A stretch of DNA of 64,000 bases from Saprospiraceae bacterium UBA6168 (GTDB lineage: Bacteria; Bacteroidota; Bacteroidia; Chitinophagales; Saprospiraceae), in assembly GCA_002435785.1 (NCBI GenBank), contig DIUC01000023.1, positions 63,184-127,183 on the forward strand. The letters are read 5' to 3'. Below, piece by piece: positions 1 through 64,000 of the stretch; position 1 is the first letter of the stretch; each line of letters starts with the position of its first letter. The translations under genes and the position numbers were made by a program. The notes beneath the pieces are model-generated. The model made no database searches and was not told where the DNA came from. It saw nothing but the letters and a program-made list of their open reading frames with translations.

Positions 1-1140
1 GTGGACTACGACAAGGAGCGGGAGCTTGGCATAGCGCAAGGAAACGTCATCTGGCAGGACACGACGGAAAAGCTGACGGTGGTCGCTGAGTTTGCGGAGC
101 ACAGCAAGCAGCGCAACTACCTCAAGGCAAGCGGCGGCAAACACGGCAGGCCCCTTTTGATAAAGGTCATTGACGGCGATTCGCTCTACATCAGCGCCGA
201 TACGCTGATGTCGCTGCAACCCGATAAGCTTGCCAATGCCCCTGCTGTGGATACCCTGCAATCCGCTGCCCCCGACACAATTTCCCAAGCCGAAACGCCC
301 GCAACCTCAATCCCACAAAAGCCCAATGCCCAACCGGGCAAGCCCCCGACAAAGCAGCCCGAACCCGCCATCCCGCAAAAACTTTTTGAGATACCTTCGG
401 AAACGGACAGCCTGCAAACACCCCCAATTGCCCCGAAAGATTCCGTTCTATTGGACTCAACCGTTGCGCCCAATCCGCAATCCGCAATCCGCAGTCCGCA
501 ATCAGAAGACGACCGCATCATCCTCGCCTTCCACGATGTACGCATCTTCAAGAGCAACCTGCAAGCCCTCTGCGATTCCCTTTCTTACAGTACCGTGGAC
601 TCAATGTTCCGGCTGTTCACGGCGCCCATCATCTGGTCGGACACCTCGCAGTTCACCGCCGACACGGTGAACATCCAATTGGCCAACGACAAGATTGACC
701 AGATATTCATGCGGCAGAACAGCTTCATCGTCAACTCACCGGACGAGTTCTTTTTCAACCAAATCAAGGGCAAGAACAGCATCGCCATGTTCGACAGCAG
801 CGAGCTGCGGCGGGTGCGGGTGGAGGGCAATGCCGAGTCGGTCTATTACGCCCTCGACGACGACAAGGCGTACATCGGCGTGAACAAGACCGTGTGTAGC
901 GAGATGTTGATTTTGTTTGGGAACAACGAGGTGGAGGGCATCAAGTTTTACACCCAGCCAAAAGCCACGCTTTTTCCCATGAAGAAGGCCGACCACGAGG
1001 GTTTGAAAATGGCTGGGTTCAGTTGGCAGATGGAGCGGCGCCCGCAGTCCGTGGAGGATTTGTTGGTGGCGAAGTCGGTGGTGGTGAGGCCAGTTGTGCC
1101 CCCGGGTTTGGTACCTGTGGAAGTAGAAAAAGAGAAGTAA
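1..1140 (+). CDS. 3' part of a gene for an OstA/LptA-fold-like envelope protein with a Pro/Gln-rich linker (5' end outside window)
   Basis: ORF is open to the left edge, so the GTG at 1 is an edge artefact; stop at 1138-1140. A PQ-rich low-complexity stretch separates two beta-rich halves. Family call by resemblance only. Confidence 0.35.
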   Translation: MDYDKERELGIAQGNVIWQDTTEKLTVVAEFAEHSKQRNYLKASGGKHGRPLLIKVIDGDSLYISADTLMSLQPDKLANAPAVDTLQSAAPDTISQAETPATSIPQKPNAQPGKPPTKQPEPAIPQKLFEIPSETDSLQTPPIAPKDSVLLDSTVAPNPQSAIRSPQSEDDRIILAFHDVRIFKSNLQALCDSLSYSTVDSMFRLFTAPIIWSDTSQFTADTVNIQLANDKIDQIFMRQNSFIVNSPDEFFFNQIKGKNSIAMFDSSELRRVRVEGNAESVYYALDDDKAYIGVNKTVCSEMLILFGNNEVEGIKFYTQPKATLFPMKKADHEGLKMAGFSWQMERRPQSVEDLLVAKSVVVRPVVPPGLVPVEVEKEK

Positions 1141-1187
1141 GGAAGCGTTGCAATTCCACCTGTCAATGCCTGAAAAGTCCTTTCCCT

Positions 1188-1370
1188 TCAATCATTTTTA
1201 GTAGGTTTTTGAGCAGCCGTGGGTGTTGCCACTGAAACGTCAGGCTTATTCCTCCGGCACTTTTCGCTGCAAAACTTTACGGCTTCCCAACAGCCTTCCC
1301 ATTTCTTGCGCCAACCGAAGGGGCGGTTGCATACCGGACAGGTTTTGGTTGGCAAATCAGCTTTTTTCAT
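1188..1370 (-). CDS. DUF2256-family small Cys-rich protein
   Basis: 60 aa. CPVCNRPFGWRKKW...VKFCSEKCRR fits the CxxC...WRKKW...CSxxC pattern of DUF2256. Confidence 0.65.
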   Translation of the reverse strand: MKKADLPTKTCPVCNRPFGWRKKWEGCWEAVKFCSEKCRRNKPDVSVATPTAAQKPTKND

Positions 1371-1449
1371 TGAACAGTCGGCAATTTTGAAAATGAAAAT
1401 TCAAAACCGATTAAAGCAGATTATGTTTGTAGCAATTAATTGAATCGTC

Positions 1450-2220
1450 ATGCCAACTAAATCTCCACTGCTTGTCCTCGCAAACATCCTATCGTTGGCC
1501 GCCGTGCTGGTGGTGAACTACCTCGCCAACGCCCTGCCCATCGCCGGACGAACGCCAGGCGGGGTCTCCGATATGTTCCCCACGCTGTTCACCCCGGCGG
1601 GGTTCACTTTCAGCATTTGGGGCCTGATTTACTTGCTGTTGCTGGGGTTTGTCATTTACCAAGCCCGGTTTTTTGCCAAGGAGCGGCCTGTTTTTATGCA
1701 AAAGATAGGTTGGTTGTTCGTGCTGTCGTGTGCCGCCAACATCGGCTGGCTGTTCGCTTTCCACCATTTGCAAATAGAGCTTTCCATGCTCGTGATGCTG
1801 GCCTTGCTGGGCAGTTTGCTGGTCATTTACCTGCGGCTCGACATTGGCCGGGCGGCGGCATTCCCCGCTGAACGCTGGTTAGTGAACCTGCCTTTCAGCA
1901 TCTATCTTGGCTGGGTCACGGTGGCCACCATCGCCAATGTCAGCATACTGCTCACCCATTTGGGCTGGGACGGAGAGCCGGGCGGGCCGCAACTATGGAC
2001 GGTCATCACCATTGCCGCTGCCGTTACCTTGGGGCTAATTGCGTTGTTTTTTCGACGGGATTTTGGCTATGCCGGTGTGCTTATTTGGGCGCTTTTCGGG
2101 ATTTACTCCAAGCGAATGGCCGATTTCGGCACGGATGATGGCATGGTGGAAATGGCAGCCATCATTGGCATGGTGCTATTGGGACTGGGCGTGGTGTACC
2201 GTATTTTCAAACGCAACTGA
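1450..2220 (+). CDS. TspO/MBR-related tryptophan-rich integral membrane protein (long form)
   Basis: 256 aa with multiple hydrophobic helices and aromatic/Trp-rich blocks (FTFSIWGLIYLLL, GWLFAFHHL, YLGWVTVATIAN). Call by resemblance. Confidence 0.5.
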   Translation: MPTKSPLLVLANILSLAAVLVVNYLANALPIAGRTPGGVSDMFPTLFTPAGFTFSIWGLIYLLLLGFVIYQARFFAKERPVFMQKIGWLFVLSCAANIGWLFAFHHLQIELSMLVMLALLGSLLVIYLRLDIGRAAAFPAERWLVNLPFSIYLGWVTVATIANVSILLTHLGWDGEPGGPQLWTVITIAAAVTLGLIALFFRRDFGYAGVLIWALFGIYSKRMADFGTDDGMVEMAAIIGMVLLGLGVVYRIFKRN

Positions 2221-2226
2221 TTGATT

Positions 2227-2505
2227 ATGAGCATAGAACTAAACGAAGATGACATTGACCGCATCATCGGCATGGCCTGGGAAGACCGCACCCCCTTTGA
2301 CGCCATCGAGGCACAGTTCGGCGTGAACGAACAGGCGGTCATCGAACTGATGCGGCGGGAGATGAAGGCCTCCAGTTTTCGCATGTGGCGGCAGCGGGTG
2401 CAAGGCCGGGCGACGAAGCATGTTGCGAAGCGGGACTTCGCCGAAGGCAGGCACAAATGCGACAGGCAGCGGGCCATTTCCAATAATAAAATCAGCAAAC
2501 GTTAG
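2227..2505 (+). CDS. TIGR03643 / DUF2805 family protein
   Basis: IIGMAWEDRTPFDAIEAQFG...VIELMRREMK..SFRMWRQRV block. The ORF track starts at TTG 2221; the first ATG is 2227. The end overlaps the convergent gene by 4 nt. Confidence 0.65.
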   Translation: MSIELNEDDIDRIIGMAWEDRTPFDAIEAQFGVNEQAVIELMRREMKASSFRMWRQRVQGRATKHVAKRDFAEGRHKCDRQRAISNNKISKR

Positions 2506-3074
2506 ACCCAAATCAACCCCTCTCCCTCCTCTCCAAACGGCAAAGCCTCGCCCCGGCCATGCCGCCAGCCCGACAACCACGCCAAGGCGGCATCCACTTG
2601 GTGCCAGTTTTCAGGCTGCTTCGCAAATGGGAACGGCAGCTTTTCCGCCTTTTTTACCAAAAACGCAGAAAGGTCTTTTTTGTAAAAAACATCGCCCTGA
2701 AATGCGATCCGCACGAGCTGTGCGGGATAGATTTCATAAAAAGGAATCAAAGGAAAAGCTGCCCGGACTTGCATTGCCCGAGCCGTCAGCCCACCGAGGA
2801 ACATGGGCGACATGGCCCCTAACAGTCGGTCGCACTGGCGATAATGGAAATTGTCGCCCTCGCCCTGGTAAACCCCCGGCAAACTGAGCGGTGCGTCCAT
2901 ATAGACGGCGCTTGGGTTTTGCTCCGCAATAATGTTGCGAAGCCAAGCGTCGGCGTCCTGCTTTTTGGCGCTTTGAAGGAGGTGCAGGTGGCCGTTTTTT
3001 GCAGAGCAAACGACAGTGGTTCCGGCGAGCTTGGCGCCGAAGTCAATGGCGAGGTGCGATGATGGTGATTTCAA
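2502..3074 (-). CDS. DUF429-like (RNase H-fold) hypothetical protein
   Basis: 190 aa. LAIDFGAKLAGT N-terminus, YMDAPLSLP, RQCDRLLGAMSP and HQVDAALAWLSG resemble DUF429 blocks. Confidence 0.45.
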   Translation of the reverse strand: MKSPSSHLAIDFGAKLAGTTVVCSAKNGHLHLLQSAKKQDADAWLRNIIAEQNPSAVYMDAPLSLPGVYQGEGDNFHYRQCDRLLGAMSPMFLGGLTARAMQVRAAFPLIPFYEIYPAQLVRIAFQGDVFYKKDLSAFLVKKAEKLPFPFAKQPENWHQVDAALAWLSGWRHGRGEALPFGEEGEGLIWV

Positions 3075-3195
3075 AATATTTGGGTGGCATAATTTAGGTG
3101 GAAGTACCGTTCATTGGAACAACAAAATGCGATAAGTTAAAAATGGTTTTTGCCCTTGCTGATAACCCCACCATCAATTCCGAATAAACAAGCAC

Positions 3196-3203
3196 TAACT
3201 TTG
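3196..3203 (+). promoter_or_regulatory. Candidate Bacteroidota -7 box (TAACTTTG)
   Basis: Exact TAnnTTTG 6 nt upstream of the cyclase ATG at 3209. This would imply a leaderless or very short-leader mRNA. Confidence 0.3.
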
Positions 3204-3208
3204 CGCAC

Positions 3209-4621
3209 ATGAAACAAAACCTATTAAAGTATGGGCATATCGCTGCCATCGGACTGGTGCTGGTTGGGCTTGTCTTTTACTTTTTCAGTAAGCCGGCACT
3301 GCCACGCACGCTGTTGTCCGAGCAGTTTCTGCCGGAGCAGGAAAAGCTGGCCGCCCTCTTGGACGAAATCAAGGTTTTTGGCTTTGCCGGAACGCCGCAA
3401 AGCCAGCAGGACAGCCTTGCTATGGCCCTCGACCTCTATGGCGCTGCCGACTACGCTGGAGCGCAACAGTCGCTGGAATCCTACCTCGCCGCCTACCCGG
3501 ACGACAAGACGGCAAGGTTCTACTTTGGCATGACTTATCTTTATAGGAATGCCCCTGAGAAAGCGCTTAAAACCCTGTCGCCACTCTCTGAACTCAAGGG
3601 CTTTGACCTTCAGGACGATGCCAGGTGGTACGCCGCCCTGGCGGCTTCCAGTTTGGACCAGATGCGGGCGCTCGGCCTTTTTTCAGCCTTGGCCAAAGAC
3701 CCCGACTCCAAGTACCAGCAGGCAGCCGCTGCGGTGATGACCTCCGTGCTGGACAATCCTGGCAAGTTCAGTTTCCAAATCGAGAGCGGCGACGTGCTCA
3801 AATGCTCACTTGTCATCGCCTCCACGGAAGCTTGGTGGCAAGCTGCGTGGTTGCGGGCGCTCATTGCCCTGCTGTTCCCCGCTGGTGGGGCGGGCTTGTT
3901 TTTTTGGCGAAACAAGGTCAAAAAGCTGGAGCACGACAACGAAATCATGGGCGCAGAGATTCAGCGTTCCGATGCCTTGTTGCACAACATCCTGCCTGCC
4001 GAAACGGCGCAGGAACTCAAGCAATACGGGCATTCTGACACCCGTCGCCATGAGCAGGTCACTGTGTTGTTTTGTGATTTTCAGGGCTTCACCAACATTG
4101 CAGAGGAGCTTGGCCCGGAGGAATTGGTGGACTACCTGAGCACCTGCTTTGAGGCTTATGACCGTATTATCACGGAGTGCGGCTTGGAAAAAATTAAGAC
4201 AGTTGGCGACTGCTATATCTGTGCGGGTGGGCTTTCAATGAGTGGAAACCAGCCACCGGGGGAGGGTAGTGCCACAGCGGATGCCAAAAGGGTGGTAAAT
4301 GCAGCCCAAAGGATGTTGGCGTTTTTGCAGGAATTCAACCAAGGGCAAGCCGAAAAAGGCAAACCTGCCTTCCATGCACGGGTTGGCATACACACGGGGC
4401 CTGTGGTGGCGGGCATTGTCGGGATAAAGAAGTACGCCTACGACATCTGGGGCGATACCGTGAACATCGCCGCGCGGATGGAGCAGTCCAGTGAGGGTGG
4501 GCGCATCAACATATCCGGCTCGACCTACGAGCTGGTGAAGGGGGATTTTGCCTGCACCTTTAGGGGTAAAATCGAGGCCAAGGGGAAGGGGGCTGTGGAC
4601 ATGTACTTCGTAATGGAGTAA
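3209..4621 (+). CDS. Membrane-bound class III adenylate/guanylate cyclase with an extracytoplasmic TPR-like sensor domain
   Basis: Cyclase homology domain: VTVLFCDFQGFT, KTVGDCYICAGG, VGIHTGPVVAGIVGIKKYAYDIWGDTVNIAARMEQ. TM helix at aa ~10-26, a ~180-aa TPR-like region, then a second TM (ALIALLFPAGGAGLFFW). Confidence 0.85.
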   Translation: MKQNLLKYGHIAAIGLVLVGLVFYFFSKPALPRTLLSEQFLPEQEKLAALLDEIKVFGFAGTPQSQQDSLAMALDLYGAADYAGAQQSLESYLAAYPDDKTARFYFGMTYLYRNAPEKALKTLSPLSELKGFDLQDDARWYAALAASSLDQMRALGLFSALAKDPDSKYQQAAAAVMTSVLDNPGKFSFQIESGDVLKCSLVIASTEAWWQAAWLRALIALLFPAGGAGLFFWRNKVKKLEHDNEIMGAEIQRSDALLHNILPAETAQELKQYGHSDTRRHEQVTVLFCDFQGFTNIAEELGPEELVDYLSTCFEAYDRIITECGLEKIKTVGDCYICAGGLSMSGNQPPGEGSATADAKRVVNAAQRMLAFLQEFNQGQAEKGKPAFHARVGIHTGPVVAGIVGIKKYAYDIWGDTVNIAARMEQSSEGGRINISGSTYELVKGDFACTFRGKIEAKGKGAVDMYFVME

Positions 4622-4786
4622 CGTGGTATTGGCTTTTAAATACAAGCCCCGTTACTCCCTCGATTTTTTGGAAACCCTGTTTTCTTGAGATAAATTATAG
4701 ATTTGCCTTTCTTCGCTCCAAAGCTTCCAGTAACACAATCAAATCTTCACAAGAACCTATCTATTCACCGTTTAAATAATTTTGTA

Positions 4787-5689
4787 ATGAAAACGATTCA
4801 TGCACAAATGGTGGCTATTATTCTAATTGTAGCCATCTCCACCAATCACTCCTTTTCACAATCCATTGACCTCGATGAATCCAGCAGTTGCGTGGTTTCA
4901 GAGGTGAACGGAAAGGTAACTTACCTTGAAAAAGGCAGCACGACTGCCAAGCCCGTTACCGCTGGCACTGTTTTACCGGAGGATGCAACCGTCGTGGTGG
5001 CCAACAAGGCATCGTTCTCCTTAGCTTGTGGTGACCGCTCGTTGCCTATCGCCAAAAAAGGAACTTACCAAATGGCTGCGCTGGCAAAAGAGGTGGCGTC
5101 GAGGGGAGAAGTTTCAAGGTTTGCAAAAATGGCGTTTTCGGCGAAGGGGTATGCTACAGATACTTCAAAGATTCGAAAAGGATGGGGTGACAGGGATTCG
5201 CTCCTTTTCACTATTCCCACCGGTGGCAAAGTCTCACTTCAACCAACCATGTTCAGTTGGACGCCACTGAAAGCTGGCTCCATTTACAAGCTAATCGTGT
5301 ATGAAAATGCCAAAGATGCACCCGTGTTATCCGCCACAACTTCGGGCGCTTCCTTCAACTTTGACCCTACCCAATTGGCAGTCAAAACTGGCCAACTCTA
5401 TTATGTCCAAGTGGCGCTTGCCAATGACAATAAAACGGCATCCAAAGTGGTGAACATATCCTTTGTTTCGCAAAATGAAGCCGAAAAGGCATTGGAGCCA
5501 TTGATGAAGGACAAAGAATACATGAGCAGCAGTGCTGTTAAAAAATTATTGATGGAAGCCATGGAACTGGAATCCATGCAGTTCAATTCTTTGGCAGGTG
5601 AAAGGTATCAAAAAGCTATAAGCATGGATACCAATAATGCCTTGCCAAAACAGCTATATGCTGCGTTTTTGGATAGGGTGGGGAAGTAA
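4787..5689 (+). CDS. Secreted hypothetical protein, FecR-like beta domain plus helical C-terminus
   Basis: Start moved from TTG 4703 to ATG 4787, which gives the signal peptide MKTIHAQMVAIILIVAISTNHSFSQ. VNGKVTYLEKGSTTAKPVTAGTVLPEDATVVVANKASFSLACGD resembles a FecR-type sensor domain. Confidence 0.45.
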   Translation: MKTIHAQMVAIILIVAISTNHSFSQSIDLDESSSCVVSEVNGKVTYLEKGSTTAKPVTAGTVLPEDATVVVANKASFSLACGDRSLPIAKKGTYQMAALAKEVASRGEVSRFAKMAFSAKGYATDTSKIRKGWGDRDSLLFTIPTGGKVSLQPTMFSWTPLKAGSIYKLIVYENAKDAPVLSATTSGASFNFDPTQLAVKTGQLYYVQVALANDNKTASKVVNISFVSQNEAEKALEPLMKDKEYMSSSAVKKLLMEAMELESMQFNSLAGERYQKAISMDTNNALPKQLYAAFLDRVGK

Positions 5690-5723
5690 ATCATCACATG
5701 TTCGCATGAACCTTGGTTAAATC

Positions 5724-5761
5724 AAACTGCCCCGTTAGCGATATAGTTGACGGGGCAGTTT
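5724..5761. terminator. Bidirectional hairpin between convergent genes
   Basis: Perfect 12-bp stem, aaactgccccgt / acggggcagttt, with a 14-nt loop, followed by gctttt. Confidence 0.6.
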
Positions 5762-5794
5762 GCTTTTGAAGCCAATGGAATCAACTATTTTACC

Positions 5795-7759
5795 TCATTT
5801 CTTTTCAGGAAAATATTGCTGCATCAACATTTCATATTCCTTGATGTTCCGAACATTGTCAAGGTCGCCATCGCTATTGATATCCTCATACTTGTATCCG
5901 TTTTGGATTGCTTTTTCGAGCCATAAAATTGCGCTGGAAGGATGGTTTTGCAGCGAATTAAGGCAAGCAAGATTAAAGTAAGTGTCAACATCTGGGCGCA
6001 ATTTTACCAACTTTTCATTTACTTTAATTCCCATTTCATATTGCTCCAAAAGATAAAATACATACCCTAAAACATGATAGGCATCCACAAAATTTGAATC
6101 TACCTCAATTGCTTTAAGCCCCATTCGCTCCGCATCTTCCAAACGCCTCCATTCTTTAAATGTCCCAGCGGCATTGAAATATGGCATAACCCACTTCGGT
6201 GCCAACTCCATTGCCATCTCATAATTATCGATCTGCTTTTGAAACAGTTCCGAGTTTTTTTCTTGGTTGCCGACCTGATAAGGTTTTCTGATTTCATCAT
6301 AAATCAACCCAATCTCATTGTAAACATAAGCAGCGTCAGGGTCATATTCGAGTGCCTTATTTTCTAATGTCAATGCCTCTTCAAACAGGGAGGCATTCTT
6401 TGTTTTTACCCCTTCCAACCGCTTTGTCAACCCTTCAAAATAATACTGCTTGGCCAGTAACTGCGGGTACAAAACATGCGACTTACCCAGCAATGATGCG
6501 GCTTTTGCAATATATACCGGGTTGTTTTTGTACCGGTCAATATCCTCGTTCCAACGAGCGGCCAGCTCCTCCGGGTCGGCACGGAGGTAGGCATTAATGG
6601 CTTGTTGCGATTCTTCCTGAAGTGCCACGGCGAAGTTCCGCTTCATTACATGGCGCATCGGTTCCAAAGCGGGTTCATCCTTCAACCTATCGTACAGCTC
6701 GCTCGCCGAGCGACCGGGCTGGCGGTCGGCTTTTTGGTCGGAGGGCAAGAAGTAATGGACATCCACGGCAGCCAAAAATTCAGCGTAAAGTTGTTGAACC
6801 GAGGTGTCCGCATTGGCAAGTAACACCGCTTCAAATCCCTTTGGAGCTATCTTATGTAGCTGATTGGCCGCTTTCCGCGTTTCTTTGAGGACGGCCAATT
6901 CGTCGGGGTCCACAGCACTGAGTTGGGTACCCTTGTTGCCGGTCGTGTTTGGGAACTGCTTCTGGTCGGTTTCGGTGGGCACTGTTTCCATCAAGTAGCG
7001 ATCCAGTTCAAACAGGGTCACTTTTTGGTCGCTATTGCCGTCCGCCATGCCTGTAAGCCCATCAATCAGGTGGAAGGAGAAAGCTCCACGCCCGCCGCCC
7101 CACTGCTCGCCTTCGAGCGAAAGTTCATTGGGTTGGCAGGACATGATTTTGATTTGGTTCTGAAAAATGGCAGCCATTGCGCTGGCCGTGGACAGGACGC
7201 CCTCCCGTCCTCCGGCAAGGTTCCCGGAGCGGCAAGCATCCGTGATGAGCACGATTCTGCACTGGTTCTTTTGCACGAATGTTTCGAGGTATTCATTGAG
7301 GTCTTCCAGGCGCACCCCGCCGATGCGGTAATTGGAGGGGGGGGTGTCGTAGGCCAGCAGGTATCCTTGTTGCCGCAGGGTTTTGGTCTCTACGTCGCCA
7401 TGACCGGAGAAGTAAATCAGCACCTGGTCGTTCGGTTTGGTGACTTCCAACAGCCAATCGAGGCCCCCATAAATCTGGGCATGAGTGGCTTTATCATTCG
7501 TCAGCACTTTAATTTGCTCGTCCTTTAACTGGCCGCCAGACTTGGATTTTAAATAAGCTACGAACTCCGAGGCGTCCCGGTGGGCATATTTCAAATCTGG
7601 GATATGGTCATCTTGGTAATCGGACACGCCAACCACCAGCGCCCAAGTCTTGCCACCGTCCGATGCCTCCAAGGGCAGCGCACCAGCCCCTTTGGTTTGC
7701 TGCGCAATAAGGGTGGCAGTAACAAAAAAGGAAAAGAGGAAACTGAATATTTTCATCAT
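5795..7759 (-). CDS. Secreted caspase-family (peptidase C14) protein with C-terminal TPR repeats (paralogue 1)
   Basis: Signal peptide MMKIFSFLFSFFVTATLIAQQ (start at 7759; the ORF extends to 7795). His/Cys dyad motifs LIYFSGHGD and LITDACRSGN. TPR-like C-terminal half. Confidence 0.8.
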   Translation of the reverse strand: MMKIFSFLFSFFVTATLIAQQTKGAGALPLEASDGGKTWALVVGVSDYQDDHIPDLKYAHRDASEFVAYLKSKSGGQLKDEQIKVLTNDKATHAQIYGGLDWLLEVTKPNDQVLIYFSGHGDVETKTLRQQGYLLAYDTPPSNYRIGGVRLEDLNEYLETFVQKNQCRIVLITDACRSGNLAGGREGVLSTASAMAAIFQNQIKIMSCQPNELSLEGEQWGGGRGAFSFHLIDGLTGMADGNSDQKVTLFELDRYLMETVPTETDQKQFPNTTGNKGTQLSAVDPDELAVLKETRKAANQLHKIAPKGFEAVLLANADTSVQQLYAEFLAAVDVHYFLPSDQKADRQPGRSASELYDRLKDEPALEPMRHVMKRNFAVALQEESQQAINAYLRADPEELAARWNEDIDRYKNNPVYIAKAASLLGKSHVLYPQLLAKQYYFEGLTKRLEGVKTKNASLFEEALTLENKALEYDPDAAYVYNEIGLIYDEIRKPYQVGNQEKNSELFQKQIDNYEMAMELAPKWVMPYFNAAGTFKEWRRLEDAERMGLKAIEVDSNFVDAYHVLGYVFYLLEQYEMGIKVNEKLVKLRPDVDTYFNLACLNSLQNHPSSAILWLEKAIQNGYKYEDINSDGDLDNVRNIKEYEMLMQQYFPEKK

Positions 7760-7946
7760 GGTAAAATTTGAAAAGCCGGAATTGTGGCAGTTCATTTTAT
7801 TCTCGTAAAATTAGGCTTCATTTTGTAATCAACCGAAAATTATTTTGACTTTTGATGATGCCTTACACACCCAACTCCGTATTAACTTTAAACCGAACTT
7901 CGGTATGAGCAACTTTATATCCGCCATTTCACAAAATAAGACCTTT

Positions 7947-9698
7947 ATGAAGTTAGCAACTTTAATCATCGCCGCCTGCTGCCTCAGCTTCTATTATTTA
8001 CCAAAAACAGCATTGGTTATCACTAAGTGTACTGATAATCCGCTCCGGGAAAGTACTGCAACGAAAGAAACAAACTTGTATGGCATTGCCGACTTCACAA
8101 CTGAACCAGCATTAGCCGATTCCTACAAGGCCAAGGTCGTCATGGACGTGTTCAAGCGGCTCAAAAATGCCAAGGGCGACTTCCGTTCCCGGCGGCCTTA
8201 CCTGCATTTTGTCAAGGAATCCGGCAGCGGCGTGGCGGCGGCGTACCCAAAGACCGGCCTGATTTTGCTCGAAGAAAAAGGCTACGACATCTGCGTCAGT
8301 TTTGGCAAGGATTCGCTGAACGCACTGGCCGTGCTGCTCGCCCACGAACTGGTGCATTGCTACGAAAAGCACGATTGGGAGGAGTATTTCGCCAGCGAGT
8401 TTAAGGGTTTTGGCCTCGGCGGGGAAGTGAAGGACAACATGAAGGACGACGAAATCCAAGCAGACTACCTTGGTGGGTTTTTGGCCTACCAAGCAGGTTT
8501 TACCACATTTGGTATCATGCCCAAGTTCTTGGATAAGGTGTATGAACAGTACAACCTCAGCGATGAAAAACTGTCCAATTACCCCAAAAAAGAGGAGCGG
8601 AAGAACATTGCGAAGCAATCGGAAGAAAAGCTAAAAAACCTGCTGGAACTTTTCGAAATGGCCAATTTTCTCGTGGCCATGGAGGAGTACGACGATGCCC
8701 TGGAATATTACTATAAGGTGCTGGAAGATTTCCAGAGCCGAGAGATTTACAACAACCTCGGCGTGTTGTCCACCCTGTCGGCCATGAAGCTTTTCACCCC
8801 GCTGCAAAACGAATATTCCTATCCGGTTGAACTTGACGTCAAGTCCCGACTGGGTTCAAGGGGCGATTCGAAAAAGGAGCAGCGGGAGGAAAAGCTCCTT
8901 GCGGCCATTGATTTTTTTGAAAAAGCCCGCCAGCTCGACGCCTTTTATCCCATCGCCTACCTCAATGAGGGCTGCGCACATGCACTGCTTGGCGTGTCAC
9001 AAACTGAGTTCAGCAAAATGGAATGGGAGGATGCCCAAATCGCTGCCAACCGTGCCGTTCGGCTGGCCAAGGACGACCCTGCCCTGCAAAGCACACATGG
9101 CGATGCACTGGTGTTGATGGGCATTTTGAGCGCCTTGAAAAAAGACTCCATTGGTGCTGAGCGCCATTTTGATGCGGCGCTCGCCTTGGACCCGCAGCAT
9201 TTGGTGGCACAGACCAACCGCCATGTCCTGCGGAAAACAAAAGCCGAGGTCCGCTTGGCAAGGGGTGCCAACATCACCAACGAGGTGATTGAAAACACCC
9301 CATTCAACACCATCAAGCTCAATGCCGACAACAAAAAAGCCGATATAACTGCCTTGGACGATTACAAAATCACCTTGCTCGCAAAGAACTACGACCAATC
9401 CAAGGTGCTGGCCAATGCATCCACCACCGGCACTGGCAGCAACAAAATCAAAAAGAACACTTTTTTGCATTTCACGGCCCCCGGCTACGACCTACCATCG
9501 GCCAAAGGCGCTAAAGTCGGCGACAGCTTCCAGTCTGTTCTGGAAAAATATGGAGAGCCATCTGCCCGTATGAGCCTCGGCCACGGCACTTTTTTGCGCT
9601 ACAAATATGATGACCAGACAGGTGGCGGCGGCGGCGTTATTTTCCAGTTCGAAGGGCATAAATTGCTGCGGTGGTGCGTGTATAGGCAGGTGCGGTAG
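7947..9698 (+). CDS. Secreted HExxH metallopeptidase-like protein (M48/M56-like gluzincin motif) with TPR repeats (paralogue 1)
   Basis: MKLATLIIAACCLSFYY N-terminus (start at 7947 inside ORF 7845-9698). GKDSLNALAVLLAHELVHCYEKHD, then DDEIQADYLGG 36 aa after the first His. TPR-like region follows. Confidence 0.6.
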   Translation: MKLATLIIAACCLSFYYLPKTALVITKCTDNPLRESTATKETNLYGIADFTTEPALADSYKAKVVMDVFKRLKNAKGDFRSRRPYLHFVKESGSGVAAAYPKTGLILLEEKGYDICVSFGKDSLNALAVLLAHELVHCYEKHDWEEYFASEFKGFGLGGEVKDNMKDDEIQADYLGGFLAYQAGFTTFGIMPKFLDKVYEQYNLSDEKLSNYPKKEERKNIAKQSEEKLKNLLELFEMANFLVAMEEYDDALEYYYKVLEDFQSREIYNNLGVLSTLSAMKLFTPLQNEYSYPVELDVKSRLGSRGDSKKEQREEKLLAAIDFFEKARQLDAFYPIAYLNEGCAHALLGVSQTEFSKMEWEDAQIAANRAVRLAKDDPALQSTHGDALVLMGILSALKKDSIGAERHFDAALALDPQHLVAQTNRHVLRKTKAEVRLARGANITNEVIENTPFNTIKLNADNKKADITALDDYKITLLAKNYDQSKVLANASTTGTGSNKIKKNTFLHFTAPGYDLPSAKGAKVGDSFQSVLEKYGEPSARMSLGHGTFLRYKYDDQTGGGGGVIFQFEGHKLLRWCVYRQVR

Positions 9699-9708
9699 GC
9701 GGAGGTTC

Positions 9709-10017
9709 CTACCCAAGCGAAGACCTGAACCCCTCAAAATCGGTCACTGTCTGCAATAGCAAGATGCCTTCGCCCTGACAAGCTGCTTTGACATCATATT
9801 TGAAGGTCGGGAAATGTGGGTGAGGAGCATCCCTGGCAAACTGCCGGGCTATCCTCAGCCGCTCCGGTATGTCTTCCTCCACCTGCTTTTCGGTTTCCGG
9901 TTTCACCTCAACGGCTGGCTCATTTTCAGCCTTGCCGATTGCGCCTGACTGTTTTTGTTGTACAAAAAGCAGGTAGTCGAGGTAGTTGATCAATTCCTGC
10001 AAGTATTTTGGCTCCAA
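9709..10017 (-). CDS. Hypothetical protein (weak)
   Basis: 102-aa ORF. The N-terminus LQELINYLDYLLFVQQKQ resembles DUF2281-type antitoxin N-termini. No partner gene and no other support. Confidence 0.25.
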   Translation of the reverse strand: MEPKYLQELINYLDYLLFVQQKQSGAIGKAENEPAVEVKPETEKQVEEDIPERLRIARQFARDAPHPHFPTFKYDVKAACQGEGILLLQTVTDFEGFRSSLG

Positions 10018-10354
10018 TTGATGAATGAGCTTTTCGATTTCTACGGTTGCCGTGGCTTTATTTTTTTACAAGTAAAAGTATGCGACAAGAGTTCCAATGC
10101 GCTGAAGGGGGCAACAGGGAAGGTGCCCGTTATTTCTTGTTCACCTTCCCCCATCATCAGCTCCCCAATACCCCAAGTAGTCATTGGGGAAACCCTCGAT
10201 GAGGAACGCCTGCGGCCCAGCCGAAACTCGAAGAAGGTATTGGGCTTGCTCTAATTATGGCATAGTTGTACATTTTTTTCCAAGAAAAGCCCTTTTTGTC
10301 GGACGCATTTCCTTTCTGATGCCAATAGGAGCAGCATTTTTAACCCAAATCCAT

Positions 10355-10362
10355 TAGGTTTG
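10355..10362 (+). promoter_or_regulatory. Candidate -7 box (TAGGTTTG) for caspase-TPR paralogue 2
   Basis: Exact TAnnTTTG 38 nt upstream of ATG 10400. Confidence 0.35.
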
Positions 10363-10399
10363 CCAATATCTTCTTTTTATCATTAAACACGTCTCTAAC

Positions 10400-13300
10400 A
10401 TGAAAAACCCTTATTCAATGAAGCGATTGCTTTTTGCCTTCCTCCTGTTTTCAAGCATTACCGTACATTCTCAGACGAACCCGACTCTGTCAATCGGGGA
10501 GGGCAACGGAGTGGCCCGTGCGGTGGTCATCGGCATTTCCCAATACGATAACGCAGGCAACGAAGACCTCCGGTTTGCGGACCGGGATGCCGAGGTTTTT
10601 TACGACTACTTGCGTTCCAAGGCAGGCGGGAACTTGCCGGAAAACCATATCAAGTTGCTCACCAATGATATGGCCACCATTGCCTCCATTGGCATTGCCA
10701 TGAAATGGCTAAAAGATGAAACCAAGAAAGGCGACATGGCCATTTTCTATTTTTCGGGGCATGGAAAAGTGGAAACCAACCCGATTGCGGAGCACGGCTT
10801 TTTGTTGGCTTCCAACTCGCCGCCGAACAACCTGAAAAACAATTCCATAAGGATTGAGGATTTGGACGAAGACGCCAAGTTCTTGTCATCGGTGAAAGAG
10901 GCCAAGGTGATATTCATCCTGGACGCCTGTCGGTCGGGGACTATCGCCAATGTAGGCCCGACCCTCAGCCCTGAACTCCGGGGCAAGCAGAAAGAGAACG
11001 AGGTGCGCCTGCTTTCCTGCAAGGCCGACCAACTGTCATTGGAAGATACGGCTTGGGGGCAGGGTAGGGGGCTGTTTTCCTACTACCTCGTGAACGGACT
11101 AACGGGCTTGGCAGATGCGCAAGGCGATGGGGTCGTCACCTTGGAAGAACTGAAAGAATACCTGACGGCGAACATAAAAAAAGCGCTGGCGGATGGGAAT
11201 TATAGCCATCGGCAAACCCCGGTTTTTGTGGGCGAGGATGAAACGTTCGAGTTGGCGAGGGTGGACGAGCCTTCCTTGCTTGCCTTGCAGGAATCGCTCA
11301 AAAACCAGCAGGATGAACATACGGGTATGGCCATGGTCGCAACCTCCAGCGGGGTCGGCAAAGGCACTTCGGTTGCCGACGACGAGCAGCTTATGGAGGA
11401 CCGAGCCATTGCTGCTTATCTGAAAGCGTTGGATTTAAGCCAGTTGGCTGCCAGCGATGATTTTAATAGGGCGCTGGAAAGCAAGGAGGACTTGCTTCAA
11501 TATATCCTATCGCACAGAAACGCCAGTTTTACCGCCGATTCGCCGGAACTGAAAGCGGGGGAAGCTGCCTTTAACCAATTGGCGCAGAGTGGGGAAAAAG
11601 ACATGGAGGCAAGCACCCAATTGTCCAATTTCATAGCCATAGAACTGCACAACCAGGTGCAAGCTGGCATCAACCGCTACCTGAGCGGCGACCTTGAAGA
11701 ACTTGCCCTGCGTCAGTTGAAAAACAAAATTGGCGAGTTCGGTAAATATCCAAGGTTGATGAAGGCAATCATGTTGATGATTGAGCCAGACCAGGTGCTA
11801 TACCGTCAATTGGAGGTGAATTACCACTATTGCAATGGCGTATATGCAAGGCTGAACAAGCAGTTGGGGCATATCCCTACTGACCCGAACGACGACCCAT
11901 TGACCCACCAAGAAAAGGCACTTGCCCTTGACGGGAAAGCATCCTATGTTCACAATGAAATGGGGCTTATTTACTTGATGTCCAATGACCTCGAAAATGC
12001 CGAAAAGCATTTTGTCAGCGCTGCCGAGCTTGCTCCGGGCTGGGCGTTGCCACCTGCCAATTTGAGCATCGTTTACAGTGCGCAAAATAAACCGGAACAG
12101 GCAGCCGCCAGTGCCAACAAAGCCGCTGAACTGCAACCGGACTACTATGCGTCTTATACCACTTTGGGCAAAATAGCGCTAAACAAAAAGGACTATCTCC
12201 GAGCCGAAACCATGTACAAAAAGGCCATTGAACGGAACAAAGCCCATTTTTTGGCCTACCAGAAATTTGGTGAGGTATGCCTTGCGACCACCCGCTACGT
12301 CGAGGCGGAAAGGAATTTCCAAATCGCTGACAGTTTGTTTGCCAATGTTCCCTCAGCTCCTACCATGGATTTTACAACGGCTGCGACCCAAACTATAGTT
12401 TGGGATAGGCCGCTGCCCATCAGCGTTGTTGATTATCCCCTCCATGCCAACCCCAAGACCGTGAAGGAATGGATGAACAATGGGGAGGCTTATTTTAAAT
12501 TGGGCAATTATGCCGAAGCGGAAATGAGCCTGCGCAAGGTGGTGGAACTTGAACCCAAGCATCCGAAGGTATATGAACTATTAGGGCAGACCCTACTTGC
12601 GCAGGGCCGCTATGAGGAAGCAGCGCTATGTATTGAAAGATTGATGAAGATGCGGCCCAAAGAGCCAGCGCTGAAGCTGCTGTATGCTGATGTTTATCAA
12701 AAACAGGGTCGTTGGGTGGAGGAAGAAGCGATATACAGAAGTCTTATCAACGTCAAGGACACGCTCGTGAATTTGAGAAGCGATGCTTTCATAAGGCTGA
12801 TACAATTGGCGGAAAGGCAGGAGCGCTATTGGGAACAAGAGCAATTGATGATAGAATATGAGGCGCTGTTCGGCGCAAACCCCTCGGTCAACCGCCTTGA
12901 TTTTTATGAAAAAATGGTTCAACAGCATCCCGGAAACCTCGATTGGCTGAGCAAGCAGGCGAACTTTTATGAAAGCCAAAATAATAGTACATGGGCCTGC
13001 GGCATTTATCGGCAAATTCTCCAAAAGGATTCCTTGTGGGAGGGTTCGGGATATATGCACGCAAGAATCGGCTACAATGCCAGCGAGGATAGCATTGCCA
13101 TTTCGCATTTTTATGCGGCCATTCGGCACCTGCCGGGCTTGAGTTCCCCCAAGCTTGACCTTGCTCGCATCTACCACCAGCAATTGGCGTTTGACCAAGA
13201 AATCACCGTCTTGGAAGATATGCTGAACAGCGGCCAGATTGACTTTGAACGCCGCCTCCACCTTGCGGATTTGTACATGCTTTCCAACCGCTACGACGAA

Positions 13301-13621
13301 GCGGACAGCTTGCTCATCACTGCCGAAAAAATCAGGCTGGAAGAAGTGGTTGGATTGAACGAACTGCGTGGGAAATTGGACCTGCTCCGAGGCCAACCCA
13401 AAACCGCCATCGGGTTCTACGACAAGGTACTTGCCTCCAAATCCGTCAACAACCCAGCCGAAATCTATTTCACCATCGCTCGCCTGTATGCTTGGGCCGG
13501 CAACAAAGACCAAGCATGGAAATGGCTGCAAAAAGCCATTGCGGGCGGCTTCAAATACAAGTTGGTGGTTCGGAATGACGAAACTTGGAAGGATTACCCA
13601 CAACGGTTGGATACGGAATAG
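10400..13621 (+). CDS. Secreted caspase-family (peptidase C14) protein with a long TPR array (paralogue 2)
   Basis: Signal peptide MKRLLFAFLLFSSITVHSQ. IFYFSGHGK and FILDACRSGT. ~750 aa of TPR-like repeats. Collinear with 17591-20902. Confidence 0.85.
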   Translation: MKNPYSMKRLLFAFLLFSSITVHSQTNPTLSIGEGNGVARAVVIGISQYDNAGNEDLRFADRDAEVFYDYLRSKAGGNLPENHIKLLTNDMATIASIGIAMKWLKDETKKGDMAIFYFSGHGKVETNPIAEHGFLLASNSPPNNLKNNSIRIEDLDEDAKFLSSVKEAKVIFILDACRSGTIANVGPTLSPELRGKQKENEVRLLSCKADQLSLEDTAWGQGRGLFSYYLVNGLTGLADAQGDGVVTLEELKEYLTANIKKALADGNYSHRQTPVFVGEDETFELARVDEPSLLALQESLKNQQDEHTGMAMVATSSGVGKGTSVADDEQLMEDRAIAAYLKALDLSQLAASDDFNRALESKEDLLQYILSHRNASFTADSPELKAGEAAFNQLAQSGEKDMEASTQLSNFIAIELHNQVQAGINRYLSGDLEELALRQLKNKIGEFGKYPRLMKAIMLMIEPDQVLYRQLEVNYHYCNGVYARLNKQLGHIPTDPNDDPLTHQEKALALDGKASYVHNEMGLIYLMSNDLENAEKHFVSAAELAPGWALPPANLSIVYSAQNKPEQAAASANKAAELQPDYYASYTTLGKIALNKKDYLRAETMYKKAIERNKAHFLAYQKFGEVCLATTRYVEAERNFQIADSLFANVPSAPTMDFTTAATQTIVWDRPLPISVVDYPLHANPKTVKEWMNNGEAYFKLGNYAEAEMSLRKVVELEPKHPKVYELLGQTLLAQGRYEEAALCIERLMKMRPKEPALKLLYADVYQKQGRWVEEEAIYRSLINVKDTLVNLRSDAFIRLIQLAERQERYWEQEQLMIEYEALFGANPSVNRLDFYEKMVQQHPGNLDWLSKQANFYESQNNSTWACGIYRQILQKDSLWEGSGYMHARIGYNASEDSIAISHFYAAIRHLPGLSSPKLDLARIYHQQLAFDQEITVLEDMLNSGQIDFERRLHLADLYMLSNRYDEADSLLITAEKIRLEEVVGLNELRGKLDLLRGQPKTAIGFYDKVLASKSVNNPAEIYFTIARLYAWAGNKDQAWKWLQKAIAGGFKYKLVVRNDETWKDYPQRLDTE

Positions 13622-13648
13622 CCGGATGCTGGGCAATATTGGTCAGAA

Positions 13649-13736
13649 GGGATTTCTAAGCTCGAAGAGATTGGAAAGCCCGGTAGTTGATTAGCCCGGC
13701 AGTTCAGGCTTAGAAATCCCTATCGGGCTTTCCAAT
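13649..13736. repeat. Palindromic element, family 'GGGATTTCTAAGC / ATTGGAAAGCCC', arms interleaved (A-B-A'-B')
   Basis: A 13649-13661 pairs with A' 13708-13720. B 13670-13682 pairs with B' 13724-13736. All four are perfect 13-mers. The same arms recur at 43564-43647. Confidence 0.8.
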
Positions 13737-13862
13737 CCTTTTGCAAACACTTGTTTTTTTCAAAGCGCAAAAAAAATATTCCCTCCACTGATAACCATTC
13801 GTGATACCCGGTATTGATGGTCATAAAACGATTCAATTTTATCACTTTTCAATCTCGATGTC

Positions 13863-14300
13863 ATGAAAACGAACGCATTTTTCTTCGCTGCTTTTTGCTT
13901 TTTCTTATTGGTAAACGTCCCTTTTTGCGAAGCGCAAAAAATCAATAGCTGGAAGGGCGGCACGCCCGGACAGGAGGCCAATTGGAGCTGCGCCAAGAAC
14001 TGGAGCGCCAACCGGGTGCCCGATGCTTTCCAAAACGTCATCATCCCCGATGTTTCCAGCGGTTCGGGGGTTTATCCAACCATCAAGGACGGTGGGTTGG
14101 AAGTAAACGCACTTATCCTGGAGTCGGGCGCTGCGCTCGAAATAGCAAAAAAAGGTTCGCTATCCGTCATCACGACGCTTGAGCGATATGGTTCTGGCGA
14201 AATGGAGGTGAACGGTGCCTTGTTTGTACCATCCAGCACCTATGCGGCGGGCATGTTGCTCCACACATCGGCAGCAATGGTCGCCATGCGTTCCAAATAA
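13863..14300 (+). CDS. Small secreted hypothetical protein
   Basis: Signal peptide MKTNAFFFAAFCFFLLVNVPFCEAQ. WKGGTPGQEANWSCAKNWSANRVP motif. Followed by terminator 14399-14422. Confidence 0.45.
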   Translation: MKTNAFFFAAFCFFLLVNVPFCEAQKINSWKGGTPGQEANWSCAKNWSANRVPDAFQNVIIPDVSSGSGVYPTIKDGGLEVNALILESGAALEIAKKGSLSVITTLERYGSGEMEVNGALFVPSSTYAAGMLLHTSAAMVAMRSK

Positions 14301-14398
14301 ATTGCCAAATGAAGCATCATTAATATCGTTTTGAACAGTTTCTCTGGATTTAGCAGGTTTTTCCGAGTTTTTCTTTGCATAACTAATCATAAGGAAGT

Positions 14399-14422
14399 CC
14401 CCGGCAGAAAAGTGTGCCGGGG
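14399..14422 (+). terminator. Rho-independent terminator
   Basis: ccccggca gaaaagtg tgccgggg followed by cttttt. Confidence 0.65.
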
Positions 14423-14427
14423 CTTTT

Positions 14428-14435
14428 TAACTTTG
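14428..14435 (+). promoter_or_regulatory. Candidate -7 box (TAACTTTG) for the ECF sigma operon
   Basis: Exact TAnnTTTG 31 nt upstream of ATG 14466, immediately after the terminator. Confidence 0.35.
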
Positions 14436-14465
14436 AGCGTTTGCTAAAACGCCTAATCACTTTTT

Positions 14466-15041
14466 ATGCAAGAGATTACTATTGACGGTGCTTACCTGGC
14501 CGAACTTCGCAAGGGGTCGCCCAAGGCTTTCGAGGAATTGTACAGCCGCTACTTCCGAATGGTGGAGGACATGGTCTTCAAGTTCAATGGGGGCACGGAG
14601 GATGCACGGGATGTTTTTCAGGAGGCGCTGTTCGTCTTCGTGAAAAAGCTGCGGGAACCTGAGTTTGTGCTGACCAGCAAGGCCAGCACTTATATATATG
14701 CCATCGCCCGCAACCTATACCTCAAGAAAGCAGGCAAGGCCACCGTGGAAATCAGCATGGACCAGCAGCAGTTCAGCTTTTTTGGAGAAAAAGAAAGTGC
14801 CGAAACTGGCATGTCGCCCACCGAAAAGGACGCCATGCTGACCATGATGGACGATAAGCTGGGCCAATTGGAGGAGGACTGCCGCTCCGTCATTATATAC
14901 TCGTTTTACCAAGGGCTTTCCCATGCGCAAATCGCAGGATTGACGGGGTACACCGAGGCATTTGTCAAAGTCAAAAAATTCCGGTGCTTAGAGTACCTGC
15001 GCAAGTTAGTCAAGGCCACGGACATTTTCAAAAACCTATAG
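14466..15041 (+). CDS. ECF-type RNA polymerase sigma-70 family factor
   Basis: Region 2-like FEELYSRYFRMVEDMVFKF...DVFQEALFVFVKKL. Region 4 HTH SHAQIAGLTGYTEAFVKVKKFRCLEYLRKL. Confidence 0.85.
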   Translation: MQEITIDGAYLAELRKGSPKAFEELYSRYFRMVEDMVFKFNGGTEDARDVFQEALFVFVKKLREPEFVLTSKASTYIYAIARNLYLKKAGKATVEISMDQQQFSFFGEKESAETGMSPTEKDAMLTMMDDKLGQLEEDCRSVIIYSFYQGLSHAQIAGLTGYTEAFVKVKKFRCLEYLRKLVKATDIFKNL

Positions 15042-15044
15042 CGC

Positions 15045-15869
15045 ATGGAAAATAACGCTTACATAGAACGAATCCACCGATACCTTGCCGGGAGGATGAA
15101 CGATGCCGAAAAGGTCGAGTTTGAGCAGGAAATGAGCAACAACGGTGAGTTGGCGGAAGCCGTAAAAACTGAGGAGAAACTGCTGTTGGGCCTAACATTG
15201 GTTGGTGACGAAGCACTGAAAAAAGTCATCGCCAACACCGATGAGCGCTTAGCGGGCCAGCAATTTTTTAAAAAAGGAAAAATCATTTCATTGTCATCAT
15301 CATCAAATAGCTTTATCATGAAAAAGATGCTTTCCATCGCAGCTGCGGCTGTGGTACTTTTCGGCTTAGTTTGGTGGGGTTTCTTCCGCCAAGGGCCTGC
15401 TACTCCGAATGCCGACCAGCTTTTCGCCGACAACTTCAAGCCGGAAACCGCCAAGTCCACCGCCATTGCGGATGCACTCGCCAACAGCGGCATGGTGGAT
15501 TCGATGGACACCCAGGACAGCCTCCGGGAAGCCCTCGTGCTGTACAACAAAGGCCAGTACAAGGATGCCTGTGTGGCGCTCGACACCTTTCTGGTGTACC
15601 ACCCCACCAACGACACGGCGCAGTTTTACCTCGGCATGTCGCACCTCAACGACTCCCGGTACGCACGGGCCATCGAAGTGCTGGAACCTATCACGGTGTC
15701 CGAAACCTCGCCCTTCAAGCTCGATGCGATGTGGTACCTCGGCCTCTGCTACTTCAAGGTGGACGGCGGCTTTGCCAAGGCCGAGGAAATCTTCACCCAA
15801 CTGGCCAGCAACCCCGAAAGCAAAGACCAGCAATCGGCCAAAGGGATTCTGCACCTGATTGGGCATTGA
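15045..15869 (+). CDS. Putative anti-sigma factor: N-terminal anti-sigma helix, one TM, extracytoplasmic TPR-like domain
   Basis: Starts 4 nt after the sigma stop. IERIHRYLAGRMNDAEKVEFEQEM, TM LSIAAAAVVLFGLVWWGFF. The outside domain is homologous to the cyclase sensor domain (see findings). Confidence 0.65.
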   Translation: MENNAYIERIHRYLAGRMNDAEKVEFEQEMSNNGELAEAVKTEEKLLLGLTLVGDEALKKVIANTDERLAGQQFFKKGKIISLSSSSNSFIMKKMLSIAAAAVVLFGLVWWGFFRQGPATPNADQLFADNFKPETAKSTAIADALANSGMVDSMDTQDSLREALVLYNKGQYKDACVALDTFLVYHPTNDTAQFYLGMSHLNDSRYARAIEVLEPITVSETSPFKLDAMWYLGLCYFKVDGGFAKAEEIFTQLASNPESKDQQSAKGILHLIGH

Positions 15870-15921
15870 GGGGCCGCTCGTTTTCCAAACATTTTTCACC
15901 ACTACTTTCACCACCATTGCT

Positions 15922-17502
15922 ATGCATATAGTCAAAACTGCTTTGGCCGTCGCCTTGGCCTTTGCTGGCGCAATGGGCAGGGCGACCGCTTCCCCCTACG
16001 CCGCCGCAACGCCGCCCATTGCGCAGCAAATATTGGACAAGCTCTATTTAGCCGCTGGGCAGTTTGGGGTGAAAAAGCCAAGCCTCGAAATGTCCAAGGA
16101 GAACAAGAAAGTGGCCGCCTATTACCCCGCCCGCAACACCATCGTGCTGGACGAAAAGACCTACCAACTCTGCCGCTCGATGGGCAAGGACTCCAGCAAA
16201 GCACTGGCATTTGTGCTTGGCCACGAGCTGTCACATGCTTTTCAGAAGGAGGTGTCGAAAACCAAGTCGGGCACCAACTTCCTCAGCTACGACCAGACCT
16301 ACAAGGTGGATACTCGGACGGAAAAAACGGCTGACATCAACGGCGTGTTCACTGCTTTTTTGGCGGGCTACCGGCTTTCCGACGTGGTGCCGACGCTGCT
16401 GCCGAAGCTCTACGATGCCTACGGCCTCACTGGCCGCACCCTCCGTGGCTACCCCAGCCTCGAAGAGCGCAGCCAGTCGGCCAAGGAGGTGCTCGACATC
16501 ACTGACCAACTGATTGACCTCTACGAAACGAGCAGCTACCTGTTGGCCGCAGGCTACTATGACCTGGCCGCCACCAACTACGAGTACATCCTGCAATACT
16601 ACCAGGGCCGGGAGATGTTCAACAACCTCGGCGTGATGTACCTCTTCCAAGCCCTGGAATATTACCAGCCGCAGACCGACCGCTTCGTTTTCCCCATCGA
16701 AGTTGACGCTGCCACGCAGCTCAAGAAGATAGACAAGGCAAGGGGGCCTCAGGAGCTTTCCTTGCAGGAAAAGTTGGTCAGGATGCAACTGCTGAACAAG
16801 GCAGCCAAACATTTCATGCAGGCCATTTTATTGGACGAGAACTACCTGACCGCCAAGCTGAACTATGTGTGCGCCCTTGCCTTGCAGCAAAAACAACAGG
16901 AGGCACTGGCCTATTTTCAAAAAAAGAAACTCCAAAAAACTGCTTCAAAAAGCAAGGCCGAAGCCGATAAATTCAAGCTGATGGAGGCCATTCTCCGTGC
17001 GTTGTCGAACGACAAACGTAATGCAGAAGCGGGTTTCTACCATTTGCAAATATCCAAGAGCCAGCCCGTGGCCGTGGCCGCCCGCTACAACCTTGATGTG
17101 GTTCAGGGCAGGATAGCCATCACCTTGCCGGAGCATGAGTTCCAGTTTCCAGCACAGTTCACAACCCTGATGAAGGGCATGAAAATGGGGCGGATGAGCC
17201 AGCTCGAACCATTAGTCTTGAATGAAAAAGGCGACCTCGTTCGACACTTAACCGAAGCCGGCACGGAGACGTTTTCCTTCGGAAACAACCGGGGCAACGT
17301 GCTGACCATCATCCGGTTCAAGAACAAAATGGCCGGGGACATTGACCTGCTGGAACTGACGGAATCGCTCGACCGGTCGTTTTTTTACAACCTCGTCAGC
17401 ACCAACAGCGGCTACTTTTTGACCTCGGACAAGGACGGCATCATCATAAAAGTGACCAACGACGGGAAGGTGGAGGAGATGGCGAAGGTGATAAAGCATT
17501 GA
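15922..17502 (+). CDS. Secreted HExxH metallopeptidase-like protein with TPR repeats (paralogue 2)
   Basis: Start at ATG 15922 (MHIVKTALAVALAFAGAMG signal) inside the TTG-initiated ORF 15859. GKDSSKALAFVLGHELSHAFQKE, then TEKTADINGV 33 aa after the first His. TPR-like region follows. Confidence 0.6.
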   Translation: MHIVKTALAVALAFAGAMGRATASPYAAATPPIAQQILDKLYLAAGQFGVKKPSLEMSKENKKVAAYYPARNTIVLDEKTYQLCRSMGKDSSKALAFVLGHELSHAFQKEVSKTKSGTNFLSYDQTYKVDTRTEKTADINGVFTAFLAGYRLSDVVPTLLPKLYDAYGLTGRTLRGYPSLEERSQSAKEVLDITDQLIDLYETSSYLLAAGYYDLAATNYEYILQYYQGREMFNNLGVMYLFQALEYYQPQTDRFVFPIEVDAATQLKKIDKARGPQELSLQEKLVRMQLLNKAAKHFMQAILLDENYLTAKLNYVCALALQQKQQEALAYFQKKKLQKTASKSKAEADKFKLMEAILRALSNDKRNAEAGFYHLQISKSQPVAVAARYNLDVVQGRIAITLPEHEFQFPAQFTTLMKGMKMGRMSQLEPLVLNEKGDLVRHLTEAGTETFSFGNNRGNVLTIIRFKNKMAGDIDLLELTESLDRSFFYNLVSTNSGYFLTSDKDGIIIKVTNDGKVEEMAKVIKH

Positions 17503-17590
17503 GTGCTAAATAATTGCTCGAATTCCCTTCCAATTAACGAGTTTTGTCAGTGAAAAGAAGCCCTAAAAATTCTTCCTACAAAACTTCAAG

Positions 17591-20500
17591 ATGAGAAACA
17601 TTCTACTGCTTACCCTTTGCCTTTTCAGCCATTTCCTGCTGGCGCAAATCACCCCTCGCACTGGTACAGACGACGGCGCACAACCCCTGCGGGTAGGGGA
17701 GGGCAACGAGACCCGTGCCCTCATCATTGGCATTTCCGATTACAAGGACGACGGCATCGGCGACTTGCGCTTCGCAAACAGGGATGCGGAAATCTTCGCT
17801 AGCTACCTGCAATCTGAGGCGGGCGGCGCCCTGCCAGACGTGAACATCTGGCGCATGACCAATCAGGAAGCCACCCTCGGTGCCATAGACAATGCCCTCG
17901 ACTGGCTGATAAAAGAAACCAAAAAAGGCGACAAGGTCATCATCTATTTCAGCGGCCACGGCGACGTGGAGCGCCGCACCCTGTGGCAGCGGGGCTACCT
18001 ACTGGTGTACGATACCCCTGCCAACAACTTCCGCAACAACGCCGTGCGGGTGGAGGAGCTCGACGAAATCGTAAAGACACTTTCTGTGGGAAACGAGGCC
18101 AAAGTCGTCGTCATCCTCGACGCCTGCCGCTCTGGCAAACTGGCGACCGCAGGGCCCCAGCTCACCGCCGAACAGCTCGAAAAACAGGTGGAAAACGAGG
18201 TGCGCATCCTCTCCTGCAAGCCCGACCAGAAGTCGCTTGAAAGCGAACTGTGGGGTGAGGGCCGGGGACTTTTTTCCTTTTATTTGGTGAATGGGCTGAA
18301 AGGCTTGGCCGACAAGGGCAGCTTCCCCGACAACGTGGTGACCTTCGACGAACTGCGGGAGTACATCAAAACCAACATGGACAAGGCGCTGAGCGACCCC
18401 GCAATCACGGCTCGCCAAAACCCCGTATTCGTGGGCGACGAGACTTTCGAATTGGCGGAGGTGCGCCCAGATATGTTGGCCGAAGCCTCCCAAGAGATGG
18501 GCCTTGCAATGGCCTCGCCTGCTGGCGCAAGTGGCAAGGGCGTGGTAGAAAAATCTCCTGGCGCTCCCAGCCCCGGCAAGGACGATGCGCTCATCCAGTT
18601 TACACAGGCCGTTGATTTGGGAAAACTGACTGAAGACCCCAGCTTTAAAATCGCCGTGGAAGCCGCAGACCCAGCGGTTTTGCTGCGCTTTTTTACCCAA
18701 AAAATAAGAACCGTTGAGGATGAAAACGGGGCAAACGAAGTGTCGAAGGACGCCAAATCTGCTTTTTTGAGTGCGATTGAACGGGCGGAGAACGATGCCC
18801 CATTGCGCCAGCAACTCCAACAACTGCTGGCCGCACGGCTGCACGACCAAGTGCAGGAGGTCATCAGCGACTACTTGCGTGGCGACGCACGGGAACTCGA
18901 TAAACGCCACTACGCCGACCAAGCGGAAAAATACGTTCAATACCCGCTGATGCTCCGGGCAGCCATGCAGTTGTTGCCAAAAAGCCACCTGCTCTACCGA
19001 AAGGTGGAGGTGAAGTATTATTACTTTGACGGCGTCTGCACCCGCTTGGCCAGCCTGATGTCCGAAGACCACATGTCTAAGATACCGGAGGCGCTGGAAA
19101 AACAAAAAAAGGCGCTGGCATTGGACGACAAAGCCGCCTACATCCATAACGAACTGGGCCTGCTACATTGGATGCAAAAGGACTTGAAAGCGGCGAAGTC
19201 GCATTTTGAGACCGCTGCCGAACTTGCCCCAAACTGGGCGCTGCCATTAGCCAACCTGTGCGCCCTGCTCCTAGAAACAGGGGATTTTGCGAAGTCCGAG
19301 GAGTACGGAAAAAGGGCACAGGCACTGCAACCGGATTATTTTGGAACTTACGTCAACCTTGGTTATTTGGCGGAAAAACAGCACGACCTGTTGAAGGCCG
19401 AAACATTGTACCGCAAGGCTCGCTCCCTGAACGACCCGCACTACCTGCCCTTCGAGCGGCGGGCCTATTTGCAGATCGAAACGGCCCGCTACAAAGAGGC
19501 CGACTGGCAATTCCTGGAGATGGAGCTTCGCAAACAGGGGACGGTGGCGCCATTGAAACGGTTCACGGTGGTAGCTTCCCCGGAGTTTAATATTTATCCC
19601 GATTTCGAGTACCCAAGCCTCTCGGGGCCAGGCGTCGTCCACAAAAAGCCGAAGACGGCGGAGGAGTTTTTTATGACGGGCAAGGCGTATTTTGAACAGG
19701 AACAACCCGATAAGGCGGAGCCGTTCTTCCGGCAAGCCATGCGGTTGGCCCCCAACCACCTCGAAGTGTTTTATTACCTCGGCAAAATATGTTATGACCA
19801 AAGGCGGTACGAAGAAGCCGAACTGTATTTCGGGCGGTTGGTGAGACTGCGCCCGGAGGTGGAGTTCATGCCGTTTTTCTTGGCCGAAGTTTACAGGGAC
19901 TGGCAACGGCCAGTGGAGGAGGAGGCGATTTATCGCAAGTTCATCAACCAAAGTAAGAACGAGGACGTGTTGCGAACAGCCTACCTGTCGCTCAGCAAGC
20001 TGATGAACGGACAAGGACGCTACCCAGAACAAGAATTGTTGCTCTGGAAATTCTTCGAAATTGATAGGAAACCGGCAAGGGGTGAACTCTCCATGTTTTA
20101 TTATTCCATGGTCCAGCTTTTTCCAAACAACCCCGACTGGCTGTACCGACAGGCCAACTATCAGTACCATCATGCCGGCCATGCTTTGGGCGTGTGGACC
20201 ATGAAGGAGTTGGTGAAAATAGACAGCACCTATCCTGCGAATGCTTTTATCCATGCCCGGGTCGGCAAGTATTATTTGGAATATGGCGAGCAACCCTACC
20301 TCAACGAAACGGATGAAAGATGGCAAAACGACATACCCAAAGCCATCGCCCATTTGGAGCAATCCGTCCGGCTGGCGCCTACCTTGCCTACGGCAAAATA
20401 CGAACTTGCCACGGCCTACCTATTGTTGTTCCGATACGCTGAGGCGCTGGCCCTGCTGGAAAGCTTGCGGGACTCCAACGACCTGCACACCGCAAGCCGC

Positions 20501-20902
20501 TTGCAATTGGCCGACCTATACATGCGTTCCGGCAGGTTTAATGAGGCAAAGGCGTTGTTGGACAAAGCTTGGGACATCCATCCCGAACCCATTCCCGGCT
20601 TGCCCGAACTTACTGGGAAGCTGCACCAACTCCAAGGCGAAACAGCCAAGGCCATTGATTTTTATGAACAAGCAAATGGGCTGGAAAGGGAATATGACGA
20701 TGGCAGCCTCTGCTACACCCTCGCCCGCATGAACGCCCGTATGGGCAATAAAGAAGGGACATTAAACTGGATAGAACTTGCATATAAGAATGGCTTTCGA
20801 TATCCGAGGGTGCTGAAGTATGACCCGGATATGGACAAGTTCCGGCAGGATGCGGATTTTGTGGAGGTGTTAGGGAGATGCCCGGAGTCGGTTTGGGATT
20901 GA
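17591..20902 (+). CDS. Secreted caspase-family (peptidase C14) protein with a long TPR array (paralogue 3)
   Basis: Signal peptide MRNILLLTLCLFSHFLLAQ. IIYFSGHGD and VILDACRSGK. Collinear with paralogue 2 over the full length. Confidence 0.85.
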   Translation: MRNILLLTLCLFSHFLLAQITPRTGTDDGAQPLRVGEGNETRALIIGISDYKDDGIGDLRFANRDAEIFASYLQSEAGGALPDVNIWRMTNQEATLGAIDNALDWLIKETKKGDKVIIYFSGHGDVERRTLWQRGYLLVYDTPANNFRNNAVRVEELDEIVKTLSVGNEAKVVVILDACRSGKLATAGPQLTAEQLEKQVENEVRILSCKPDQKSLESELWGEGRGLFSFYLVNGLKGLADKGSFPDNVVTFDELREYIKTNMDKALSDPAITARQNPVFVGDETFELAEVRPDMLAEASQEMGLAMASPAGASGKGVVEKSPGAPSPGKDDALIQFTQAVDLGKLTEDPSFKIAVEAADPAVLLRFFTQKIRTVEDENGANEVSKDAKSAFLSAIERAENDAPLRQQLQQLLAARLHDQVQEVISDYLRGDARELDKRHYADQAEKYVQYPLMLRAAMQLLPKSHLLYRKVEVKYYYFDGVCTRLASLMSEDHMSKIPEALEKQKKALALDDKAAYIHNELGLLHWMQKDLKAAKSHFETAAELAPNWALPLANLCALLLETGDFAKSEEYGKRAQALQPDYFGTYVNLGYLAEKQHDLLKAETLYRKARSLNDPHYLPFERRAYLQIETARYKEADWQFLEMELRKQGTVAPLKRFTVVASPEFNIYPDFEYPSLSGPGVVHKKPKTAEEFFMTGKAYFEQEQPDKAEPFFRQAMRLAPNHLEVFYYLGKICYDQRRYEEAELYFGRLVRLRPEVEFMPFFLAEVYRDWQRPVEEEAIYRKFINQSKNEDVLRTAYLSLSKLMNGQGRYPEQELLLWKFFEIDRKPARGELSMFYYSMVQLFPNNPDWLYRQANYQYHHAGHALGVWTMKELVKIDSTYPANAFIHARVGKYYLEYGEQPYLNETDERWQNDIPKAIAHLEQSVRLAPTLPTAKYELATAYLLLFRYAEALALLESLRDSNDLHTASRLQLADLYMRSGRFNEAKALLDKAWDIHPEPIPGLPELTGKLHQLQGETAKAIDFYEQANGLEREYDDGSLCYTLARMNARMGNKEGTLNWIELAYKNGFRYPRVLKYDPDMDKFRQDADFVEVLGRCPESVWD

Positions 20903-21027
20903 GGGATGGCCGCAGTTAGCTACTAAGATGCGGTCAGTGTCAGAAAAAGGAAGGGCGAAGGTGGTGCATTTGAAGTATGGGAGGGTGACGCCGTAAATTG
21001 GAACATTTAGCACCCCCCATCTGCATA

Positions 21028-21648
21028 TCACGACGCAGCAACATTACCTATAGAATTGGAAGGCGAACTGCGCACATTATTGGTGCTCAATGTTATCAAA
21101 TATACTTCGACCTTCGTTAAAGATGGAAAGCCAGTAGCCAATATTTGCTTGCTGCGGCGCCTTACCTTAAATACGCCTTTAATAACGTCGGTACCACCAT
21201 GCACGCAATGCACTTCATAGCCTGTATTGCCAGGTATGGTAGCCTTCAAGGTGAGCAACAATTGGCCCGCAATACCCGTGGGTACTGCACTTACCAATTC
21301 AGCGGCTGCAATATGTGTGCGAGTCGTCCGCCCCCGCTTGCTTGGTGTGAAGCCGCTCAAGTCTTCCTTTGCCTCATCACCGTTGCATAAAGCGTCGGCC
21401 ATAGGGCGTATTTCATCCAGCTTCTTTACGACCAGCGACATATTGTCGGCCATTATTTTATTGGTATTCTTGGTGCGTTGGTTCCTTGGCAAGATGCTGT
21501 TCGCCAGCGCCGTGTTCAGCGTGGTCAATATGGCCAAGGCAGCAGCAAGGGTAGAAAAGAAGGCATTGCCCAGGCCCGTAACAACCCCGTCTGTAAAGTC
21601 GTTCAATCTTTGTGCACCGTAGTCGTTGTAATCACGAAGTAAAGACAT
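21028..21648 (-). CDS. Hypothetical protein (orphan)
   Basis: 206-aa ORF with no recognisable motif. A candidate -7 box (TAAATTTG on the minus strand, 21725-21732) lies upstream. Confidence 0.4.
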   Translation of the reverse strand: MSLLRDYNDYGAQRLNDFTDGVVTGLGNAFFSTLAAALAILTTLNTALANSILPRNQRTKNTNKIMADNMSLVVKKLDEIRPMADALCNGDEAKEDLSGFTPSKRGRTTRTHIAAAELVSAVPTGIAGQLLLTLKATIPGNTGYEVHCVHGGTDVIKGVFKVRRRSKQILATGFPSLTKVEVYLITLSTNNVRSSPSNSIGNVAAS

Positions 21649-21943
21649 GGCAATGGAGTTTAGCGGCTGGTTCCAAGGAGCTTATGGCAGCACGTTGAAA
21701 CCTTCAATTTTTTATTTATTGACACAAATTTATATTCTTGAAAAATAATTGTCAATAGGCAAGCCCAAATTTGTGACATTTTTTTTTCAAAACACCCTAA
21801 AATTTTTCATCACCAATACTAATGTGTAAAATCCCAATTCCTGTGAAAAAAAATTTACTGTCACCCCCTCAAAAATCCAAAAACACAGCATTTATTGGCC
21901 TTCCTGCCCCTAAATGGCCCTGGCCCCATCATTCCTTCCGGCC

Positions 21944-22069
21944 TCCAGCTTCTACCTGGCGTATTCCAGCCTCTACCTGGCGTATTCCAGCTTTTTTCTG
22001 GAGTGCGCAAGCTACTTCCTTGAGTCTTCCAGATTTTTTCTGGAGTGCGCCAGCTTCTTCAAGGAGTCC
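21944..22069 (+). repeat. Tandem repeats: 2 x 21 bp then 2 x 42 bp, all starting TCCAG
   Basis: 21944-21964 and 21965-21985 (tccagc[t/c]tctacctggcgtat). 21986-22027 and 22028-22069 (tccag.ttttttctggagtgcgc.agct.cttc...). Confidence 0.85.
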
Positions 22070-22080
22070 TCCAAGAAGCG

Positions 22081-22235
22081 TGGTTTGGGTATTGCAAGCG
22101 ATGGGTTTTGGGGGAGTGAGGGGGGTGGGGTGTGACGTGGGATTTGGGGGAGAGGGTGAAAAAAAATGGGGTTTTGGTGGAAGGGGGGCTTTGATTTTTG
22201 AGGGTGGGTTTGGGTGCGATGGGGGCTTTGTTTCC
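22081..22235 (+). repeat. G-run-rich tract (many GGG-GGGGGG runs on the + strand)
   Basis: Sequence such as tgggttttgggggagtgaggggggtggggtgtgacgtgggatttgggggagagggtg. The ORFs overlapping it are low-complexity translations. Confidence 0.7.
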
Positions 22236-22264
22236 AAACCTCATTAAATGTCGAATAATGGGAT

Positions 22265-24310
22265 TTAATTCATAACTATAAACTTCTTTATTCCAATGCC
22301 GCCAGTGCCATCCATCATTCTGAGCCAATATATCCCACTTACAAGGTTTGGTAATTCAAGAATTGATGGGGGGCTATTAAATGTCGTCGAATAAAGGGAC
22401 TTGCCATTGGAGTTGAATAATTCAATGGTAGTATTTCTTAATGGAACTTTCGATTTCAGGATAATAGAAACCGATTTTTTTGCGGGGTTGGGGTAAATGT
22501 CAAAAGTTATGAAACTAGGCTGAATCTCCTTTGCCGCTACATTTTCATCCACCGTATTCCAAATGGTATTCGTCAAAACTGGCTCATTAAAATCAAAGTA
22601 AATAGCCGCATTGTTTTCAAGTAAAGTACCATTGGGCAAGTCAGGTATTTGATTCAGAAAGAAATTGACAAAGCCGTGAGAACCGGCCTCATTGGTAGTA
22701 CTATCCGGCAAAAGAATGTTCTCAAACCGTAGTCTCAAAACGCTTTTTTCTATAGTCCATGAAAAAGGATGACTTGAAGCGCCCATTCTGAGCGACGTAA
22801 GGTCAAGCATTGGGGAAATTGTGTCAACGATAACGACCGAAAAAGCGGTATCAGTACCCGTGTTTTGAAAGCGGATTTGATATTTCAGTGGTTGATTGGG
22901 AAGTATTGTAAATTCCTCACCAACTCCTTTCGGGAATACCTTTTTATCGTTTGGGTCGAAGCTACCAATGTTGTTTTGACATTCAGTCGTGAAGGATTGA
23001 ATAGGCCTGGCACCGTTACATAGCGTATCCGGGAAAATTTGGGCGGAGTAGCAATGCTCCTGACCAAGGGTGGCTTGGCAATCTAACATGACTTGAATAT
23101 TAAAATCCCCACATTCTTGGGCAGCGACCTGTCCGAGGTCAAATATAAGCACATTACCGTTTTGACTACTAAACGGAACAGAAGAACTTTGATATACAAA
23201 TAATGGATCGAGTTCAACTATAATAGTAACAGGGTTTGCAGCAATGCTGCCACCATTGCAATAATGAATGTATAGTGTATTAGAAAAACATCTTCGTAAA
23301 AACGCAGCAGTTATGTCAACCATCATTGCAGGGCAATCAACGACTGACCTAGCAGCGAAATCAATTATAGTAGTATCTTCAAAGTTTGTTACTTGAATTT
23401 GATTTATATGCGAGCAGATTTCCCAATAATTTATTGGGGGAATGACACTCACTGAATAATCTCCAAGCGGGGCAAACCAATAGTATTCGCCATTTGCATC
23501 AGTTGGCGTAATAAAAGCCCCATTTGAGCCTTGAAACCTTATATTGAAGTCTTTTAATCCGCTTTCCGTCCCTACAACCTGACAATCCTTGTCTTCGTCA
23601 TTTCGCATTTTACCCTTAATGAGCGATTGATAAACATTGCCTTTTAGAAAAACTACATCATCTAAATAGAATTTTGAGTGGTAGTTGAGTGAATTGAAAT
23701 TAATTCCACCCAGTATTTTCAACCCAACATTACCAATTGGGCCGAAATTGCTACTTACTGGCCAGTTGCCTATTTCAATATCGTCAATATACATGGTAAT
23801 CAAATCAGCATCTAAATCAATAATATGCGTCACCTTAAACCAAGTTTCTAAATTAAAACCGAAATAAATATTTTCGGTAAAAGCATCTATTATTCCAATG
23901 CCATCATTGTAGAAAAAAAGCTGAGCACCCCATTCTATGCCAGGGGTTTCATTTTTTTGAAAGTTAAAATAGGCTGCTTCAGCTTCATCACTAACTTTTA
24001 CAAACATATTCCATTCTAAGGTGTAAACACCAGATGACTTATTGCCTAATTTTAGAATAATATTGTCAGAATCAGTAATAAGGAATGACTGCTCTCCATT
24101 TGCAGCTTCTTCATCCGTTATCAAGCCCTCTAAATAGTTAGGATTACTTATACTTTGCAAATCCCATTGTGTCCAATCACCGGAAGGTATGTTTATTGCA
24201 TTTGTTAGCAAGGGAATTCCTTCGAAATCCTCATAAATGATTTGGGCAGGTAGCGCAGTTGTAAACAGGCAACAAAAAATGAAGGCGGATAGAATTTTGA
24301 GTTTGCACAT
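22265..24310 (-). CDS. T9SS-secreted surface protein (type A C-terminal sorting domain)
   Basis: Signal peptide MCKLKILSAFIFCCLFTTALPAQ. DPNDKKVFP...YQIRFQNTGTDTAFSVVIVD block. CTD IYPNPAKKSVSIIL...GIYWLRMMDG...KKFIVMN. Visibly AT-richer than its neighbours. Confidence 0.8.
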   Translation of the reverse strand: MCKLKILSAFIFCCLFTTALPAQIIYEDFEGIPLLTNAINIPSGDWTQWDLQSISNPNYLEGLITDEEAANGEQSFLITDSDNIILKLGNKSSGVYTLEWNMFVKVSDEAEAAYFNFQKNETPGIEWGAQLFFYNDGIGIIDAFTENIYFGFNLETWFKVTHIIDLDADLITMYIDDIEIGNWPVSSNFGPIGNVGLKILGGINFNSLNYHSKFYLDDVVFLKGNVYQSLIKGKMRNDEDKDCQVVGTESGLKDFNIRFQGSNGAFITPTDANGEYYWFAPLGDYSVSVIPPINYWEICSHINQIQVTNFEDTTIIDFAARSVVDCPAMMVDITAAFLRRCFSNTLYIHYCNGGSIAANPVTIIVELDPLFVYQSSSVPFSSQNGNVLIFDLGQVAAQECGDFNIQVMLDCQATLGQEHCYSAQIFPDTLCNGARPIQSFTTECQNNIGSFDPNDKKVFPKGVGEEFTILPNQPLKYQIRFQNTGTDTAFSVVIVDTISPMLDLTSLRMGASSHPFSWTIEKSVLRLRFENILLPDSTTNEAGSHGFVNFFLNQIPDLPNGTLLENNAAIYFDFNEPVLTNTIWNTVDENVAAKEIQPSFITFDIYPNPAKKSVSIILKSKVPLRNTTIELFNSNGKSLYSTTFNSPPSILELPNLVSGIYWLRMMDGTGGIGIKKFIVMN

Positions 24311-24340
24311 GGTTATTGAGTTTTAGACCGAATTGTTTGC

Positions 24341-24348
24341 CAAAGTTA
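24341..24348 (-). promoter_or_regulatory. Candidate -7 box (TAACTTTG on the minus strand)
   Basis: caaagtta on the + strand, 31 nt upstream of the T9SS gene start at 24310. Confidence 0.35.
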
Positions 24349-24484
24349 CTGTCAGAAGTAGCTTTTTCAAATTTTTTTTTGTGCAAACATGGAAAATGCT
24401 AAAAATGGCAGATTGATTTCCCTCTAATTTTAGCTTTAGTGTTAGCACCTTTGGAATTTGCAAAAAAAACTTACCGCACAATTC

Positions 24485-24591
24485 TTCCAAGCCTTCCAAA
24501 AAAGCCCAGTCCCCGCAAGCATTCAGCAAAGCAACACTTGCAGCAGTAAGAACTGTACCCCAGCCTCCACGCATCTCCGATTTCCAACAAT
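24485..24591 (+). repeat. 107-bp dispersed intergenic repeat, copy A
   Basis: Aligns along its whole length, same orientation, with 27874-27980. Most positions are identical (e.g. CCCGCAAGCATTCAGC, TAAGAACTGT, CAGCCTCCACGC.TCTCCGATTTCCAACAAT). Confidence 0.8.
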
Positions 24592-24608
24592 TGCCAATTC
24601 ATCGTTTA

Positions 24609-25391
24609 CTACAACTGGAAGCCCAACCTGATGCCGGATTCTATGCGCAGGATAGTACGCTGAAAATTGCGAACGCCGTTTTGGTAGAAGCCCAAGTCAT
24701 TTCGACCGAGGTCTTGCCGGGTTGATTTATTGAACCTGGCGCCGATGCCAAAGAATATTTCCGAGGTGAGCTTGGGGTGCAGTCTTTGATAGCCAAAGTG
24801 GATGACGAGGTCTATATCCCGTTCGTTTTCTTTTTGCCAAACATTGGGCAACCTGACCTCGGAAGTGGCGGTTTCGTCCACTTGCTGCACCTTGTACTTG
24901 GCTTTTGAGTACCTCAGCACTGGGGCGATGTACCCGCCGTCAAAGCCGCCGCTTTCAAAAAACAACCGGGGCGAAAAGTACAGCAACGGCCCCACTTTTG
25001 ATTCCCGATAGGTGTAGTCAGTGTATTCATCGCAGATGTCGTCGCTCCAAACTGTGCTGTTGCAAGCATCATCGCTACCATTTAATTCGTCAAACAAGCT
25101 GGTGTAGGAATACCCAACCAACGACTTGAACCGGGCGCCTATACCGGCCTGAAGGCTGAGGTAATCGTTTATTTCCTTTTCTGCCTCTACCCATTGGGCA
25201 CCAAAGACGAACGAAATTGGGTTCGTCTTGACAATGAGGCCATTATGGTTTTGTGGTTTCCGGGTTGCTGTTTGGTCTTCTTCCCCAAATTCAATGATTT
25301 GGATGTCTTTTCCTTGCTTCTCCTTTTGAGCTGAAAGCGGGAATGATGCACATAAGAATAGGAGGCAAGCAATGGCGAATTTGATATTCAT
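24609..25391 (-). CDS. Putative outer-membrane beta-barrel protein
   Basis: Start at 25391 gives the signal peptide MNIKFAIACLLFLCASFPLSAQ. Alternating hydrophobic pattern. C-terminal ...GIRLGFQL. Confidence 0.45.
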   Translation of the reverse strand: MNIKFAIACLLFLCASFPLSAQKEKQGKDIQIIEFGEEDQTATRKPQNHNGLIVKTNPISFVFGAQWVEAEKEINDYLSLQAGIGARFKSLVGYSYTSLFDELNGSDDACNSTVWSDDICDEYTDYTYRESKVGPLLYFSPRLFFESGGFDGGYIAPVLRYSKAKYKVQQVDETATSEVRLPNVWQKENERDIDLVIHFGYQRLHPKLTSEIFFGIGARFNKSTRQDLGRNDLGFYQNGVRNFQRTILRIESGIRLGFQL

Positions 25392-25630
25392 TGGATATAC
25401 GATTTTGTTAAAAGCGGACATAATTACTGTATGCACAACAGTTTTGCGTGAAAAACTGGAGGGTGGGGGAGCGCCTTTTTGATTAAATTCAGTTTTCACG
25501 CTGCTGCGACTTGGGGCAAAATTAGCTTGATTTTAGCCAACAACGATTAGAAAATGCTTGTTTTTGATAATTTTTTGTGAAACAAACACGATAAATGGCT
25601 GGGTTTGCTTTGTGAAACAGACATCCTGCC

Positions 25631-25638
25631 TATTTTTG
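25631..25638 (+). promoter_or_regulatory. Candidate -7 box (TATTTTTG)
   Basis: Exact TAnnTTTG 44 nt upstream of ATG 25682. Confidence 0.3.
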
Positions 25639-25681
25639 CAGCGATATGGTTCACGTAATTGATAACAAATTTAAATCTGCC

Positions 25682-27259
25682 ATGATACGATTATTGTTCG
25701 TTTGCGCTTCCTTGCTGCTTTTTTTGCCAATGGAGGCCTTGTTTGCACAAAAAGCCTCCGTGCAGTTAAGTCCAGAGTTCAAACTGCCCAAACGGAAGAT
25801 TTTCAAAGGGCATTTATACTCCGACGCATCCAGCCATTATGTTTATTTCAATGAATATGGCTCAGGGAAGCAGGCCACGGTCATCCTTGAAAAATTTGAT
25901 TCAAAGTTCGGGCTTGTTTATAGCAAGGAATTCAAATCGAGCAAGGAAAATACGACTACTTTAGGTATTAAATATTTAAAGGGCGGTTTGGCATGGCTTG
26001 TATCGGAACGGAGTAAAAAAGATGATTACCTGAAATATCACCTTGCGCCTATATCATTTGATGGGAAAATGGGAAAGGCCTCACAAATAGCCAATTTCCC
26101 CTACGAAGGCAGAAGGGACGAGCCTGATGCCGAATGGATAACTTCTGCCGATACCAGCAAGGTGTTGTTCACCGCCGTATCCGACAAAAACCGGGACGAA
26201 GATAAACTGGAAATATACCTGAGCGTGGTGGACAATAACTTTCAGACCCTTTGGGACAGGAAAGTCAAATTGGACAAGACGGAGGAGCAGGTGGAAGTAA
26301 AAGAATGGGTATTAACTGCCGACGGCGACGTGTTTATGTTGGCCAAAATATATGATAGCGATAAGGCGAAAGAAAGCAAGAAGGGCAAAAAAGGAAAAGC
26401 CGCCGGATATCACATGGAAATATACCATTTTTCCAAGGCTAAACCGGAGCCTGCCCAATATGCCCTGAAATTGGGCGAATCATTCATCAAAGGCTCCACG
26501 ATTGCCACTAATCAGGTCGGCGAACTGGTAGCTATCGGCTTTTTTGCCAATACCCTCAAAGGCTCTACGTCCGGCATTTTCTATATGCGGATGTCCCCGA
26601 CGGATGGTAGCGTGCTGGCAGTAAAAAAGCATGGTTTTTCGTCGAAGGAAATAGAAATATTGGGAGAAGATAATACCTCAAAGGATAACGAAGGCGAAGA
26701 CGGCATAGACGCAAGCTTTAAATTCAAGGACATTTTGTTTAGGGCCGACGGCAGTACGCTCGTGACGGCTGAAGAGAACTTCGTGGAAACAAGGACATAC
26801 TATAATGCATCTTCCAAAACATGGGATACGAGGTATGTGTATTATAGCAAGGATATTATAGCCTTTAATATTGGTAAAACCGGAGAAATCAACAATACCA
26901 CCCTAATACCCAAACGCCAGAAATTTTCGACGCCTACGTTTGAGTATTTTACCACATTGGTAAATAAGGACGATGTTTATTTCTTCTACAATGATGATGC
27001 GGACAATCTGAAAAAGCCCATTGGTTCAAAACCAAAATACATCAGCAGTTTCAAGGATTGTACTGCCGTGATGACAAAGCTGGATTCCGAAGGCAAGTTG
27101 GACCGGAAGAAAATATTGGATTCAAGTGATGCGGAGGCCCTTTTTGTGCCATCCAATAGTCGGCAGTTCAGTGAAAATCAACTGTTTTTTGTCTGTATGA
27201 AATTCAGGTTGTTGGCCGCATCCGACTTTAGGATGGGCGTAGTTTCGTTAATTGACTAA
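25682..27259 (+). CDS. Secreted hypothetical protein (~525 aa)
   Basis: Signal peptide MIRLLFVCASLLLFLPMEALFAQ (start 25682 inside ORF 25646). Beta-rich, with a Lys-rich insert KAKESKKGKKGKAAG. No known motif recognised. Confidence 0.55.
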   Translation: MIRLLFVCASLLLFLPMEALFAQKASVQLSPEFKLPKRKIFKGHLYSDASSHYVYFNEYGSGKQATVILEKFDSKFGLVYSKEFKSSKENTTTLGIKYLKGGLAWLVSERSKKDDYLKYHLAPISFDGKMGKASQIANFPYEGRRDEPDAEWITSADTSKVLFTAVSDKNRDEDKLEIYLSVVDNNFQTLWDRKVKLDKTEEQVEVKEWVLTADGDVFMLAKIYDSDKAKESKKGKKGKAAGYHMEIYHFSKAKPEPAQYALKLGESFIKGSTIATNQVGELVAIGFFANTLKGSTSGIFYMRMSPTDGSVLAVKKHGFSSKEIEILGEDNTSKDNEGEDGIDASFKFKDILFRADGSTLVTAEENFVETRTYYNASSKTWDTRYVYYSKDIIAFNIGKTGEINNTTLIPKRQKFSTPTFEYFTTLVNKDDVYFFYNDDADNLKKPIGSKPKYISSFKDCTAVMTKLDSEGKLDRKKILDSSDAEALFVPSNSRQFSENQLFFVCMKFRLLAASDFRMGVVSLID

Positions 27260-27336
27260 ATGGATCACTTTTCCTCTTGCCACCATTTACCAGGCTTTTT
27301 TTACATTTACTTTTTTTTCACTCAACCTATTTTCCA

Positions 27337-27795
27337 ATGAATCTTGACATGATAATGAGCCGGGACACGAGAGCCTTTGAGGTCTGGAAAGCCGAATTTG
27401 AAAAACTAACCGTTCGAGTAACAGAAATCTTGCCGACCCTGGCCGAACGCCGGGAGGAGATTTTGAAGGAACAGGAGCGCTACCTTGAAGACGAGGCCGG
27501 TGGTTACTTTCTGACCACCGACTGGGAAATAGACCTCGGCGTTTTTTTGGACACTGGCAACACCCCTTCTCATTACAGCGAGCTGGAGTTTTATGCCCGC
27601 ATACTGTTTTATTCCCAAATCATGCAAGGGGTTATTAGAAAGAGGCTCTTGGAATTGGAGGAGCGGTTAGTTTCCGCAGCCGACTATTTTTTCTTCCATG
27701 TGAAGGACCTTGCCGAGCAGGGCAACGAGGAGGCCAAAAAAGTTTATGAAGAACTAAAAATCCTGCGCCAGGGCTTGGATAAACCCTTAGATTAA
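27337..27795 (+). CDS. Hypothetical cytoplasmic helical protein, tandem paralogue A
   Basis: Start at 27337 (MNLDMIMSRDTR) matches the start of paralogue B. Shares EEILKEQER.LEDEAGGYFLT.DWEIDLGVFLDTG.TPSHYSELEFYAR with 28044-28496. Confidence 0.55.
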   Translation: MNLDMIMSRDTRAFEVWKAEFEKLTVRVTEILPTLAERREEILKEQERYLEDEAGGYFLTTDWEIDLGVFLDTGNTPSHYSELEFYARILFYSQIMQGVIRKRLLELEERLVSAADYFFFHVKDLAEQGNEEAKKVYEELKILRQGLDKPLD

Positions 27796-27803
27796 ACTGC
27801 CTC

Positions 27804-27834
27804 AGTTCTTGCAAGTTGCATACTTGCAAGAACT
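27804..27834 (+). terminator. Stable hairpin after paralogue A (no U-tract)
   Basis: Perfect 12-bp stem agttcttgcaag / cttgcaagaact with a 7-nt loop. Confidence 0.45.
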
Positions 27835-27873
27835 ATAGTGCCTACGTTAGTTAGGATGTTCCCCAACCAGTTA

Positions 27874-27980
27874 TTCCAACGCTTCCAAAAAATCACAGTT
27901 CCCGCAAGCATTCAGCCAAGCCGCATTTGCAGCGCTAAGAACTGTCGCTCAGCCTCCACGCCTCTCCGATTTCCAACAAT
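27874..27980 (+). repeat. 107-bp dispersed intergenic repeat, copy B
   Basis: See copy A (24485-24591). Followed directly by four tandem heptamers ctcaatt ctcaatt ttcaatt ttaaatt (27981-28008). Confidence 0.8.
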
Positions 27981-28043
27981 CTCAATTCTCAATTTTCAAT
28001 TTTAAATTATCTTCGCCTATATTTTCACTCAACCTATTTTCCA

Positions 28044-28496
28044 ATGAATCTTGAAATGATTTTGAGCCGGGACACGAGAGACCAGGCGGTCGTTACTGCT
28101 GAATTAGAAAAACTCACTGTACGTTTGAAGGAAATCTTGCCAACCCTGACCGAACACCGGGAGGAGATTTTGAAGGAACAGGAGCGCTTCCTCGAAGATG
28201 AAGCCGGTGGTTACTTTCTGACCAGCGACTGGGAAATAGACCTCGGCGTTTTTCTTGATACCGGCAAGACCCCTTCCCATTACAGCGAACTTGAGTTTTA
28301 CGCCCGCATGTTGTTTTATAATCAAATCATGTACAACGTTACCCAACAAAAGTACAAGGAAGTAGAGGACCGCCTGGTTGCCGCCGCTGACATTCAGTTC
28401 TTCCATCTAAAGGACCTTGCCGAAAAGGGCGACGAGAAAGCCAGAATAATGTACGAAGAACTCAAGAAAGTGCGCCCCGGCGGGGATAAGCCTTGA
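28044..28496 (+). CDS. Hypothetical cytoplasmic helical protein, tandem paralogue B
   Basis: 150 aa. Both the protein and the ~35 nt upstream (ttttcactcaacctattttccaATGaatcttga) duplicate 27302-27795. Confidence 0.6.
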   Translation: MNLEMILSRDTRDQAVVTAELEKLTVRLKEILPTLTEHREEILKEQERFLEDEAGGYFLTSDWEIDLGVFLDTGKTPSHYSELEFYARMLFYNQIMYNVTQQKYKEVEDRLVAAADIQFFHLKDLAEKGDEKARIMYEELKKVRPGGDKP

Positions 28497-28677
28497 TACT
28501 TTCTCTTCTTGGATACAATCAGCATTCAAATATTCTTTTTGAAGCACCCACTAAAAACCTAATTTTGCGGATTGTGTTTAACCAGCACCCAGGCTTGCAA
28601 GAGAAAAGGAATGAATGATGGAATGAGTAAATAACGCTCAACCCACGCCTTTTTTCAACAATAACAAAAGAGCATAA

Positions 28678-31600
28678 ATGTCCAACACCACCGACGCCAC
28701 CCCAATCGTCAATCGTCAATCGTCAATTGTCAATCCACCTAACATTCGCAACACCATCTTCATCAAGGGCGCCCGTGCCAACAACCTGAAGAACATTGAC
28801 CTCGACCTTCCGAAGAACAAGCTCATCGTCGTGACGGGCGTCAGCGGCAGCGGCAAGTCCAGCATCACGATGGACACGCTGTTTGCTGAAGGCCAAAGGC
28901 GCTACGTGGAGAGCCTTAGCAGCTATGCCCGGCAGTTCCTCGGTCGCATGAAAAAGCCGGATGTGGACTACATCAAGGGCATTTGTCCAGCCATTGCCAT
29001 TGAGCAGAAGACCAGCACCAGCAACGCCCGCTCGACGGTGGGGACGCTCACCGAAATCTACGATTACTTGCGCCTGCTGTACGCTCGTGCAGGCCGCACA
29101 TTCTCCCCCATCAGCGGCGAAGAGGTGAAGCGCCACAGCGTGACGGACGTGGTGGATTTCATCGAAAAACAACCAGCAGGAACAAGGGTGCAGCTCTTCA
29201 TCCCGCTGCCCGTGAAGTATCAAGACAGGACGCTGGCGCAAGAACTCAACTTGCTTTTGCAAAAAGGCTACTCCCGTGTTTTCTGGGAGGGCGAGCTTCG
29301 CCAAATACAGGACATCATCGAATCTGACGAGTTCGACCTCAAAAAAACGCTGAACGAATACCGGGACGAGGACATCCGCATCCTCGTTGACCGCTTCGTG
29401 GTGACACCCGACGACGAGGACATCCGCAAGCAAATCGGCGACTCCGTCCAGACCGCCCTTTATGAATCCGAGGGCGAGGCCATCATTGAAATTTTAGCAG
29501 ACGCTGACGTAAATCGTAAATCGTCAATCGTAAATTTCAATACGAGGTTTGAATTGGATGGCATGGAGTTCCTCGACCCCACGCCGCAGTTGTTCAACTT
29601 CAACAACCCCTTCGGCGCATGTCCGACCTGCGAGGGGTTCAGCCGCATCATGGGCATTTCGGAGGAAAAGGTAGTGCCCGACCCCCGCAAGAGTGTTTAC
29701 GAAGGAGCCATCGCCTGTTGGGTGGGCGAGAAGTATGGCGAGTTGTTGAAGGACTTCCTGCGAGTAGCGCACAAATTCGATTTTCCCGTCCACCAGCCTT
29801 GGCAAGACTTGCCCAAGGAAAAGCAGCGGCTGATTTATACAGGCAACCAATACTTTGAGGGCATCAACGCCTTTTTCAAGGAACTGGAGGCCAACCTTTA
29901 TAAAATACAAAACCGGGTAATGTTGGCCCGTTACCGTGGCCGCACCGTCTGCACGACCTGCGGCGGCGGCAGGCTTCGCCCAGAAGCGACCTACGTGCGA
30001 GTAGCTGGCAAGCCCATCACCGATTTGGTGGAAATGCCAGTGGATGAATTGTTGGCGTGGTTTGAAATGATTAGCCCAAGCCCCACCCTGCCCTCCCCGA
30101 AGGTTAGCCCCCCCCTGCCCCCCCGAAAGGGGGGAGTGAAGGCGTTGGTTGGCCAAGGTTCTAAAACCGTGGATGTTTCCACGGGCCAACTCCCCTCCTT
30201 TGGAGGGGCTGGGGGAGGCTTGACCGAACATGAAAGGAAGATAGCCGCAAGGCTACTTCTGGAGATAAAAAACCGCCTCCGCTTCATGTGCGATGTGGGG
30301 CTAAAATATTTGACCATCAACCGTTTATCAGCAACGTTGAGCGGCGGCGAAACACAGCGTATCAACCTCACGAGAACCCTCGGCAGCAACCTCACGGCCT
30401 CCATGTACATTCTCGACGAACCCAGCGTGGGCCTGCACCCACGGGACACGGGCCGCTTGGTGGAAGTGCTAAAGGAACTGCGTGACCTCGGCAATACGGT
30501 CGTGGTGGTGGAGCACGAGGAGGACGTCATCAAGGCGGCGGACTACCTCGTGGACATTGGGCCGGCGGCGGGCATCCACGGCGGGGAACTGGTCTTTGCT
30601 GGGCCTTACGAGGACATTTACAAGGACGCCTCGGAGAGTTTGACCACAAAATACATGAGCGGGCGCATGACCATCCCCGTTCCGAAGCTGAGAAGGAAGG
30701 CCGTGAAATGGCTGCACCTCCGGGGCTGCCGCCAGCACAACCTGAAGAACATTGACATTAAAATCCCGCTGAACACCCTGACGGTGGTGAGCGGCGTATC
30801 GGGCAGCGGCAAGACGACGCTCATCAAGGACATCCTCTACCCGGCCCTGAAAAAGCACTACGACGAACCGACGGCCAAAGCGCCCGGCCAGCACAGTGAA
30901 CTCAGCGGCGACCTCAAGTCGCTGACGCAGGTGGAAATGGTGAACCAAAGCCCCATCGGGAAGTCGAGCCGGAGCAACCCGGTGACTTATGTAAAGGCTT
31001 ACGACGCCATCCGCAATTTGATGGCTGCGCAACAACTGAGCAAAATCAGGGGCTACAAGCCGGGACATTTCAGCTTCAATGTGGAAGGTGGCCGTTGCGA
31101 AACCTGCCAAGGCGAAGGCGAGCAAGTCATCGAGATGCAGTTCCTCGCCGACGTGCGGCTGGAATGTGAGGACTGCAAGGGCAAGCGCTTCAAGCCGGAA
31201 CTGTTGGACGTGCAGTACAAGGGCAAGAACATCTTCGAAATACTTAGCTTGAGCGTGGAGGAGTCGCTCGATTTCTTCGCTGGCAACAAGGAAATCATCA
31301 CCAAGATAAAGCCGCTGAACGACGTGGGCCTCGGCTATGTGCAGCTTGGACAAAGCAGCAGCACGCTCTCCGGCGGCGAGGCACAGCGGGTGAAGCTGGC
31401 CAGCTTCCTGCAAGGCGGCAGCGCCAAGAACCCGCTCCTGTTCATCTTCGACGAGCCGACGACGGGCCTGCACTTCCACGACATCCGCACGCTGCTGGGT
31501 GCCCTAAACGCCCTCGTGGAAAACGGCCATTCGGTGCTGGTCGTGGAGCACAACATGGAGGTCATCAAATCTGCCGATTGGGTCATTGACCTTGGGCCGG

Positions 31601-31713
31601 ATGGCGGGAAAGATGGAGGGAACCTCGTTTTTCAAGGGACGCCGGAGGATTTGGTGAAGGTGGAGGGGAGTTGGACGGGGAAGTTTTTGAAAGAAAAATT
31701 AAACATGAAGTAG
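28678..31713 (+). CDS. uvrA: Excinuclease ABC subunit A
   Basis: Two ABC modules (GVSGSGKSS twice, LSGGE twice) and Zn-finger Cys pairs (CPTCEG, CTTCGGG, CETCQGEG, CEDCKG). 1011 aa versus 940 aa in E. coli; the excess maps to the repeat-encoded inserts (see findings). Confidence 0.95.
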   Translation: MSNTTDATPIVNRQSSIVNPPNIRNTIFIKGARANNLKNIDLDLPKNKLIVVTGVSGSGKSSITMDTLFAEGQRRYVESLSSYARQFLGRMKKPDVDYIKGICPAIAIEQKTSTSNARSTVGTLTEIYDYLRLLYARAGRTFSPISGEEVKRHSVTDVVDFIEKQPAGTRVQLFIPLPVKYQDRTLAQELNLLLQKGYSRVFWEGELRQIQDIIESDEFDLKKTLNEYRDEDIRILVDRFVVTPDDEDIRKQIGDSVQTALYESEGEAIIEILADADVNRKSSIVNFNTRFELDGMEFLDPTPQLFNFNNPFGACPTCEGFSRIMGISEEKVVPDPRKSVYEGAIACWVGEKYGELLKDFLRVAHKFDFPVHQPWQDLPKEKQRLIYTGNQYFEGINAFFKELEANLYKIQNRVMLARYRGRTVCTTCGGGRLRPEATYVRVAGKPITDLVEMPVDELLAWFEMISPSPTLPSPKVSPPLPPRKGGVKALVGQGSKTVDVSTGQLPSFGGAGGGLTEHERKIAARLLLEIKNRLRFMCDVGLKYLTINRLSATLSGGETQRINLTRTLGSNLTASMYILDEPSVGLHPRDTGRLVEVLKELRDLGNTVVVVEHEEDVIKAADYLVDIGPAAGIHGGELVFAGPYEDIYKDASESLTTKYMSGRMTIPVPKLRRKAVKWLHLRGCRQHNLKNIDIKIPLNTLTVVSGVSGSGKTTLIKDILYPALKKHYDEPTAKAPGQHSELSGDLKSLTQVEMVNQSPIGKSSRSNPVTYVKAYDAIRNLMAAQQLSKIRGYKPGHFSFNVEGGRCETCQGEGEQVIEMQFLADVRLECEDCKGKRFKPELLDVQYKGKNIFEILSLSVEESLDFFAGNKEIITKIKPLNDVGLGYVQLGQSSSTLSGGEAQRVKLASFLQGGSAKNPLLFIFDEPTTGLHFHDIRTLLGALNALVENGHSVLVVEHNMEVIKSADWVIDLGPDGGKDGGNLVFQGTPEDLVKVEGSWTGKFLKEKLNMK
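28703..28737 (+). repeat. Five tandem heptamers (CAATCGT-type) inside the uvrA 5' coding region
   Basis: caatcgt caatcgt caatcgt caattgt caatcca, translated as PIVNRQSSIVNP. Confidence 0.85.
29508..29535 (+). repeat. Four tandem heptamers (CGTAAAT-type) inside uvrA
   Basis: cgtaaat cgtaaat cgtcaat cgtaaat, translated as (D)VNRKSSIVN. Same unit as hairpin 44375-44442. Confidence 0.85.
30073..30222 (+). repeat. GC-rich multi-hairpin segment translated in-frame within uvrA
   Basis: Small perfect stems: ccccccc-gaaa-gggggg(g), ccgtgga-tgtt-tccacgg, cccctcc-ttt-ggagggg. The outer ends are roughly inverted (agccccaccctgccctcc.. / ..ggaggggctgggggaggct). Encodes SPSPTLPSPKVSPPLPPRKGG...LPSFGGAGGG. 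Confidence 0.7.
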
Positions 31714-31771
31714 AATTTCGAATCACGGTGTTATTTTCGCTCATTCTTTCACGCTTTAATATTCTTAAAAC

Positions 31772-31996
31772 ATGCAAATCACTGACAACTGGGTGAAAAA
31801 CCCAACTAAAAAGACGCTGCTAATCGTTTTTGGTTTCTGGCTTTTGAGTTCACTCGGGCTTCTGCTTTCCATGACAAATTTCTTGTCTGAAAACCCTTTT
31901 CAAGGAAGGTACTTCATGTTATGGCTTTTGATTGCTGGCGCATCAACTGCATCATTTATGGTTTATAGAAATTATAGGGCAAACAACTTGCCCTAA
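31772..31996 (+). CDS. Small two-TM membrane protein (hypothetical)
   Basis: 74 aa with two hydrophobic helices. AT-rich. Confidence 0.35.
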   Translation: MQITDNWVKNPTKKTLLIVFGFWLLSSLGLLLSMTNFLSENPFQGRYFMLWLLIAGASTASFMVYRNYRANNLP

Positions 31997-32118
31997 TTTG
32001 GATGACCATCGAACTTCGGTAAAGCAGGAGGATTTGGTGAAGGAGAGCTGGACGGGGCGGTTTTTGCCAAGTTGGTAAAAGCTCGACAATAATTTGCTTA
32101 CTAATATATGTACCTAAA

Positions 32119-33102
32119 ATGGTAAAACTACTTCTTCCCCTTCTCTTTAGCCTCAGTGTGATTGCTTGTAAAAACGAAGATAAACAACCACCAAATTACG
32201 AAAACCCTCAATATCTTGATACGTTAACCATTTTCGATGGTGGCAGACTCTACAGTTGTTGTAAAACGCTCAGTAGTACGATTGTGATTGATTTAGGCAA
32301 ACCTTTTAAAGTTCAGGTTGATGCAACATACAATTCGATTTTATTTAAAAAGAAGTTTTTGATGAGTGACAGTGTTGTAGTAGAAATTTTCCATGAGCAA
32401 ATATCTTTTTACAAAAAGGAGATTATGTTTAGAAACAACTTTAATACCACCAAAAATATGACCATCAAGGATACTTTAATCGAAGGACCAACCTATAGAA
32501 TTTCAAAATCAATGGGGTTTGATGGTGACAAAGCTGCTTTTTTTTATGTTATTTTCAACAGTATGGGGTATTTACATTTTGATGTAGTTGATAACAGAAA
32601 TATACCCAAGGAGGAAAAAATAGAAAAGATTGAAAAGATATTCAAAAGCGCTATTTTGATAAATATACCAGCTCCAACTATTCAAATTAAAGGAACAATT
32701 GATACAGCTACCTATTTCGAAAAATGCGACTGGTGCGTTGAGAATTGTTGCTTGCTTATTAAGGGACAAACCATTGACAGTTTAACTAACGACGTTATTT
32801 TCCTAGTTGACCAGTATGATTTTACAGATTGCGCCGAGCTAATGATAGCTGCAAATTGTATCGCTGGAAATTATTGTGAAAACAAGTATACCTATATTAG
32901 CTTTGTAGATAACATGGGCCTTCCCAATACTTATAAGCGATTGGCGAAATTCAAGGTTAATAATTGTAAATATGATGAGTATGAAGATGTTTTTTGCCAC
33001 TATGCAGATTGTATATGGATGAATCCAGAATTAGTAAAAAGGCTCTATGATTCGAACGAATGTGAAAGATGGGAAAATTTTATTAAAGAAAACAGTGAAT
33101 GA
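32119..33102 (+). CDS. Hypothetical lipoprotein, Cys-rich C-terminal half
   Basis: Lipobox LLFSLSVIAC. AT-rich. No known motif. Confidence 0.5.
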   Translation: MVKLLLPLLFSLSVIACKNEDKQPPNYENPQYLDTLTIFDGGRLYSCCKTLSSTIVIDLGKPFKVQVDATYNSILFKKKFLMSDSVVVEIFHEQISFYKKEIMFRNNFNTTKNMTIKDTLIEGPTYRISKSMGFDGDKAAFFYVIFNSMGYLHFDVVDNRNIPKEEKIEKIEKIFKSAILINIPAPTIQIKGTIDTATYFEKCDWCVENCCLLIKGQTIDSLTNDVIFLVDQYDFTDCAELMIAANCIAGNYCENKYTYISFVDNMGLPNTYKRLAKFKVNNCKYDEYEDVFCHYADCIWMNPELVKRLYDSNECERWENFIKENSE

Positions 33103-33138
33103 TTTATGGATTGGAAATACCAGTTCAAGCAAGTTAAT

Positions 33139-33218
33139 CATAGCGTAACTTACGTTCTCCCCACACAGGGTTTCACAACAGATTGAACTGATTCAACAGA
33201 TGAAACCAGATTCGTCCC
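33139..33218 (+). repeat. Left copy of a diverged ~80-90-bp direct repeat flanking the 22-bp array
   Basis: CATAGC..TT.CGTTCTC..CCAC...GATT.A...GATT.....GATGAAA.C.GATT.GTCC is shared with 33491-33578. Confidence 0.55.
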
Positions 33219-33296
33219 AAACCCCAGCTAATTTCACTTTACCTCACAAAAATGCCTGCACAAACCTTTCATTGTGTAGTTACAATAGTCAAGTTT

Positions 33297-33472
33297 GAGA
33301 CTGCACGGAACTAACTCCGAGACTGCACATAGTTGACTCAGAGACATCTCATACCTGACTATGAGACGTCTCATACCTGACCATGAGACATCTCGGAACC
33401 AACTCCGAGACTGCACATACCTCACCTTGAGACATGACAAACTCTACCTTGAGACTGCACTTACCCCTAATT
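33297..33472 (+). repeat. Eight head-to-tail 22-bp repeats (iteron-like), core GAGACnnnnC
   Basis: Units start at 33297, 33319, 33341, 33363, 33385, 33407, 33429 and 33451. Cores are GAGACTGCAC (x4), GAGACATCTC (x2), GAGACGTCTC and GAGACATGAC. Confidence 0.9.
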
Positions 33473-33490
33473 CGAGCAAGTTTAGCGCAG

Positions 33491-33578
33491 CATAGCTTGC
33501 GTTCTCGCTCCCACCCCAACCCCACGCAGGACCACACCACGAATTAAGCGGATTAGGCGGATGAAAACGGATTAGTCC
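33491..33578 (+). repeat. Right copy of the diverged direct repeat flanking the 22-bp array
   Basis: See 33139-33218. Confidence 0.55.
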
Positions 33579-33696
33579 TGTACTTACCATCACAAATCAA
33601 CTACAACACGCACAAGCCTGATTTTCACAAAAACAATTACAGTAGGCGTAATTTCGTGTAAAATTTTCCACCTTAGCCCTTCAAAACAATTAACAA

Positions 33697-35307
33697 ATGT
33701 TACAATCAAAACGCACCAATTTATTCAAGGTATTCTTCCTTATTTTCGTCCTGGGGTCTTTGGTTTCCTGCGAACCAGAAAAGCCGAGGACGCCTGCCGA
33801 CCTTTCAAAAGTCAGCTTCATACCCCAACCCGTTTCGGTCACGGCTACAGGGAGCTCGTTCGAGCTGTCGGACAAGACGGATATTTACGTGCAGGGGGAA
33901 TCCGAAGAACTACAACAAATCGGCCAATACTTAGCCGACAAGCTCAACCCATCCACCGGCTTGGGGCTGGCGGTAAAATCCACCACCCAAGCGCCCAAAG
34001 CCGGGAATATTTTCCTGACCCTTTCCGACAGCGATACGCTGGGGGAGGAAGGCTACGAGCTGACCGTCACCGAAGACCTCGTGACTTTGACGGCTCACCG
34101 CCCGGCAGGCTTGTTTCGGGGCATCCAAACCATCCGGCAGGCATTGCCCGCCAAGGTGGAAAGCTCGGACAGGCAGGAAGCAGCCTGGATAATAGCGACG
34201 GGCACCATCCTGGATTATCCGGCATACGTCCACCGGGGTTCCATGCTTGATGTTTCACGCCACTTCTTCGGGGTAGAAGACGTGAAGCGGTTCATCGAGT
34301 TAATTGCCGCTTATAAAATGAACGTGCTGCACCTGCACCTCTCCGACGACCAGGGCTGGCGCATCGAAATCAAGTCGTGGCCGAACCTGACGACGCACGG
34401 TGGCAGCACACAAGTCGGCGGCGGTAAAGGCGGCTTCTACACGCAGGAGCAATACACCGACCTCGTGAAATATGCCCAGGCCCGCTACATCACCATCATC
34501 CCCGAAATTGACATGCCCGGCCATACCAATGCAGCACTTGCTTCTTATCCCGAACTGAACTGCAACGGCAAGGCCCCCGAACTGTACACCGGTACAGAGG
34601 TAGGCTTCAGCACTCTTTGCGTAAACAAAGAAATCACCTACAAATTCATAGACGACGTCGTGCGGGAACTGGCGGGGCTTACGCCGGGGCCGTACATCCA
34701 CGTCGGCGGCGACGAATCACACGCCACAAAAAAAGCGGATTACCTGCTCTTCGTCAACAAGGTGAAGGACATCGTGAAATCTCATGGTAAACGCATGGCC
34801 GGTTGGGATGAAACCGCACAGGCCAACCTCGATGCCCAGGATGTCGTGCAGCTTTGGGCCAATGCCGATTTTGCCAAACTGGCGGTGAGCAAAGACGCCA
34901 AGCTCGTCATGTCCCCGGCCAACAAAGCCTACCTCGACATGCAATACGATTCTACCACCCGCCTCGGTCTGCACTGGGCCGCCTATATTGAACTCGACAG
35001 CGCCTATATTTGGGACCCCGCCACGCTCGTGCCAGGCATCACAAAAGAAAACATCCTCGGCGTGGAAGCGCCCCTGTGGACAGAAACAATTGTCACCATG
35101 GACGACATCGAGTATATGGTCTTCCCCCGGCTCCCTGGCTATGCGGAAATCGGCTGGTCGTCCAACGCCAACCGAAACTGGGATGAATACAAGGTTCGTC
35201 TGGGCAGACAGAAGGAACGATTCGAGGCGATGGGGATTAACTATTATTCTTCGAAGTTAGTGGAGTGGACAGAGGTGGAGAAAGATTCGGTGAAGTTGAA
35301 GGATTAA
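33697..35307 (+). CDS. Beta-N-acetylhexosaminidase (glycoside hydrolase family 20), lipoprotein
   Basis: VLHLHLSDDQGWRIEIKSWPNLT, IIPEIDMPGH, HVGGDE. Lipobox LGSLVSC. Confidence 0.9.
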   Translation: MLQSKRTNLFKVFFLIFVLGSLVSCEPEKPRTPADLSKVSFIPQPVSVTATGSSFELSDKTDIYVQGESEELQQIGQYLADKLNPSTGLGLAVKSTTQAPKAGNIFLTLSDSDTLGEEGYELTVTEDLVTLTAHRPAGLFRGIQTIRQALPAKVESSDRQEAAWIIATGTILDYPAYVHRGSMLDVSRHFFGVEDVKRFIELIAAYKMNVLHLHLSDDQGWRIEIKSWPNLTTHGGSTQVGGGKGGFYTQEQYTDLVKYAQARYITIIPEIDMPGHTNAALASYPELNCNGKAPELYTGTEVGFSTLCVNKEITYKFIDDVVRELAGLTPGPYIHVGGDESHATKKADYLLFVNKVKDIVKSHGKRMAGWDETAQANLDAQDVVQLWANADFAKLAVSKDAKLVMSPANKAYLDMQYDSTTRLGLHWAAYIELDSAYIWDPATLVPGITKENILGVEAPLWTETIVTMDDIEYMVFPRLPGYAEIGWSSNANRNWDEYKVRLGRQKERFEAMGINYYSSKLVEWTEVEKDSVKLKD

Positions 35308-35388
35308 GTAATTGAAAGAACACAAATGCGCAGTGTCGGTGTGATTCGAAAGTCACGCCGACATTTAACTACATCAAACAGCAAAACC

Positions 35389-35853
35389 ATGAAGTATCGT
35401 ATTTTTTTGTTTGCCATCCTATTGTCAGCCTGCGGCAACGACGGTAAGACTACCTCCGAAACTGCGGCCAGCCAAGATACCGTGAACGTTCAGCCAGCCA
35501 ACGCAAAGGAAGTAGAGGTCGAAGACACAACTGCCACCGCACCGGAAAGCCCGGTGTATGCCAACGAACGCTTCAAAGAAGTAACGGTGCAGAAAACAGG
35601 CGAGCACAGTTTTTTGATTAAGGGAAAGGGCCAAATCTTCGAGGCAAGCTTTAGTTGGGTAGTGGAGGATGGGCACATGGAACTGAAAAAAGGACATGAA
35701 ATGACGGATGCCGGCGCACCGGAATGGGGCAATTTCCAATTCACGGTGGATGTGAAAAAAGACCGCGAGAATTCTACCCTGATGCTAATTATTTTTGAGT
35801 CAAGCCCCCAAGATGGAAGCCGGCAATATGAACTCCCTGTATTGCTTTATTGA
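35389..35853 (+). CDS. Gmad2 immunoglobulin-like domain lipoprotein
   Basis: Start at 35389 (MKYRIFLFAILLSAC). GQIFEASFSWVVEDGH...DAGAPEWGNFQFTV...IIFESSPQDGS fits the Gmad2 pattern. Confidence 0.6.
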   Translation: MKYRIFLFAILLSACGNDGKTTSETAASQDTVNVQPANAKEVEVEDTTATAPESPVYANERFKEVTVQKTGEHSFLIKGKGQIFEASFSWVVEDGHMELKKGHEMTDAGAPEWGNFQFTVDVKKDRENSTLMLIIFESSPQDGSRQYELPVLLY

Positions 35854-36017
35854 TTATCCGTGATACCGTTTATATAGTCTGTAAAGACTACTCTTAACAA
35901 AAAAAACGACCGGGCGAATCATCACCCAGTCATTTTTCTAAATTATCTATGGTATGGCTGTTTATAAATGGCTATTAAACCATTATAAAACCACTCAGTA
36001 AATCAGTTCCAATCCCA

Positions 36018-36422
36018 TTAAAGCAGCGTATTGGTTTGCCCTGGGATATTAGGGAGTTCGTCCGGCAATGGGTTGGTGGGATCCATGTTTCCACCCCTAT
36101 CGTCTGCCAGTTCTTCGTCTGTGAATTCAGGTTCGGTGCTGGGCCGACGACGGTACGGGTCGGTGTCAGGTAGGGGGTCCCGTGAATCGGGGTTCTTGTC
36201 ATCATTGGTATGACCCGGGTCAATGTCTGATTGTTGGTCGCCGGGCTGACGGCGATAAGGGGCGGTATCAGGCAGTGGGTTTACCGTAGAAGGCGCATTG
36301 CCTTTTCTTTCTCGGTCAGTAAAATTTGGGTCGTTACCCGCTGGATTCAACGGATTGTTGCGGTTTTGATCCTCATCCGGCAGTGGATTGGTCGGCGTTG
36401 GATGAAAGCTGTTGTCTGTCAT
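36018..36422 (-). CDS. Acidic Pro/Asn/Asp-rich low-complexity protein with NPLPD repeats (hypothetical)
   Basis: 134 aa. NPLPD/DPLPD occurs 4 times; two copies are followed by T(A/D)PYRR(Q/R)P. No TM or signal peptide. Could be spurious. Confidence 0.35.
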   Translation of the reverse strand: MTDNSFHPTPTNPLPDEDQNRNNPLNPAGNDPNFTDRERKGNAPSTVNPLPDTAPYRRQPGDQQSDIDPGHTNDDKNPDSRDPLPDTDPYRRRPSTEPEFTDEELADDRGGNMDPTNPLPDELPNIPGQTNTLL

Positions 36423-36607
36423 GATGTTACATTTTTTTGGTTAGCAATATGGTTCAATTCGTATGGGTAACGTGCCACTGCTTTCAGATGTTCAAGATGA
36501 ATTGAATGTTTTTGTCACCAGAAGTCCTGTGTCATGCTTCAACTTACTTGTGACCAATTGAGCCAATTGTCACCGGCCAGTTCACAAGTGCACATCAATT
36601 TCCGCTA

Positions 36608-37126
36608 CTACTCCCCCGCTGCCGGATAGTAATGATACCCCAAGTACGCAATCTTCCACTCCCCATTTTCCTTTTCGAGGATGCGGGTTTCGAGCGACTT
36701 GCCGAGGAACTTCCGAGTGTCCTTTTCAAAGGAATTTTGCTCAAAAGTGTACCACGCCATGTCGTGGCTGATTCGGAAATTTTCGTTGGAACGCTCCTCG
36801 GTTGAGCCTTTCCAAAGCGTCTCATTGGCATCGAACTGCTTTTTCTTCTCTTCCCTCAGCGACTCAAAGCCGATGTTGGCGGTGACTTTTTCGGAGAACC
36901 CCTCCCAATAGCCGAACTTGCGAAAAGCGGGCGATTGGAGGTAGGTGCTCTTCCACGCTTCAAAATCCTGCTTGTAGTACGATTCCGTTTCCTTGGCGAT
37001 GACGGCTTGGATGGCCGCTTTTTCTTTTTCGAAATCAACGGTAGGTGGTTGTGCTGGCTGTTGTACTGGTTGGGTGCAGTTGGTGAGCAAGCCGCAGAGG
37101 ACGAACAGGAGGATTGATTTTTTCAT
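36608..37126 (-). CDS. NTF2-like (SnoaL/DUF4440-type) lipoprotein
   Basis: Start at 37126 (MKKSILLFVLCGLLTNC lipobox). EKAAIQAVIAKETESYYKQDFEAWKSTY is typical of the first helix of DUF4440/SnoaL folds. Confidence 0.5.
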   Translation of the reverse strand: MKKSILLFVLCGLLTNCTQPVQQPAQPPTVDFEKEKAAIQAVIAKETESYYKQDFEAWKSTYLQSPAFRKFGYWEGFSEKVTANIGFESLREEKKKQFDANETLWKGSTEERSNENFRISHDMAWYTFEQNSFEKDTRKFLGKSLETRILEKENGEWKIAYLGYHYYPAAGE

Positions 37127-37381
37127 TTGAATAATTTGATTGGTGAAAAGACAAGTTAGCTGAAAGCCAAATGTCCTAATTTTTACTTTATACAGCAAGC
37201 TTTCTGTTTTTTCTCTAATGCTTAATATTACAACCATAGGCCCTCCACCCTTTTTTTTATCAATTTGAAAACCACCTCAAACATTCTATCCAACTCTCAA
37301 CCAACATGCCGATATTAGCGCCCGTTTTGGAAACCTCCACCCAGTTTGGGCGTTTCCCTCTAAAATTCAAACTACCATCAA

Positions 37382-40132
37382 ATGACGGACTATTCATTTA
37401 TTGCCAACGCCCACCCATCCTTTATTGACTCGCTCTACGAGCAATACTTGGACAATCCCGAAGCAGTGGAGCAAGGCTGGAGGCTGTTTTTCAAGGGTTT
37501 TGATTACGGCTCAAACGGCAATGCCGCTCCTGCCGCCAGTTCCAATGGCGCAGCCCACCTGCCCGACATCAGCGACCACGACGAACTGCGGGTAGTAGCG
37601 CTAATCATCGCCTACCGCAACCGGGGCCACCTCAAATCCACCACCAACCCGCTCAAACCTCGCAAAAACAGGTTGCCCTTCCTCGACCTTGCCGACTTTG
37701 GCCTGACGGAGGCAAGCTTGGATAAACCCTGTTTGGCCTCTAAGGAAGTCGGACTGCCAGACGGCTCAACGCTCCGCCAAATCATTGCGAAGCTTGAAAA
37801 AATGTACTGCGGCAATATCGGATTCGAGTACCACCATATACAAGACCGGACCAAGCGCCGCTGGCTGCGGGATTGCATCGAGGCCCAAACGGTGGAAAAC
37901 CAATGGGGCCTGACGCTTGAGGAGAAGAAACGAATCCTCGAAAAACTCAATGGCGCTACGATTTTCGAGCAGTTTTTGCACAAAAAATTCATCGGTCAAA
38001 AGCGCTTCTCGCTGGAAGGCGGTGAGACGACCATCGCAGCCCTCGACGCCATCATCACTTCGGCTGCCGATGCAGGCGTGGAGGAAGTGGTGTTCGGCAT
38101 GGCGCACCGGGGCAGGCTCAATGTACTGGCCAACATCATGGGCAAAACCTACGAGCAAATTTTCACGGAGTTTGAGGGCGAAATGCCCGAAGACACCAGC
38201 TTTGGCGACGGTGACGTGAAGTACCACCTCGGCTTCTCCTCCCAAGTGACCACGCCGCATGGCAAGCAAGCCTACCTCAAGCTCGTGCCAAACCCCTCGC
38301 ACCTCGAAGCCGTGAACCCCGTGGTGGAAGGCTTCGCAAGGGCCAAGGCCGACGTGCTTTATGCCAGCGAATACGACCGGATTTTGCCCGTCCTGATTCA
38401 CGGCGACGCAGCGGTGGCCGGGCAGGGCATCATCTATGAGTGCATCCAAATGAGCTTGTTGGATGGCTACGCAACGGGCGGCACCGTCCATTTTGTCATC
38501 AACAACCAAATTGGCTTCACCACCAACTGGGAGGACGCCCGCTCCTCGACCTATTGCACCAGCGTGGCCGCCACGGTACAGGCGCCCGTTTTTCATGTAA
38601 ATGGGGACGATCCGGAGGCCGTTGTTTTCTGTTGCAAATTGGCGATGGAATACCGCCAAAAATACAACGCCGACGTGTTCATTGACATGGTTTGCTACCG
38701 CAAACATGGCCACAACGAGGGCGACGACCCGAAGTTCACGCAGCCTGCGCTCTACGACCTCATCAACGTACACAATGACCCCCGTGAAATCTACAGCCAG
38801 CGTCTAATCGGGCGAGGAGACGTGCACAAGGAAATTGCGGAGCAAATGGAAAAAGAGTTCTGGAATTCGCTCCAAGCACGCCTCGACCACATGAAGCAAA
38901 ACAAGCTGCCCTACCAATACCAGGAGACCGAGTTGGCTTGGAAGTCGCTGAGAAAAGTGACCACTCCCGAAGACTTTGAGTCTTCGCCAGAGACGGGTAT
39001 TGACAGCAAGGTGCTTGACAAGATATTGAAGCACCTGCACCAATACCCAAAGGAGTTCAATGCGGTAAACAAGATAGACCGAATCCTGAAATCATCGAAG
39101 GCGATGTGGGAAAGCGGCAAATTGGACTGGGCGCTCGGCGAGCTTAGTGCCTACGGCTCGCTATTGCTGGAAGGCAACGACGTCCGCCTCAGCGGTCAGG
39201 ATGTGAAGCGGGGCACGTTCTCCCATCGCCACGCCGTTCTAACCGAGGTGGCAACAGGCCGTGAATACAACCGATTGGATGGTTTGGACAAAAACCAAGG
39301 CAAGTTCCGCATTTTCAATTCGCTGTTGAGCGAGTACGCAGTGCTGGGGTTTGAGTATGGTTACACCTTGGCCCGACCCGATGCGCTGGTGATTTGGGAG
39401 GCGCAATTCGGCGACTTCTTCAACGGTGCGCAGACGATGGTGGACCAGTTCATACTTTCCGCCGAGCGGAAATGGCAGCGGATGAGCGGCCTCTGCATGT
39501 ACCTGCCGCACGGTTACGAAGGCCAGGGCCCTGAGCACAGCAGCGCCCGCATGGAGCGTTTCCTGCAAGGTTGCGCCAGAAACAACGTGACAGTGGCCAA
39601 CGTAACCACCCCCGCCAACCTCTTCCACTTGCTGCGCCGCCAATTGGTGCGCCCGTTCCGCAAGCCATTGGTGTTGATGTCGCCAAAGAGTGGGCTGCGA
39701 CACCCGGAAGTGGTGTCTGAACTGAAGGATTTCCACACGGGCACTCGTTTTCTGGAGGTAATGGACGACCCGTCGTCAAAGCCGGCGAAGGTAAAAACGC
39801 TGCTGCTCTGTTCCGGCAAGGTCTATTACGACTTGCTCGACAAAAAGCGCACGGACAAACGGGAAGACGTGGCCATTGTTCGCCTCGAACAACTTTACCC
39901 GCTGCCAGAGAAACAGTTGGACGCCATTTTTGCGAAGTACAAAAACGCCAAAGTCCGGTGGGTACAGGAAGAACCAGCCAACATGGGCTCGTGGATGTAC
40001 CTGCTTTTCCAGTTCAACGGCAAGCGCACGATGGAACTCGTTTCACGGGAAACAGCCGCATCACCCGCTGTTGGTTTCAAGAAGCAGCACGACAAGCAGC
40101 AGGCGGAGTTGGTTTTGAGAGCATTTGAGTGA
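37382..40132 (+). CDS. sucA: 2-oxoglutarate dehydrogenase E1 component
   Basis: 916 aa. GMAHRGRLNVLANI, LIHGDAAVAGQG, YLPHGYEGQGPEHSSARMERFLQ. Confidence 0.95.
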   Translation: MTDYSFIANAHPSFIDSLYEQYLDNPEAVEQGWRLFFKGFDYGSNGNAAPAASSNGAAHLPDISDHDELRVVALIIAYRNRGHLKSTTNPLKPRKNRLPFLDLADFGLTEASLDKPCLASKEVGLPDGSTLRQIIAKLEKMYCGNIGFEYHHIQDRTKRRWLRDCIEAQTVENQWGLTLEEKKRILEKLNGATIFEQFLHKKFIGQKRFSLEGGETTIAALDAIITSAADAGVEEVVFGMAHRGRLNVLANIMGKTYEQIFTEFEGEMPEDTSFGDGDVKYHLGFSSQVTTPHGKQAYLKLVPNPSHLEAVNPVVEGFARAKADVLYASEYDRILPVLIHGDAAVAGQGIIYECIQMSLLDGYATGGTVHFVINNQIGFTTNWEDARSSTYCTSVAATVQAPVFHVNGDDPEAVVFCCKLAMEYRQKYNADVFIDMVCYRKHGHNEGDDPKFTQPALYDLINVHNDPREIYSQRLIGRGDVHKEIAEQMEKEFWNSLQARLDHMKQNKLPYQYQETELAWKSLRKVTTPEDFESSPETGIDSKVLDKILKHLHQYPKEFNAVNKIDRILKSSKAMWESGKLDWALGELSAYGSLLLEGNDVRLSGQDVKRGTFSHRHAVLTEVATGREYNRLDGLDKNQGKFRIFNSLLSEYAVLGFEYGYTLARPDALVIWEAQFGDFFNGAQTMVDQFILSAERKWQRMSGLCMYLPHGYEGQGPEHSSARMERFLQGCARNNVTVANVTTPANLFHLLRRQLVRPFRKPLVLMSPKSGLRHPEVVSELKDFHTGTRFLEVMDDPSSKPAKVKTLLLCSGKVYYDLLDKKRTDKREDVAIVRLEQLYPLPEKQLDAIFAKYKNAKVRWVQEEPANMGSWMYLLFQFNGKRTMELVSRETAASPAVGFKKQHDKQQAELVLRAFE

Positions 40133-40141
40133 TTGGGGATT

Positions 40142-40177
40142 TGAGGGTTTGAGGATGTCCACTTCCTCAAACCCTCA
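40142..40177 (+). terminator. Hairpin after sucA built from 7-nt periodic units
   Basis: Perfect 14-bp stem tgagggtttgagga / tcctcaaaccctca with an 8-nt loop, starting 10 nt after the stop. No clear U-tract. Confidence 0.5.
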
Positions 40178-40252
40178 TTCTCTCAAATCCTCTAAAAGCC
40201 TCATTGGCAAGTTGTACTGCCGATGGGGCTTTTTTGTGAAAGTCATTGTCGC

Positions 40253-40413
40253 TTTTGTCATTGCGCAGCAACCCGTCCATGCAATGAGGGAAGCCTCGGT
40301 TATCGCCGTTTTGGTCATGAGCGAAGGCCATTGGGGCATCACTCCGTTAATGATGCTTCGCCTTCGGCAAAACTTCGCTTATTGCGTGGACAGGTTGCTG
40401 CGCAATGACAAAA
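40253..40413 (+). repeat. ~160-nt long imperfect hairpin closed by a perfect 21-nt inverted repeat
   Basis: ttttgtcattgcgcagcaacc (40253-40273) / ggttgctgcgcaatgacaaaa (40393-40413). Pairing continues inward with a T:G position that is a wobble only if transcribed from the + strand. Inner stems gcgaag/cttcgc and catca/tgatg. Confidence 0.6.
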
Positions 40414-40459
40414 GGGGCGACGACCGTGGCGTGTACTGTCGCTTAACCCTATTCCTAAT

Positions 40460-41569
40460 TCAAAACAATGCAAAACTTGTCAGAGCCAAGCCCAAAATGG
40501 CCATTATGAAAATGAATAAATACAACATGCTGATAATGATGTATTTAACAATGGTTTTAATCCAACCTTGTCGGTAAAAGCGTTTTAAGGCGAGCAAAGT
40601 ATATAATAGCGCAGCCAAGCTCGCAAAGCCAAATAGGGGGCCAAGGGCGTCGCCCAACCAATTCCTGAATAGCAACACAAACGTAAAAAGCAGGAACTGA
40701 AAGGAATGGGCATGGAACGAGAATATCAAGTGCTCAAAATATAGGTAGTGCCGTCGGATATATAACAGTTTCAGCACCAAGGCCAACATGGGCATCATAA
40801 AGAGCATCATCCAGAGCGTATTGCCGAGCAAGTAGAATATAAAATTGTCGCCTTTTTTATGCAGCTTTATCTGCTGCCGCACCAACAACTTTTGCCAAAA
40901 TGAAGTGATGCCGTAGGTCTGCAATAGACTATCCTCCGACATGTTATCGAGGTCGTCCACGGCGATGTTGATGGTTTTCGCTTCTTTTAATGATAAGTTG
41001 ACCGCCCCTTCATGGTAAATGGTATCCTGTGAATCATGGTAAAACGACCTTGCAAAACTTAGGCTATCGTGCTCGGAAGTCATGTAGCTGCTGTCTAATT
41101 TGGCCATCAGTGTGTCAAGGGCGGCAAGGGCACTGCGGTTGTGGAGCGTAGCAGCCGTGGATTTCTTGAGGGAGTCGAGCTGTAGGTAGAATTTGTGTTT
41201 TTGGTGTAGCGTCTGAACTTCCTTGTACGATTGGGGCATGATTTGAGATGGGCCACTGCCTACCCGGATGGATATCATGGCGATGAGCAGCGCACCCGTG
41301 AAAAAGAACAACCGGATGGGGCGGTAATAGCGGATATGCTTGCCGGCAAAGTAATCAGTGGTAAGCTTGCCTGGGATGGCCAATGCCTTGAGCGTGCTGT
41401 AAGTTTGATTGTCAATGTTCAAAACGGTAGACATCGTCTCGGCCACCAACTTCCGAAAGGTGAGCCTGCCGTCGTGGTTCTTCTGGCTGCAATTTGGACA
41501 AAAATTTGCCGTTTCCGGAAGCGGAAAATCGCAGTTTCGACAGTGTTGGATTGGCGTTTCGTTTTCCAT
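40460..41569 (-). CDS. DUF3667 domain membrane protein
   Basis: Start at 41569 (MENETPIQHCRNCDFPL...NFCPNCSQKN zinc ribbon), then LTFRKL...YFAGKHIRYYRPIRLFFF and several TM helices. Confidence 0.65.
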   Translation of the reverse strand: MENETPIQHCRNCDFPLPETANFCPNCSQKNHDGRLTFRKLVAETMSTVLNIDNQTYSTLKALAIPGKLTTDYFAGKHIRYYRPIRLFFFTGALLIAMISIRVGSGPSQIMPQSYKEVQTLHQKHKFYLQLDSLKKSTAATLHNRSALAALDTLMAKLDSSYMTSEHDSLSFARSFYHDSQDTIYHEGAVNLSLKEAKTINIAVDDLDNMSEDSLLQTYGITSFWQKLLVRQQIKLHKKGDNFIFYLLGNTLWMMLFMMPMLALVLKLLYIRRHYLYFEHLIFSFHAHSFQFLLFTFVLLFRNWLGDALGPLFGFASLAALLYTLLALKRFYRQGWIKTIVKYIIISMLYLFIFIMAILGLALTSFALF

Positions 41570-41834
41570 GCGTGATTGGTTTGGGTAGCAAAGTAACGAG
41601 AGAAAACCAATTGGAAGGGGTTTTTTCGAGGAAGTTGTGCTCGGTAAGATGTTTTCATCACCCACCAATTTTCAGGGATTCCAAGCGGGCTGCTTGGGAA
41701 AACGTTTTTTTTCAAGGTTGGAGCAGGATTTTTTAACCGAGGTTGAGAACGAAACCCTTAATATTGCAAAAGGATTTTTGAATCAATCAACCAGATTAAA
41801 TTCGACGAAAGTGACAAAGGAGCAACGCTACAAA

Positions 41835-42113
41835 ATGGAATTGGTGCAGTTCTACCACCGCAACGGCTACCTCCGGCAACCGAACGAAGCTCGTTTTGAG
41901 GAAGGTAGCCAAGTCTATAAAAAGGGCTACGAAATCAGGTTTGTTGCCAATAGTGAGGAGGAAAAGGTTTATATTTCCTCGCTTTTGGAGAAAACAGGCT
42001 TCAAGCACGGGAAGATTTACCCAAAATGGAAGACGTTCGTGCTGCCCGTTTATGGCTACGATGCCATGGCCCGTTTCCACGAAATAATGGATGAATTCCC
42101 ACAACTCAAGTAG
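41835..42113 (+). CDS. Small hypothetical protein
   Basis: 92 aa from ATG 41835 within ORF 41637-42113. No motif recognised. Confidence 0.3.
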   Translation: MELVQFYHRNGYLRQPNEARFEEGSQVYKKGYEIRFVANSEEEKVYISSLLEKTGFKHGKIYPKWKTFVLPVYGYDAMARFHEIMDEFPQLK

Positions 42114-42227
42114 GATGGAGCCAAAGGAAGTATCAATCAACTTGCAGGCCCACCAATTCATGGGCACGATTTTGCAATAAGCGCCATGCTAACTCAAGCA
42201 GACAAAAATCTTGTTCAGTTTTGAACC

Positions 42228-42596
42228 ATGAAAAAGCAACAACCCATATCCATCCGCCCCTTCATCGGCGCCAAAGACTTTGAACTATCAAGGCGTTTTT
42301 ACCGTGACCTGGGTTTTGAGGAAACCGTCTTGTCGACCAATATGTCCGTGTTCAAAATGCAGGGAATCAGTTTTTACCTGCAAGATGCCTACGTCAAAGA
42401 CTGGATAGACAACACCATGATATTTATGGAGGTGGAGGATGTAGGCCGTTTTTGGGAGGAATTGCAGGCGTTAAACCTAATGGCCAAGTATGAGGAAGTC
42501 AGGCTTATGCCCATTAAAGAATATGATTGGGGCAGGGAATGTTTTTTGCACGACCCATCGGGGATACTCTGGCATATTGGGGAGTTTTTTCACTGA
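42228..42596 (+). CDS. VOC (glyoxalase/bleomycin-resistance) family protein
   Basis: 122 aa. IRPFIGAKDFELSRRFYRDLGFEE...WGRECFLHDPSGILWHIGE. Confidence 0.7.
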   Translation: MKKQQPISIRPFIGAKDFELSRRFYRDLGFEETVLSTNMSVFKMQGISFYLQDAYVKDWIDNTMIFMEVEDVGRFWEELQALNLMAKYEEVRLMPIKEYDWGRECFLHDPSGILWHIGEFFH

Positions 42597-42760
42597 ATAT
42601 AATAAGTTTGGATGTAGTTTTTGCGCAGGCAAAGGACCTTTATTGACGCCTTTTTTTTCACTATTATTTATATGGTTGCGCTCAAATCAAACTATATTGA
42701 AAAATAGTGAAACCCATAAAAAAATGTTTTGAGCCACCTGTCTTTGCTCCTAAGTTGGCC

Positions 42761-43543
42761 TCAAAAATCCTTCTTCCCCGCCACCCGTTTTATACAAAAA
42801 ACTGGCAGTACCACCCACAGCAGCAGTACACCAAAAGCGATGGACATCCCGAACCCCGTCCCCAAGAATTTACGGAAAACGGCACCTGTAAAGCCCATCA
42901 GTGCCGACACATCGAGTTTTAGCAAAATCAGGATGCGGGAAAGGTCAATAGGATTGAGTAGGGAGGCGATGAGCGAGAACTTTTCCAGCGGGTATTCGGT
43001 GAGCAAGGAGAGCGAGAGCAGCAACAGCCCGTCGTAAATGACGGCAAAAAACAGCCAAGCAAGTATGGCCAAGCCAAAGCCCTTGATGCGATTTTCGTTT
43101 TTCAAGGCAATGTAAAAGGCAATGGCGCTGAATACAAAAGACAGCACCACCCCCACGAACAGCAGCATGGCAAAATTTCCCGCCTGGTCCGAGCCGAACA
43201 CGCCGTACAGCGCAAATGGTAGTCCCACACCAATCACCCAACTCGCCGACAATGAGCTTGCTACGCCCAAATATTGTCCCAAGAAAATGCTTGTGCGCCG
43301 CACCGGTTGCGCCAGCAAAAGCTCTGTGAACTCCCTCGAATTGTAATAGTACATCACCCCGAACATGGTGGCGATGAGCGGGCAGAGCAGCAGCACCACG
43401 TTCATCAGACTGATGACGACTTTAGACAAGTCGTTGCTCAACCAAAGCAGGGAGAGCGTAAACAGCAGGTAAAACCCGCCATAGCTGTACGTCCACCTGC
43501 TTCGGATGAGGTCGTAGAAGCTGTATTTTAGAATTTTTAGCAT
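42761..43543 (-). CDS. nosY: Nitrous-oxide reductase maturation ABC-2 permease
   Basis: 260 aa, six hydrophobic helices, last gene of the nos cluster after nosF. Confidence 0.75.
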   Translation of the reverse strand: MLKILKYSFYDLIRSRWTYSYGGFYLLFTLSLLWLSNDLSKVVISLMNVVLLLCPLIATMFGVMYYYNSREFTELLLAQPVRRTSIFLGQYLGVASSLSASWVIGVGLPFALYGVFGSDQAGNFAMLLFVGVVLSFVFSAIAFYIALKNENRIKGFGLAILAWLFFAVIYDGLLLLSLSLLTEYPLEKFSLIASLLNPIDLSRILILLKLDVSALMGFTGAVFRKFLGTGFGMSIAFGVLLLWVVLPVFCIKRVAGKKDF

Positions 43544-43563
43544 GGTTGTATTTTTAGCGAGGT

Positions 43564-43647
43564 ATTGGAAAGCCCGAAGGGATTTCTAAGCCCAAGTGGT
43601 TGGTCGTTGAAGGGCTTAGAAATCCCTCGTTCCTCAGGCTTTCCAAT
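43564..43647. repeat. Palindromic element, family 'GGGATTTCTAAGC / ATTGGAAAGCCC', nested (B-A-A'-B')
   Basis: B 43564-43575, A 43579-43593, A' 43612-43626, B' 43637-43647. Fills the nosF-nosY junction. Confidence 0.8.
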
Positions 43648-43651
43648 CCCT

Positions 43652-44356
43652 TTAACTCGGTGGTTGTAGCAGCTTTGCAGTGGCCTTCTCCACATTTGCC
43701 TCGCCCGTCATTTCCTCCAATTTTTTCAGGCTGCCCCGGAAGTGGATATGCCCTTCCAGCAGGAACACTACCTCGTCGGCCAGCTCCTCCACGAGGCTCA
43801 TCACGTGGGTGGTGATGAGGATGGTTTTGCCGATAAGTCGCTGATTGTGAATGAGTTCCTTGAGCCGGACGAGCGATATGGGGTCAAGCCCAGCGGTTGG
43901 TTCGTCCATGATGATGATGGGGCAGTCGTACATGAAAGTTAGCACAAGGTTCACTTTTTGGCGGGTGCCGCCGGAGAGGTTGCCGAGGCGCTTGTCGAGG
44001 AAGGTTTCGAGGCCGAACAGTTTAATCAGTTCCTCGTCGTGGGTCTTTCCGGTGTTCAAGTCCTTCACCATGCGCAGGAGTTCGGCCACGGTCAGGTTCT
44101 CGGGGAAGCGGGCGATTTGCGGGAGGTAGGCGATTTGGTTGCGGTACAGCCATTTGCCCTTTATGTCCTCGCCTTGCACCTTGATGGTGCCCTCGTCAGG
44201 CAACACCATGCCGAGGATGGACTTGATGATGGTCGTCTTGCCAGAGCCGTTCGGCCCCAGCACGGCCACAATGCCAGGCTGGTCGAATGTCAGGTCCACG
44301 CCCTTCAGCACGTGGTTTTTGCCGAAAGACTTTTGTAAAAGGTGTATCGAAATCAC
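43652..44356 (-). CDS. nosF: Nitrous-oxide reductase maturation ABC ATPase
   Basis: Walker A GPNGSGKTT, signature LSGGTRQK, Walker B IIIMDEP. Confidence 0.85.
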   Translation of the reverse strand: MISIHLLQKSFGKNHVLKGVDLTFDQPGIVAVLGPNGSGKTTIIKSILGMVLPDEGTIKVQGEDIKGKWLYRNQIAYLPQIARFPENLTVAELLRMVKDLNTGKTHDEELIKLFGLETFLDKRLGNLSGGTRQKVNLVLTFMYDCPIIIMDEPTAGLDPISLVRLKELIHNQRLIGKTILITTHVMSLVEELADEVVFLLEGHIHFRGSLKKLEEMTGEANVEKATAKLLQPPS

Positions 44357-44374
44357 GGCTTGCTGGTATTTACG

Positions 44375-44442
44375 ATTTACGATTTACGACTGACGATTGA
44401 GGGCGCAGAGACTGCGTAAATCGTCAGTCGTAAATCGTAAAT
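44375..44442. repeat. Perfect 24-bp-stem hairpin built from (A/C)AATCGT heptamers
   Basis: atttacgatttacgactgacgatt (44375-44398) / aatcgtcagtcgtaaatcgtaaat (44419-44442). Fills the nosD-nosF junction. The nosD stop (44424-44426) lies inside the right arm. Confidence 0.85.
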
Positions 44443-45668
44443 TTTTTCAAAAGCGGCTTATTGTCCACTACATTTTCGGGTGTGAAAATAGGACTAACTT
44501 TTTCGGAAAAATTCAAAATATCCACAAACAAACTTCGGAGCAATACAAGGCTTTCGGGCGTATTGCTGACCACATAGCTGAACAGCTTCATGGGGCGGTG
44601 CGGTACGTCGCCGATGCCATTTTTGTCCAAATCATAGCCTGCATAATCGCTCCAAAAGTTGCCGTCGAACAGGTTGTCGGTGCCAGCGGAATGCACCGCC
44701 AGGTCGAAGCTGTTGCCGAGGAAGTTATTGGCCAACAGGTTGTTTTGCTGGCAGCCACCGGAGATTTTGAGCGCCCAACCATTTTGGATGAAATTGTTTT
44801 TGGTGTAAACAATGCGGTTGGAGGTCTCGGCGAAGATGCCGACTGTGTTTTCCTGAAAGGTGTTGCCTTCTATATTGCTGTCATGGATTTCTTTTAGCAA
44901 AAGCCCATAGGCGGCTGGTCCCCAATTTTTTTGGAAAACATTGCTGAACATCCCAATCCTGCGGGAGTACATGACCGCCACGCCAGCCCCGTTGTCGAGG
45001 AAGGTGTTGCCTCGGTAAACATCATCGTTGGAAAACATAAAGTGAAGTCCGTAGCGCACGTTCCGCTCGCTATGGTTGCCTTGGACGGTGCTGAAATTGA
45101 CAAATTCCAGGTAAATGCCGTCCCGGTGCCCGTATGTTATGTTGTTGATAATCAGCACGTTGTCACAGTACCAAAGGTGGATGGCGTTGCCGCTGCTCAC
45201 CTCATCCTTCGCCTCGCCGACCATCTCGTTGCCTTCGATGGTCCCGTTCCTTGACTTTTGGAGATAAATGCCAAAGAATGCGTTTTCCACCCGGTTGTTC
45301 TTGACGTAAAAATCGCTGGCCTCTTTAACCCGGATGCCTGCCCGGTCTTGTGAGTAGCTGATGCCGACGTTGCGAATCACGAACCCCTCGAAATGGACGT
45401 GGTTGGCGGCGATGGTGATGATTTCGGTTTTGCCCTCGCCATCAAGTATAGGCCTTCCAATGCCAATCAACGTCAACTCCTTGTCAATGACGATATTGCC
45501 TTCGGTGTAGATGCCCGATTCAACATAAATCGTGTCGCATGACTTTGCAACTTTTATGGCTTCCTTGATGGAAAAGGCAGGGCAAGCCTTGCAAACTCGA
45601 AAGGTATTAGCCAAAATAACAGCTTGCCCTGCGAGGATTAATGTGCTTATAAAAATCCATCTAAACAT
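44424..45668 (-). CDS. nosD: Periplasmic copper-binding beta-helix protein NosD
   Basis: Start at 45668 (MFRWIFISTLILAGQ). Parallel beta-helix repeats (N.I..N....GI.L). Position in the nos cluster. Confidence 0.85.
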   Translation of the reverse strand: MFRWIFISTLILAGQAVILANTFRVCKACPAFSIKEAIKVAKSCDTIYVESGIYTEGNIVIDKELTLIGIGRPILDGEGKTEIITIAANHVHFEGFVIRNVGISYSQDRAGIRVKEASDFYVKNNRVENAFFGIYLQKSRNGTIEGNEMVGEAKDEVSSGNAIHLWYCDNVLIINNITYGHRDGIYLEFVNFSTVQGNHSERNVRYGLHFMFSNDDVYRGNTFLDNGAGVAVMYSRRIGMFSNVFQKNWGPAAYGLLLKEIHDSNIEGNTFQENTVGIFAETSNRIVYTKNNFIQNGWALKISGGCQQNNLLANNFLGNSFDLAVHSAGTDNLFDGNFWSDYAGYDLDKNGIGDVPHRPMKLFSYVVSNTPESLVLLRSLFVDILNFSEKVSPIFTPENVVDNKPLLKKFTIYD

Positions 45669-45673
45669 GGTCT

Positions 45674-45748
45674 GAGGAATGAGGGGTGAGGAATGAGGGA
45701 GGAAGGATGCCACTGTCACGTCATCCCTCATTCCTCATTCCTTATCCC
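45674..45748. repeat. Imperfect palindrome of GAGGAAT/GAGGGxx heptamers at the nosL-nosD junction
   Basis: The left arm contains gaggaatgaggga and the right arm tccctcattcctc. Same family as 46763-46827. Confidence 0.7.
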
Positions 45749-46177
45749 TTATTGAAATTGCTGCTTCAAACCCGCCCAATCGTAAAGTTCGCCGCCCTTT
45801 TGAGCTTGCATGGCAGTGGCATTTTCCTTGAAGAGCCAAGCGGAGAGACCAGCGCCCATCGGGCTTGGCAACTCTTTGGAAATCAGGTAGTTGCATTGGG
45901 TGGCATCCTGCCATTCCTTGGGGTTTTCATAATCCCGCACCAGCATCAGGGCCATGTTGTCTGACTGTTTTTTTTGTAAAAACTGCATCATGCACTCAAT
46001 GGCGTCGAACTTGAAGACCTTTCCCTTTTGTGTCACCAACTCGGCTGCAAATGGTTCGTCAACAATGGTCATTTTGCAGTGGGCGCACATATCTTCGCCA
46101 AAAATAACTGGCTCAGCAGCGGGGGTGCAGGCCGTAAATAGCCCGAAAATCAATGTTATTAAAATCCAGTTTTTCAT
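45749..46177 (-). CDS. nosL: Copper chaperone lipoprotein NosL
   Basis: Start at 46177 (MKNWILITLIFGLFTAC lipobox). GEDMCAHCKMTI...KGKVFKFDAIECM. Confidence 0.8.
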   Translation of the reverse strand: MKNWILITLIFGLFTACTPAAEPVIFGEDMCAHCKMTIVDEPFAAELVTQKGKVFKFDAIECMMQFLQKKQSDNMALMLVRDYENPKEWQDATQCNYLISKELPSPMGAGLSAWLFKENATAMQAQKGGELYDWAGLKQQFQ

Positions 46178-46755
46178 GCGATAGGTGTATTTCTTTTTTG
46201 CAGCCAAACAGCTATACCACCAAGGATAAATGTGCCGCCAATAAACCATCCACCAATATATGGCCATGATTTAGCCATGAAATTCAGCAACATTTTATTC
46301 CCAATTAGTGGCGGTTGATAAGCCATGCCGGGTATTTTGATGGGAGCGGTTGGGCTGAGGTTATGGCCATAGTCGTATTCCCAGAGGTAAAAGTCATAAA
46401 GCCCTAATCCACAGCCAATTAGTCCCAGAATAAGCCATCCCATCCACCATTTCCAACGCCCAGTGAATGCCAATGCCATGCCCAAAAGCGACATGGCTGC
46501 CACCACGATGGGAAAGTATTTCAACTCAGGGATGGAATCCGGCTCAATATATTTCATGCCCACATAATGGTTCAATATATTGATGTTCTGCAAAGTGCCC
46601 TCCTCGCTGCCGGTGATTTTATTAATCCAGATATACATCGTCACGCCCTGTGGATATTGCGGAGCAATGAGCGTAATCTGCCACATTGGAAATACAAACA
46701 GCGTGAGCATGAGGGCAGCAGCAATAAAGAACAATATTTTTGGTAAAGATTTCAT
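46174..46755 (-). CDS. nos-cluster integral membrane protein (possibly NosB-like)
   Basis: Start at 46755 (MKSLPKILFFIAAALML). Several TM helices. Sits between nosZ and nosL and overlaps the nosL start by 4 nt. The NosB naming is uncertain. Confidence 0.55.
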   Translation of the reverse strand: MKSLPKILFFIAAALMLTLFVFPMWQITLIAPQYPQGVTMYIWINKITGSEEGTLQNINILNHYVGMKYIEPDSIPELKYFPIVVAAMSLLGMALAFTGRWKWWMGWLILGLIGCGLGLYDFYLWEYDYGHNLSPTAPIKIPGMAYQPPLIGNKMLLNFMAKSWPYIGGWFIGGTFILGGIAVWLQKRNTPIA

Positions 46756-46762
46756 GTTATAA

Positions 46763-46827
46763 GGGATGAGGAGTGAGGGATGAGGAATGAGAGGTGCTAT
46801 CATCCCTCATTCCTCCTCCCTCATCCC
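46763..46827. repeat. Imperfect palindrome of GGGATGA/GGAATGA heptamers at the nosZ / membrane-protein junction
   Basis: gggatgaggagtgagggatgaggaatgag ... ctcattcctcctccctcatccc. Confidence 0.7.
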
Positions 46828-46829
46828 TG

Positions 46830-48818
46830 TTATTGCACCGGTTTCTCATCCCCCAGCCACCACCTGAGCGCAGTGGCCGAGCCAGCAGGTGAAACCCTGA
46901 TATAACCCTGCATTTCTTGGTGAAGCGCAGAGCAAAAGTCTGTGCAATACATCGGGATAACCCCCACTGACTTGGGTTCCCAAAGCAGCGTTTCCGTCTG
47001 GCCGGGCATGATGAGCAGCTCGGCGTTGTTAGCACCCATCACGGCGAATCCATGCGGCACGTCGAAGTCCTGTTCGAGGTTGGTCACGTGGAAATAAACC
47101 TTGTCGCCCACCCTGATTCCTTCGATATTATCAGGCATAAAGTGGCTACGGATGGTGGTCATATAGACGCGTACCACGTTGCCCTCTCGCACCACTTTGG
47201 CGTCTTTTTCGGTCGGCGTCACGTAGGGGTGCTTGTTCTCGCTGAGCTTAAAGAACTGCTTGGACTTAGGTTTAATCTTGCTCGCCGAAATACCCTGCGC
47301 ATAGTGCGGCTCACCGATGGTCGGGAAGTCGAGCAGCAGCTCCATTTTGTCACCATCTATAGAATAAAGCTGTGCGCTTTGGGTCAACTCTGGCCCTGTT
47401 GGCAGATAGCGGTCCTTGGTGATTTTGTTCAAGGCCACGACGTATTTGCCCTCTGGTTTCATCGAGTTGCCGCCCGGCACCATCAGGTGGCCGATGGAGT
47501 AGTAAGTTGGTTGGCGGTCAATGACCTCCCAAGTGCCCACTTTCCACTTCACGATTTCAGAGGAAATAAAGAAACTCGTATAAGCATTGCCCTTGCCGTC
47601 AAACTCGGTGTGGAGCGGCCCAAGGCCAGGCTCTTTAACCGTGCCACCCAGCACCGACTCAAACTTTAGGATAGGCACACCACCTACCTCGCCGTCAAAA
47701 GCTTTGTCCTCGATTGCTTTCAGCATTTTTGGAAATGAATGCGCCGTGATGTCGGCGGAAAGCTTGCCGGAGCAAACGATGTACTCGCCCGTTGGGTCAA
47801 CGTCTACGCCGTGCGGCGATTTGGGCGTTGGGAGCAAATACACGAGGCCTGGGCACTCGCTCGGAATCAGCACCTTCACGGATTTCATAGCGGTGGAAGT
47901 AGCCATGTGGGTCTCGTCGCTATAGACGTTGTGCATGTAGTTGGCGGGGAAATCCTTGGCCTTGCCCGCTTTCAGGTACTCCTCGGCCTTTTTCCAATTG
48001 ACGGCGGCCACGAAGTCCTTGTCGTTTTGTGAAGCATTCACCTCCAGCAGCGAGTTTTTCATCTCGGAGTTGTAGCTGGTGAAGAAGGTCCAGCCGTGTG
48101 ATGGGCCTTTGCCGCTGCTTGCAAGGTCGAAGTTGAGGGCGGGCATGAGCACTTGGAACTCGATGTTCATGCGGCCAGTATTTGGCTCCACTTTTACGAA
48201 GGAAAGCGCCCCCTTGAAGTTCTCGGCATAGCTTGAAATCGCCACGTCCTTCTGTGGAATGGGTACGCTAAAACGGGTGCCAGCCACCACGTACTCCGTG
48301 TTTTGTGTCAAATAGGGGGAGGAGTGGTTGCCACCAGAATTCGGGATTTCGAGGATTTCCGCCGTCTCAAAAGTGGTCAGGTCAATACGGGCGAGCCTCG
48401 GCGTGTTGTTGCCGTTGATGAAGATCCAGCGACCGTCCGTCTCGCCGTTGGTCTGCGAGAGGGCAGGGTGGTGGGCATCGTCCCAAGGGATGAAGCCATG
48501 CGAGGTGTTCAACAATGGCTTGGTTTCCTCGTTGAAGCCATAGCCTTTTTCTGGGTCAACGGAGAATACTGGTATGACTTTCAACAACCGTCCAGATGGT
48601 AGGCCATAGGCAGCAATCTGTCCGCTAAAACCGCCGGACATAAATGCGTAAAATTCGTCGTATTGGCCGGGGGCCACATAGACTTTGGAGGCGGCGTTGC
48701 CGCTAAGTGCGCCGGATGCCGACCCTTGGTTGGCTTTGCCGCAGCTCGACAGTAGGAGCACAAGTGCTGCCAAACTGCCAAGTAATAATTTGGAAAGCTG
48801 GTTTGATTGATTTTTCAT
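46830..48818 (-). CDS. nosZ: Nitrous-oxide reductase, Sec-dependent (clade II type)
   Basis: 662 aa. N-terminus MKNQSNQLSKLLLGSLAALVLLLSSC has no twin-arginine. Beta-propeller body. CuA site CTDFCSALHQEM. Confidence 0.95.
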   Translation of the reverse strand: MKNQSNQLSKLLLGSLAALVLLLSSCGKANQGSASGALSGNAASKVYVAPGQYDEFYAFMSGGFSGQIAAYGLPSGRLLKVIPVFSVDPEKGYGFNEETKPLLNTSHGFIPWDDAHHPALSQTNGETDGRWIFINGNNTPRLARIDLTTFETAEILEIPNSGGNHSSPYLTQNTEYVVAGTRFSVPIPQKDVAISSYAENFKGALSFVKVEPNTGRMNIEFQVLMPALNFDLASSGKGPSHGWTFFTSYNSEMKNSLLEVNASQNDKDFVAAVNWKKAEEYLKAGKAKDFPANYMHNVYSDETHMATSTAMKSVKVLIPSECPGLVYLLPTPKSPHGVDVDPTGEYIVCSGKLSADITAHSFPKMLKAIEDKAFDGEVGGVPILKFESVLGGTVKEPGLGPLHTEFDGKGNAYTSFFISSEIVKWKVGTWEVIDRQPTYYSIGHLMVPGGNSMKPEGKYVVALNKITKDRYLPTGPELTQSAQLYSIDGDKMELLLDFPTIGEPHYAQGISASKIKPKSKQFFKLSENKHPYVTPTEKDAKVVREGNVVRVYMTTIRSHFMPDNIEGIRVGDKVYFHVTNLEQDFDVPHGFAVMGANNAELLIMPGQTETLLWEPKSVGVIPMYCTDFCSALHQEMQGYIRVSPAGSATALRWWLGDEKPVQ

Positions 48819-48843
48819 ATCGGATAGAATTGTGAATTAAAAT

Positions 48844-48889
48844 TTGAAAATGGAGAATGAGTGTAGCACGAGTAATTCTCCATTTTCAA
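48844..48889. repeat. Perfect 15-bp-stem hairpin at the cyt c / nosZ junction
   Basis: ttgaaaatggagaat / attctccattttcaa. The flanking caattct caattaa heptamers resemble the tract at 27981-28008. Confidence 0.8.
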
Positions 48890-48900
48890 TTCTCAATTAA

Positions 48901-49374
48901 TTAAAGCGTCCTAAAATACTCCAGCACTTGCCGAGCCTCGTCCTGGGTGAGGTTTTGGTTGGCCATTGGTGAGCCGTTGAATTCCATGAGCAGTTTCTTT
49001 GCGATGGGATCTTCCTTCACCATTTGTTCCGGGTTCAGTATCATGTTCATTACCCACTCTGGCGAACGGCGGTCAAGGATGCCCTTGGGGGCTGGCCCGA
49101 TGAACTTCTCGGTGGGTTTGTGGCAGGCCATGCACATTTTTTCATAAACGACCTTACCCTTGTCGGCCATTGCTTGGTCAACTGCTGCCGACATTTCAAC
49201 AGATGTAACTGGCCCGATGCCCTTGTTGGTCAAGGGGTCTGCCTCTTCAGCCAGCATGGATTTTGGTTTTGGTCCATCGGTTGCAGTGGTTTCGGGCGTG
49301 TCAGAAGAGCAGCCCGCCCATGCAAATAGGAGCAACAACGCAAGGAGTTTTAGCACTGAATTTTTCATAATCAA
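48901..49374 (-). CDS. Monohaem c-type cytochrome lipoprotein (first gene of the nos cluster)
   Basis: LLLFAWAGC lipobox. Haem motif CMACH. Downstream Met-rich MNMILNPEQM. Confidence 0.8.
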   Translation of the reverse strand: MIMKNSVLKLLALLLLFAWAGCSSDTPETTATDGPKPKSMLAEEADPLTNKGIGPVTSVEMSAAVDQAMADKGKVVYEKMCMACHKPTEKFIGPAPKGILDRRSPEWVMNMILNPEQMVKEDPIAKKLLMEFNGSPMANQNLTQDEARQVLEYFRTL

Positions 49375-49495
49375 CCAATTTTGAATTATTTGCTTTGATG
49401 TAAGTAGTGAATTTCAGATGTTTTTATCCTTTATTCAATGCTGCAAAGTTTGCCCGCTCCTTTGGCTTTGCTGATGACCATTGTCAATGCAATAG

Positions 49496-49509
49496 CTGAT
49501 ATTTATCAG
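49496..49509. promoter_or_regulatory. Candidate Crp/Fnr-family box CTGAT-N4-ATCAG
   Basis: ctgatatttatcag matches 8/10 positions of TTGAT-N4-ATCAA. Lies in the divergent nos / Rrf2 intergenic region, ~125 nt upstream of the cyt c start. Confidence 0.35.
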
Positions 49510-49618
49510 TGCGATAAAAAAGATGGTTTTATCTTTTTTTTTGTGAATTTTGCGCCATCTTTTGTGGGACGTTGAATGTTTTCCCAAAGCCATGCTTAAT
49601 CTAATCAGTGGTGAGAAT

Positions 49619-50038
49619 ATGTTTACAAAGAGTTGTCAATACGCCATCAGGGCCGTTATTTTTTTGGCTGAAAACCAAGCCAGCGACAAAAACACAGGCG
49701 TTAAGGAAATAGCCGATGCGCTCCACGTGCCCCAGCAGTTCCTTGCCAAGATTTTGCAGCAGCTCTCCCGCCACAACCTCATCAGCAGTGTGAAAGGCCC
49801 CAACGGTGGATTTTACCTCGGCGAGGACAATGCGGAAGTAACCCTGCTTGATATTGTGGAGTGCATGGATGGGAAGAGCACATTGAGCACGTGTATCCTC
49901 GGTTTGCCAAATTGTACGAACGAACATCCTTGCCCGCTGCACCATCATTTTTATGGTAGCCGGGAGGGGTTGAAGGCTACGCTTTCCTCCTGCGTGGTGG
50001 GGGCGTTGGTCAATGGCCAGGTGTTGAGCGCAAAATAA
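49619..50038 (+). CDS. Rrf2-family transcriptional regulator (NsrR/IscR-like, three Cys)
   Basis: Start at 49619 (MFTKSCQYAIRAVIFLA). wHTH VKEIADALHVPQQFLAKILQQLSRHNLISSVKGPNGGF. Cys cluster CILGLPNCTNEHPCP. Confidence 0.85.
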   Translation: MFTKSCQYAIRAVIFLAENQASDKNTGVKEIADALHVPQQFLAKILQQLSRHNLISSVKGPNGGFYLGEDNAEVTLLDIVECMDGKSTLSTCILGLPNCTNEHPCPLHHHFYGSREGLKATLSSCVVGALVNGQVLSAK

Positions 50039-50054
50039 AAACGTCGGTAGGATT
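49931..50054 (+). repeat. Direct repeat copy 1 (3' end of the Rrf2 gene plus the left half of a terminator)
   Basis: Near-identical to 50654-50776 over ~124 nt. Ends at ...aaaacgtcggtaggatt. Confidence 0.85.
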
Positions 50055-50653
50055 TGATTTGAATTCCGTATCGTATCCGATTCCCCCAACCACCCACCAC
50101 CGCAAAGGACCCACAACCCCATCAAATAGAACGCAACCTCGTCCAAAAAGAAGTTCATCGCCAGACCAACCTCCTACATCTCGCCAGAAAAAACGTGCCC
50201 AACCCGCCAAAAAGAACCACCATTCGTGAAAAAGAACGACCATTCGTGTCGAAAGACGTTATGGTCGTGCAAAAAGATGTTAGGGTGGTCACGGACGAAT
50301 GTGGGTCCATAATAAAGGAATGGCCATCGCCTGAACGAGGATGCGCATCCCCTTTCAAAGCGGCTGGCCATCGGTGCCAAAAGCCGACGCATCCTTCAAA
50401 TTGACCTACACATCCTCCTCCACCGATGGCACATCCCTTGCCACGATGTGTAGGTCGTTTTTTTCGATGTGTAGGAGATTTTTTACCATGTGTAGGTCGT
50501 TTTTTATGACCATAACGTCTTTTGGCACGGTTGGTCGTCCTTTTTTGCAAAAAGATGGTTTTTGGACTTCCCGCAGCCGTTAAGTGACCAAAAAACGTTG
50601 TTTTGCCAAATAAAAAAAAACAGCATTCAACCCGTAGTGCCAAGTGCCCCCAC
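50055..50653. mobile_element. ~600-bp non-coding insert bounded by the duplicated Rrf2 3' end, containing opposed arrays of 20-21-nt A-tract repeats (candidate non-autonomous element)
   Basis: Tandem 20-mers aaaaagaac[c/g]accattcgtg at 50209 and 50229. atgtgtagg at 50446, 50467 and 50488 (21-nt spacing). Perfect 15-nt inverted repeat aaagacgttatggtc 50252-50266 / 50508-50522. Confidence 0.4.
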
Positions 50654-50776
50654 TGCCCGCTACACCATCATTTTTATGGCAGCCGGGAAGGGTTGAAGGC
50701 TACGCTTTCCTCCTGCGTGGTGGGGGCGTTGGTCAACGGCAAGGTTTGAGCGAAAAATAAAAACGTCGGCAGGATT
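50654..50776 (+). pseudogene. Direct repeat copy 2: orphaned 3' end of the Rrf2 gene with the intact terminator
   Basis: Reads in frame CPLHHHFYGSREGLKATLSSCVVGALVNGKV-stop and runs into the complete hairpin 50762-50795. Confidence 0.7.
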
Positions 50777-50795
50777 CATGAATCCTGCCGACGTT
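50762..50795. terminator. Bidirectional rho-independent terminator
   Basis: aacgtcggcaggatt catg aatcctgccgacgtt (15-bp arms). T-runs on the minus-strand side serve the HMA gene. Confidence 0.75.
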
Positions 50796-50844
50796 CGGTC
50801 CTATTTTCTCAAATTACTGGCGTGAATCTTCGATTACCAATTTC

Positions 50845-51189
50845 CTAATTTTTTGCATCAGGGCGCTCGTACTTGCAGCAACCATGCAGGTTTTCATAAA
50901 CCTTATCATCTGCTTTCACGAGGTCGGTGTCATGGCCCACGCCTGCGGCGTGGCGGTGCAATTGGTCAAGCGTAACTACTTCTGGATTGAATTTGACGGT
51001 CGCCATCTTAGTCTCGATGTCCCAGTAGGCGTACTTCACGCCCTTCACCATTAGCGCCTTTTCAATGCGCTCCTTGCACATGGTGCAGTTGCCATAGACT
51101 TTGAATTTTTCGGTGATATTGCCTGCATCCGCTTTGAATGAAAGCGAAATGGCTGCGATGGAAAGAATGGAAAAGAGGATAGCTTTCAT
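50845..51189 (-). CDS. Heavy-metal-associated (HMA) domain protein, secreted
   Basis: Start at 51189 (MKAILFSILSIAAISLSF). KFKVYGNCTMCKERIEKAL metal-binding loop. C-terminal HGCCKYER. Confidence 0.65.
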   Translation of the reverse strand: MKAILFSILSIAAISLSFKADAGNITEKFKVYGNCTMCKERIEKALMVKGVKYAYWDIETKMATVKFNPEVVTLDQLHRHAAGVGHDTDLVKADDKVYENLHGCCKYERPDAKN

Positions 51190-51277
51190 ATTGAAAAGAT
51201 TGTTTAAAGTAAAAAGGCCAGTTAGGCCCATTTGTTCGCCAAGCCCCTGTTAATGTGCTGTGAAAAATCCCTCGTCC

Positions 51278-52723
51278 CTAAAAAATCCAAAGCACGATAG
51301 TCTCCGCAAAAAGCGCAATAACCAGGATAGACAAAATATCCAACCAAAAACCAGATTTCACCATGTCGGCCACCTTCAAGTGGCCGCTGCCAAACACAAT
51401 GGCATTGGGCGGCGTGGCCATTGGCAGCATGAAGCCACAGCTTGCCGCCAAGGTCATCGGCACGGCGAGGAGCATCGGTTCGATGCCTACCGCTTGAGCA
51501 ATGCCACTTACCACTGGCAGGAACACCACCACCAGCGCCACGTTTGACATCGCCTCGGATAGCAGCACCGTGGCCGCCGTGAGCGCTAGCACGAACAGCA
51601 CCCTGTTGATTTGGTTGCCGTGAAACAGGCCGCCAATCAAGTCAATCAGGCCCGTCTTGTACAGGGCATCAGCGAGGGCGAGGCCGCCACCAAAGAGCAG
51701 CAGTATGCCCCAAGGTAGTTTGGAGGTGCTGCCCCAATCGAGCAGGAAGCGGCCATTTTTGAAGTCAACGGGTATGAGGAAAAGGGCAATGGCGGCTGCT
51801 ATGGCCACCATCTCGTCGGTCAGTTTTAGTCCCGGGATCGCCTTATTGATGAACCCGCTCGAAATCCAGAGTGCGACCGTGGCCATGAAGAGCCAGAAGA
51901 CTCTTTTTTCGGCTTTGCTGGGTTTGCCGAGCGCCTTCAGTTCCCCGTCAATCAACTCCTTTGCCCCCTCAAATTTGCCCAGCCGATTGGGGAATATGAT
52001 TTTCACATTGACAATATAGGTCAGTATAACCAGCAAGACCATGAGCGGCACGCCCACCAGCATCCATTGGAAAAAGTTGACTTCAAAGCCGTTTTTCAGC
52101 ATGTACGCTTTGAAGACTACATTGGGCGGGGTGCCTATGAGCGTGGCCATGCCGCCCAAGCTGGCCGCATAAGCAATGCCCAGCATGATGGTTTTGGAGA
52201 AATTGGCCATGCCAATCGCCTTATCGGGATTATCGGCTGCAATGCGACTTTCTGTCAGCAATGCAATCACCGACAGGGCAATGGGCAACATCATAATAGT
52301 AGTGGCCGTGTTGCTAATCCACATGCTCATCACGGCAGTCGCTATCATAAAACCCAGCACGATGCCGTTGGCATTGGTTCCCGTCAGGCTCACAATGGTC
52401 AGGGCAATTCGGCGGTGCAGGTTCCATTTTTCCATGGCCAATGCCAGCATGAACCCACCGAGGAACAGGAAAACTATCGGGTCGCCGTAAAACGGGGCCA
52501 CCTCCTTTGGCTGGCTGACCCCAAAAAGCGGCAAGACCACCAGCGGTACCAGCGAGGTCACGGGAAGCGGCACCGCCTCCGTCACCCACCAGCCAAGCAT
52601 GAGGGTGGCCATGCCCAGAACTTGCCATGCGTCTGCTTTCAAACCGAACTGAGGAGGCATTGCCAACATCAACAGGAACAGGGCAGGGGAAAGGAAGAGG
52701 CCGATTTTTTTTGAAAAATCCAT
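51278..52723 (-). CDS. DASS/SLC13-family anion:sodium symporter
   Basis: Start at 52723 (MDFSKKIGLF). WWVTEAVPLPVTSLVPLV and GFMLPMATPPNAIVF hairpin-loop motifs. Confidence 0.8.
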   Translation of the reverse strand: MDFSKKIGLFLSPALFLLMLAMPPQFGLKADAWQVLGMATLMLGWWVTEAVPLPVTSLVPLVVLPLFGVSQPKEVAPFYGDPIVFLFLGGFMLALAMEKWNLHRRIALTIVSLTGTNANGIVLGFMIATAVMSMWISNTATTIMMLPIALSVIALLTESRIAADNPDKAIGMANFSKTIMLGIAYAASLGGMATLIGTPPNVVFKAYMLKNGFEVNFFQWMLVGVPLMVLLVILTYIVNVKIIFPNRLGKFEGAKELIDGELKALGKPSKAEKRVFWLFMATVALWISSGFINKAIPGLKLTDEMVAIAAAIALFLIPVDFKNGRFLLDWGSTSKLPWGILLLFGGGLALADALYKTGLIDLIGGLFHGNQINRVLFVLALTAATVLLSEAMSNVALVVVFLPVVSGIAQAVGIEPMLLAVPMTLAASCGFMLPMATPPNAIVFGSGHLKVADMVKSGFWLDILSILVIALFAETIVLWIF

Positions 52724-52751
52724 GAAACTTGTGTTCGGTGTTTCGCAAAGA

Positions 52752-52788
52752 AAAAAACTTTCCGCAACCAAGTCACGGAAAGTTTTTT
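52752..52788. terminator. Bidirectional rho-independent terminator
   Basis: aaaaaactttccg / cggaaagtttttt (13-bp arms with A/T runs on both sides), between the PAP2-like gene and the DASS gene. Confidence 0.7.
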
Positions 52789-52823
52789 TTCTGAAAAAGA
52801 CGAAAGGAAGTGACAGTGATTTA

Positions 52824-54167
52824 CTACTTCAACATTTTTATTTTGGTTGTCACCAATTCTCCCACTTTCAGGCCCTGTTCTACCCCTACTTTGCAGGCGG
52901 CGGAATAGTGGATGCCACCATATAGTCGGCTCATGGCTGCCTCGTCGGCTGCATGTCTGAACGATTTGAAGTCCCGAACTGGCAACCCATAGGCAACCTC
53001 CGTGGAATCGGTGAATGCGAAATTGTCACCGAAAACGGAGGTGAGGGCTGTTTGAGCGGAGGCGGAAATCACACTGTGCCCGCTGGTGTATTCAGGGAAT
53101 GGTGGTGTTTGTAGAAGCGGCGTCCAGTCAGGGTCAATATATGCCTGTATGACCGTTTCGGGGCGGACTACTTCGCTGCGGTATTTCTCGTCCCAACAGG
53201 AAATGAACCCGTCAATAAGGGCGATGGAACATAGCGTGTACGCTTGTGCGGACTTCATGAGGTCGGCTTTTGCTTTCTTGCAGGCCGTTTTTGTGATGCC
53301 TACCCAGTGACCACCTGGCGTTATTTTTTTTGTTGCAAACATGACGTGCCCTTTGTGGTGCGACACATAAGGGTTGCAATCCCAAAATTGAGCGATGGAA
53401 ACCCGCTCATTCTTTTCTGCATCCGGAGTTTTCAGGGCTTCGTAAACCTCCATGGCGTCCTTGTAGAACTGGCTTTTTTTGTCGGTCATGTTGAACGGCG
53501 TTGGTGGCACCGGCTTGAACTGCTGTGCAGAATCAAGCACGAATGGGCGGATTTTGTTCCAGTGCGGCTCAATGGCGTCCATGTAATCTGGCGGGGTCGG
53601 CTTCCAGCGGCGAGGCTCATCGTTGATGGTGTACTTGGGGAAGGTACGGGTCTGCTTGTAGTTGTCCTTGTCTGCCCATGCCAGAATATGTGCTGCTACT
53701 GCCTCGCCGTAGGCAAGCGAGCGCTTGTACACGTCTTCGGGCATGTTGATTTTTTTGTAATCGGCCAACATGTTGGCCTCGTAGGCGTCTATTTTTTCCT
53801 CTGAAAAAATCAGTTTTTTGCCAACAACGACCATCGCTTTTGCGCCAGCAAGTGAATAGCAGTATTCTTTTCCAGCCTCGGGTTGAGGGGTGGGTTCTAG
53901 CCCAGTGAGCTGTCCGGCGAGGGACTGGTAGCTGGGATTGCCCGGCACCATCGCTTCATAAGCGGCAATGCTGGAGTAGGAGTAAATTCGGCTCGCAACG
54001 GGAGGGGAGAAAATATCATGGACGATGACATCCGTGATGGTTTGCATGGTATTGTGCAGGAAATCGGCGTTTTCGGTTTCGGTTTTCCAATCGGGGTTCA
54101 CAGACTTGCAACCAAAGAAACTGATGCCCGAAAGCAGCACCAATGCGAAGAACAAATTTTTCATCAT
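52824..54167 (-). CDS. PAP2-superfamily / vanadium-haloperoxidase-like protein, lipoprotein
   Basis: LLSGISFFGC lipobox. C-terminal RPET...PEYTSGHSVISA...SRLYGGIHY acid-phosphatase/haloperoxidase motifs. Candidate -7 box TAGTTTTG (minus strand) at 54248-54255. Confidence 0.75.
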   Translation of the reverse strand: MMKNLFFALVLLSGISFFGCKSVNPDWKTETENADFLHNTMQTITDVIVHDIFSPPVASRIYSYSSIAAYEAMVPGNPSYQSLAGQLTGLEPTPQPEAGKEYCYSLAGAKAMVVVGKKLIFSEEKIDAYEANMLADYKKINMPEDVYKRSLAYGEAVAAHILAWADKDNYKQTRTFPKYTINDEPRRWKPTPPDYMDAIEPHWNKIRPFVLDSAQQFKPVPPTPFNMTDKKSQFYKDAMEVYEALKTPDAEKNERVSIAQFWDCNPYVSHHKGHVMFATKKITPGGHWVGITKTACKKAKADLMKSAQAYTLCSIALIDGFISCWDEKYRSEVVRPETVIQAYIDPDWTPLLQTPPFPEYTSGHSVISASAQTALTSVFGDNFAFTDSTEVAYGLPVRDFKSFRHAADEAAMSRLYGGIHYSAACKVGVEQGLKVGELVTTKIKMLK

Positions 54168-54382
54168 TAGATTGTTAAGTGAAATGTCTTGTCAGATTAG
54201 TCCAGGTGTTCGTCAACAGGTAGGTTTTCGTTTGAAAAAATTCGGTGCAAAACTAAGAAAAACTCAACGGGAAGGTTCTCCAACTGTTTCAATTTAAACT
54301 TAGAAACTCCTTAAAAAGCCAACGGGCCACACCTTGAAGGTGCGGCCCGCTGCGCATGGTTAATTGGAAAAAAAAGCAGTTT

Positions 54383-57300
54383 TTAAGATTTCACGAACTT
54401 GATGACCTCACGCACGCCATTGTTATACTTCAGGCGCAGGAGGTAAGTGCCGCTTTGCAAATGGCCAAAGTTGACCGATTTGTTCAGCGTAGCAGCATCA
54501 ATCAAAATGGTTTCCACCAATTTGCCTTGAAGGTTCAGCACCTCCACCGTGATGTCCGTTTCTACCGTCCCTTTCGATTCGATGGTCAGCACGTCGCTGA
54601 TTGGGTTCGGATAGGCCATGAAATTCTCCTTTGAGTCAAACCGCTGAACGAGTTGCTGGTTGGAATACTTCACGTGCTCGCCACCCGACAGGATTTCTAC
54701 CCGATAAAAAGCATTTCCTTTTTTCGGGAAATAATCAGCAAAGGAGTAGGCGTTCATGCCTTGTTCTTGCGCCTGTGGTACGGTAGCCAGGTTCACGAAG
54801 TTCGTACCGTCGTTCGAGCGCTGTACCACAAACTCATGGTCGCCAGGTACTTGAGGGGTTTCCCACTCTACCATTACAGCGTTCTGCATGTTGTTCACAT
54901 TGATGACGATGGCGTTGCCGCAAAAGATGGGGCTGTTGGAGATTGCCACGCCCAATTCATCCACGGAAGTACAGCCGTTTCTGGTCACAGTCAACTTAAT
55001 ATAAACAACACCTGCCTGCAGCCAAGTAACCGTTGGGTTCTGGCTAAAGGAAGTCTGCGGTGAAGCCCAAGGGCCAAAATCCCAAAAGTATTGTGCGCCT
55101 GCGCCGTTGCTGGTAGCTGAGAAGGTGCCTTGGTCGCCTACACAGAAAAAGTCATTACCATTGATTTCAGCGACTGCCTCATCATCAATCGTGATGACGA
55201 TTTGATTGGATTCCAGCCATTCACATGGAACCCTTCTTGTGCAGCGCACAAAATAGGTAGTCTCACTAAGCGGGCCTGGGTCGTAGCTTGGGCCAGTAGC
55301 AGTCGGGATGGCGGTCCATAGATTCTGGTCGAAAGGGCCAGGAATGGTGGAGTACATCCAAAGGTACTGAAGTTGGCCAGTGCCACCAGTCGCTGGTGAA
55401 ATAGAAAGGATGGGGGCTGGGTCGTTGCCTGGGCCACAAAGCGTTTGGTTGCAGCAAATTTCGCCTGGGTCTGTCACGTTGACACAAGGAGGGTCAACCA
55501 AAGTTACGGTAGCGGTACCATTGCAACCATCAGCAGATGTCACGTTCACGGTATAAGTGCCGGCAGGCAAGCCAGAGATGTTTGCACTGTTTGCGCCAGT
55601 GTTCCACTGATAAGTGTAAGGCGCAGTACCACCACTCACCACCGTAGCAAGTGAACCTGTGGCGCCACCAACGATGGTGATGGGAGTCACGATGGTGATG
55701 CTAACGTTGAGGACACTGGAACCATTGTTCACGGAGGTCATGCCCATGACGGCACAGCCCTTTGAATCGGTTGCCGTCACGGCAAATGCACCAGTGTTAA
55801 GGTTGGAAATGGTGGCAGTTGTGCCGCCATTGCTCCAAGCGAAGGTGTAGCCGGGTGTGCCCCCGGAAGCTACCGCAGTAGCCGAACCCAGCGTGTTGCA
55901 ATTGCCATTTACGCTCGTCACCGAAACGGAAACCTGCGTCGGTTGGCCAACGAATGCGCTGGTGAAAGCGGTACAACCCGATGTTTGGGAAGTGACGGTC
56001 ACAAAATAAGTGCCCGTGGCCAGGTTGCCGATGGTCTGGTTGGTGCTGCCATTGCTCCACAAATAGGTGATGGTTCCAGTAGCACCAGAAGCTGTGGCGG
56101 TAGCGCTTCCCGTGCTGGTGTTGAAGCAGTTTGCTGCTGTACCTGTTGCCGTTACGGAAATAGCAGATGAACCAGATACTGTCACTTGGTCAACTGCGGT
56201 GCAACCATTAGCATCGGTAACGGTAACAGAATAGTTACCTGCCGTCAGGTTGTTGAGGACGGAGGTGGTAGCGCCCGTGTTCCAGAGGTAGCTAAATGGT
56301 GCAGTACCCGTGCCCGGTGTCACCATTGCGGAAGCCGAGCCATTTGCGGCGCAGCCGCTGCTGACGCCCATGATGTGGAGGTCAATGCCGGGTATGCCGC
56401 CAACGGTGGTTTGGGCAGTCGCTCCGCAACCTTGCGCATCGGTCACGATGACGCTGTAATTGCCGGGGGCAAGTCCAGAGATGGTTGCAGTGGTACTGCC
56501 GTTGTTCCAAAGATAGGTGTATGGAGCTACTCCGCCAGAGGCTACCACGGTGGCAGAGCCAGTGGGGTTGCCACAAGGTGAGGCTGGCGTCGCATTGGCA
56601 TTCAGGAAAATGCTGGATTGTGGCACCAAAACCGCAACTGCCGTATTGGTGCAGCCGAGGAAGTCCGTTACTGTCACGGAGTAGCTACCGGGCAACAAAC
56701 CACTAACCGTAGTTTGGGTAGAGCCGTTGCTCCAAAGTACGGTGTAGGGTGCTGTTCCACCTGATGGAGCCACAGTGGCAGTGCCAGTGGGGTTTCCAGC
56801 ACCACATGCTGGGTTTACCACGGTCACGTTGACGTTGATTTGGCCGGGGTTGCCCACCGTGCTGGTGCCCGTGATGGTGCAACCGTTTACATCTGTCACC
56901 GTCACGCTGTAAGTGCCTGGCCCAAGGTTCTCGTTTACCGAGCCTGTCGCACCATTGTTCCATGCGTAGGTGTAGGGTGGGGTGCCGCCCGTCACGATTG
57001 CCTCAACGCTGGCATCGCAGAAGTTGAAGCAGGCAAGGCCCTGTACCAGCATGGTGATGTTCAATGCACTGGAAATGTTGGCGCAGTTAACGGCTTGGCA
57101 GCCATTGGCATCCGTTACCGTCACGCAATGTAGCCCATTGGAAAGGCCGGAAACGCTTGCCGTGGTAGCACCAGTGTCCCAGAGGTAGTTGTATCCGCCT
57201 GTGCCGCCCGTTGCATTGGCGGTGGCGTTGCCGCCACCTGTGCAAGGGTTACCTGTGGAAATGTTCACGGCTACTGCGTTGGGCTGGGTGAGGTTAAAGG

Positions 57301-57598
57301 ATGCGTTGGCTTGTGCGCCGTTGGCATCTGTCACGGTTACTCCATAGCTGCCTGCGCCGATGCTTTGAAGGACGTTGCTGTTGGCACCGTTGCTCCAGAG
57401 GTAAGTGTAAGGTGTAACACCGCCAGTTGCGTTAGCGGTAACGGCCCCATTGGTATAGGCGTTGCAAGTAGGGCTGATGCCCGAAATGGAAACGCTGACT
57501 TGTGCTCCAATTAGCGTTGGAAGCAGGCAAGCCAATGCCACAAATAAAAAGTGGGAAAAACCCAAGAGAGAAGTTCTCAGGTGTTGAATTGGATTCAT
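54383..57598 (-). CDS. Giant T9SS-secreted adhesin with ~10 SprB-type repeats
   Basis: Start at 57598 (MNPIQHLRTSLLGFSHFLFVALACLL). Repeats of C..NG.A.A.A.GGT.PYTY.WSNG....I.GL..G.Y.VTVTDANGC. CTD AYPNPISDVLTIES...GTYLLRLKYNNG. Confidence 0.85.
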   Translation of the reverse strand: MNPIQHLRTSLLGFSHFLFVALACLLPTLIGAQVSVSISGISPTCNAYTNGAVTANATGGVTPYTYLWSNGANSNVLQSIGAGSYGVTVTDANGAQANASFNLTQPNAVAVNISTGNPCTGGGNATANATGGTGGYNYLWDTGATTASVSGLSNGLHCVTVTDANGCQAVNCANISSALNITMLVQGLACFNFCDASVEAIVTGGTPPYTYAWNNGATGSVNENLGPGTYSVTVTDVNGCTITGTSTVGNPGQINVNVTVVNPACGAGNPTGTATVAPSGGTAPYTVLWSNGSTQTTVSGLLPGSYSVTVTDFLGCTNTAVAVLVPQSSIFLNANATPASPCGNPTGSATVVASGGVAPYTYLWNNGSTTATISGLAPGNYSVIVTDAQGCGATAQTTVGGIPGIDLHIMGVSSGCAANGSASAMVTPGTGTAPFSYLWNTGATTSVLNNLTAGNYSVTVTDANGCTAVDQVTVSGSSAISVTATGTAANCFNTSTGSATATASGATGTITYLWSNGSTNQTIGNLATGTYFVTVTSQTSGCTAFTSAFVGQPTQVSVSVTSVNGNCNTLGSATAVASGGTPGYTFAWSNGGTTATISNLNTGAFAVTATDSKGCAVMGMTSVNNGSSVLNVSITIVTPITIVGGATGSLATVVSGGTAPYTYQWNTGANSANISGLPAGTYTVNVTSADGCNGTATVTLVDPPCVNVTDPGEICCNQTLCGPGNDPAPILSISPATGGTGQLQYLWMYSTIPGPFDQNLWTAIPTATGPSYDPGPLSETTYFVRCTRRVPCEWLESNQIVITIDDEAVAEINGNDFFCVGDQGTFSATSNGAGAQYFWDFGPWASPQTSFSQNPTVTWLQAGVVYIKLTVTRNGCTSVDELGVAISNSPIFCGNAIVINVNNMQNAVMVEWETPQVPGDHEFVVQRSNDGTNFVNLATVPQAQEQGMNAYSFADYFPKKGNAFYRVEILSGGEHVKYSNQQLVQRFDSKENFMAYPNPISDVLTIESKGTVETDITVEVLNLQGKLVETILIDAATLNKSVNFGHLQSGTYLLRLKYNNGVREVIKFVKS

Positions 57599-58036
57599 AG
57601 TTTGCAAATTTTGGTAATAATTATAAAAAGTTAGCCGAGTGTCAAGCCCGGAGATAAAAGCAATTGTCAGTAAATGTTTCGAGTGGAATGAGCCAGCTAA
57701 ATCAAAAAACGCCAAAAAACGAATTGTCAAAACCTTAAAACCAAATTTTTACGAATGTTCAATCTGTCAAGTAAAATTTAGTGTTTCTACAATTGGCTCG
57801 GAATGCGATTCTGGTAGATGAATGGTGGACAAGAATGCAATAAAATCATTCTTGTACGCTATATTGATTGTGTTAAATCGGTATTGGTGAGTATAGTCAA
57901 GTGCGAAGGTACACTTGTTGTTTAATTTCTCCAAACTGATTTTGAAACTTGGTAGGTAATTGTAGTATTGGTGTTTTTTTAAATTGAATTCCATTGCAGG
58001 TCCGCACCTTGCAACACGACTTTTTTCCAAAGAAAA

Positions 58037-58094
58037 AAGGCATGAAACAGCAGTCAGAAGTTTTTCGCTCCTTTTTTTCTGCGTTTCATGCCTT
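58037..58094 (-). terminator. Terminator of the giant adhesin gene
   Basis: 12-bp arms aaggcatgaaac / gtttcatgcctt. On the minus strand the hairpin is followed by ttttttctttgg. Lies 26 nt after the stop at 58120. Confidence 0.6.
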
Positions 58095-58119
58095 CTTTTC
58101 CCAAAAAATCAAACTTGTT

Positions 58120-61100
58120 TTAATCCGTGAGCAACATCATTTTGGTCGCCGTGTCCGAACCCGCAGCCAAGCGGTAGTACAGAATACCAGCGCTTATTCC
58201 CAACTCCTCACGGGATATTCGGACTTCGTTGTAGCCCTTTTGGTATTGGCCGTTCATCACCTTCAGCACCCTTCCGGTGGCGTCGGTGATAGTCAACTGC
58301 GCATTTGCCGCTTCCGGCAACCGGAACCCGATGATGGTTTCCTTGTTGAACGGGTTGGGCTTGTTCTGGAACAGTTCAAAACCTGCAACCGCCTCGTTTT
58401 CAGTAAATTGCAACCGAAGGTCAAGTAGCTCGCCACCCTGGCTGTATGCCTCGGAGCGGGCAAAACGGTCGCTCAACCAGAGCGCATCTGCCAGGGTCAC
58501 TGGCTTCTTTGCCCGGAAAACCATCGTGAAATCCGGCAATTCCACTTGGCGCTCCCCATGTTGGTTCCAACTGGCGATGATGGCTCCTTCGTCCATTTTG
58601 GTGAAACCAAAGTTCGCTGCTGTCGCCTCGCCTTCCCCGATTTCCACGAACTCCAACATGCTTTGGTCAAAGTCGAGGGTGAACTGGTAGCCGTCCACCT
58701 CATGGACTATCGCACGGAAGGTTAAGGAGTAGGTTTGCCCAGCCAAGAGCCTTTGATTTTGTGTTTCAAATGCCATCGTGCCACTGCTCCGCTCCTCGTT
58801 CCCTTCGTCATTGAAGCTGTAAGAGGTGTTCACGTCACCAATCTTCACCGCCACAAAGTCCGCATGGAGGGTGGAGGCTGGTATGTCGTTGATGTTGATG
58901 ATTTCCGGGAAAACCTCGAACCAAGGATTCGTCGGCACTGGGAACACATACCCTTTGTCCACAAACCGCCACGCCGTGTTGCTTGGGAAATCGCTGTTGA
59001 TATGGAGTATCAATTTTCGGATTTCTACCAAGTCAAAGGTGGTGATGGTTTTGGAGTTGTTCACGTCCGCAGCAATCAGCTTGTAGGGCGAGTTCAGTAG
59101 TTCGATGTTCAAAATATGCTTGCTCATCAGCACCAAATCGTAGGTCGTAACGCCTGCCAGGGGGTTGTTGTCCTTGCTCGGCACCACCGTGATGTCTTGT
59201 CCAACTGGTATGTTGGAGAAGAAGAACGCACCCGTTGCAGAAGTCGAGGAAGGAGCATTTTGACCACTTATGCTCACCGTCACACCACCGACCGGGGCAT
59301 TGTTTTCGTTCAAAATCTGGCCGCCGAGGTTCACCACTACTAATGTGTCCTCTGGGCATTGGCCCATATTGGCTTGAACGTCTATGGTAGTGGTGCAAAA
59401 AGCTTGCGTACCCGAATCATCCGTGAACCAAATCTCCACCGTATCCAACCCCACGTCCTGGCATTCGTACAACTTCGTAGTGTCGTTCACATCCGGTGAG
59501 AAGGAGATGGCGATGATGGCAGCGCAGTTGTCCGTCGTGCCTGCATCCAATTGGCTCGCATTTACCGTGACCATTGGCGGGAGCGTGTTCATTATCCCAA
59601 CAATCAGCCCAGTCACGCAAGCCACATTCGGTGCTTTGCAGTCCTCGACCTCAAAGGACGCAGAGCAAATGGTTGCATTGTTGCAGCCATCGTTTGCTGT
59701 GAAGGTCGTGGTAAATATGCCCGGCCCTGATGTGAACGGCCCAAAACCCGCCCCAAGTCCCGGCGTGAATGCCGTAATCGTCAACTGCCCGCTGCAATCC
59801 AATACTGTCGGCATTGGAATGGTAAAGGTCGCTGCGCAACCAGTGCTATCCTGTATGCAAACATCTGGTATGTCGCAGCTCACGAACACTGGGTTAACCG
59901 TGTCAATGACTTTGATGGTCTGTTGGTAAATGATGACACCATCCCATGGGTCGGAATCAGGGTCGGTGTCCGGGCCGAATTGGTCATTGGCATTGGTTGC
60001 ATTTGGCTTTTGCGTGGCCGTCCAACTGTCCCGGAAAGTCCTGCTGTCGCAATCGCCGTCACCATCGAGGTCGCACTGTGGGAAAGGCAGGCCGAGCTGG
60101 CTCTCCGGCACTTCGACCACTTCTTGGTCCTTAATGGCACCTTGAACGCACCAGTTGATGACCTCCCAAGTCCGCACGATTTTGTAGCAGGCATCTGGCA
60201 CTACCGTGAACGGGCTGTCCTCGAAGGATACCGCTATCATCTCACAACTGCTAAAGAATACAGTCGGCTCCCCAAAATCCGGCACCGATTGCCCACAGTT
60301 CACGGTGATGTCCGCTGGGAACGACACCACAAAATCCGAAACATGGTCCACGAAGATGGTTTGGGTGCAAAGGCCGGATTCTTGCCCTTGCGCATCTGCG
60401 GCCTTCCATGTCCTCGTCAAAGTACCTTCTTTGCACTGCGTAATATTGCTCGCAAAAGTGCGGGTCACGGTGATGCTGGTGCAGTTGTCGGTAAACACGG
60501 GTTGGCCAAAATTGGCGTCCAGCAACTGGCTTTTGGCAGGTTGGTTGTTGCCGAGGGAAGCGAGCTGCGCCTCAAAATTGTTTACAAAAAAGTCACAGGT
60601 AATCCGCTGGTTTGGCGGGCAAGTGGCCAGCACTGGCGGCTGCTTGTCGTTCACGTTCACCTCCACCATGCAGTCGTTGAAGTTGCCAAAACAATCGAAT
60701 ACCCGGAATACCACCATGATGGGGCTATTGGCCACGTCCTCGCAGCAGAACACCACCGACGGGCCAAAAACCGTGTCGTCGTGGCCGTCGTTGCACAAAT
60801 CTGTCATGCGCCGAACCTCGAAATGGTGGATGCAGCAGTTGTCCGTGCTGCCTGTATTGAAGACGCTTGCCAAGACGGTGGCCGTTGGGTTTGCACCAGA
60901 CGGCAAGTCAACTTCCGTGAAGCCGACACAAACCGCAGTCGGCGTTGTGTTGTCCACCACCGTTACCGGCACGGTGATGCTCGTCGAATTGCCGCAGGCA
61001 TCCGTGGCGATATAGGTCACTGGGTGGGTCCCAATGGACAGTCCCGGAGCAGGTATGGTACCGCCGTTGGTGCCGTCCATCCCGTTCAGGTAGATGGCCT

Positions 61101-64000
61101 CGCCCACGGAGGTCAGTATTTGGACGGTCACGGCGTTGCAGTTGTCGCTGATGGTCGGCGGCAAGAGCAGGCCGGTGGAGCGGCAGGGCGCAGGGTGTGC
61201 CGCTGGCACATTTACGCTCACGCTAAATGGCGTCCGTGTGATGGTCGGGCCTACCTTGTCCGCAATCTTGATGACCTGTACATTGTCTTCTCCTCCCACA
61301 CCGGTGGTAATAATGGTGCCATTGCACCAATCAATCACCGTCCAAGTGCGCAAGATTTTGAAGCTGGTGCCGCATACCGCCAACACTTGGTCAGAATGCA
61401 GCACGTTGTAGCCACAAATGGTGCTGACGCTCACGTTCACCACACCGGAGCCAGTATTGGAAAGGGTGGTGGCTGGGAGCGTTGGACTTACGTCAATGCC
61501 CTCTTCCAGCGGGTCCACGTCCACAATGGTTGGGTGCAATGCCGTTGGGTTGATGATATTCGGATGCGCATTGTATTGCGTACAACTCCAAGTGATGTCG
61601 TCCGGGAAGTCAACCGGAGGGCGCACCACGTCGATGTTTTGCACACAATTCGTTATGCTCATATTCCCTTGATTGTCAGTGGCTTTGTACGTCCTGCGAA
61701 CCCTGTAAATGCCATCGTCGCAGATGTTGTTGTCAATGGTCTGCTGCCCAACGAGGGTGATGACCGGGTTTGGGTCACAGTTGTCAATGGCAACTGGTGG
61801 CGGCACGTTCGCCAAGTTCGAGGTGCAAGCAATCTCCAACGGAGTGCTTGGACAATTGAACACGGGCGCCATTTTGTCCTCAATGAAAATCTGGCCCCAG
61901 CAAGCATTTTTATAAACCTTGTCCATGACTTTGACGGTCAAGTATTGGCCAATATAGCTGCCACTGATTTCGTGTACGTTGGGAGTGGCGGGGTTCAGGT
62001 CTGGCACTGGTGCGCCCCAGGCATCCGTCACCATGAAGACTTGGTAGTAAGTACCGAGCGGCAAGGTGTTTGGGTTGGAGCAAAGCGGGAACTCTCCCTC
62101 CAAAATCATGTTCGGCGTAAGGCCGATTTCGCAGTTTTGGTTGAGCGAAACCTGCACCAAGTCATTGCAAGAAATACTGGTGTTCAGCAAGCTCCAGCAG
62201 TTGGTGAGCAGGGTGGGGTCGTCAGAGCCGCCGCTGTCGCCAATCCAGCCAGCGTTGCTCGTCAAGGGGTTAGGGCCTGCGTCGGAAAGGTCGCTGACCA
62301 CAAACGGAGCAAAGCAATTGGCCACAGTTCCGAATACCTCCGCTTGATTCTTTAAGACAACGGGCGCACCCGGTGCATCTGGATTCACTTCAAAGCGGAA
62401 CCGCAACACGATGCGCTGGCCCGGCATCAAAAGCCCTCCACCAGCCAAGAGGTCGCCACTTCCATTGTAGGCTGCATTCACCAAAGGATTGGTGCTTGCG
62501 TTGGTAACTGCGCCAAGTGCCCCCACGGGTACGATTTGAGGTGTTTGCGTGATGGCCACAAATGCACTTCCAAGATTGGTAGGAGAGCTTAGGTTGTCAA
62601 TAATGCTCAAACCGTTGAGGTTCGTGCTTCCCATGTTTTCGACAATGAGTTCCGTGATTACATCAAAATTTCCCGGTATGCCACTGGTCGCAAAGCTGAT
62701 GCCAGCGAAGTATTTGGCAATCCGAATGCCCGGAGGCACCGCCAACACCGTAAATGTTCGGGTACAACTGGTGGAAGCGACGAGTGGACAAGTGCTATCG
62801 TAAGTGAAGGTCACGGTAGTGCTGCCTCCGCATACGCTGGGCGCACCCGTGCTGTTGTTGGTCAATATGCCGCAACCGCCGCTCGCATTGGCGGAAGCCA
62901 ACCATGCATTGTAAGCTGCGTCAATTTGCGCTTGGGTTGAGGATGGTGGCATAATAAAATCATCCGGGCAGTTCAAAACTACTGGTGGTGCCGCCGTCAC
63001 GGTAAACGTGGCTTGGCACGAAGTAGAAAGCGCTGGGCAACTGCTCGCATAGTTAAAAGTCACCGTCGTGGAGCCGCCACAAGCGGATGGTGCCCCTGTA
63101 TTGGTGTTGGTCAAAAGACCGTCACAGCCGCCTACTGTTGTTGCCGTGGCCAACCAATTTGCGAAAGCAGCATCAACCTCCGCTTGCGTTTGGCAAGCGT
63201 TAACCGTTGTGTTTGCTGGGCAAGTGAGTGTCACGTTGGGAGCTGCCGTAACCGTAAATATGGCTTGGCAAGTGGTCGTGAATGGCGCACATTGGCTGGT
63301 ATAAGTGAAAGTCACGGTCGTCGAGCCGCCGCAGGCATCGGGAGCGCCCATGTTGTTGTTGGTCAAGACGCCGTTGCAGCCACCAGAAGCAGTTACGCCC
63401 GCCAGCCAATTTGCGAAAGCAGCATCCACGGCTGCCTGCGTTTGGCAAGCAGCCACGGTCTCATTTGCTGCGCAATTTAGTGTCACGCCAGGAGCGGCTT
63501 CCACCGTAAACGTTGCTTGGCAGGTCGTGGTCAATGGCGCACAACTGCTCGTGTAGGTGAATGTCACCGTCCTTGTGCCGCCACATGCTGGTGGCGCACC
63601 CATGCTGTTGTTGGTCAAAACCCCATTGCACCCACCTGCTGCCGACGCCGTAGCCAACCAAGCGGCATACGCAGCATCCACGGCTGCTTGGGTTTGGCAT
63701 GCCGCTGCTATCATGTTGACGGGACAGGAGATGGATGGTGCTGGCGGTGCAGTGACGGTGAAGGTCGCTTGGCAGGCGGTGGTGAGCGGGGTGCAACTGT
63801 TTGAATAAATGAACGTCACCGTTTTTGAGCCACCACATGCAGGCGGCGCACTGCCTCCATTGTGGCTCAATGTTCCATTGCAGCCGCCGTCGGCAGATAC
63901 AGTTGCCAACCATGCCGAATAGGCATTGTCCACATCCGCTTGCGTTTGACAGGATGGGAAAGCGGTATTCACTGGACAAGTCAGGGTAACAGTTGGAGGC
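58120..64000 (-). CDS. Giant T9SS-secreted adhesin (>1950 aa; 5' end outside window): Cys-rich 84-aa tandem repeats, HYR-like DNC modules, dockerin-like segment, CTD
   Basis: The frame stays open to the right edge: GTG 63972 is internal, and the upstream codons read PPTVTLTCP, another repeat end. Modules ending (I/T/S)DNC... . DVNNSKTITTFDLVEIRKLIL dockerin-like. CTD NKPNPFNKETIIGF...GILYYRL. Confidence 0.85.
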   Translation of the reverse strand, partial: PPTVTLTCPVNTAFPSCQTQADVDNAYSAWLATVSADGGCNGTLSHNGGSAPPACGGSKTVTFIYSNSCTPLTTACQATFTVTAPPAPSISCPVNMIAAACQTQAAVDAAYAAWLATASAAGGCNGVLTNNSMGAPPACGGTRTVTFTYTSSCAPLTTTCQATFTVEAAPGVTLNCAANETVAACQTQAAVDAAFANWLAGVTASGGCNGVLTNNNMGAPDACGGSTTVTFTYTSQCAPFTTTCQAIFTVTAAPNVTLTCPANTTVNACQTQAEVDAAFANWLATATTVGGCDGLLTNTNTGAPSACGGSTTVTFNYASSCPALSTSCQATFTVTAAPPVVLNCPDDFIMPPSSTQAQIDAAYNAWLASANASGGCGILTNNSTGAPSVCGGSTTVTFTYDSTCPLVASTSCTRTFTVLAVPPGIRIAKYFAGISFATSGIPGNFDVITELIVENMGSTNLNGLSIIDNLSSPTNLGSAFVAITQTPQIVPVGALGAVTNASTNPLVNAAYNGSGDLLAGGGLLMPGQRIVLRFRFEVNPDAPGAPVVLKNQAEVFGTVANCFAPFVVSDLSDAGPNPLTSNAGWIGDSGGSDDPTLLTNCWSLLNTSISCNDLVQVSLNQNCEIGLTPNMILEGEFPLCSNPNTLPLGTYYQVFMVTDAWGAPVPDLNPATPNVHEISGSYIGQYLTVKVMDKVYKNACWGQIFIEDKMAPVFNCPSTPLEIACTSNLANVPPPVAIDNCDPNPVITLVGQQTIDNNICDDGIYRVRRTYKATDNQGNMSITNCVQNIDVVRPPVDFPDDITWSCTQYNAHPNIINPTALHPTIVDVDPLEEGIDVSPTLPATTLSNTGSGVVNVSVSTICGYNVLHSDQVLAVCGTSFKILRTWTVIDWCNGTIITTGVGGEDNVQVIKIADKVGPTITRTPFSVSVNVPAAHPAPCRSTGLLLPPTISDNCNAVTVQILTSVGEAIYLNGMDGTNGGTIPAPGLSIGTHPVTYIATDACGNSTSITVPVTVVDNTTPTAVCVGFTEVDLPSGANPTATVLASVFNTGSTDNCCIHHFEVRRMTDLCNDGHDDTVFGPSVVFCCEDVANSPIMVVFRVFDCFGNFNDCMVEVNVNDKQPPVLATCPPNQRITCDFFVNNFEAQLASLGNNQPAKSQLLDANFGQPVFTDNCTSITVTRTFASNITQCKEGTLTRTWKAADAQGQESGLCTQTIFVDHVSDFVVSFPADITVNCGQSVPDFGEPTVFFSSCEMIAVSFEDSPFTVVPDACYKIVRTWEVINWCVQGAIKDQEVVEVPESQLGLPFPQCDLDGDGDCDSRTFRDSWTATQKPNATNANDQFGPDTDPDSDPWDGVIIYQQTIKVIDTVNPVFVSCDIPDVCIQDSTGCAATFTIPMPTVLDCSGQLTITAFTPGLGAGFGPFTSGPGIFTTTFTANDGCNNATICSASFEVEDCKAPNVACVTGLIVGIMNTLPPMVTVNASQLDAGTTDNCAAIIAISFSPDVNDTTKLYECQDVGLDTVEIWFTDDSGTQAFCTTTIDVQANMGQCPEDTLVVVNLGGQILNENNAPVGGVTVSISGQNAPSSTSATGAFFFSNIPVGQDITVVPSKDNNPLAGVTTYDLVLMSKHILNIELLNSPYKLIAADVNNSKTITTFDLVEIRKLILHINSDFPSNTAWRFVDKGYVFPVPTNPWFEVFPEIININDIPASTLHADFVAVKIGDVNTSYSFNDEGNEERSSGTMAFETQNQRLLAGQTYSLTFRAIVHEVDGYQFTLDFDQSMLEFVEIGEGEATAANFGFTKMDEGAIIASWNQHGERQVELPDFTMVFRAKKPVTLADALWLSDRFARSEAYSQGGELLDLRLQFTENEAVAGFELFQNKPNPFNKETIIGFRLPEAANAQLTITDATGRVLKVMNGQYQKGYNEVRISREELGISAGILYYRLAAGSDTATKMMLLTD
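62700..64000 (-). repeat. At least five 252-bp (84-aa) coding tandem repeats at the 5' end of the giant adhesin gene
   Basis: CQTQA.VDAA(Y/F)A.WLA....GGC.G.L.N....AP.ACGG..TVTF.Y.S.C....T.CQA.FTV.AAP, with a period of exactly 84 aa between the first three CQTQ starts. Confidence 0.85.

Follow-up and report, generated by a model that had tools for sequence, protein, structure and literature searches.

Two neighbouring copies of a conserved caspase-fold and M48 protease gene module, with predicted membrane signal transducers, in a Saprospiraceae genome

Caspase homologues are abundant in bacteria and, to our knowledge, the substrate or pathway has been established for almost none of them. The locus described here raises the question of whether secreted caspase-like proteins, the metallopeptidases encoded next to them and a nearby ECF sigma/anti-sigma pair could form one signalling system. 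The window, i.e., the whole stretch of 64,000 nt that was analysed, belongs to Saprospiraceae bacterium UBA6168 (assembly GCA_002435785.1, contig DIUC01000023.1, positions 63,184 to 127,183, forward strand). All the open reading frames on which an earlier sequence-only reading had based its description were present at the positions given, and the same genes were recovered by independent gene calls on four metagenome contigs. In these calls metallopeptidase B started at position 7905 (597 aa), which may be its true start, a minor correction. The genes of the region are:

3209 to 4621, plus strand: membrane class III nucleotidyl cyclase (TM1, periplasmic TPR-like sensor, TM2, Guanylate_cyc domain)
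4787 to 5689, plus strand: up_328, secreted protein of ~300 aa, recurrent partner of A/B-type protease pairs
5795 to 7759, minus strand: caspase A, 654 aa (secreted Peptidase_C14, helical linker, TPR array, TPR_END tail)
7947 to 9698, plus strand: metallopeptidase B, 583 aa (M48-like HELVH/ExxAD, TPR, C-terminal beta domain), divergent from A
10400 to 13621, plus strand: caspase C, 1073 aa (secreted Peptidase_C14, long TPR array, TPR_END tail)
13863 to 14300, plus strand: D, small secreted protein of 145 aa with no family match, directly 5′ of the sigma gene
14466 to 15041, plus strand: ECF sigma factor, 191 aa (Sigma70_r2 and r4_2)
15045 to 15869, plus strand: putative single-pass anti-sigma, 274 aa (cytoplasmic N-domain of ~90 aa, TM, periplasmic TPR-like sensor of ~160 aa)
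15922 to 17502, plus strand: metallopeptidase G, 526 aa (signal peptide, M48-like domain, TPR, C-terminal beta domain)
17591 to 20902, plus strand: caspase H, 1103 aa (secreted Peptidase_C14, long TPR array, TPR_END tail), 88 nt 3′ of G

The best explanation of this region is that a conserved periplasmic protease module, which occurs in Saprospirales, is present here twice, side by side. In each copy a caspase-fold cysteine protease, secreted and equipped with a TPR array, would be associated with an M48 zinc protease that resembles BepA and also has TPRs, and the copy would be attached to a membrane signal transducer, both transducers having one periplasmic TPR-like sensor domain in common. 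Copy 1 is composed of the cyclase, up_328, caspase A and M48 B, with caspase C adjoining; copy 2 is composed of D, the ECF sigma, the anti-sigma, M48 G and caspase H. As previously described, A and B are divergent, whereas G and H are in tandem. The window is ordinary chromosome, with a nos cluster, 2-oxoglutarate dehydrogenase and GH20.

The three caspase paralogues showed 30–35% mutual identity and scored 62.6 (A), 54.9 (C) and 58.5 bits (H) on the Peptidase_C14 profile PF00656 (Pfam cut-off 21.4). The YFSGHG and DACRSG motifs were invariant among them, H120 and C176 of caspase A were invariant in 24 homologues, and the two motifs aligned with HYSGHG and DSCHSG of the yeast metacaspase 4f6o, which contain the catalytic His and Cys. 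The AF2 model of caspase A (pLDDT 82.8) matched metacaspases 7qp0 and 4f6o, MALT1 3v4o (TM 0.72 on target) and GSU0716 3bij in Foldseek with E-values of 6e-8 to 1e-7, a modelled structure consistent with the caspase/hemoglobinase fold. By profile and catalytic dyad, A, C and H can be placed in Peptidase C14, with proteolysis as a predicted activity. Direct reading of their N-termini showed a hydrophobic signal sequence ending in A or S and then Q. The W(L/I)xKA..G(F/Y)(K/R)Y tail, already reported as common to the three proteins, corresponded to a known NCBIfam domain, NF047558 TPR_END_plus, above its cut-off in all three (44–47 bits, cut-off 32). In the Pfam scan none of the proteases A, B, C, G and H had the T9SS C-terminal domain (Por_Secre_tail). 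This domain was present in the neighbouring genes at 22265–24310 and 54383–57730. Together with the signal peptides, its absence from the proteases is in agreement with the extracytoplasmic location claimed earlier, a prediction that the computations strongly support. The nearest NCBIfam model of the caspase domains was NF047832 caspase_w_EACC1, to which they were not assigned, with 77–82 bits for a cut-off of 140 and no EACC1-type neighbour in the scanned open reading frames.

These characteristics bear on a first alternative, in which the secreted caspases and their partners would be kin-directed or anti-invader effectors of conflict or programmed cell death in the filamentous, multicellular Saprospiraceae, the sigma factor and the cyclase being alarm transducers. 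We consider it quite unlikely. As far as we know, NTPase-caspase conflict systems are cytoplasmic, whereas the proteins encoded here are predicted to be periplasmic, and the search for defence systems with PADLOC gave no match beyond generic domains. The caspase_w_EACC1 model can be cited on both sides, as the nearest model and as one scoring below its cut-off with EACC1 absent. The ordinary chromosomal setting also argues against this alternative; the patatin-TPR-S, giant WD40-C14 and TPR-CHAT proteins of neighbouring loci, typical of conflict systems, argue for it, as do the record metacaspase numbers in Saprospiraceae (PMC3501461) and the defence island governed by DdvA/DdvS (PMC11506125).

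The metallopeptidases B and G were 32% identical over 355 residues (E 8e-45). Their HELxH and ExxAD motifs, the second located 33 residues downstream in G, were invariant across 20 homologues, and so were residues H101, E102, H105, E134 and D138 of G in 20 sequences. G scored 29.4 bits on the M48 profile PF01435, above the cut-off of 20.3. In this Pfam scan B alone was below the cut-off, and it was counted with the M48 family because it is a clear paralogue of G. Eight of the 11 members of the N-domain family matched M48 on their own, and the family profile aligned with the M48 structure 3c37 (E 0.006), HELaH facing HEINH and lEksADiqG facing YENQADFLG. By profile and by the aligned HExxH and Glu residues, G is probably an M48 gluzincin with a predicted zinc site. 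The computations strongly support the domain identities of both protease types, which keep intact catalytic residues and the expected folds; the earlier description of three Sec-signal C14-TPR paralogues and two signal-peptide HExxH-TPR paralogues stands. The top PDB fold match for the AF2 model of G (pLDDT 84.9) was E. coli BepA (6sar, 6ait; E 1e-5, with low Foldseek TM-scores of 0.23–0.30). B and G were not retained as BepA orthologues given these TM-scores, an identity of ~15%, the lack of a match to NF052400 and an extra C-terminal beta domain. The M48-like partner family covers more than 1000 sequence clusters and is unannotated.

What would these proteases be connected to? In copy 2, the sigma factor scored 58.3 bits on TIGR02937 (cut-off 42.9) and is predicted to be an ECF sigma (group 4) with regions sigma2 and sigma4 only. 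The anti-sigma gene starts 4 nt past the sigma stop and encodes one TM helix at about residues 96–114 (hydropathy), followed by the C-terminal TPR domain. The match to the anti-sigma model NF052375 was weak (16 bits vs 100); position, topology and co-conservation with sigma fit a putative class I-like anti-sigma. Profiles bear out the ECF sigma previously noted upstream of G/H, and hydropathy and the 4-nt spacing are consistent with the TM anti-sigma with a TPR-like outside domain noted beside it. In copy 1, the cyclase (PF00211, E 4.6e-50) has TM1 at about residues 8–27 and TM2 at about 214–233 by hydropathy. The segment between them was 36% identical to the TM and periplasmic TPR domain of the anti-sigma (E 1e-24), which strongly supports, from sequence comparison, a sensor domain common to the anti-sigma and the cyclase, a new finding. 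The cyclase sits beside the A/B protease pair, and the same cyclase adjoins an A-type caspase in the homologous locus L010. There was no Pfam match for up_328, homologues of which adjoined caspase/M48 pairs in L010 and L022–L025.

The association was then considered across homologous loci. A caspase-fold gene was located within the flanks of 13 of the 14 G-type M48 loci, with variation in gene order and in caspase type (C14-TPR, C14-DUF4384, C-terminal C14 or TPR-CHAT), and a C14-TPR neighbour existed in all B-type loci (8/8). Sigma, anti-sigma and M48 were syntenic in 12/14 G-type loci. All these counts overstate the number of independent observations because the loci are related by descent. 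B-type orthologues adjoined C14-TPR genes in L005, L006 and L022–L026, and caspase C was syntenic in L005 and L006. Next to B-type pairs there was a cyclase or CHASE2 membrane proteins, and no sigma factor was encoded close by. In Aquimarina and in a second genome of Bacteroidota, remote homologues of the anti-sigma were accompanied by sigma and a secreted TPR-CHAT protein; the existence of such remote triads without M48 in Flavobacteriia is a new finding. Neighbouring loci also encoded patatin-TPR-S, giant WD40-C14 and TPR-CHAT proteins. The caspase/M48 pairing that had been proposed from the sequence of this locus is therefore strongly conserved in related genomes and metagenomes, and it withstood the refutation check that the earlier reading had set for itself, but the caspase partner is interchangeable and the M48 partner can be missing.

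A second alternative, strongly disfavoured and in our opinion highly improbable, is that there is no functional unit, and that caspase-TPR and TPR-peptidase genes, having expanded specifically in this lineage, lie by chance near an ECF pair unrelated to them. With more than 1153 clusters the caspase-TPR family is very large, and some of its members have no M48 partner (L027), yet the linkage is maintained despite rearranged order and orientation and differing caspase architectures, the two transducers have the sensor domain in common, and a cis motif is common to several genes. The background is low; even Haliscomenobacter, the record holder, has 28 metacaspase genes per genome (PMC3501461).

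This cis motif consists of two blocks, GAAAA and CTGATAAC, separated by a spacer, and was observed upstream of the sigma operon, of the cyclase and, in relatives, of caspase genes. The putative regulatory features are:

3138 to 3166, plus strand: two-block motif of the cyclase (A-rich block, spacer, CTGATAAC), 50 nt 5′ of the gene; putative ECF-dependent promoter
13768 to 13795, plus strand: two-block motif of D (CAAAAAAAA, spacer, CTGATAACC), 75 nt 5′ of D
14399 to 14422, plus strand: GC-rich hairpin and T-run in the D–sigma interval; candidate terminator or attenuator

Scanning of positions 1–26000 of the window (at most one mismatch, A-block required) gave these two motif matches only, both at predicted promoters, and none at A, B or C. 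The 16-mer ACTGATAACCATTCGT at the D motif was identical to that found 5′ of the sigma gene in L014, a distant locus. Overall, 11 loci had the motif before a sigma or D-like gene and five before caspase genes; it also preceded the cyclase gene, an astacin-like gene and a single M48 gene. Orthologues of D with the same two-block motif were found in L005 and L006; in L007 and L008, D's position was occupied by small secreted proteins non-homologous to D. The hairpin between D and sigma is followed by a Bacteroidetes-type -7 box, TAACTTTG, and both were kept in L005 and L006. The D motif may correspond to an ECF promoter under autoregulation, from which D, sigma, anti-sigma, G and H would be transcribed, and the motif is predicted to join the D–sigma operon, the cyclase and, in relatives, caspase genes into one regulon, a new finding. 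As for the earlier claim that the protease module is wired to ECF signalling, the synteny and the common motif are in its favour, but the module is not ECF-specific, as shown by the B-type pairs beside cyclase or CHASE2 proteins.

We propose a split-DdvA model of signalling, to which we give a little less than an even chance. In this model, the ECF sigma would be kept bound by the anti-sigma. Upon an envelope or extracellular cue, the TPR-bearing proteases would engage the periplasmic TPR domain of the anti-sigma, and the caspase-fold enzyme would act on it as a trans site-1 protease, a split version of DdvA, whose TPR-CHAT and anti-sigma parts form one fused protein. The M48 protein would be a processing or quality-control partner. 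Once freed, the sigma would increase transcription of the cyclase gene and of the operon that it shares with G and H, and the outcome would thus be positive feedback and a second-messenger output. Several observations weigh against this model. The two-TM cyclase is not obviously switched on by proteolysis, and no copy of the motif lies at A, B or C in this window. Meta- and orthocaspases are expected to prefer a basic P1 residue, and no conserved basic residue was evident in the alignment of the anti-sigma juxtamembrane linker. Finally, the motif before protease genes equally fits proteases that are outputs only.

The proteases could indeed have one of two roles, cleaving the anti-sigma or being sigma-driven effectors. 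In the second case, a minority possibility that we nevertheless take seriously, the sigma/anti-sigma pair would sense the cue through its own TPR domain, and the caspases, M48s, D and the cyclase would be regulon members devoted to periplasmic quality control or envelope remodelling, in the manner of the sigmaE-driven BepA, and playing no part in sigma activation. G and H are inside the sigma operon, the common motif precedes caspase, M48 and astacin-like protease genes, and BepA, whose gene belongs to the sigmaE regulon, is the nearest solved structure of G. However, B-type pairs, which have no sigma nearby, are associated with transducers of a non-transcriptional kind (cyclase, CHASE2), a linkage that cannot be explained by transcriptional output. 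In addition, the same sensor domain adjoins both protease pairs, and the link to the caspase fold persists in distant taxa while all else changes, which is typical of signalling partners.

The split-DdvA model could be extended, in what we regard as a rather doubtful generalization, to a widespread undescribed trans-envelope sensing in Bacteroidota, where a periplasmic, TPR-positioned caspase-fold and M48 pair would activate transducers by proteolysis or complex formation. The transducers may be anti-sigma, nucleotidyl cyclase and CHASE2 proteins, having the common TPR sensor or a CHASE2 domain. If true, extracellular protease cascades and protease-activated receptors would have a counterpart in bacteria, and the caspase-like site-1 step of DdvA would have a trans-acting form. 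The conserved, undescribed module of caspase and BepA-like zinc protease genes points to testable protease-based envelope signalling. It provides a specific candidate pathway for bacterial caspase homologues, made up of a defined sigma/anti-sigma pair, the promoter motif and regulon predicted here, two proteases whose active sites are intact and a same-sensor cyclase, as well as a trans system for the idea, born with DdvA, that caspase-fold proteases act as anti-sigma site-1 proteases. The unannotated M48-like family gains a context, and the module may help explain the record metacaspase numbers in filamentous Saprospiraceae, organisms of importance in activated sludge.

The sequence-only reading, partly supported overall, had known of no described system with this architecture, overlooking the partial precedents BepA and DdvA. 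The zymogen activation and anti-sigma cleavage that it gave as examples would be hypothetical mechanisms. BepA (YfgC) of E. coli, which belongs to the sigmaE regulon, is an M48 metalloprotease of the periplasm whose C-terminal domain is made of TPRs. Similarly, G has an N-terminal M48 HExxH/ExxAD domain followed by TPRs, and is predicted to be periplasmic and under ECF sigma control. The HExxH-to-Glu spacing is shorter than in BepA (33 aa in G), and, unlike BepA, G and B have the additional beta domain and are obligately linked to caspase-fold genes; nothing points to BAM or LptD. Myxococcus DdvA is a transmembrane anti-sigma fused to a periplasmic TPR-CHAT, which was proposed to be its own site-1 protease ahead of RseP cleavage (PMC11506125). 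In both systems a TPR-bearing caspase-fold protease would be periplasmic and tied to a single-pass anti-sigma/ECF pair. In the present module the protein with the caspase fold is secreted as a polypeptide of its own (C14 here; in relatives, C14-DUF4384 or CHAT), the caspase domain precedes the TPRs instead of TPR preceding CHAT, the anti-sigma has a small TPR domain and no Zn-binding CHCC motif, and the M48-like protease is an additional conserved partner. The host belongs to Bacteroidota, not Myxococcota, and no defence island is controlled here. The anti-sigma was not classified as a DdvA-type TPR-CHAT protein on account of its 274 aa, its N-domain devoid of Cys on sequence reading and the separate caspase-fold genes.

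In the type III-E craspase, the TPR-CHAT protein Csx29 cleaves the anti-sigma-like Csx30, releasing an ECF-type sigma (PMC10028731). It is a precedent for the proposed model, in which a TPR-bearing caspase-fold protease would likewise control an ECF sigma by cleaving an anti-sigma protein. Craspase is cytoplasmic, RNA-guided and CRISPR-associated, whereas the present proteins have signal peptides and no cas or CRISPR-related domain was found among the window open reading frames scanned with Pfam; a craspase system was rejected on these grounds. Bacterial orthocaspases and metacaspases whose accessory domains are TPR, WD40 or DUF4384 are abundant in Saprospiraceae such as Haliscomenobacter, and surveys described their architectures, mentioning sigma factors in operons in passing (PMC3501461 and related surveys). 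A, C and H resemble them by their C14 p20-type domain, His-Cys dyad and protein-interaction repeats; the conserved M48 partner, the anti-sigma/cyclase sensor domain and the common motif seen here do not figure in these surveys. On this reading, the module would be a trans, split variant of DdvA- and BepA-like systems with an added M48 partner family.

All of the open reading frames described for the island in the sequence-only reading were found in the window, and gene prediction carried out independently on four metagenome contigs with the same island gave the same genes. Homologues carried the names of Saprospiraceae, Lewinellaceae or Bacteroidetes MAG proteins, which marks the host as a Saprospiraceae-like bacterium. 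The island contained the following features:

3138–3166: motif copy before the cyclase gene, CTGATAAC at 3159
3209–4621: two-TM class III nucleotidyl cyclase, just beyond the interval of the sequence-only reading
5795–7759, minus strand: caspase A, Pfam Peptidase_C14
7947–9698: metallopeptidase B, paralogue of G
10400–13621: caspase C, Pfam Peptidase_C14
13768–13795: motif copy before D (small secreted protein gene, 13863–14300), CTGATAAC at 13788
14399–14422: strong hairpin and T-run between D and the sigma gene, kept in the near relatives L005 and L006
14466–15041: ECF sigma
15045–15869: anti-sigma, starting 4 nt past the sigma stop codon
15922–17502: metallopeptidase G, Pfam M48
17591–20902: caspase H, Pfam Peptidase_C14

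In L003 (JGI 3300001605 contig), a metagenome version of the island, the anti-sigma was called as two genes (58 and 183 aa, 9174–9948), caspase H was split (908 and 196 aa, 11670–14983) and B was shorter (536 aa). Frameshifts, pseudogenisation or assembly errors could be the cause.

The C14 identity of A, C and H was borne out by Pfam Peptidase_C14 scores of 55–63 bits, against a cut-off of 21.4. The three proteins were 30–35% identical in pairwise comparisons, with YFSGHG and DACRSG invariant, and both motifs were unchanged across 24 homologues of A. They aligned with the catalytic His and Cys of the yeast metacaspase Yca1, which is consistent with the dyad proposed from the motifs. In the AlphaFold model of A (pLDDT 82.8), the N-terminal domain matched metacaspases, MALT1 and Geobacter GSU0716, and the C-terminal half matched TPR superhelices. 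The C-terminal tail shared by the caspases corresponded to a catalogued NCBIfam domain, TPR_END_plus. As had been predicted, a hydrophobic signal sequence opened each of A, C and H; its last residue was A or S, and Q came next. No T9SS C-terminal domain was found in the three proteins by the Pfam scan. Because of these signal sequences and the lack of a T9SS C-terminal domain, A, C and H are most likely located in the periplasm.

The Por_Secre_tail domain, absent from the proteases of the island, was present in two T9SS cargo proteins of the window (22265–24310, with DUF7619, and 54383–57730, with SprB repeats), which confirmed that the host belongs to the Bacteroidota and has a T9SS. Elsewhere the window was ordinary chromosome, with a nos cluster, 2-oxoglutarate dehydrogenase, GH20, a UvrA paralogue and the T9SS cargo. 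The nos cluster (42761–48818) encoded the nitrous-oxide-reductase propeller protein (46830–48818), NosL, NosD and an ABC transporter, and the host is probably an N2O reducer. The UvrA-like ABC ATPase paralogue (28678–31713) measured 1011 aa. A 1950-aa ORF at 58120–63972 showed a weak CarboxypepD_reg match only and was otherwise uncharacterised.

The metallopeptidases B and G were paralogues (32% identity, E 8e-45). The HExxH and ExxAD residues (H101, E102, H105, E134 and D138 in G numbering) were invariant in an alignment of 20 sequences. In the N-terminal domain profile, HExxH and the putative third-ligand motif ExxAD aligned with the solved M48 peptidase 3c37. Pfam M48 was passed by G and, taken singly, by 8 of 11 family members. 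In its AlphaFold model (pLDDT 84.9), G had a peptidase domain followed by TPRs, with a beta domain at the C-terminus; the best PDB matches of the model were all E. coli BepA (E 1e-5), with low TM-scores. B and G are BepA-like in architecture. Orthology with BepA was rejected, as the BepA equivalog model gave no match. Searched exhaustively with HMMER, the N-domain returned 1233 representative clusters, of which the top 150 were nearly uniform in size and layout. The M48-like family is sizeable and, in the sources sampled, mostly unnamed or labelled hypothetical or TPR protein. Its true size was visible only by this exhaustive search; word-indexed searches under-sampled, with 44 matches for G and 42 for the sensor domain of the anti-sigma, the cyclases being missed.

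The conservation of the pairing was examined in 13 loci with a G relative, drawn from species-representative genomes and themselves searched with the window proteins; the window was counted as the fourteenth. The proposed ECF wiring was supported by the linkage of sigma, anti-sigma and a G-type M48 gene in 12 of the 14 loci (window included). A C14-TPR gene directly 3' of G was found only in the closest relative, L005. L006 had its upstream synteny in common with the window, and its sequence stopped inside G. In the distant G-type loci, all of the large neighbour genes examined were caspase-fold:

L007, L008, L010, L011, L014, L015: C14-DUF4384 neighbour
L012: C14 neighbour
L013: Ank-TPR-CHAT neighbour
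L016: 1064-aa protein with a C-terminal C14 domain

The catalytic dyad was retained in the C14-DUF4384 and C14 neighbours, and hydrophobic signal-like N-termini were present in all of these caspase-fold proteins. Among the G-type loci, a caspase-fold gene was missing only from L009, a 7.7-kb contig. For the B-type pairing, an A-type C14-TPR gene was adjacent or at most two genes away in four metagenome loci picked from the exhaustive search (L022–L025) and in one complete genome (L026). Chance adjacency at the observed frequency is implausible, even with the shared ancestry of the loci allowed for. In the reverse check, two randomly chosen caspase-TPR loci were inspected, and an M48 partner was present in L026 and absent from L027. 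With a partner at one of two loci, the caspase family is the wider of the two, to which the M48-like family seems to be an accessory. As a measure of scale for the adjacency, the record holder for metacaspases, Haliscomenobacter, has 28 such genes in its entire genome (PMC3501461).

Other genes recurred in these neighbourhoods. A secreted protein of approximately 530 aa always adjoined the C14-DUF4384 gene in L007, L008, L010, L011 and L012 (e.g., L010, 4530–6125); it had no Pfam family and no homologue in the window. In L007, the stretch separating the C14-DUF4384 gene from the sigma operon (3747–6533) encoded a patatin-like phospholipase, cytoplasmic and fitted with a TPR-S sensor domain; this protein architecture is typical of conflict systems. 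Giant WD40-repeat proteins (1223–1325 aa) flanked the caspase/M48 pairs of L023 (9927–17743) and L022 (1–3265), with C14 domains in at least two of the three.

In the anti-sigma, a single transmembrane helix separated an N-terminal part of approximately 90 aa from a TPR-like domain of approximately 160 aa at the C-terminus. Its transmembrane and periplasmic portion was 36% identical (E 1e-24) to the periplasmic domain of the cyclase. The cyclase adjoined the A/B pair, and a cyclase–caspase adjacency was seen again in L010. A CHASE2 protein was the membrane partner in L022 and L023. A secreted protein of approximately 300 aa (4787–5689) was a recurrent companion of A/B-type pairs. D was rejected as a conserved component: the D-like proteins of L007 and L008 occupied the same position and were not homologous to it, so that position and motif alone were conserved. 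The anti-sigma sensor also had remote homologues in Aquimarina and one other genome; there the sigma, the anti-sigma and a secreted TPR-CHAT protein stayed together, and M48 was absent from these loci. Across the compared loci the conserved unit thus comprises a membrane transducer, whose periplasmic sensor is TPR-like or CHASE2, together with small secreted proteins and a caspase-fold protease that is likewise secreted. In Saprospirales the BepA-like M48 protease is added to it.

The upstream motif consisted of an A-rich block (GAAAA) approximately 17 nt upstream, a spacer, and then CTGATAAC(C). It was located 18–118 nt 5' of the sigma gene, or of the preceding small secreted gene, in 11 loci. 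It was also found 5' of caspase genes (L007, L008, L010, L011 and L013), of the M48 gene in L017, and of two further L014 genes (19404–20567 and 18354–19262) several kilobases downstream of sigma/anti-sigma/C14-DUF4384, one of them with an astacin-type HExxHxxGxxHE signature. Within positions 1–26000 of the window the motif occurred just twice, before D and before the cyclase. The 16-mer ACTGATAACCATTCGT was identical in the window and in L014, whose proteins are only about 31–37% identical. The CTGATAAC motif is probably an autoregulated ECF promoter. No copy was present 5' of A, B or C in the window at one mismatch or fewer. A copy within the 5' end of B, facing A, was conserved in L005 and L006, and its A-block was missing in the window. 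Aquimarina-type loci had no CTGATAAC motif 5' of the sigma, anti-sigma or TPR-CHAT genes. Scanning with a simple sigma70 consensus was uninformative, and Rfam gave no match in window positions 1–26000. After the hairpin, TAACTTTG, kept in L005 and L006, resembled the Bacteroidetes sigmaA -7 box; hairpin and TAACTTTG may form an attenuator plus a basal promoter. Judging by the motif distribution, the predicted targets of the sigma are its own operon (G and H included), the cyclase and, in relatives, caspase genes.

It is possible that the proteases are outputs only, the main rival reading, which we regard as rather doubtful. Since protease pairs also occur beside transducers that are not transcriptional, and since anti-sigma and cyclase have the sensor domain in common, we tentatively favour an interaction of the proteases with the sensor domains themselves. 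The caspase-fold enzyme would cleave the anti-sigma in trans as a site-1 protease; the sigma release would then feed back positively on its own operon. A conflict or cell-death role, compatible with the favoured model or with proteases as outputs, appears unlikely. PADLOC gave generic caspase and PycC domain matches only, and therefore no known defence system is present. The two-protease/ECF arrangement of the sequence-only reading is confirmed as an observation, and its interpretation is supported only in part.

In the literature, incompletely covered, no description of a sigma/anti-sigma/M48/caspase module was found for Bacteroidota. The ECF literature notes neighbours with CHAT domains for ECF54 only (PMC8999054), and neither CHAT, caspase nor M48 is mentioned in the paper on ECF reclassification, as far as its main text goes. 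BepA is the structural analogue of B and G, and the cleavage of Csx30 by craspase is a cytoplasmic analogue (PMC10028731). Among described systems, Myxococcus DdvA/DdvS comes nearest: its anti-sigma carries a fused periplasmic TPR-CHAT, for which self-cleavage ahead of RseP has been proposed (PMC11506125). The module would be a variant form of protease-coupled ECF anti-sigma signalling, a known kind, distinguished by an undescribed M48-like partner family and a sensor domain common to anti-sigma and cyclase.
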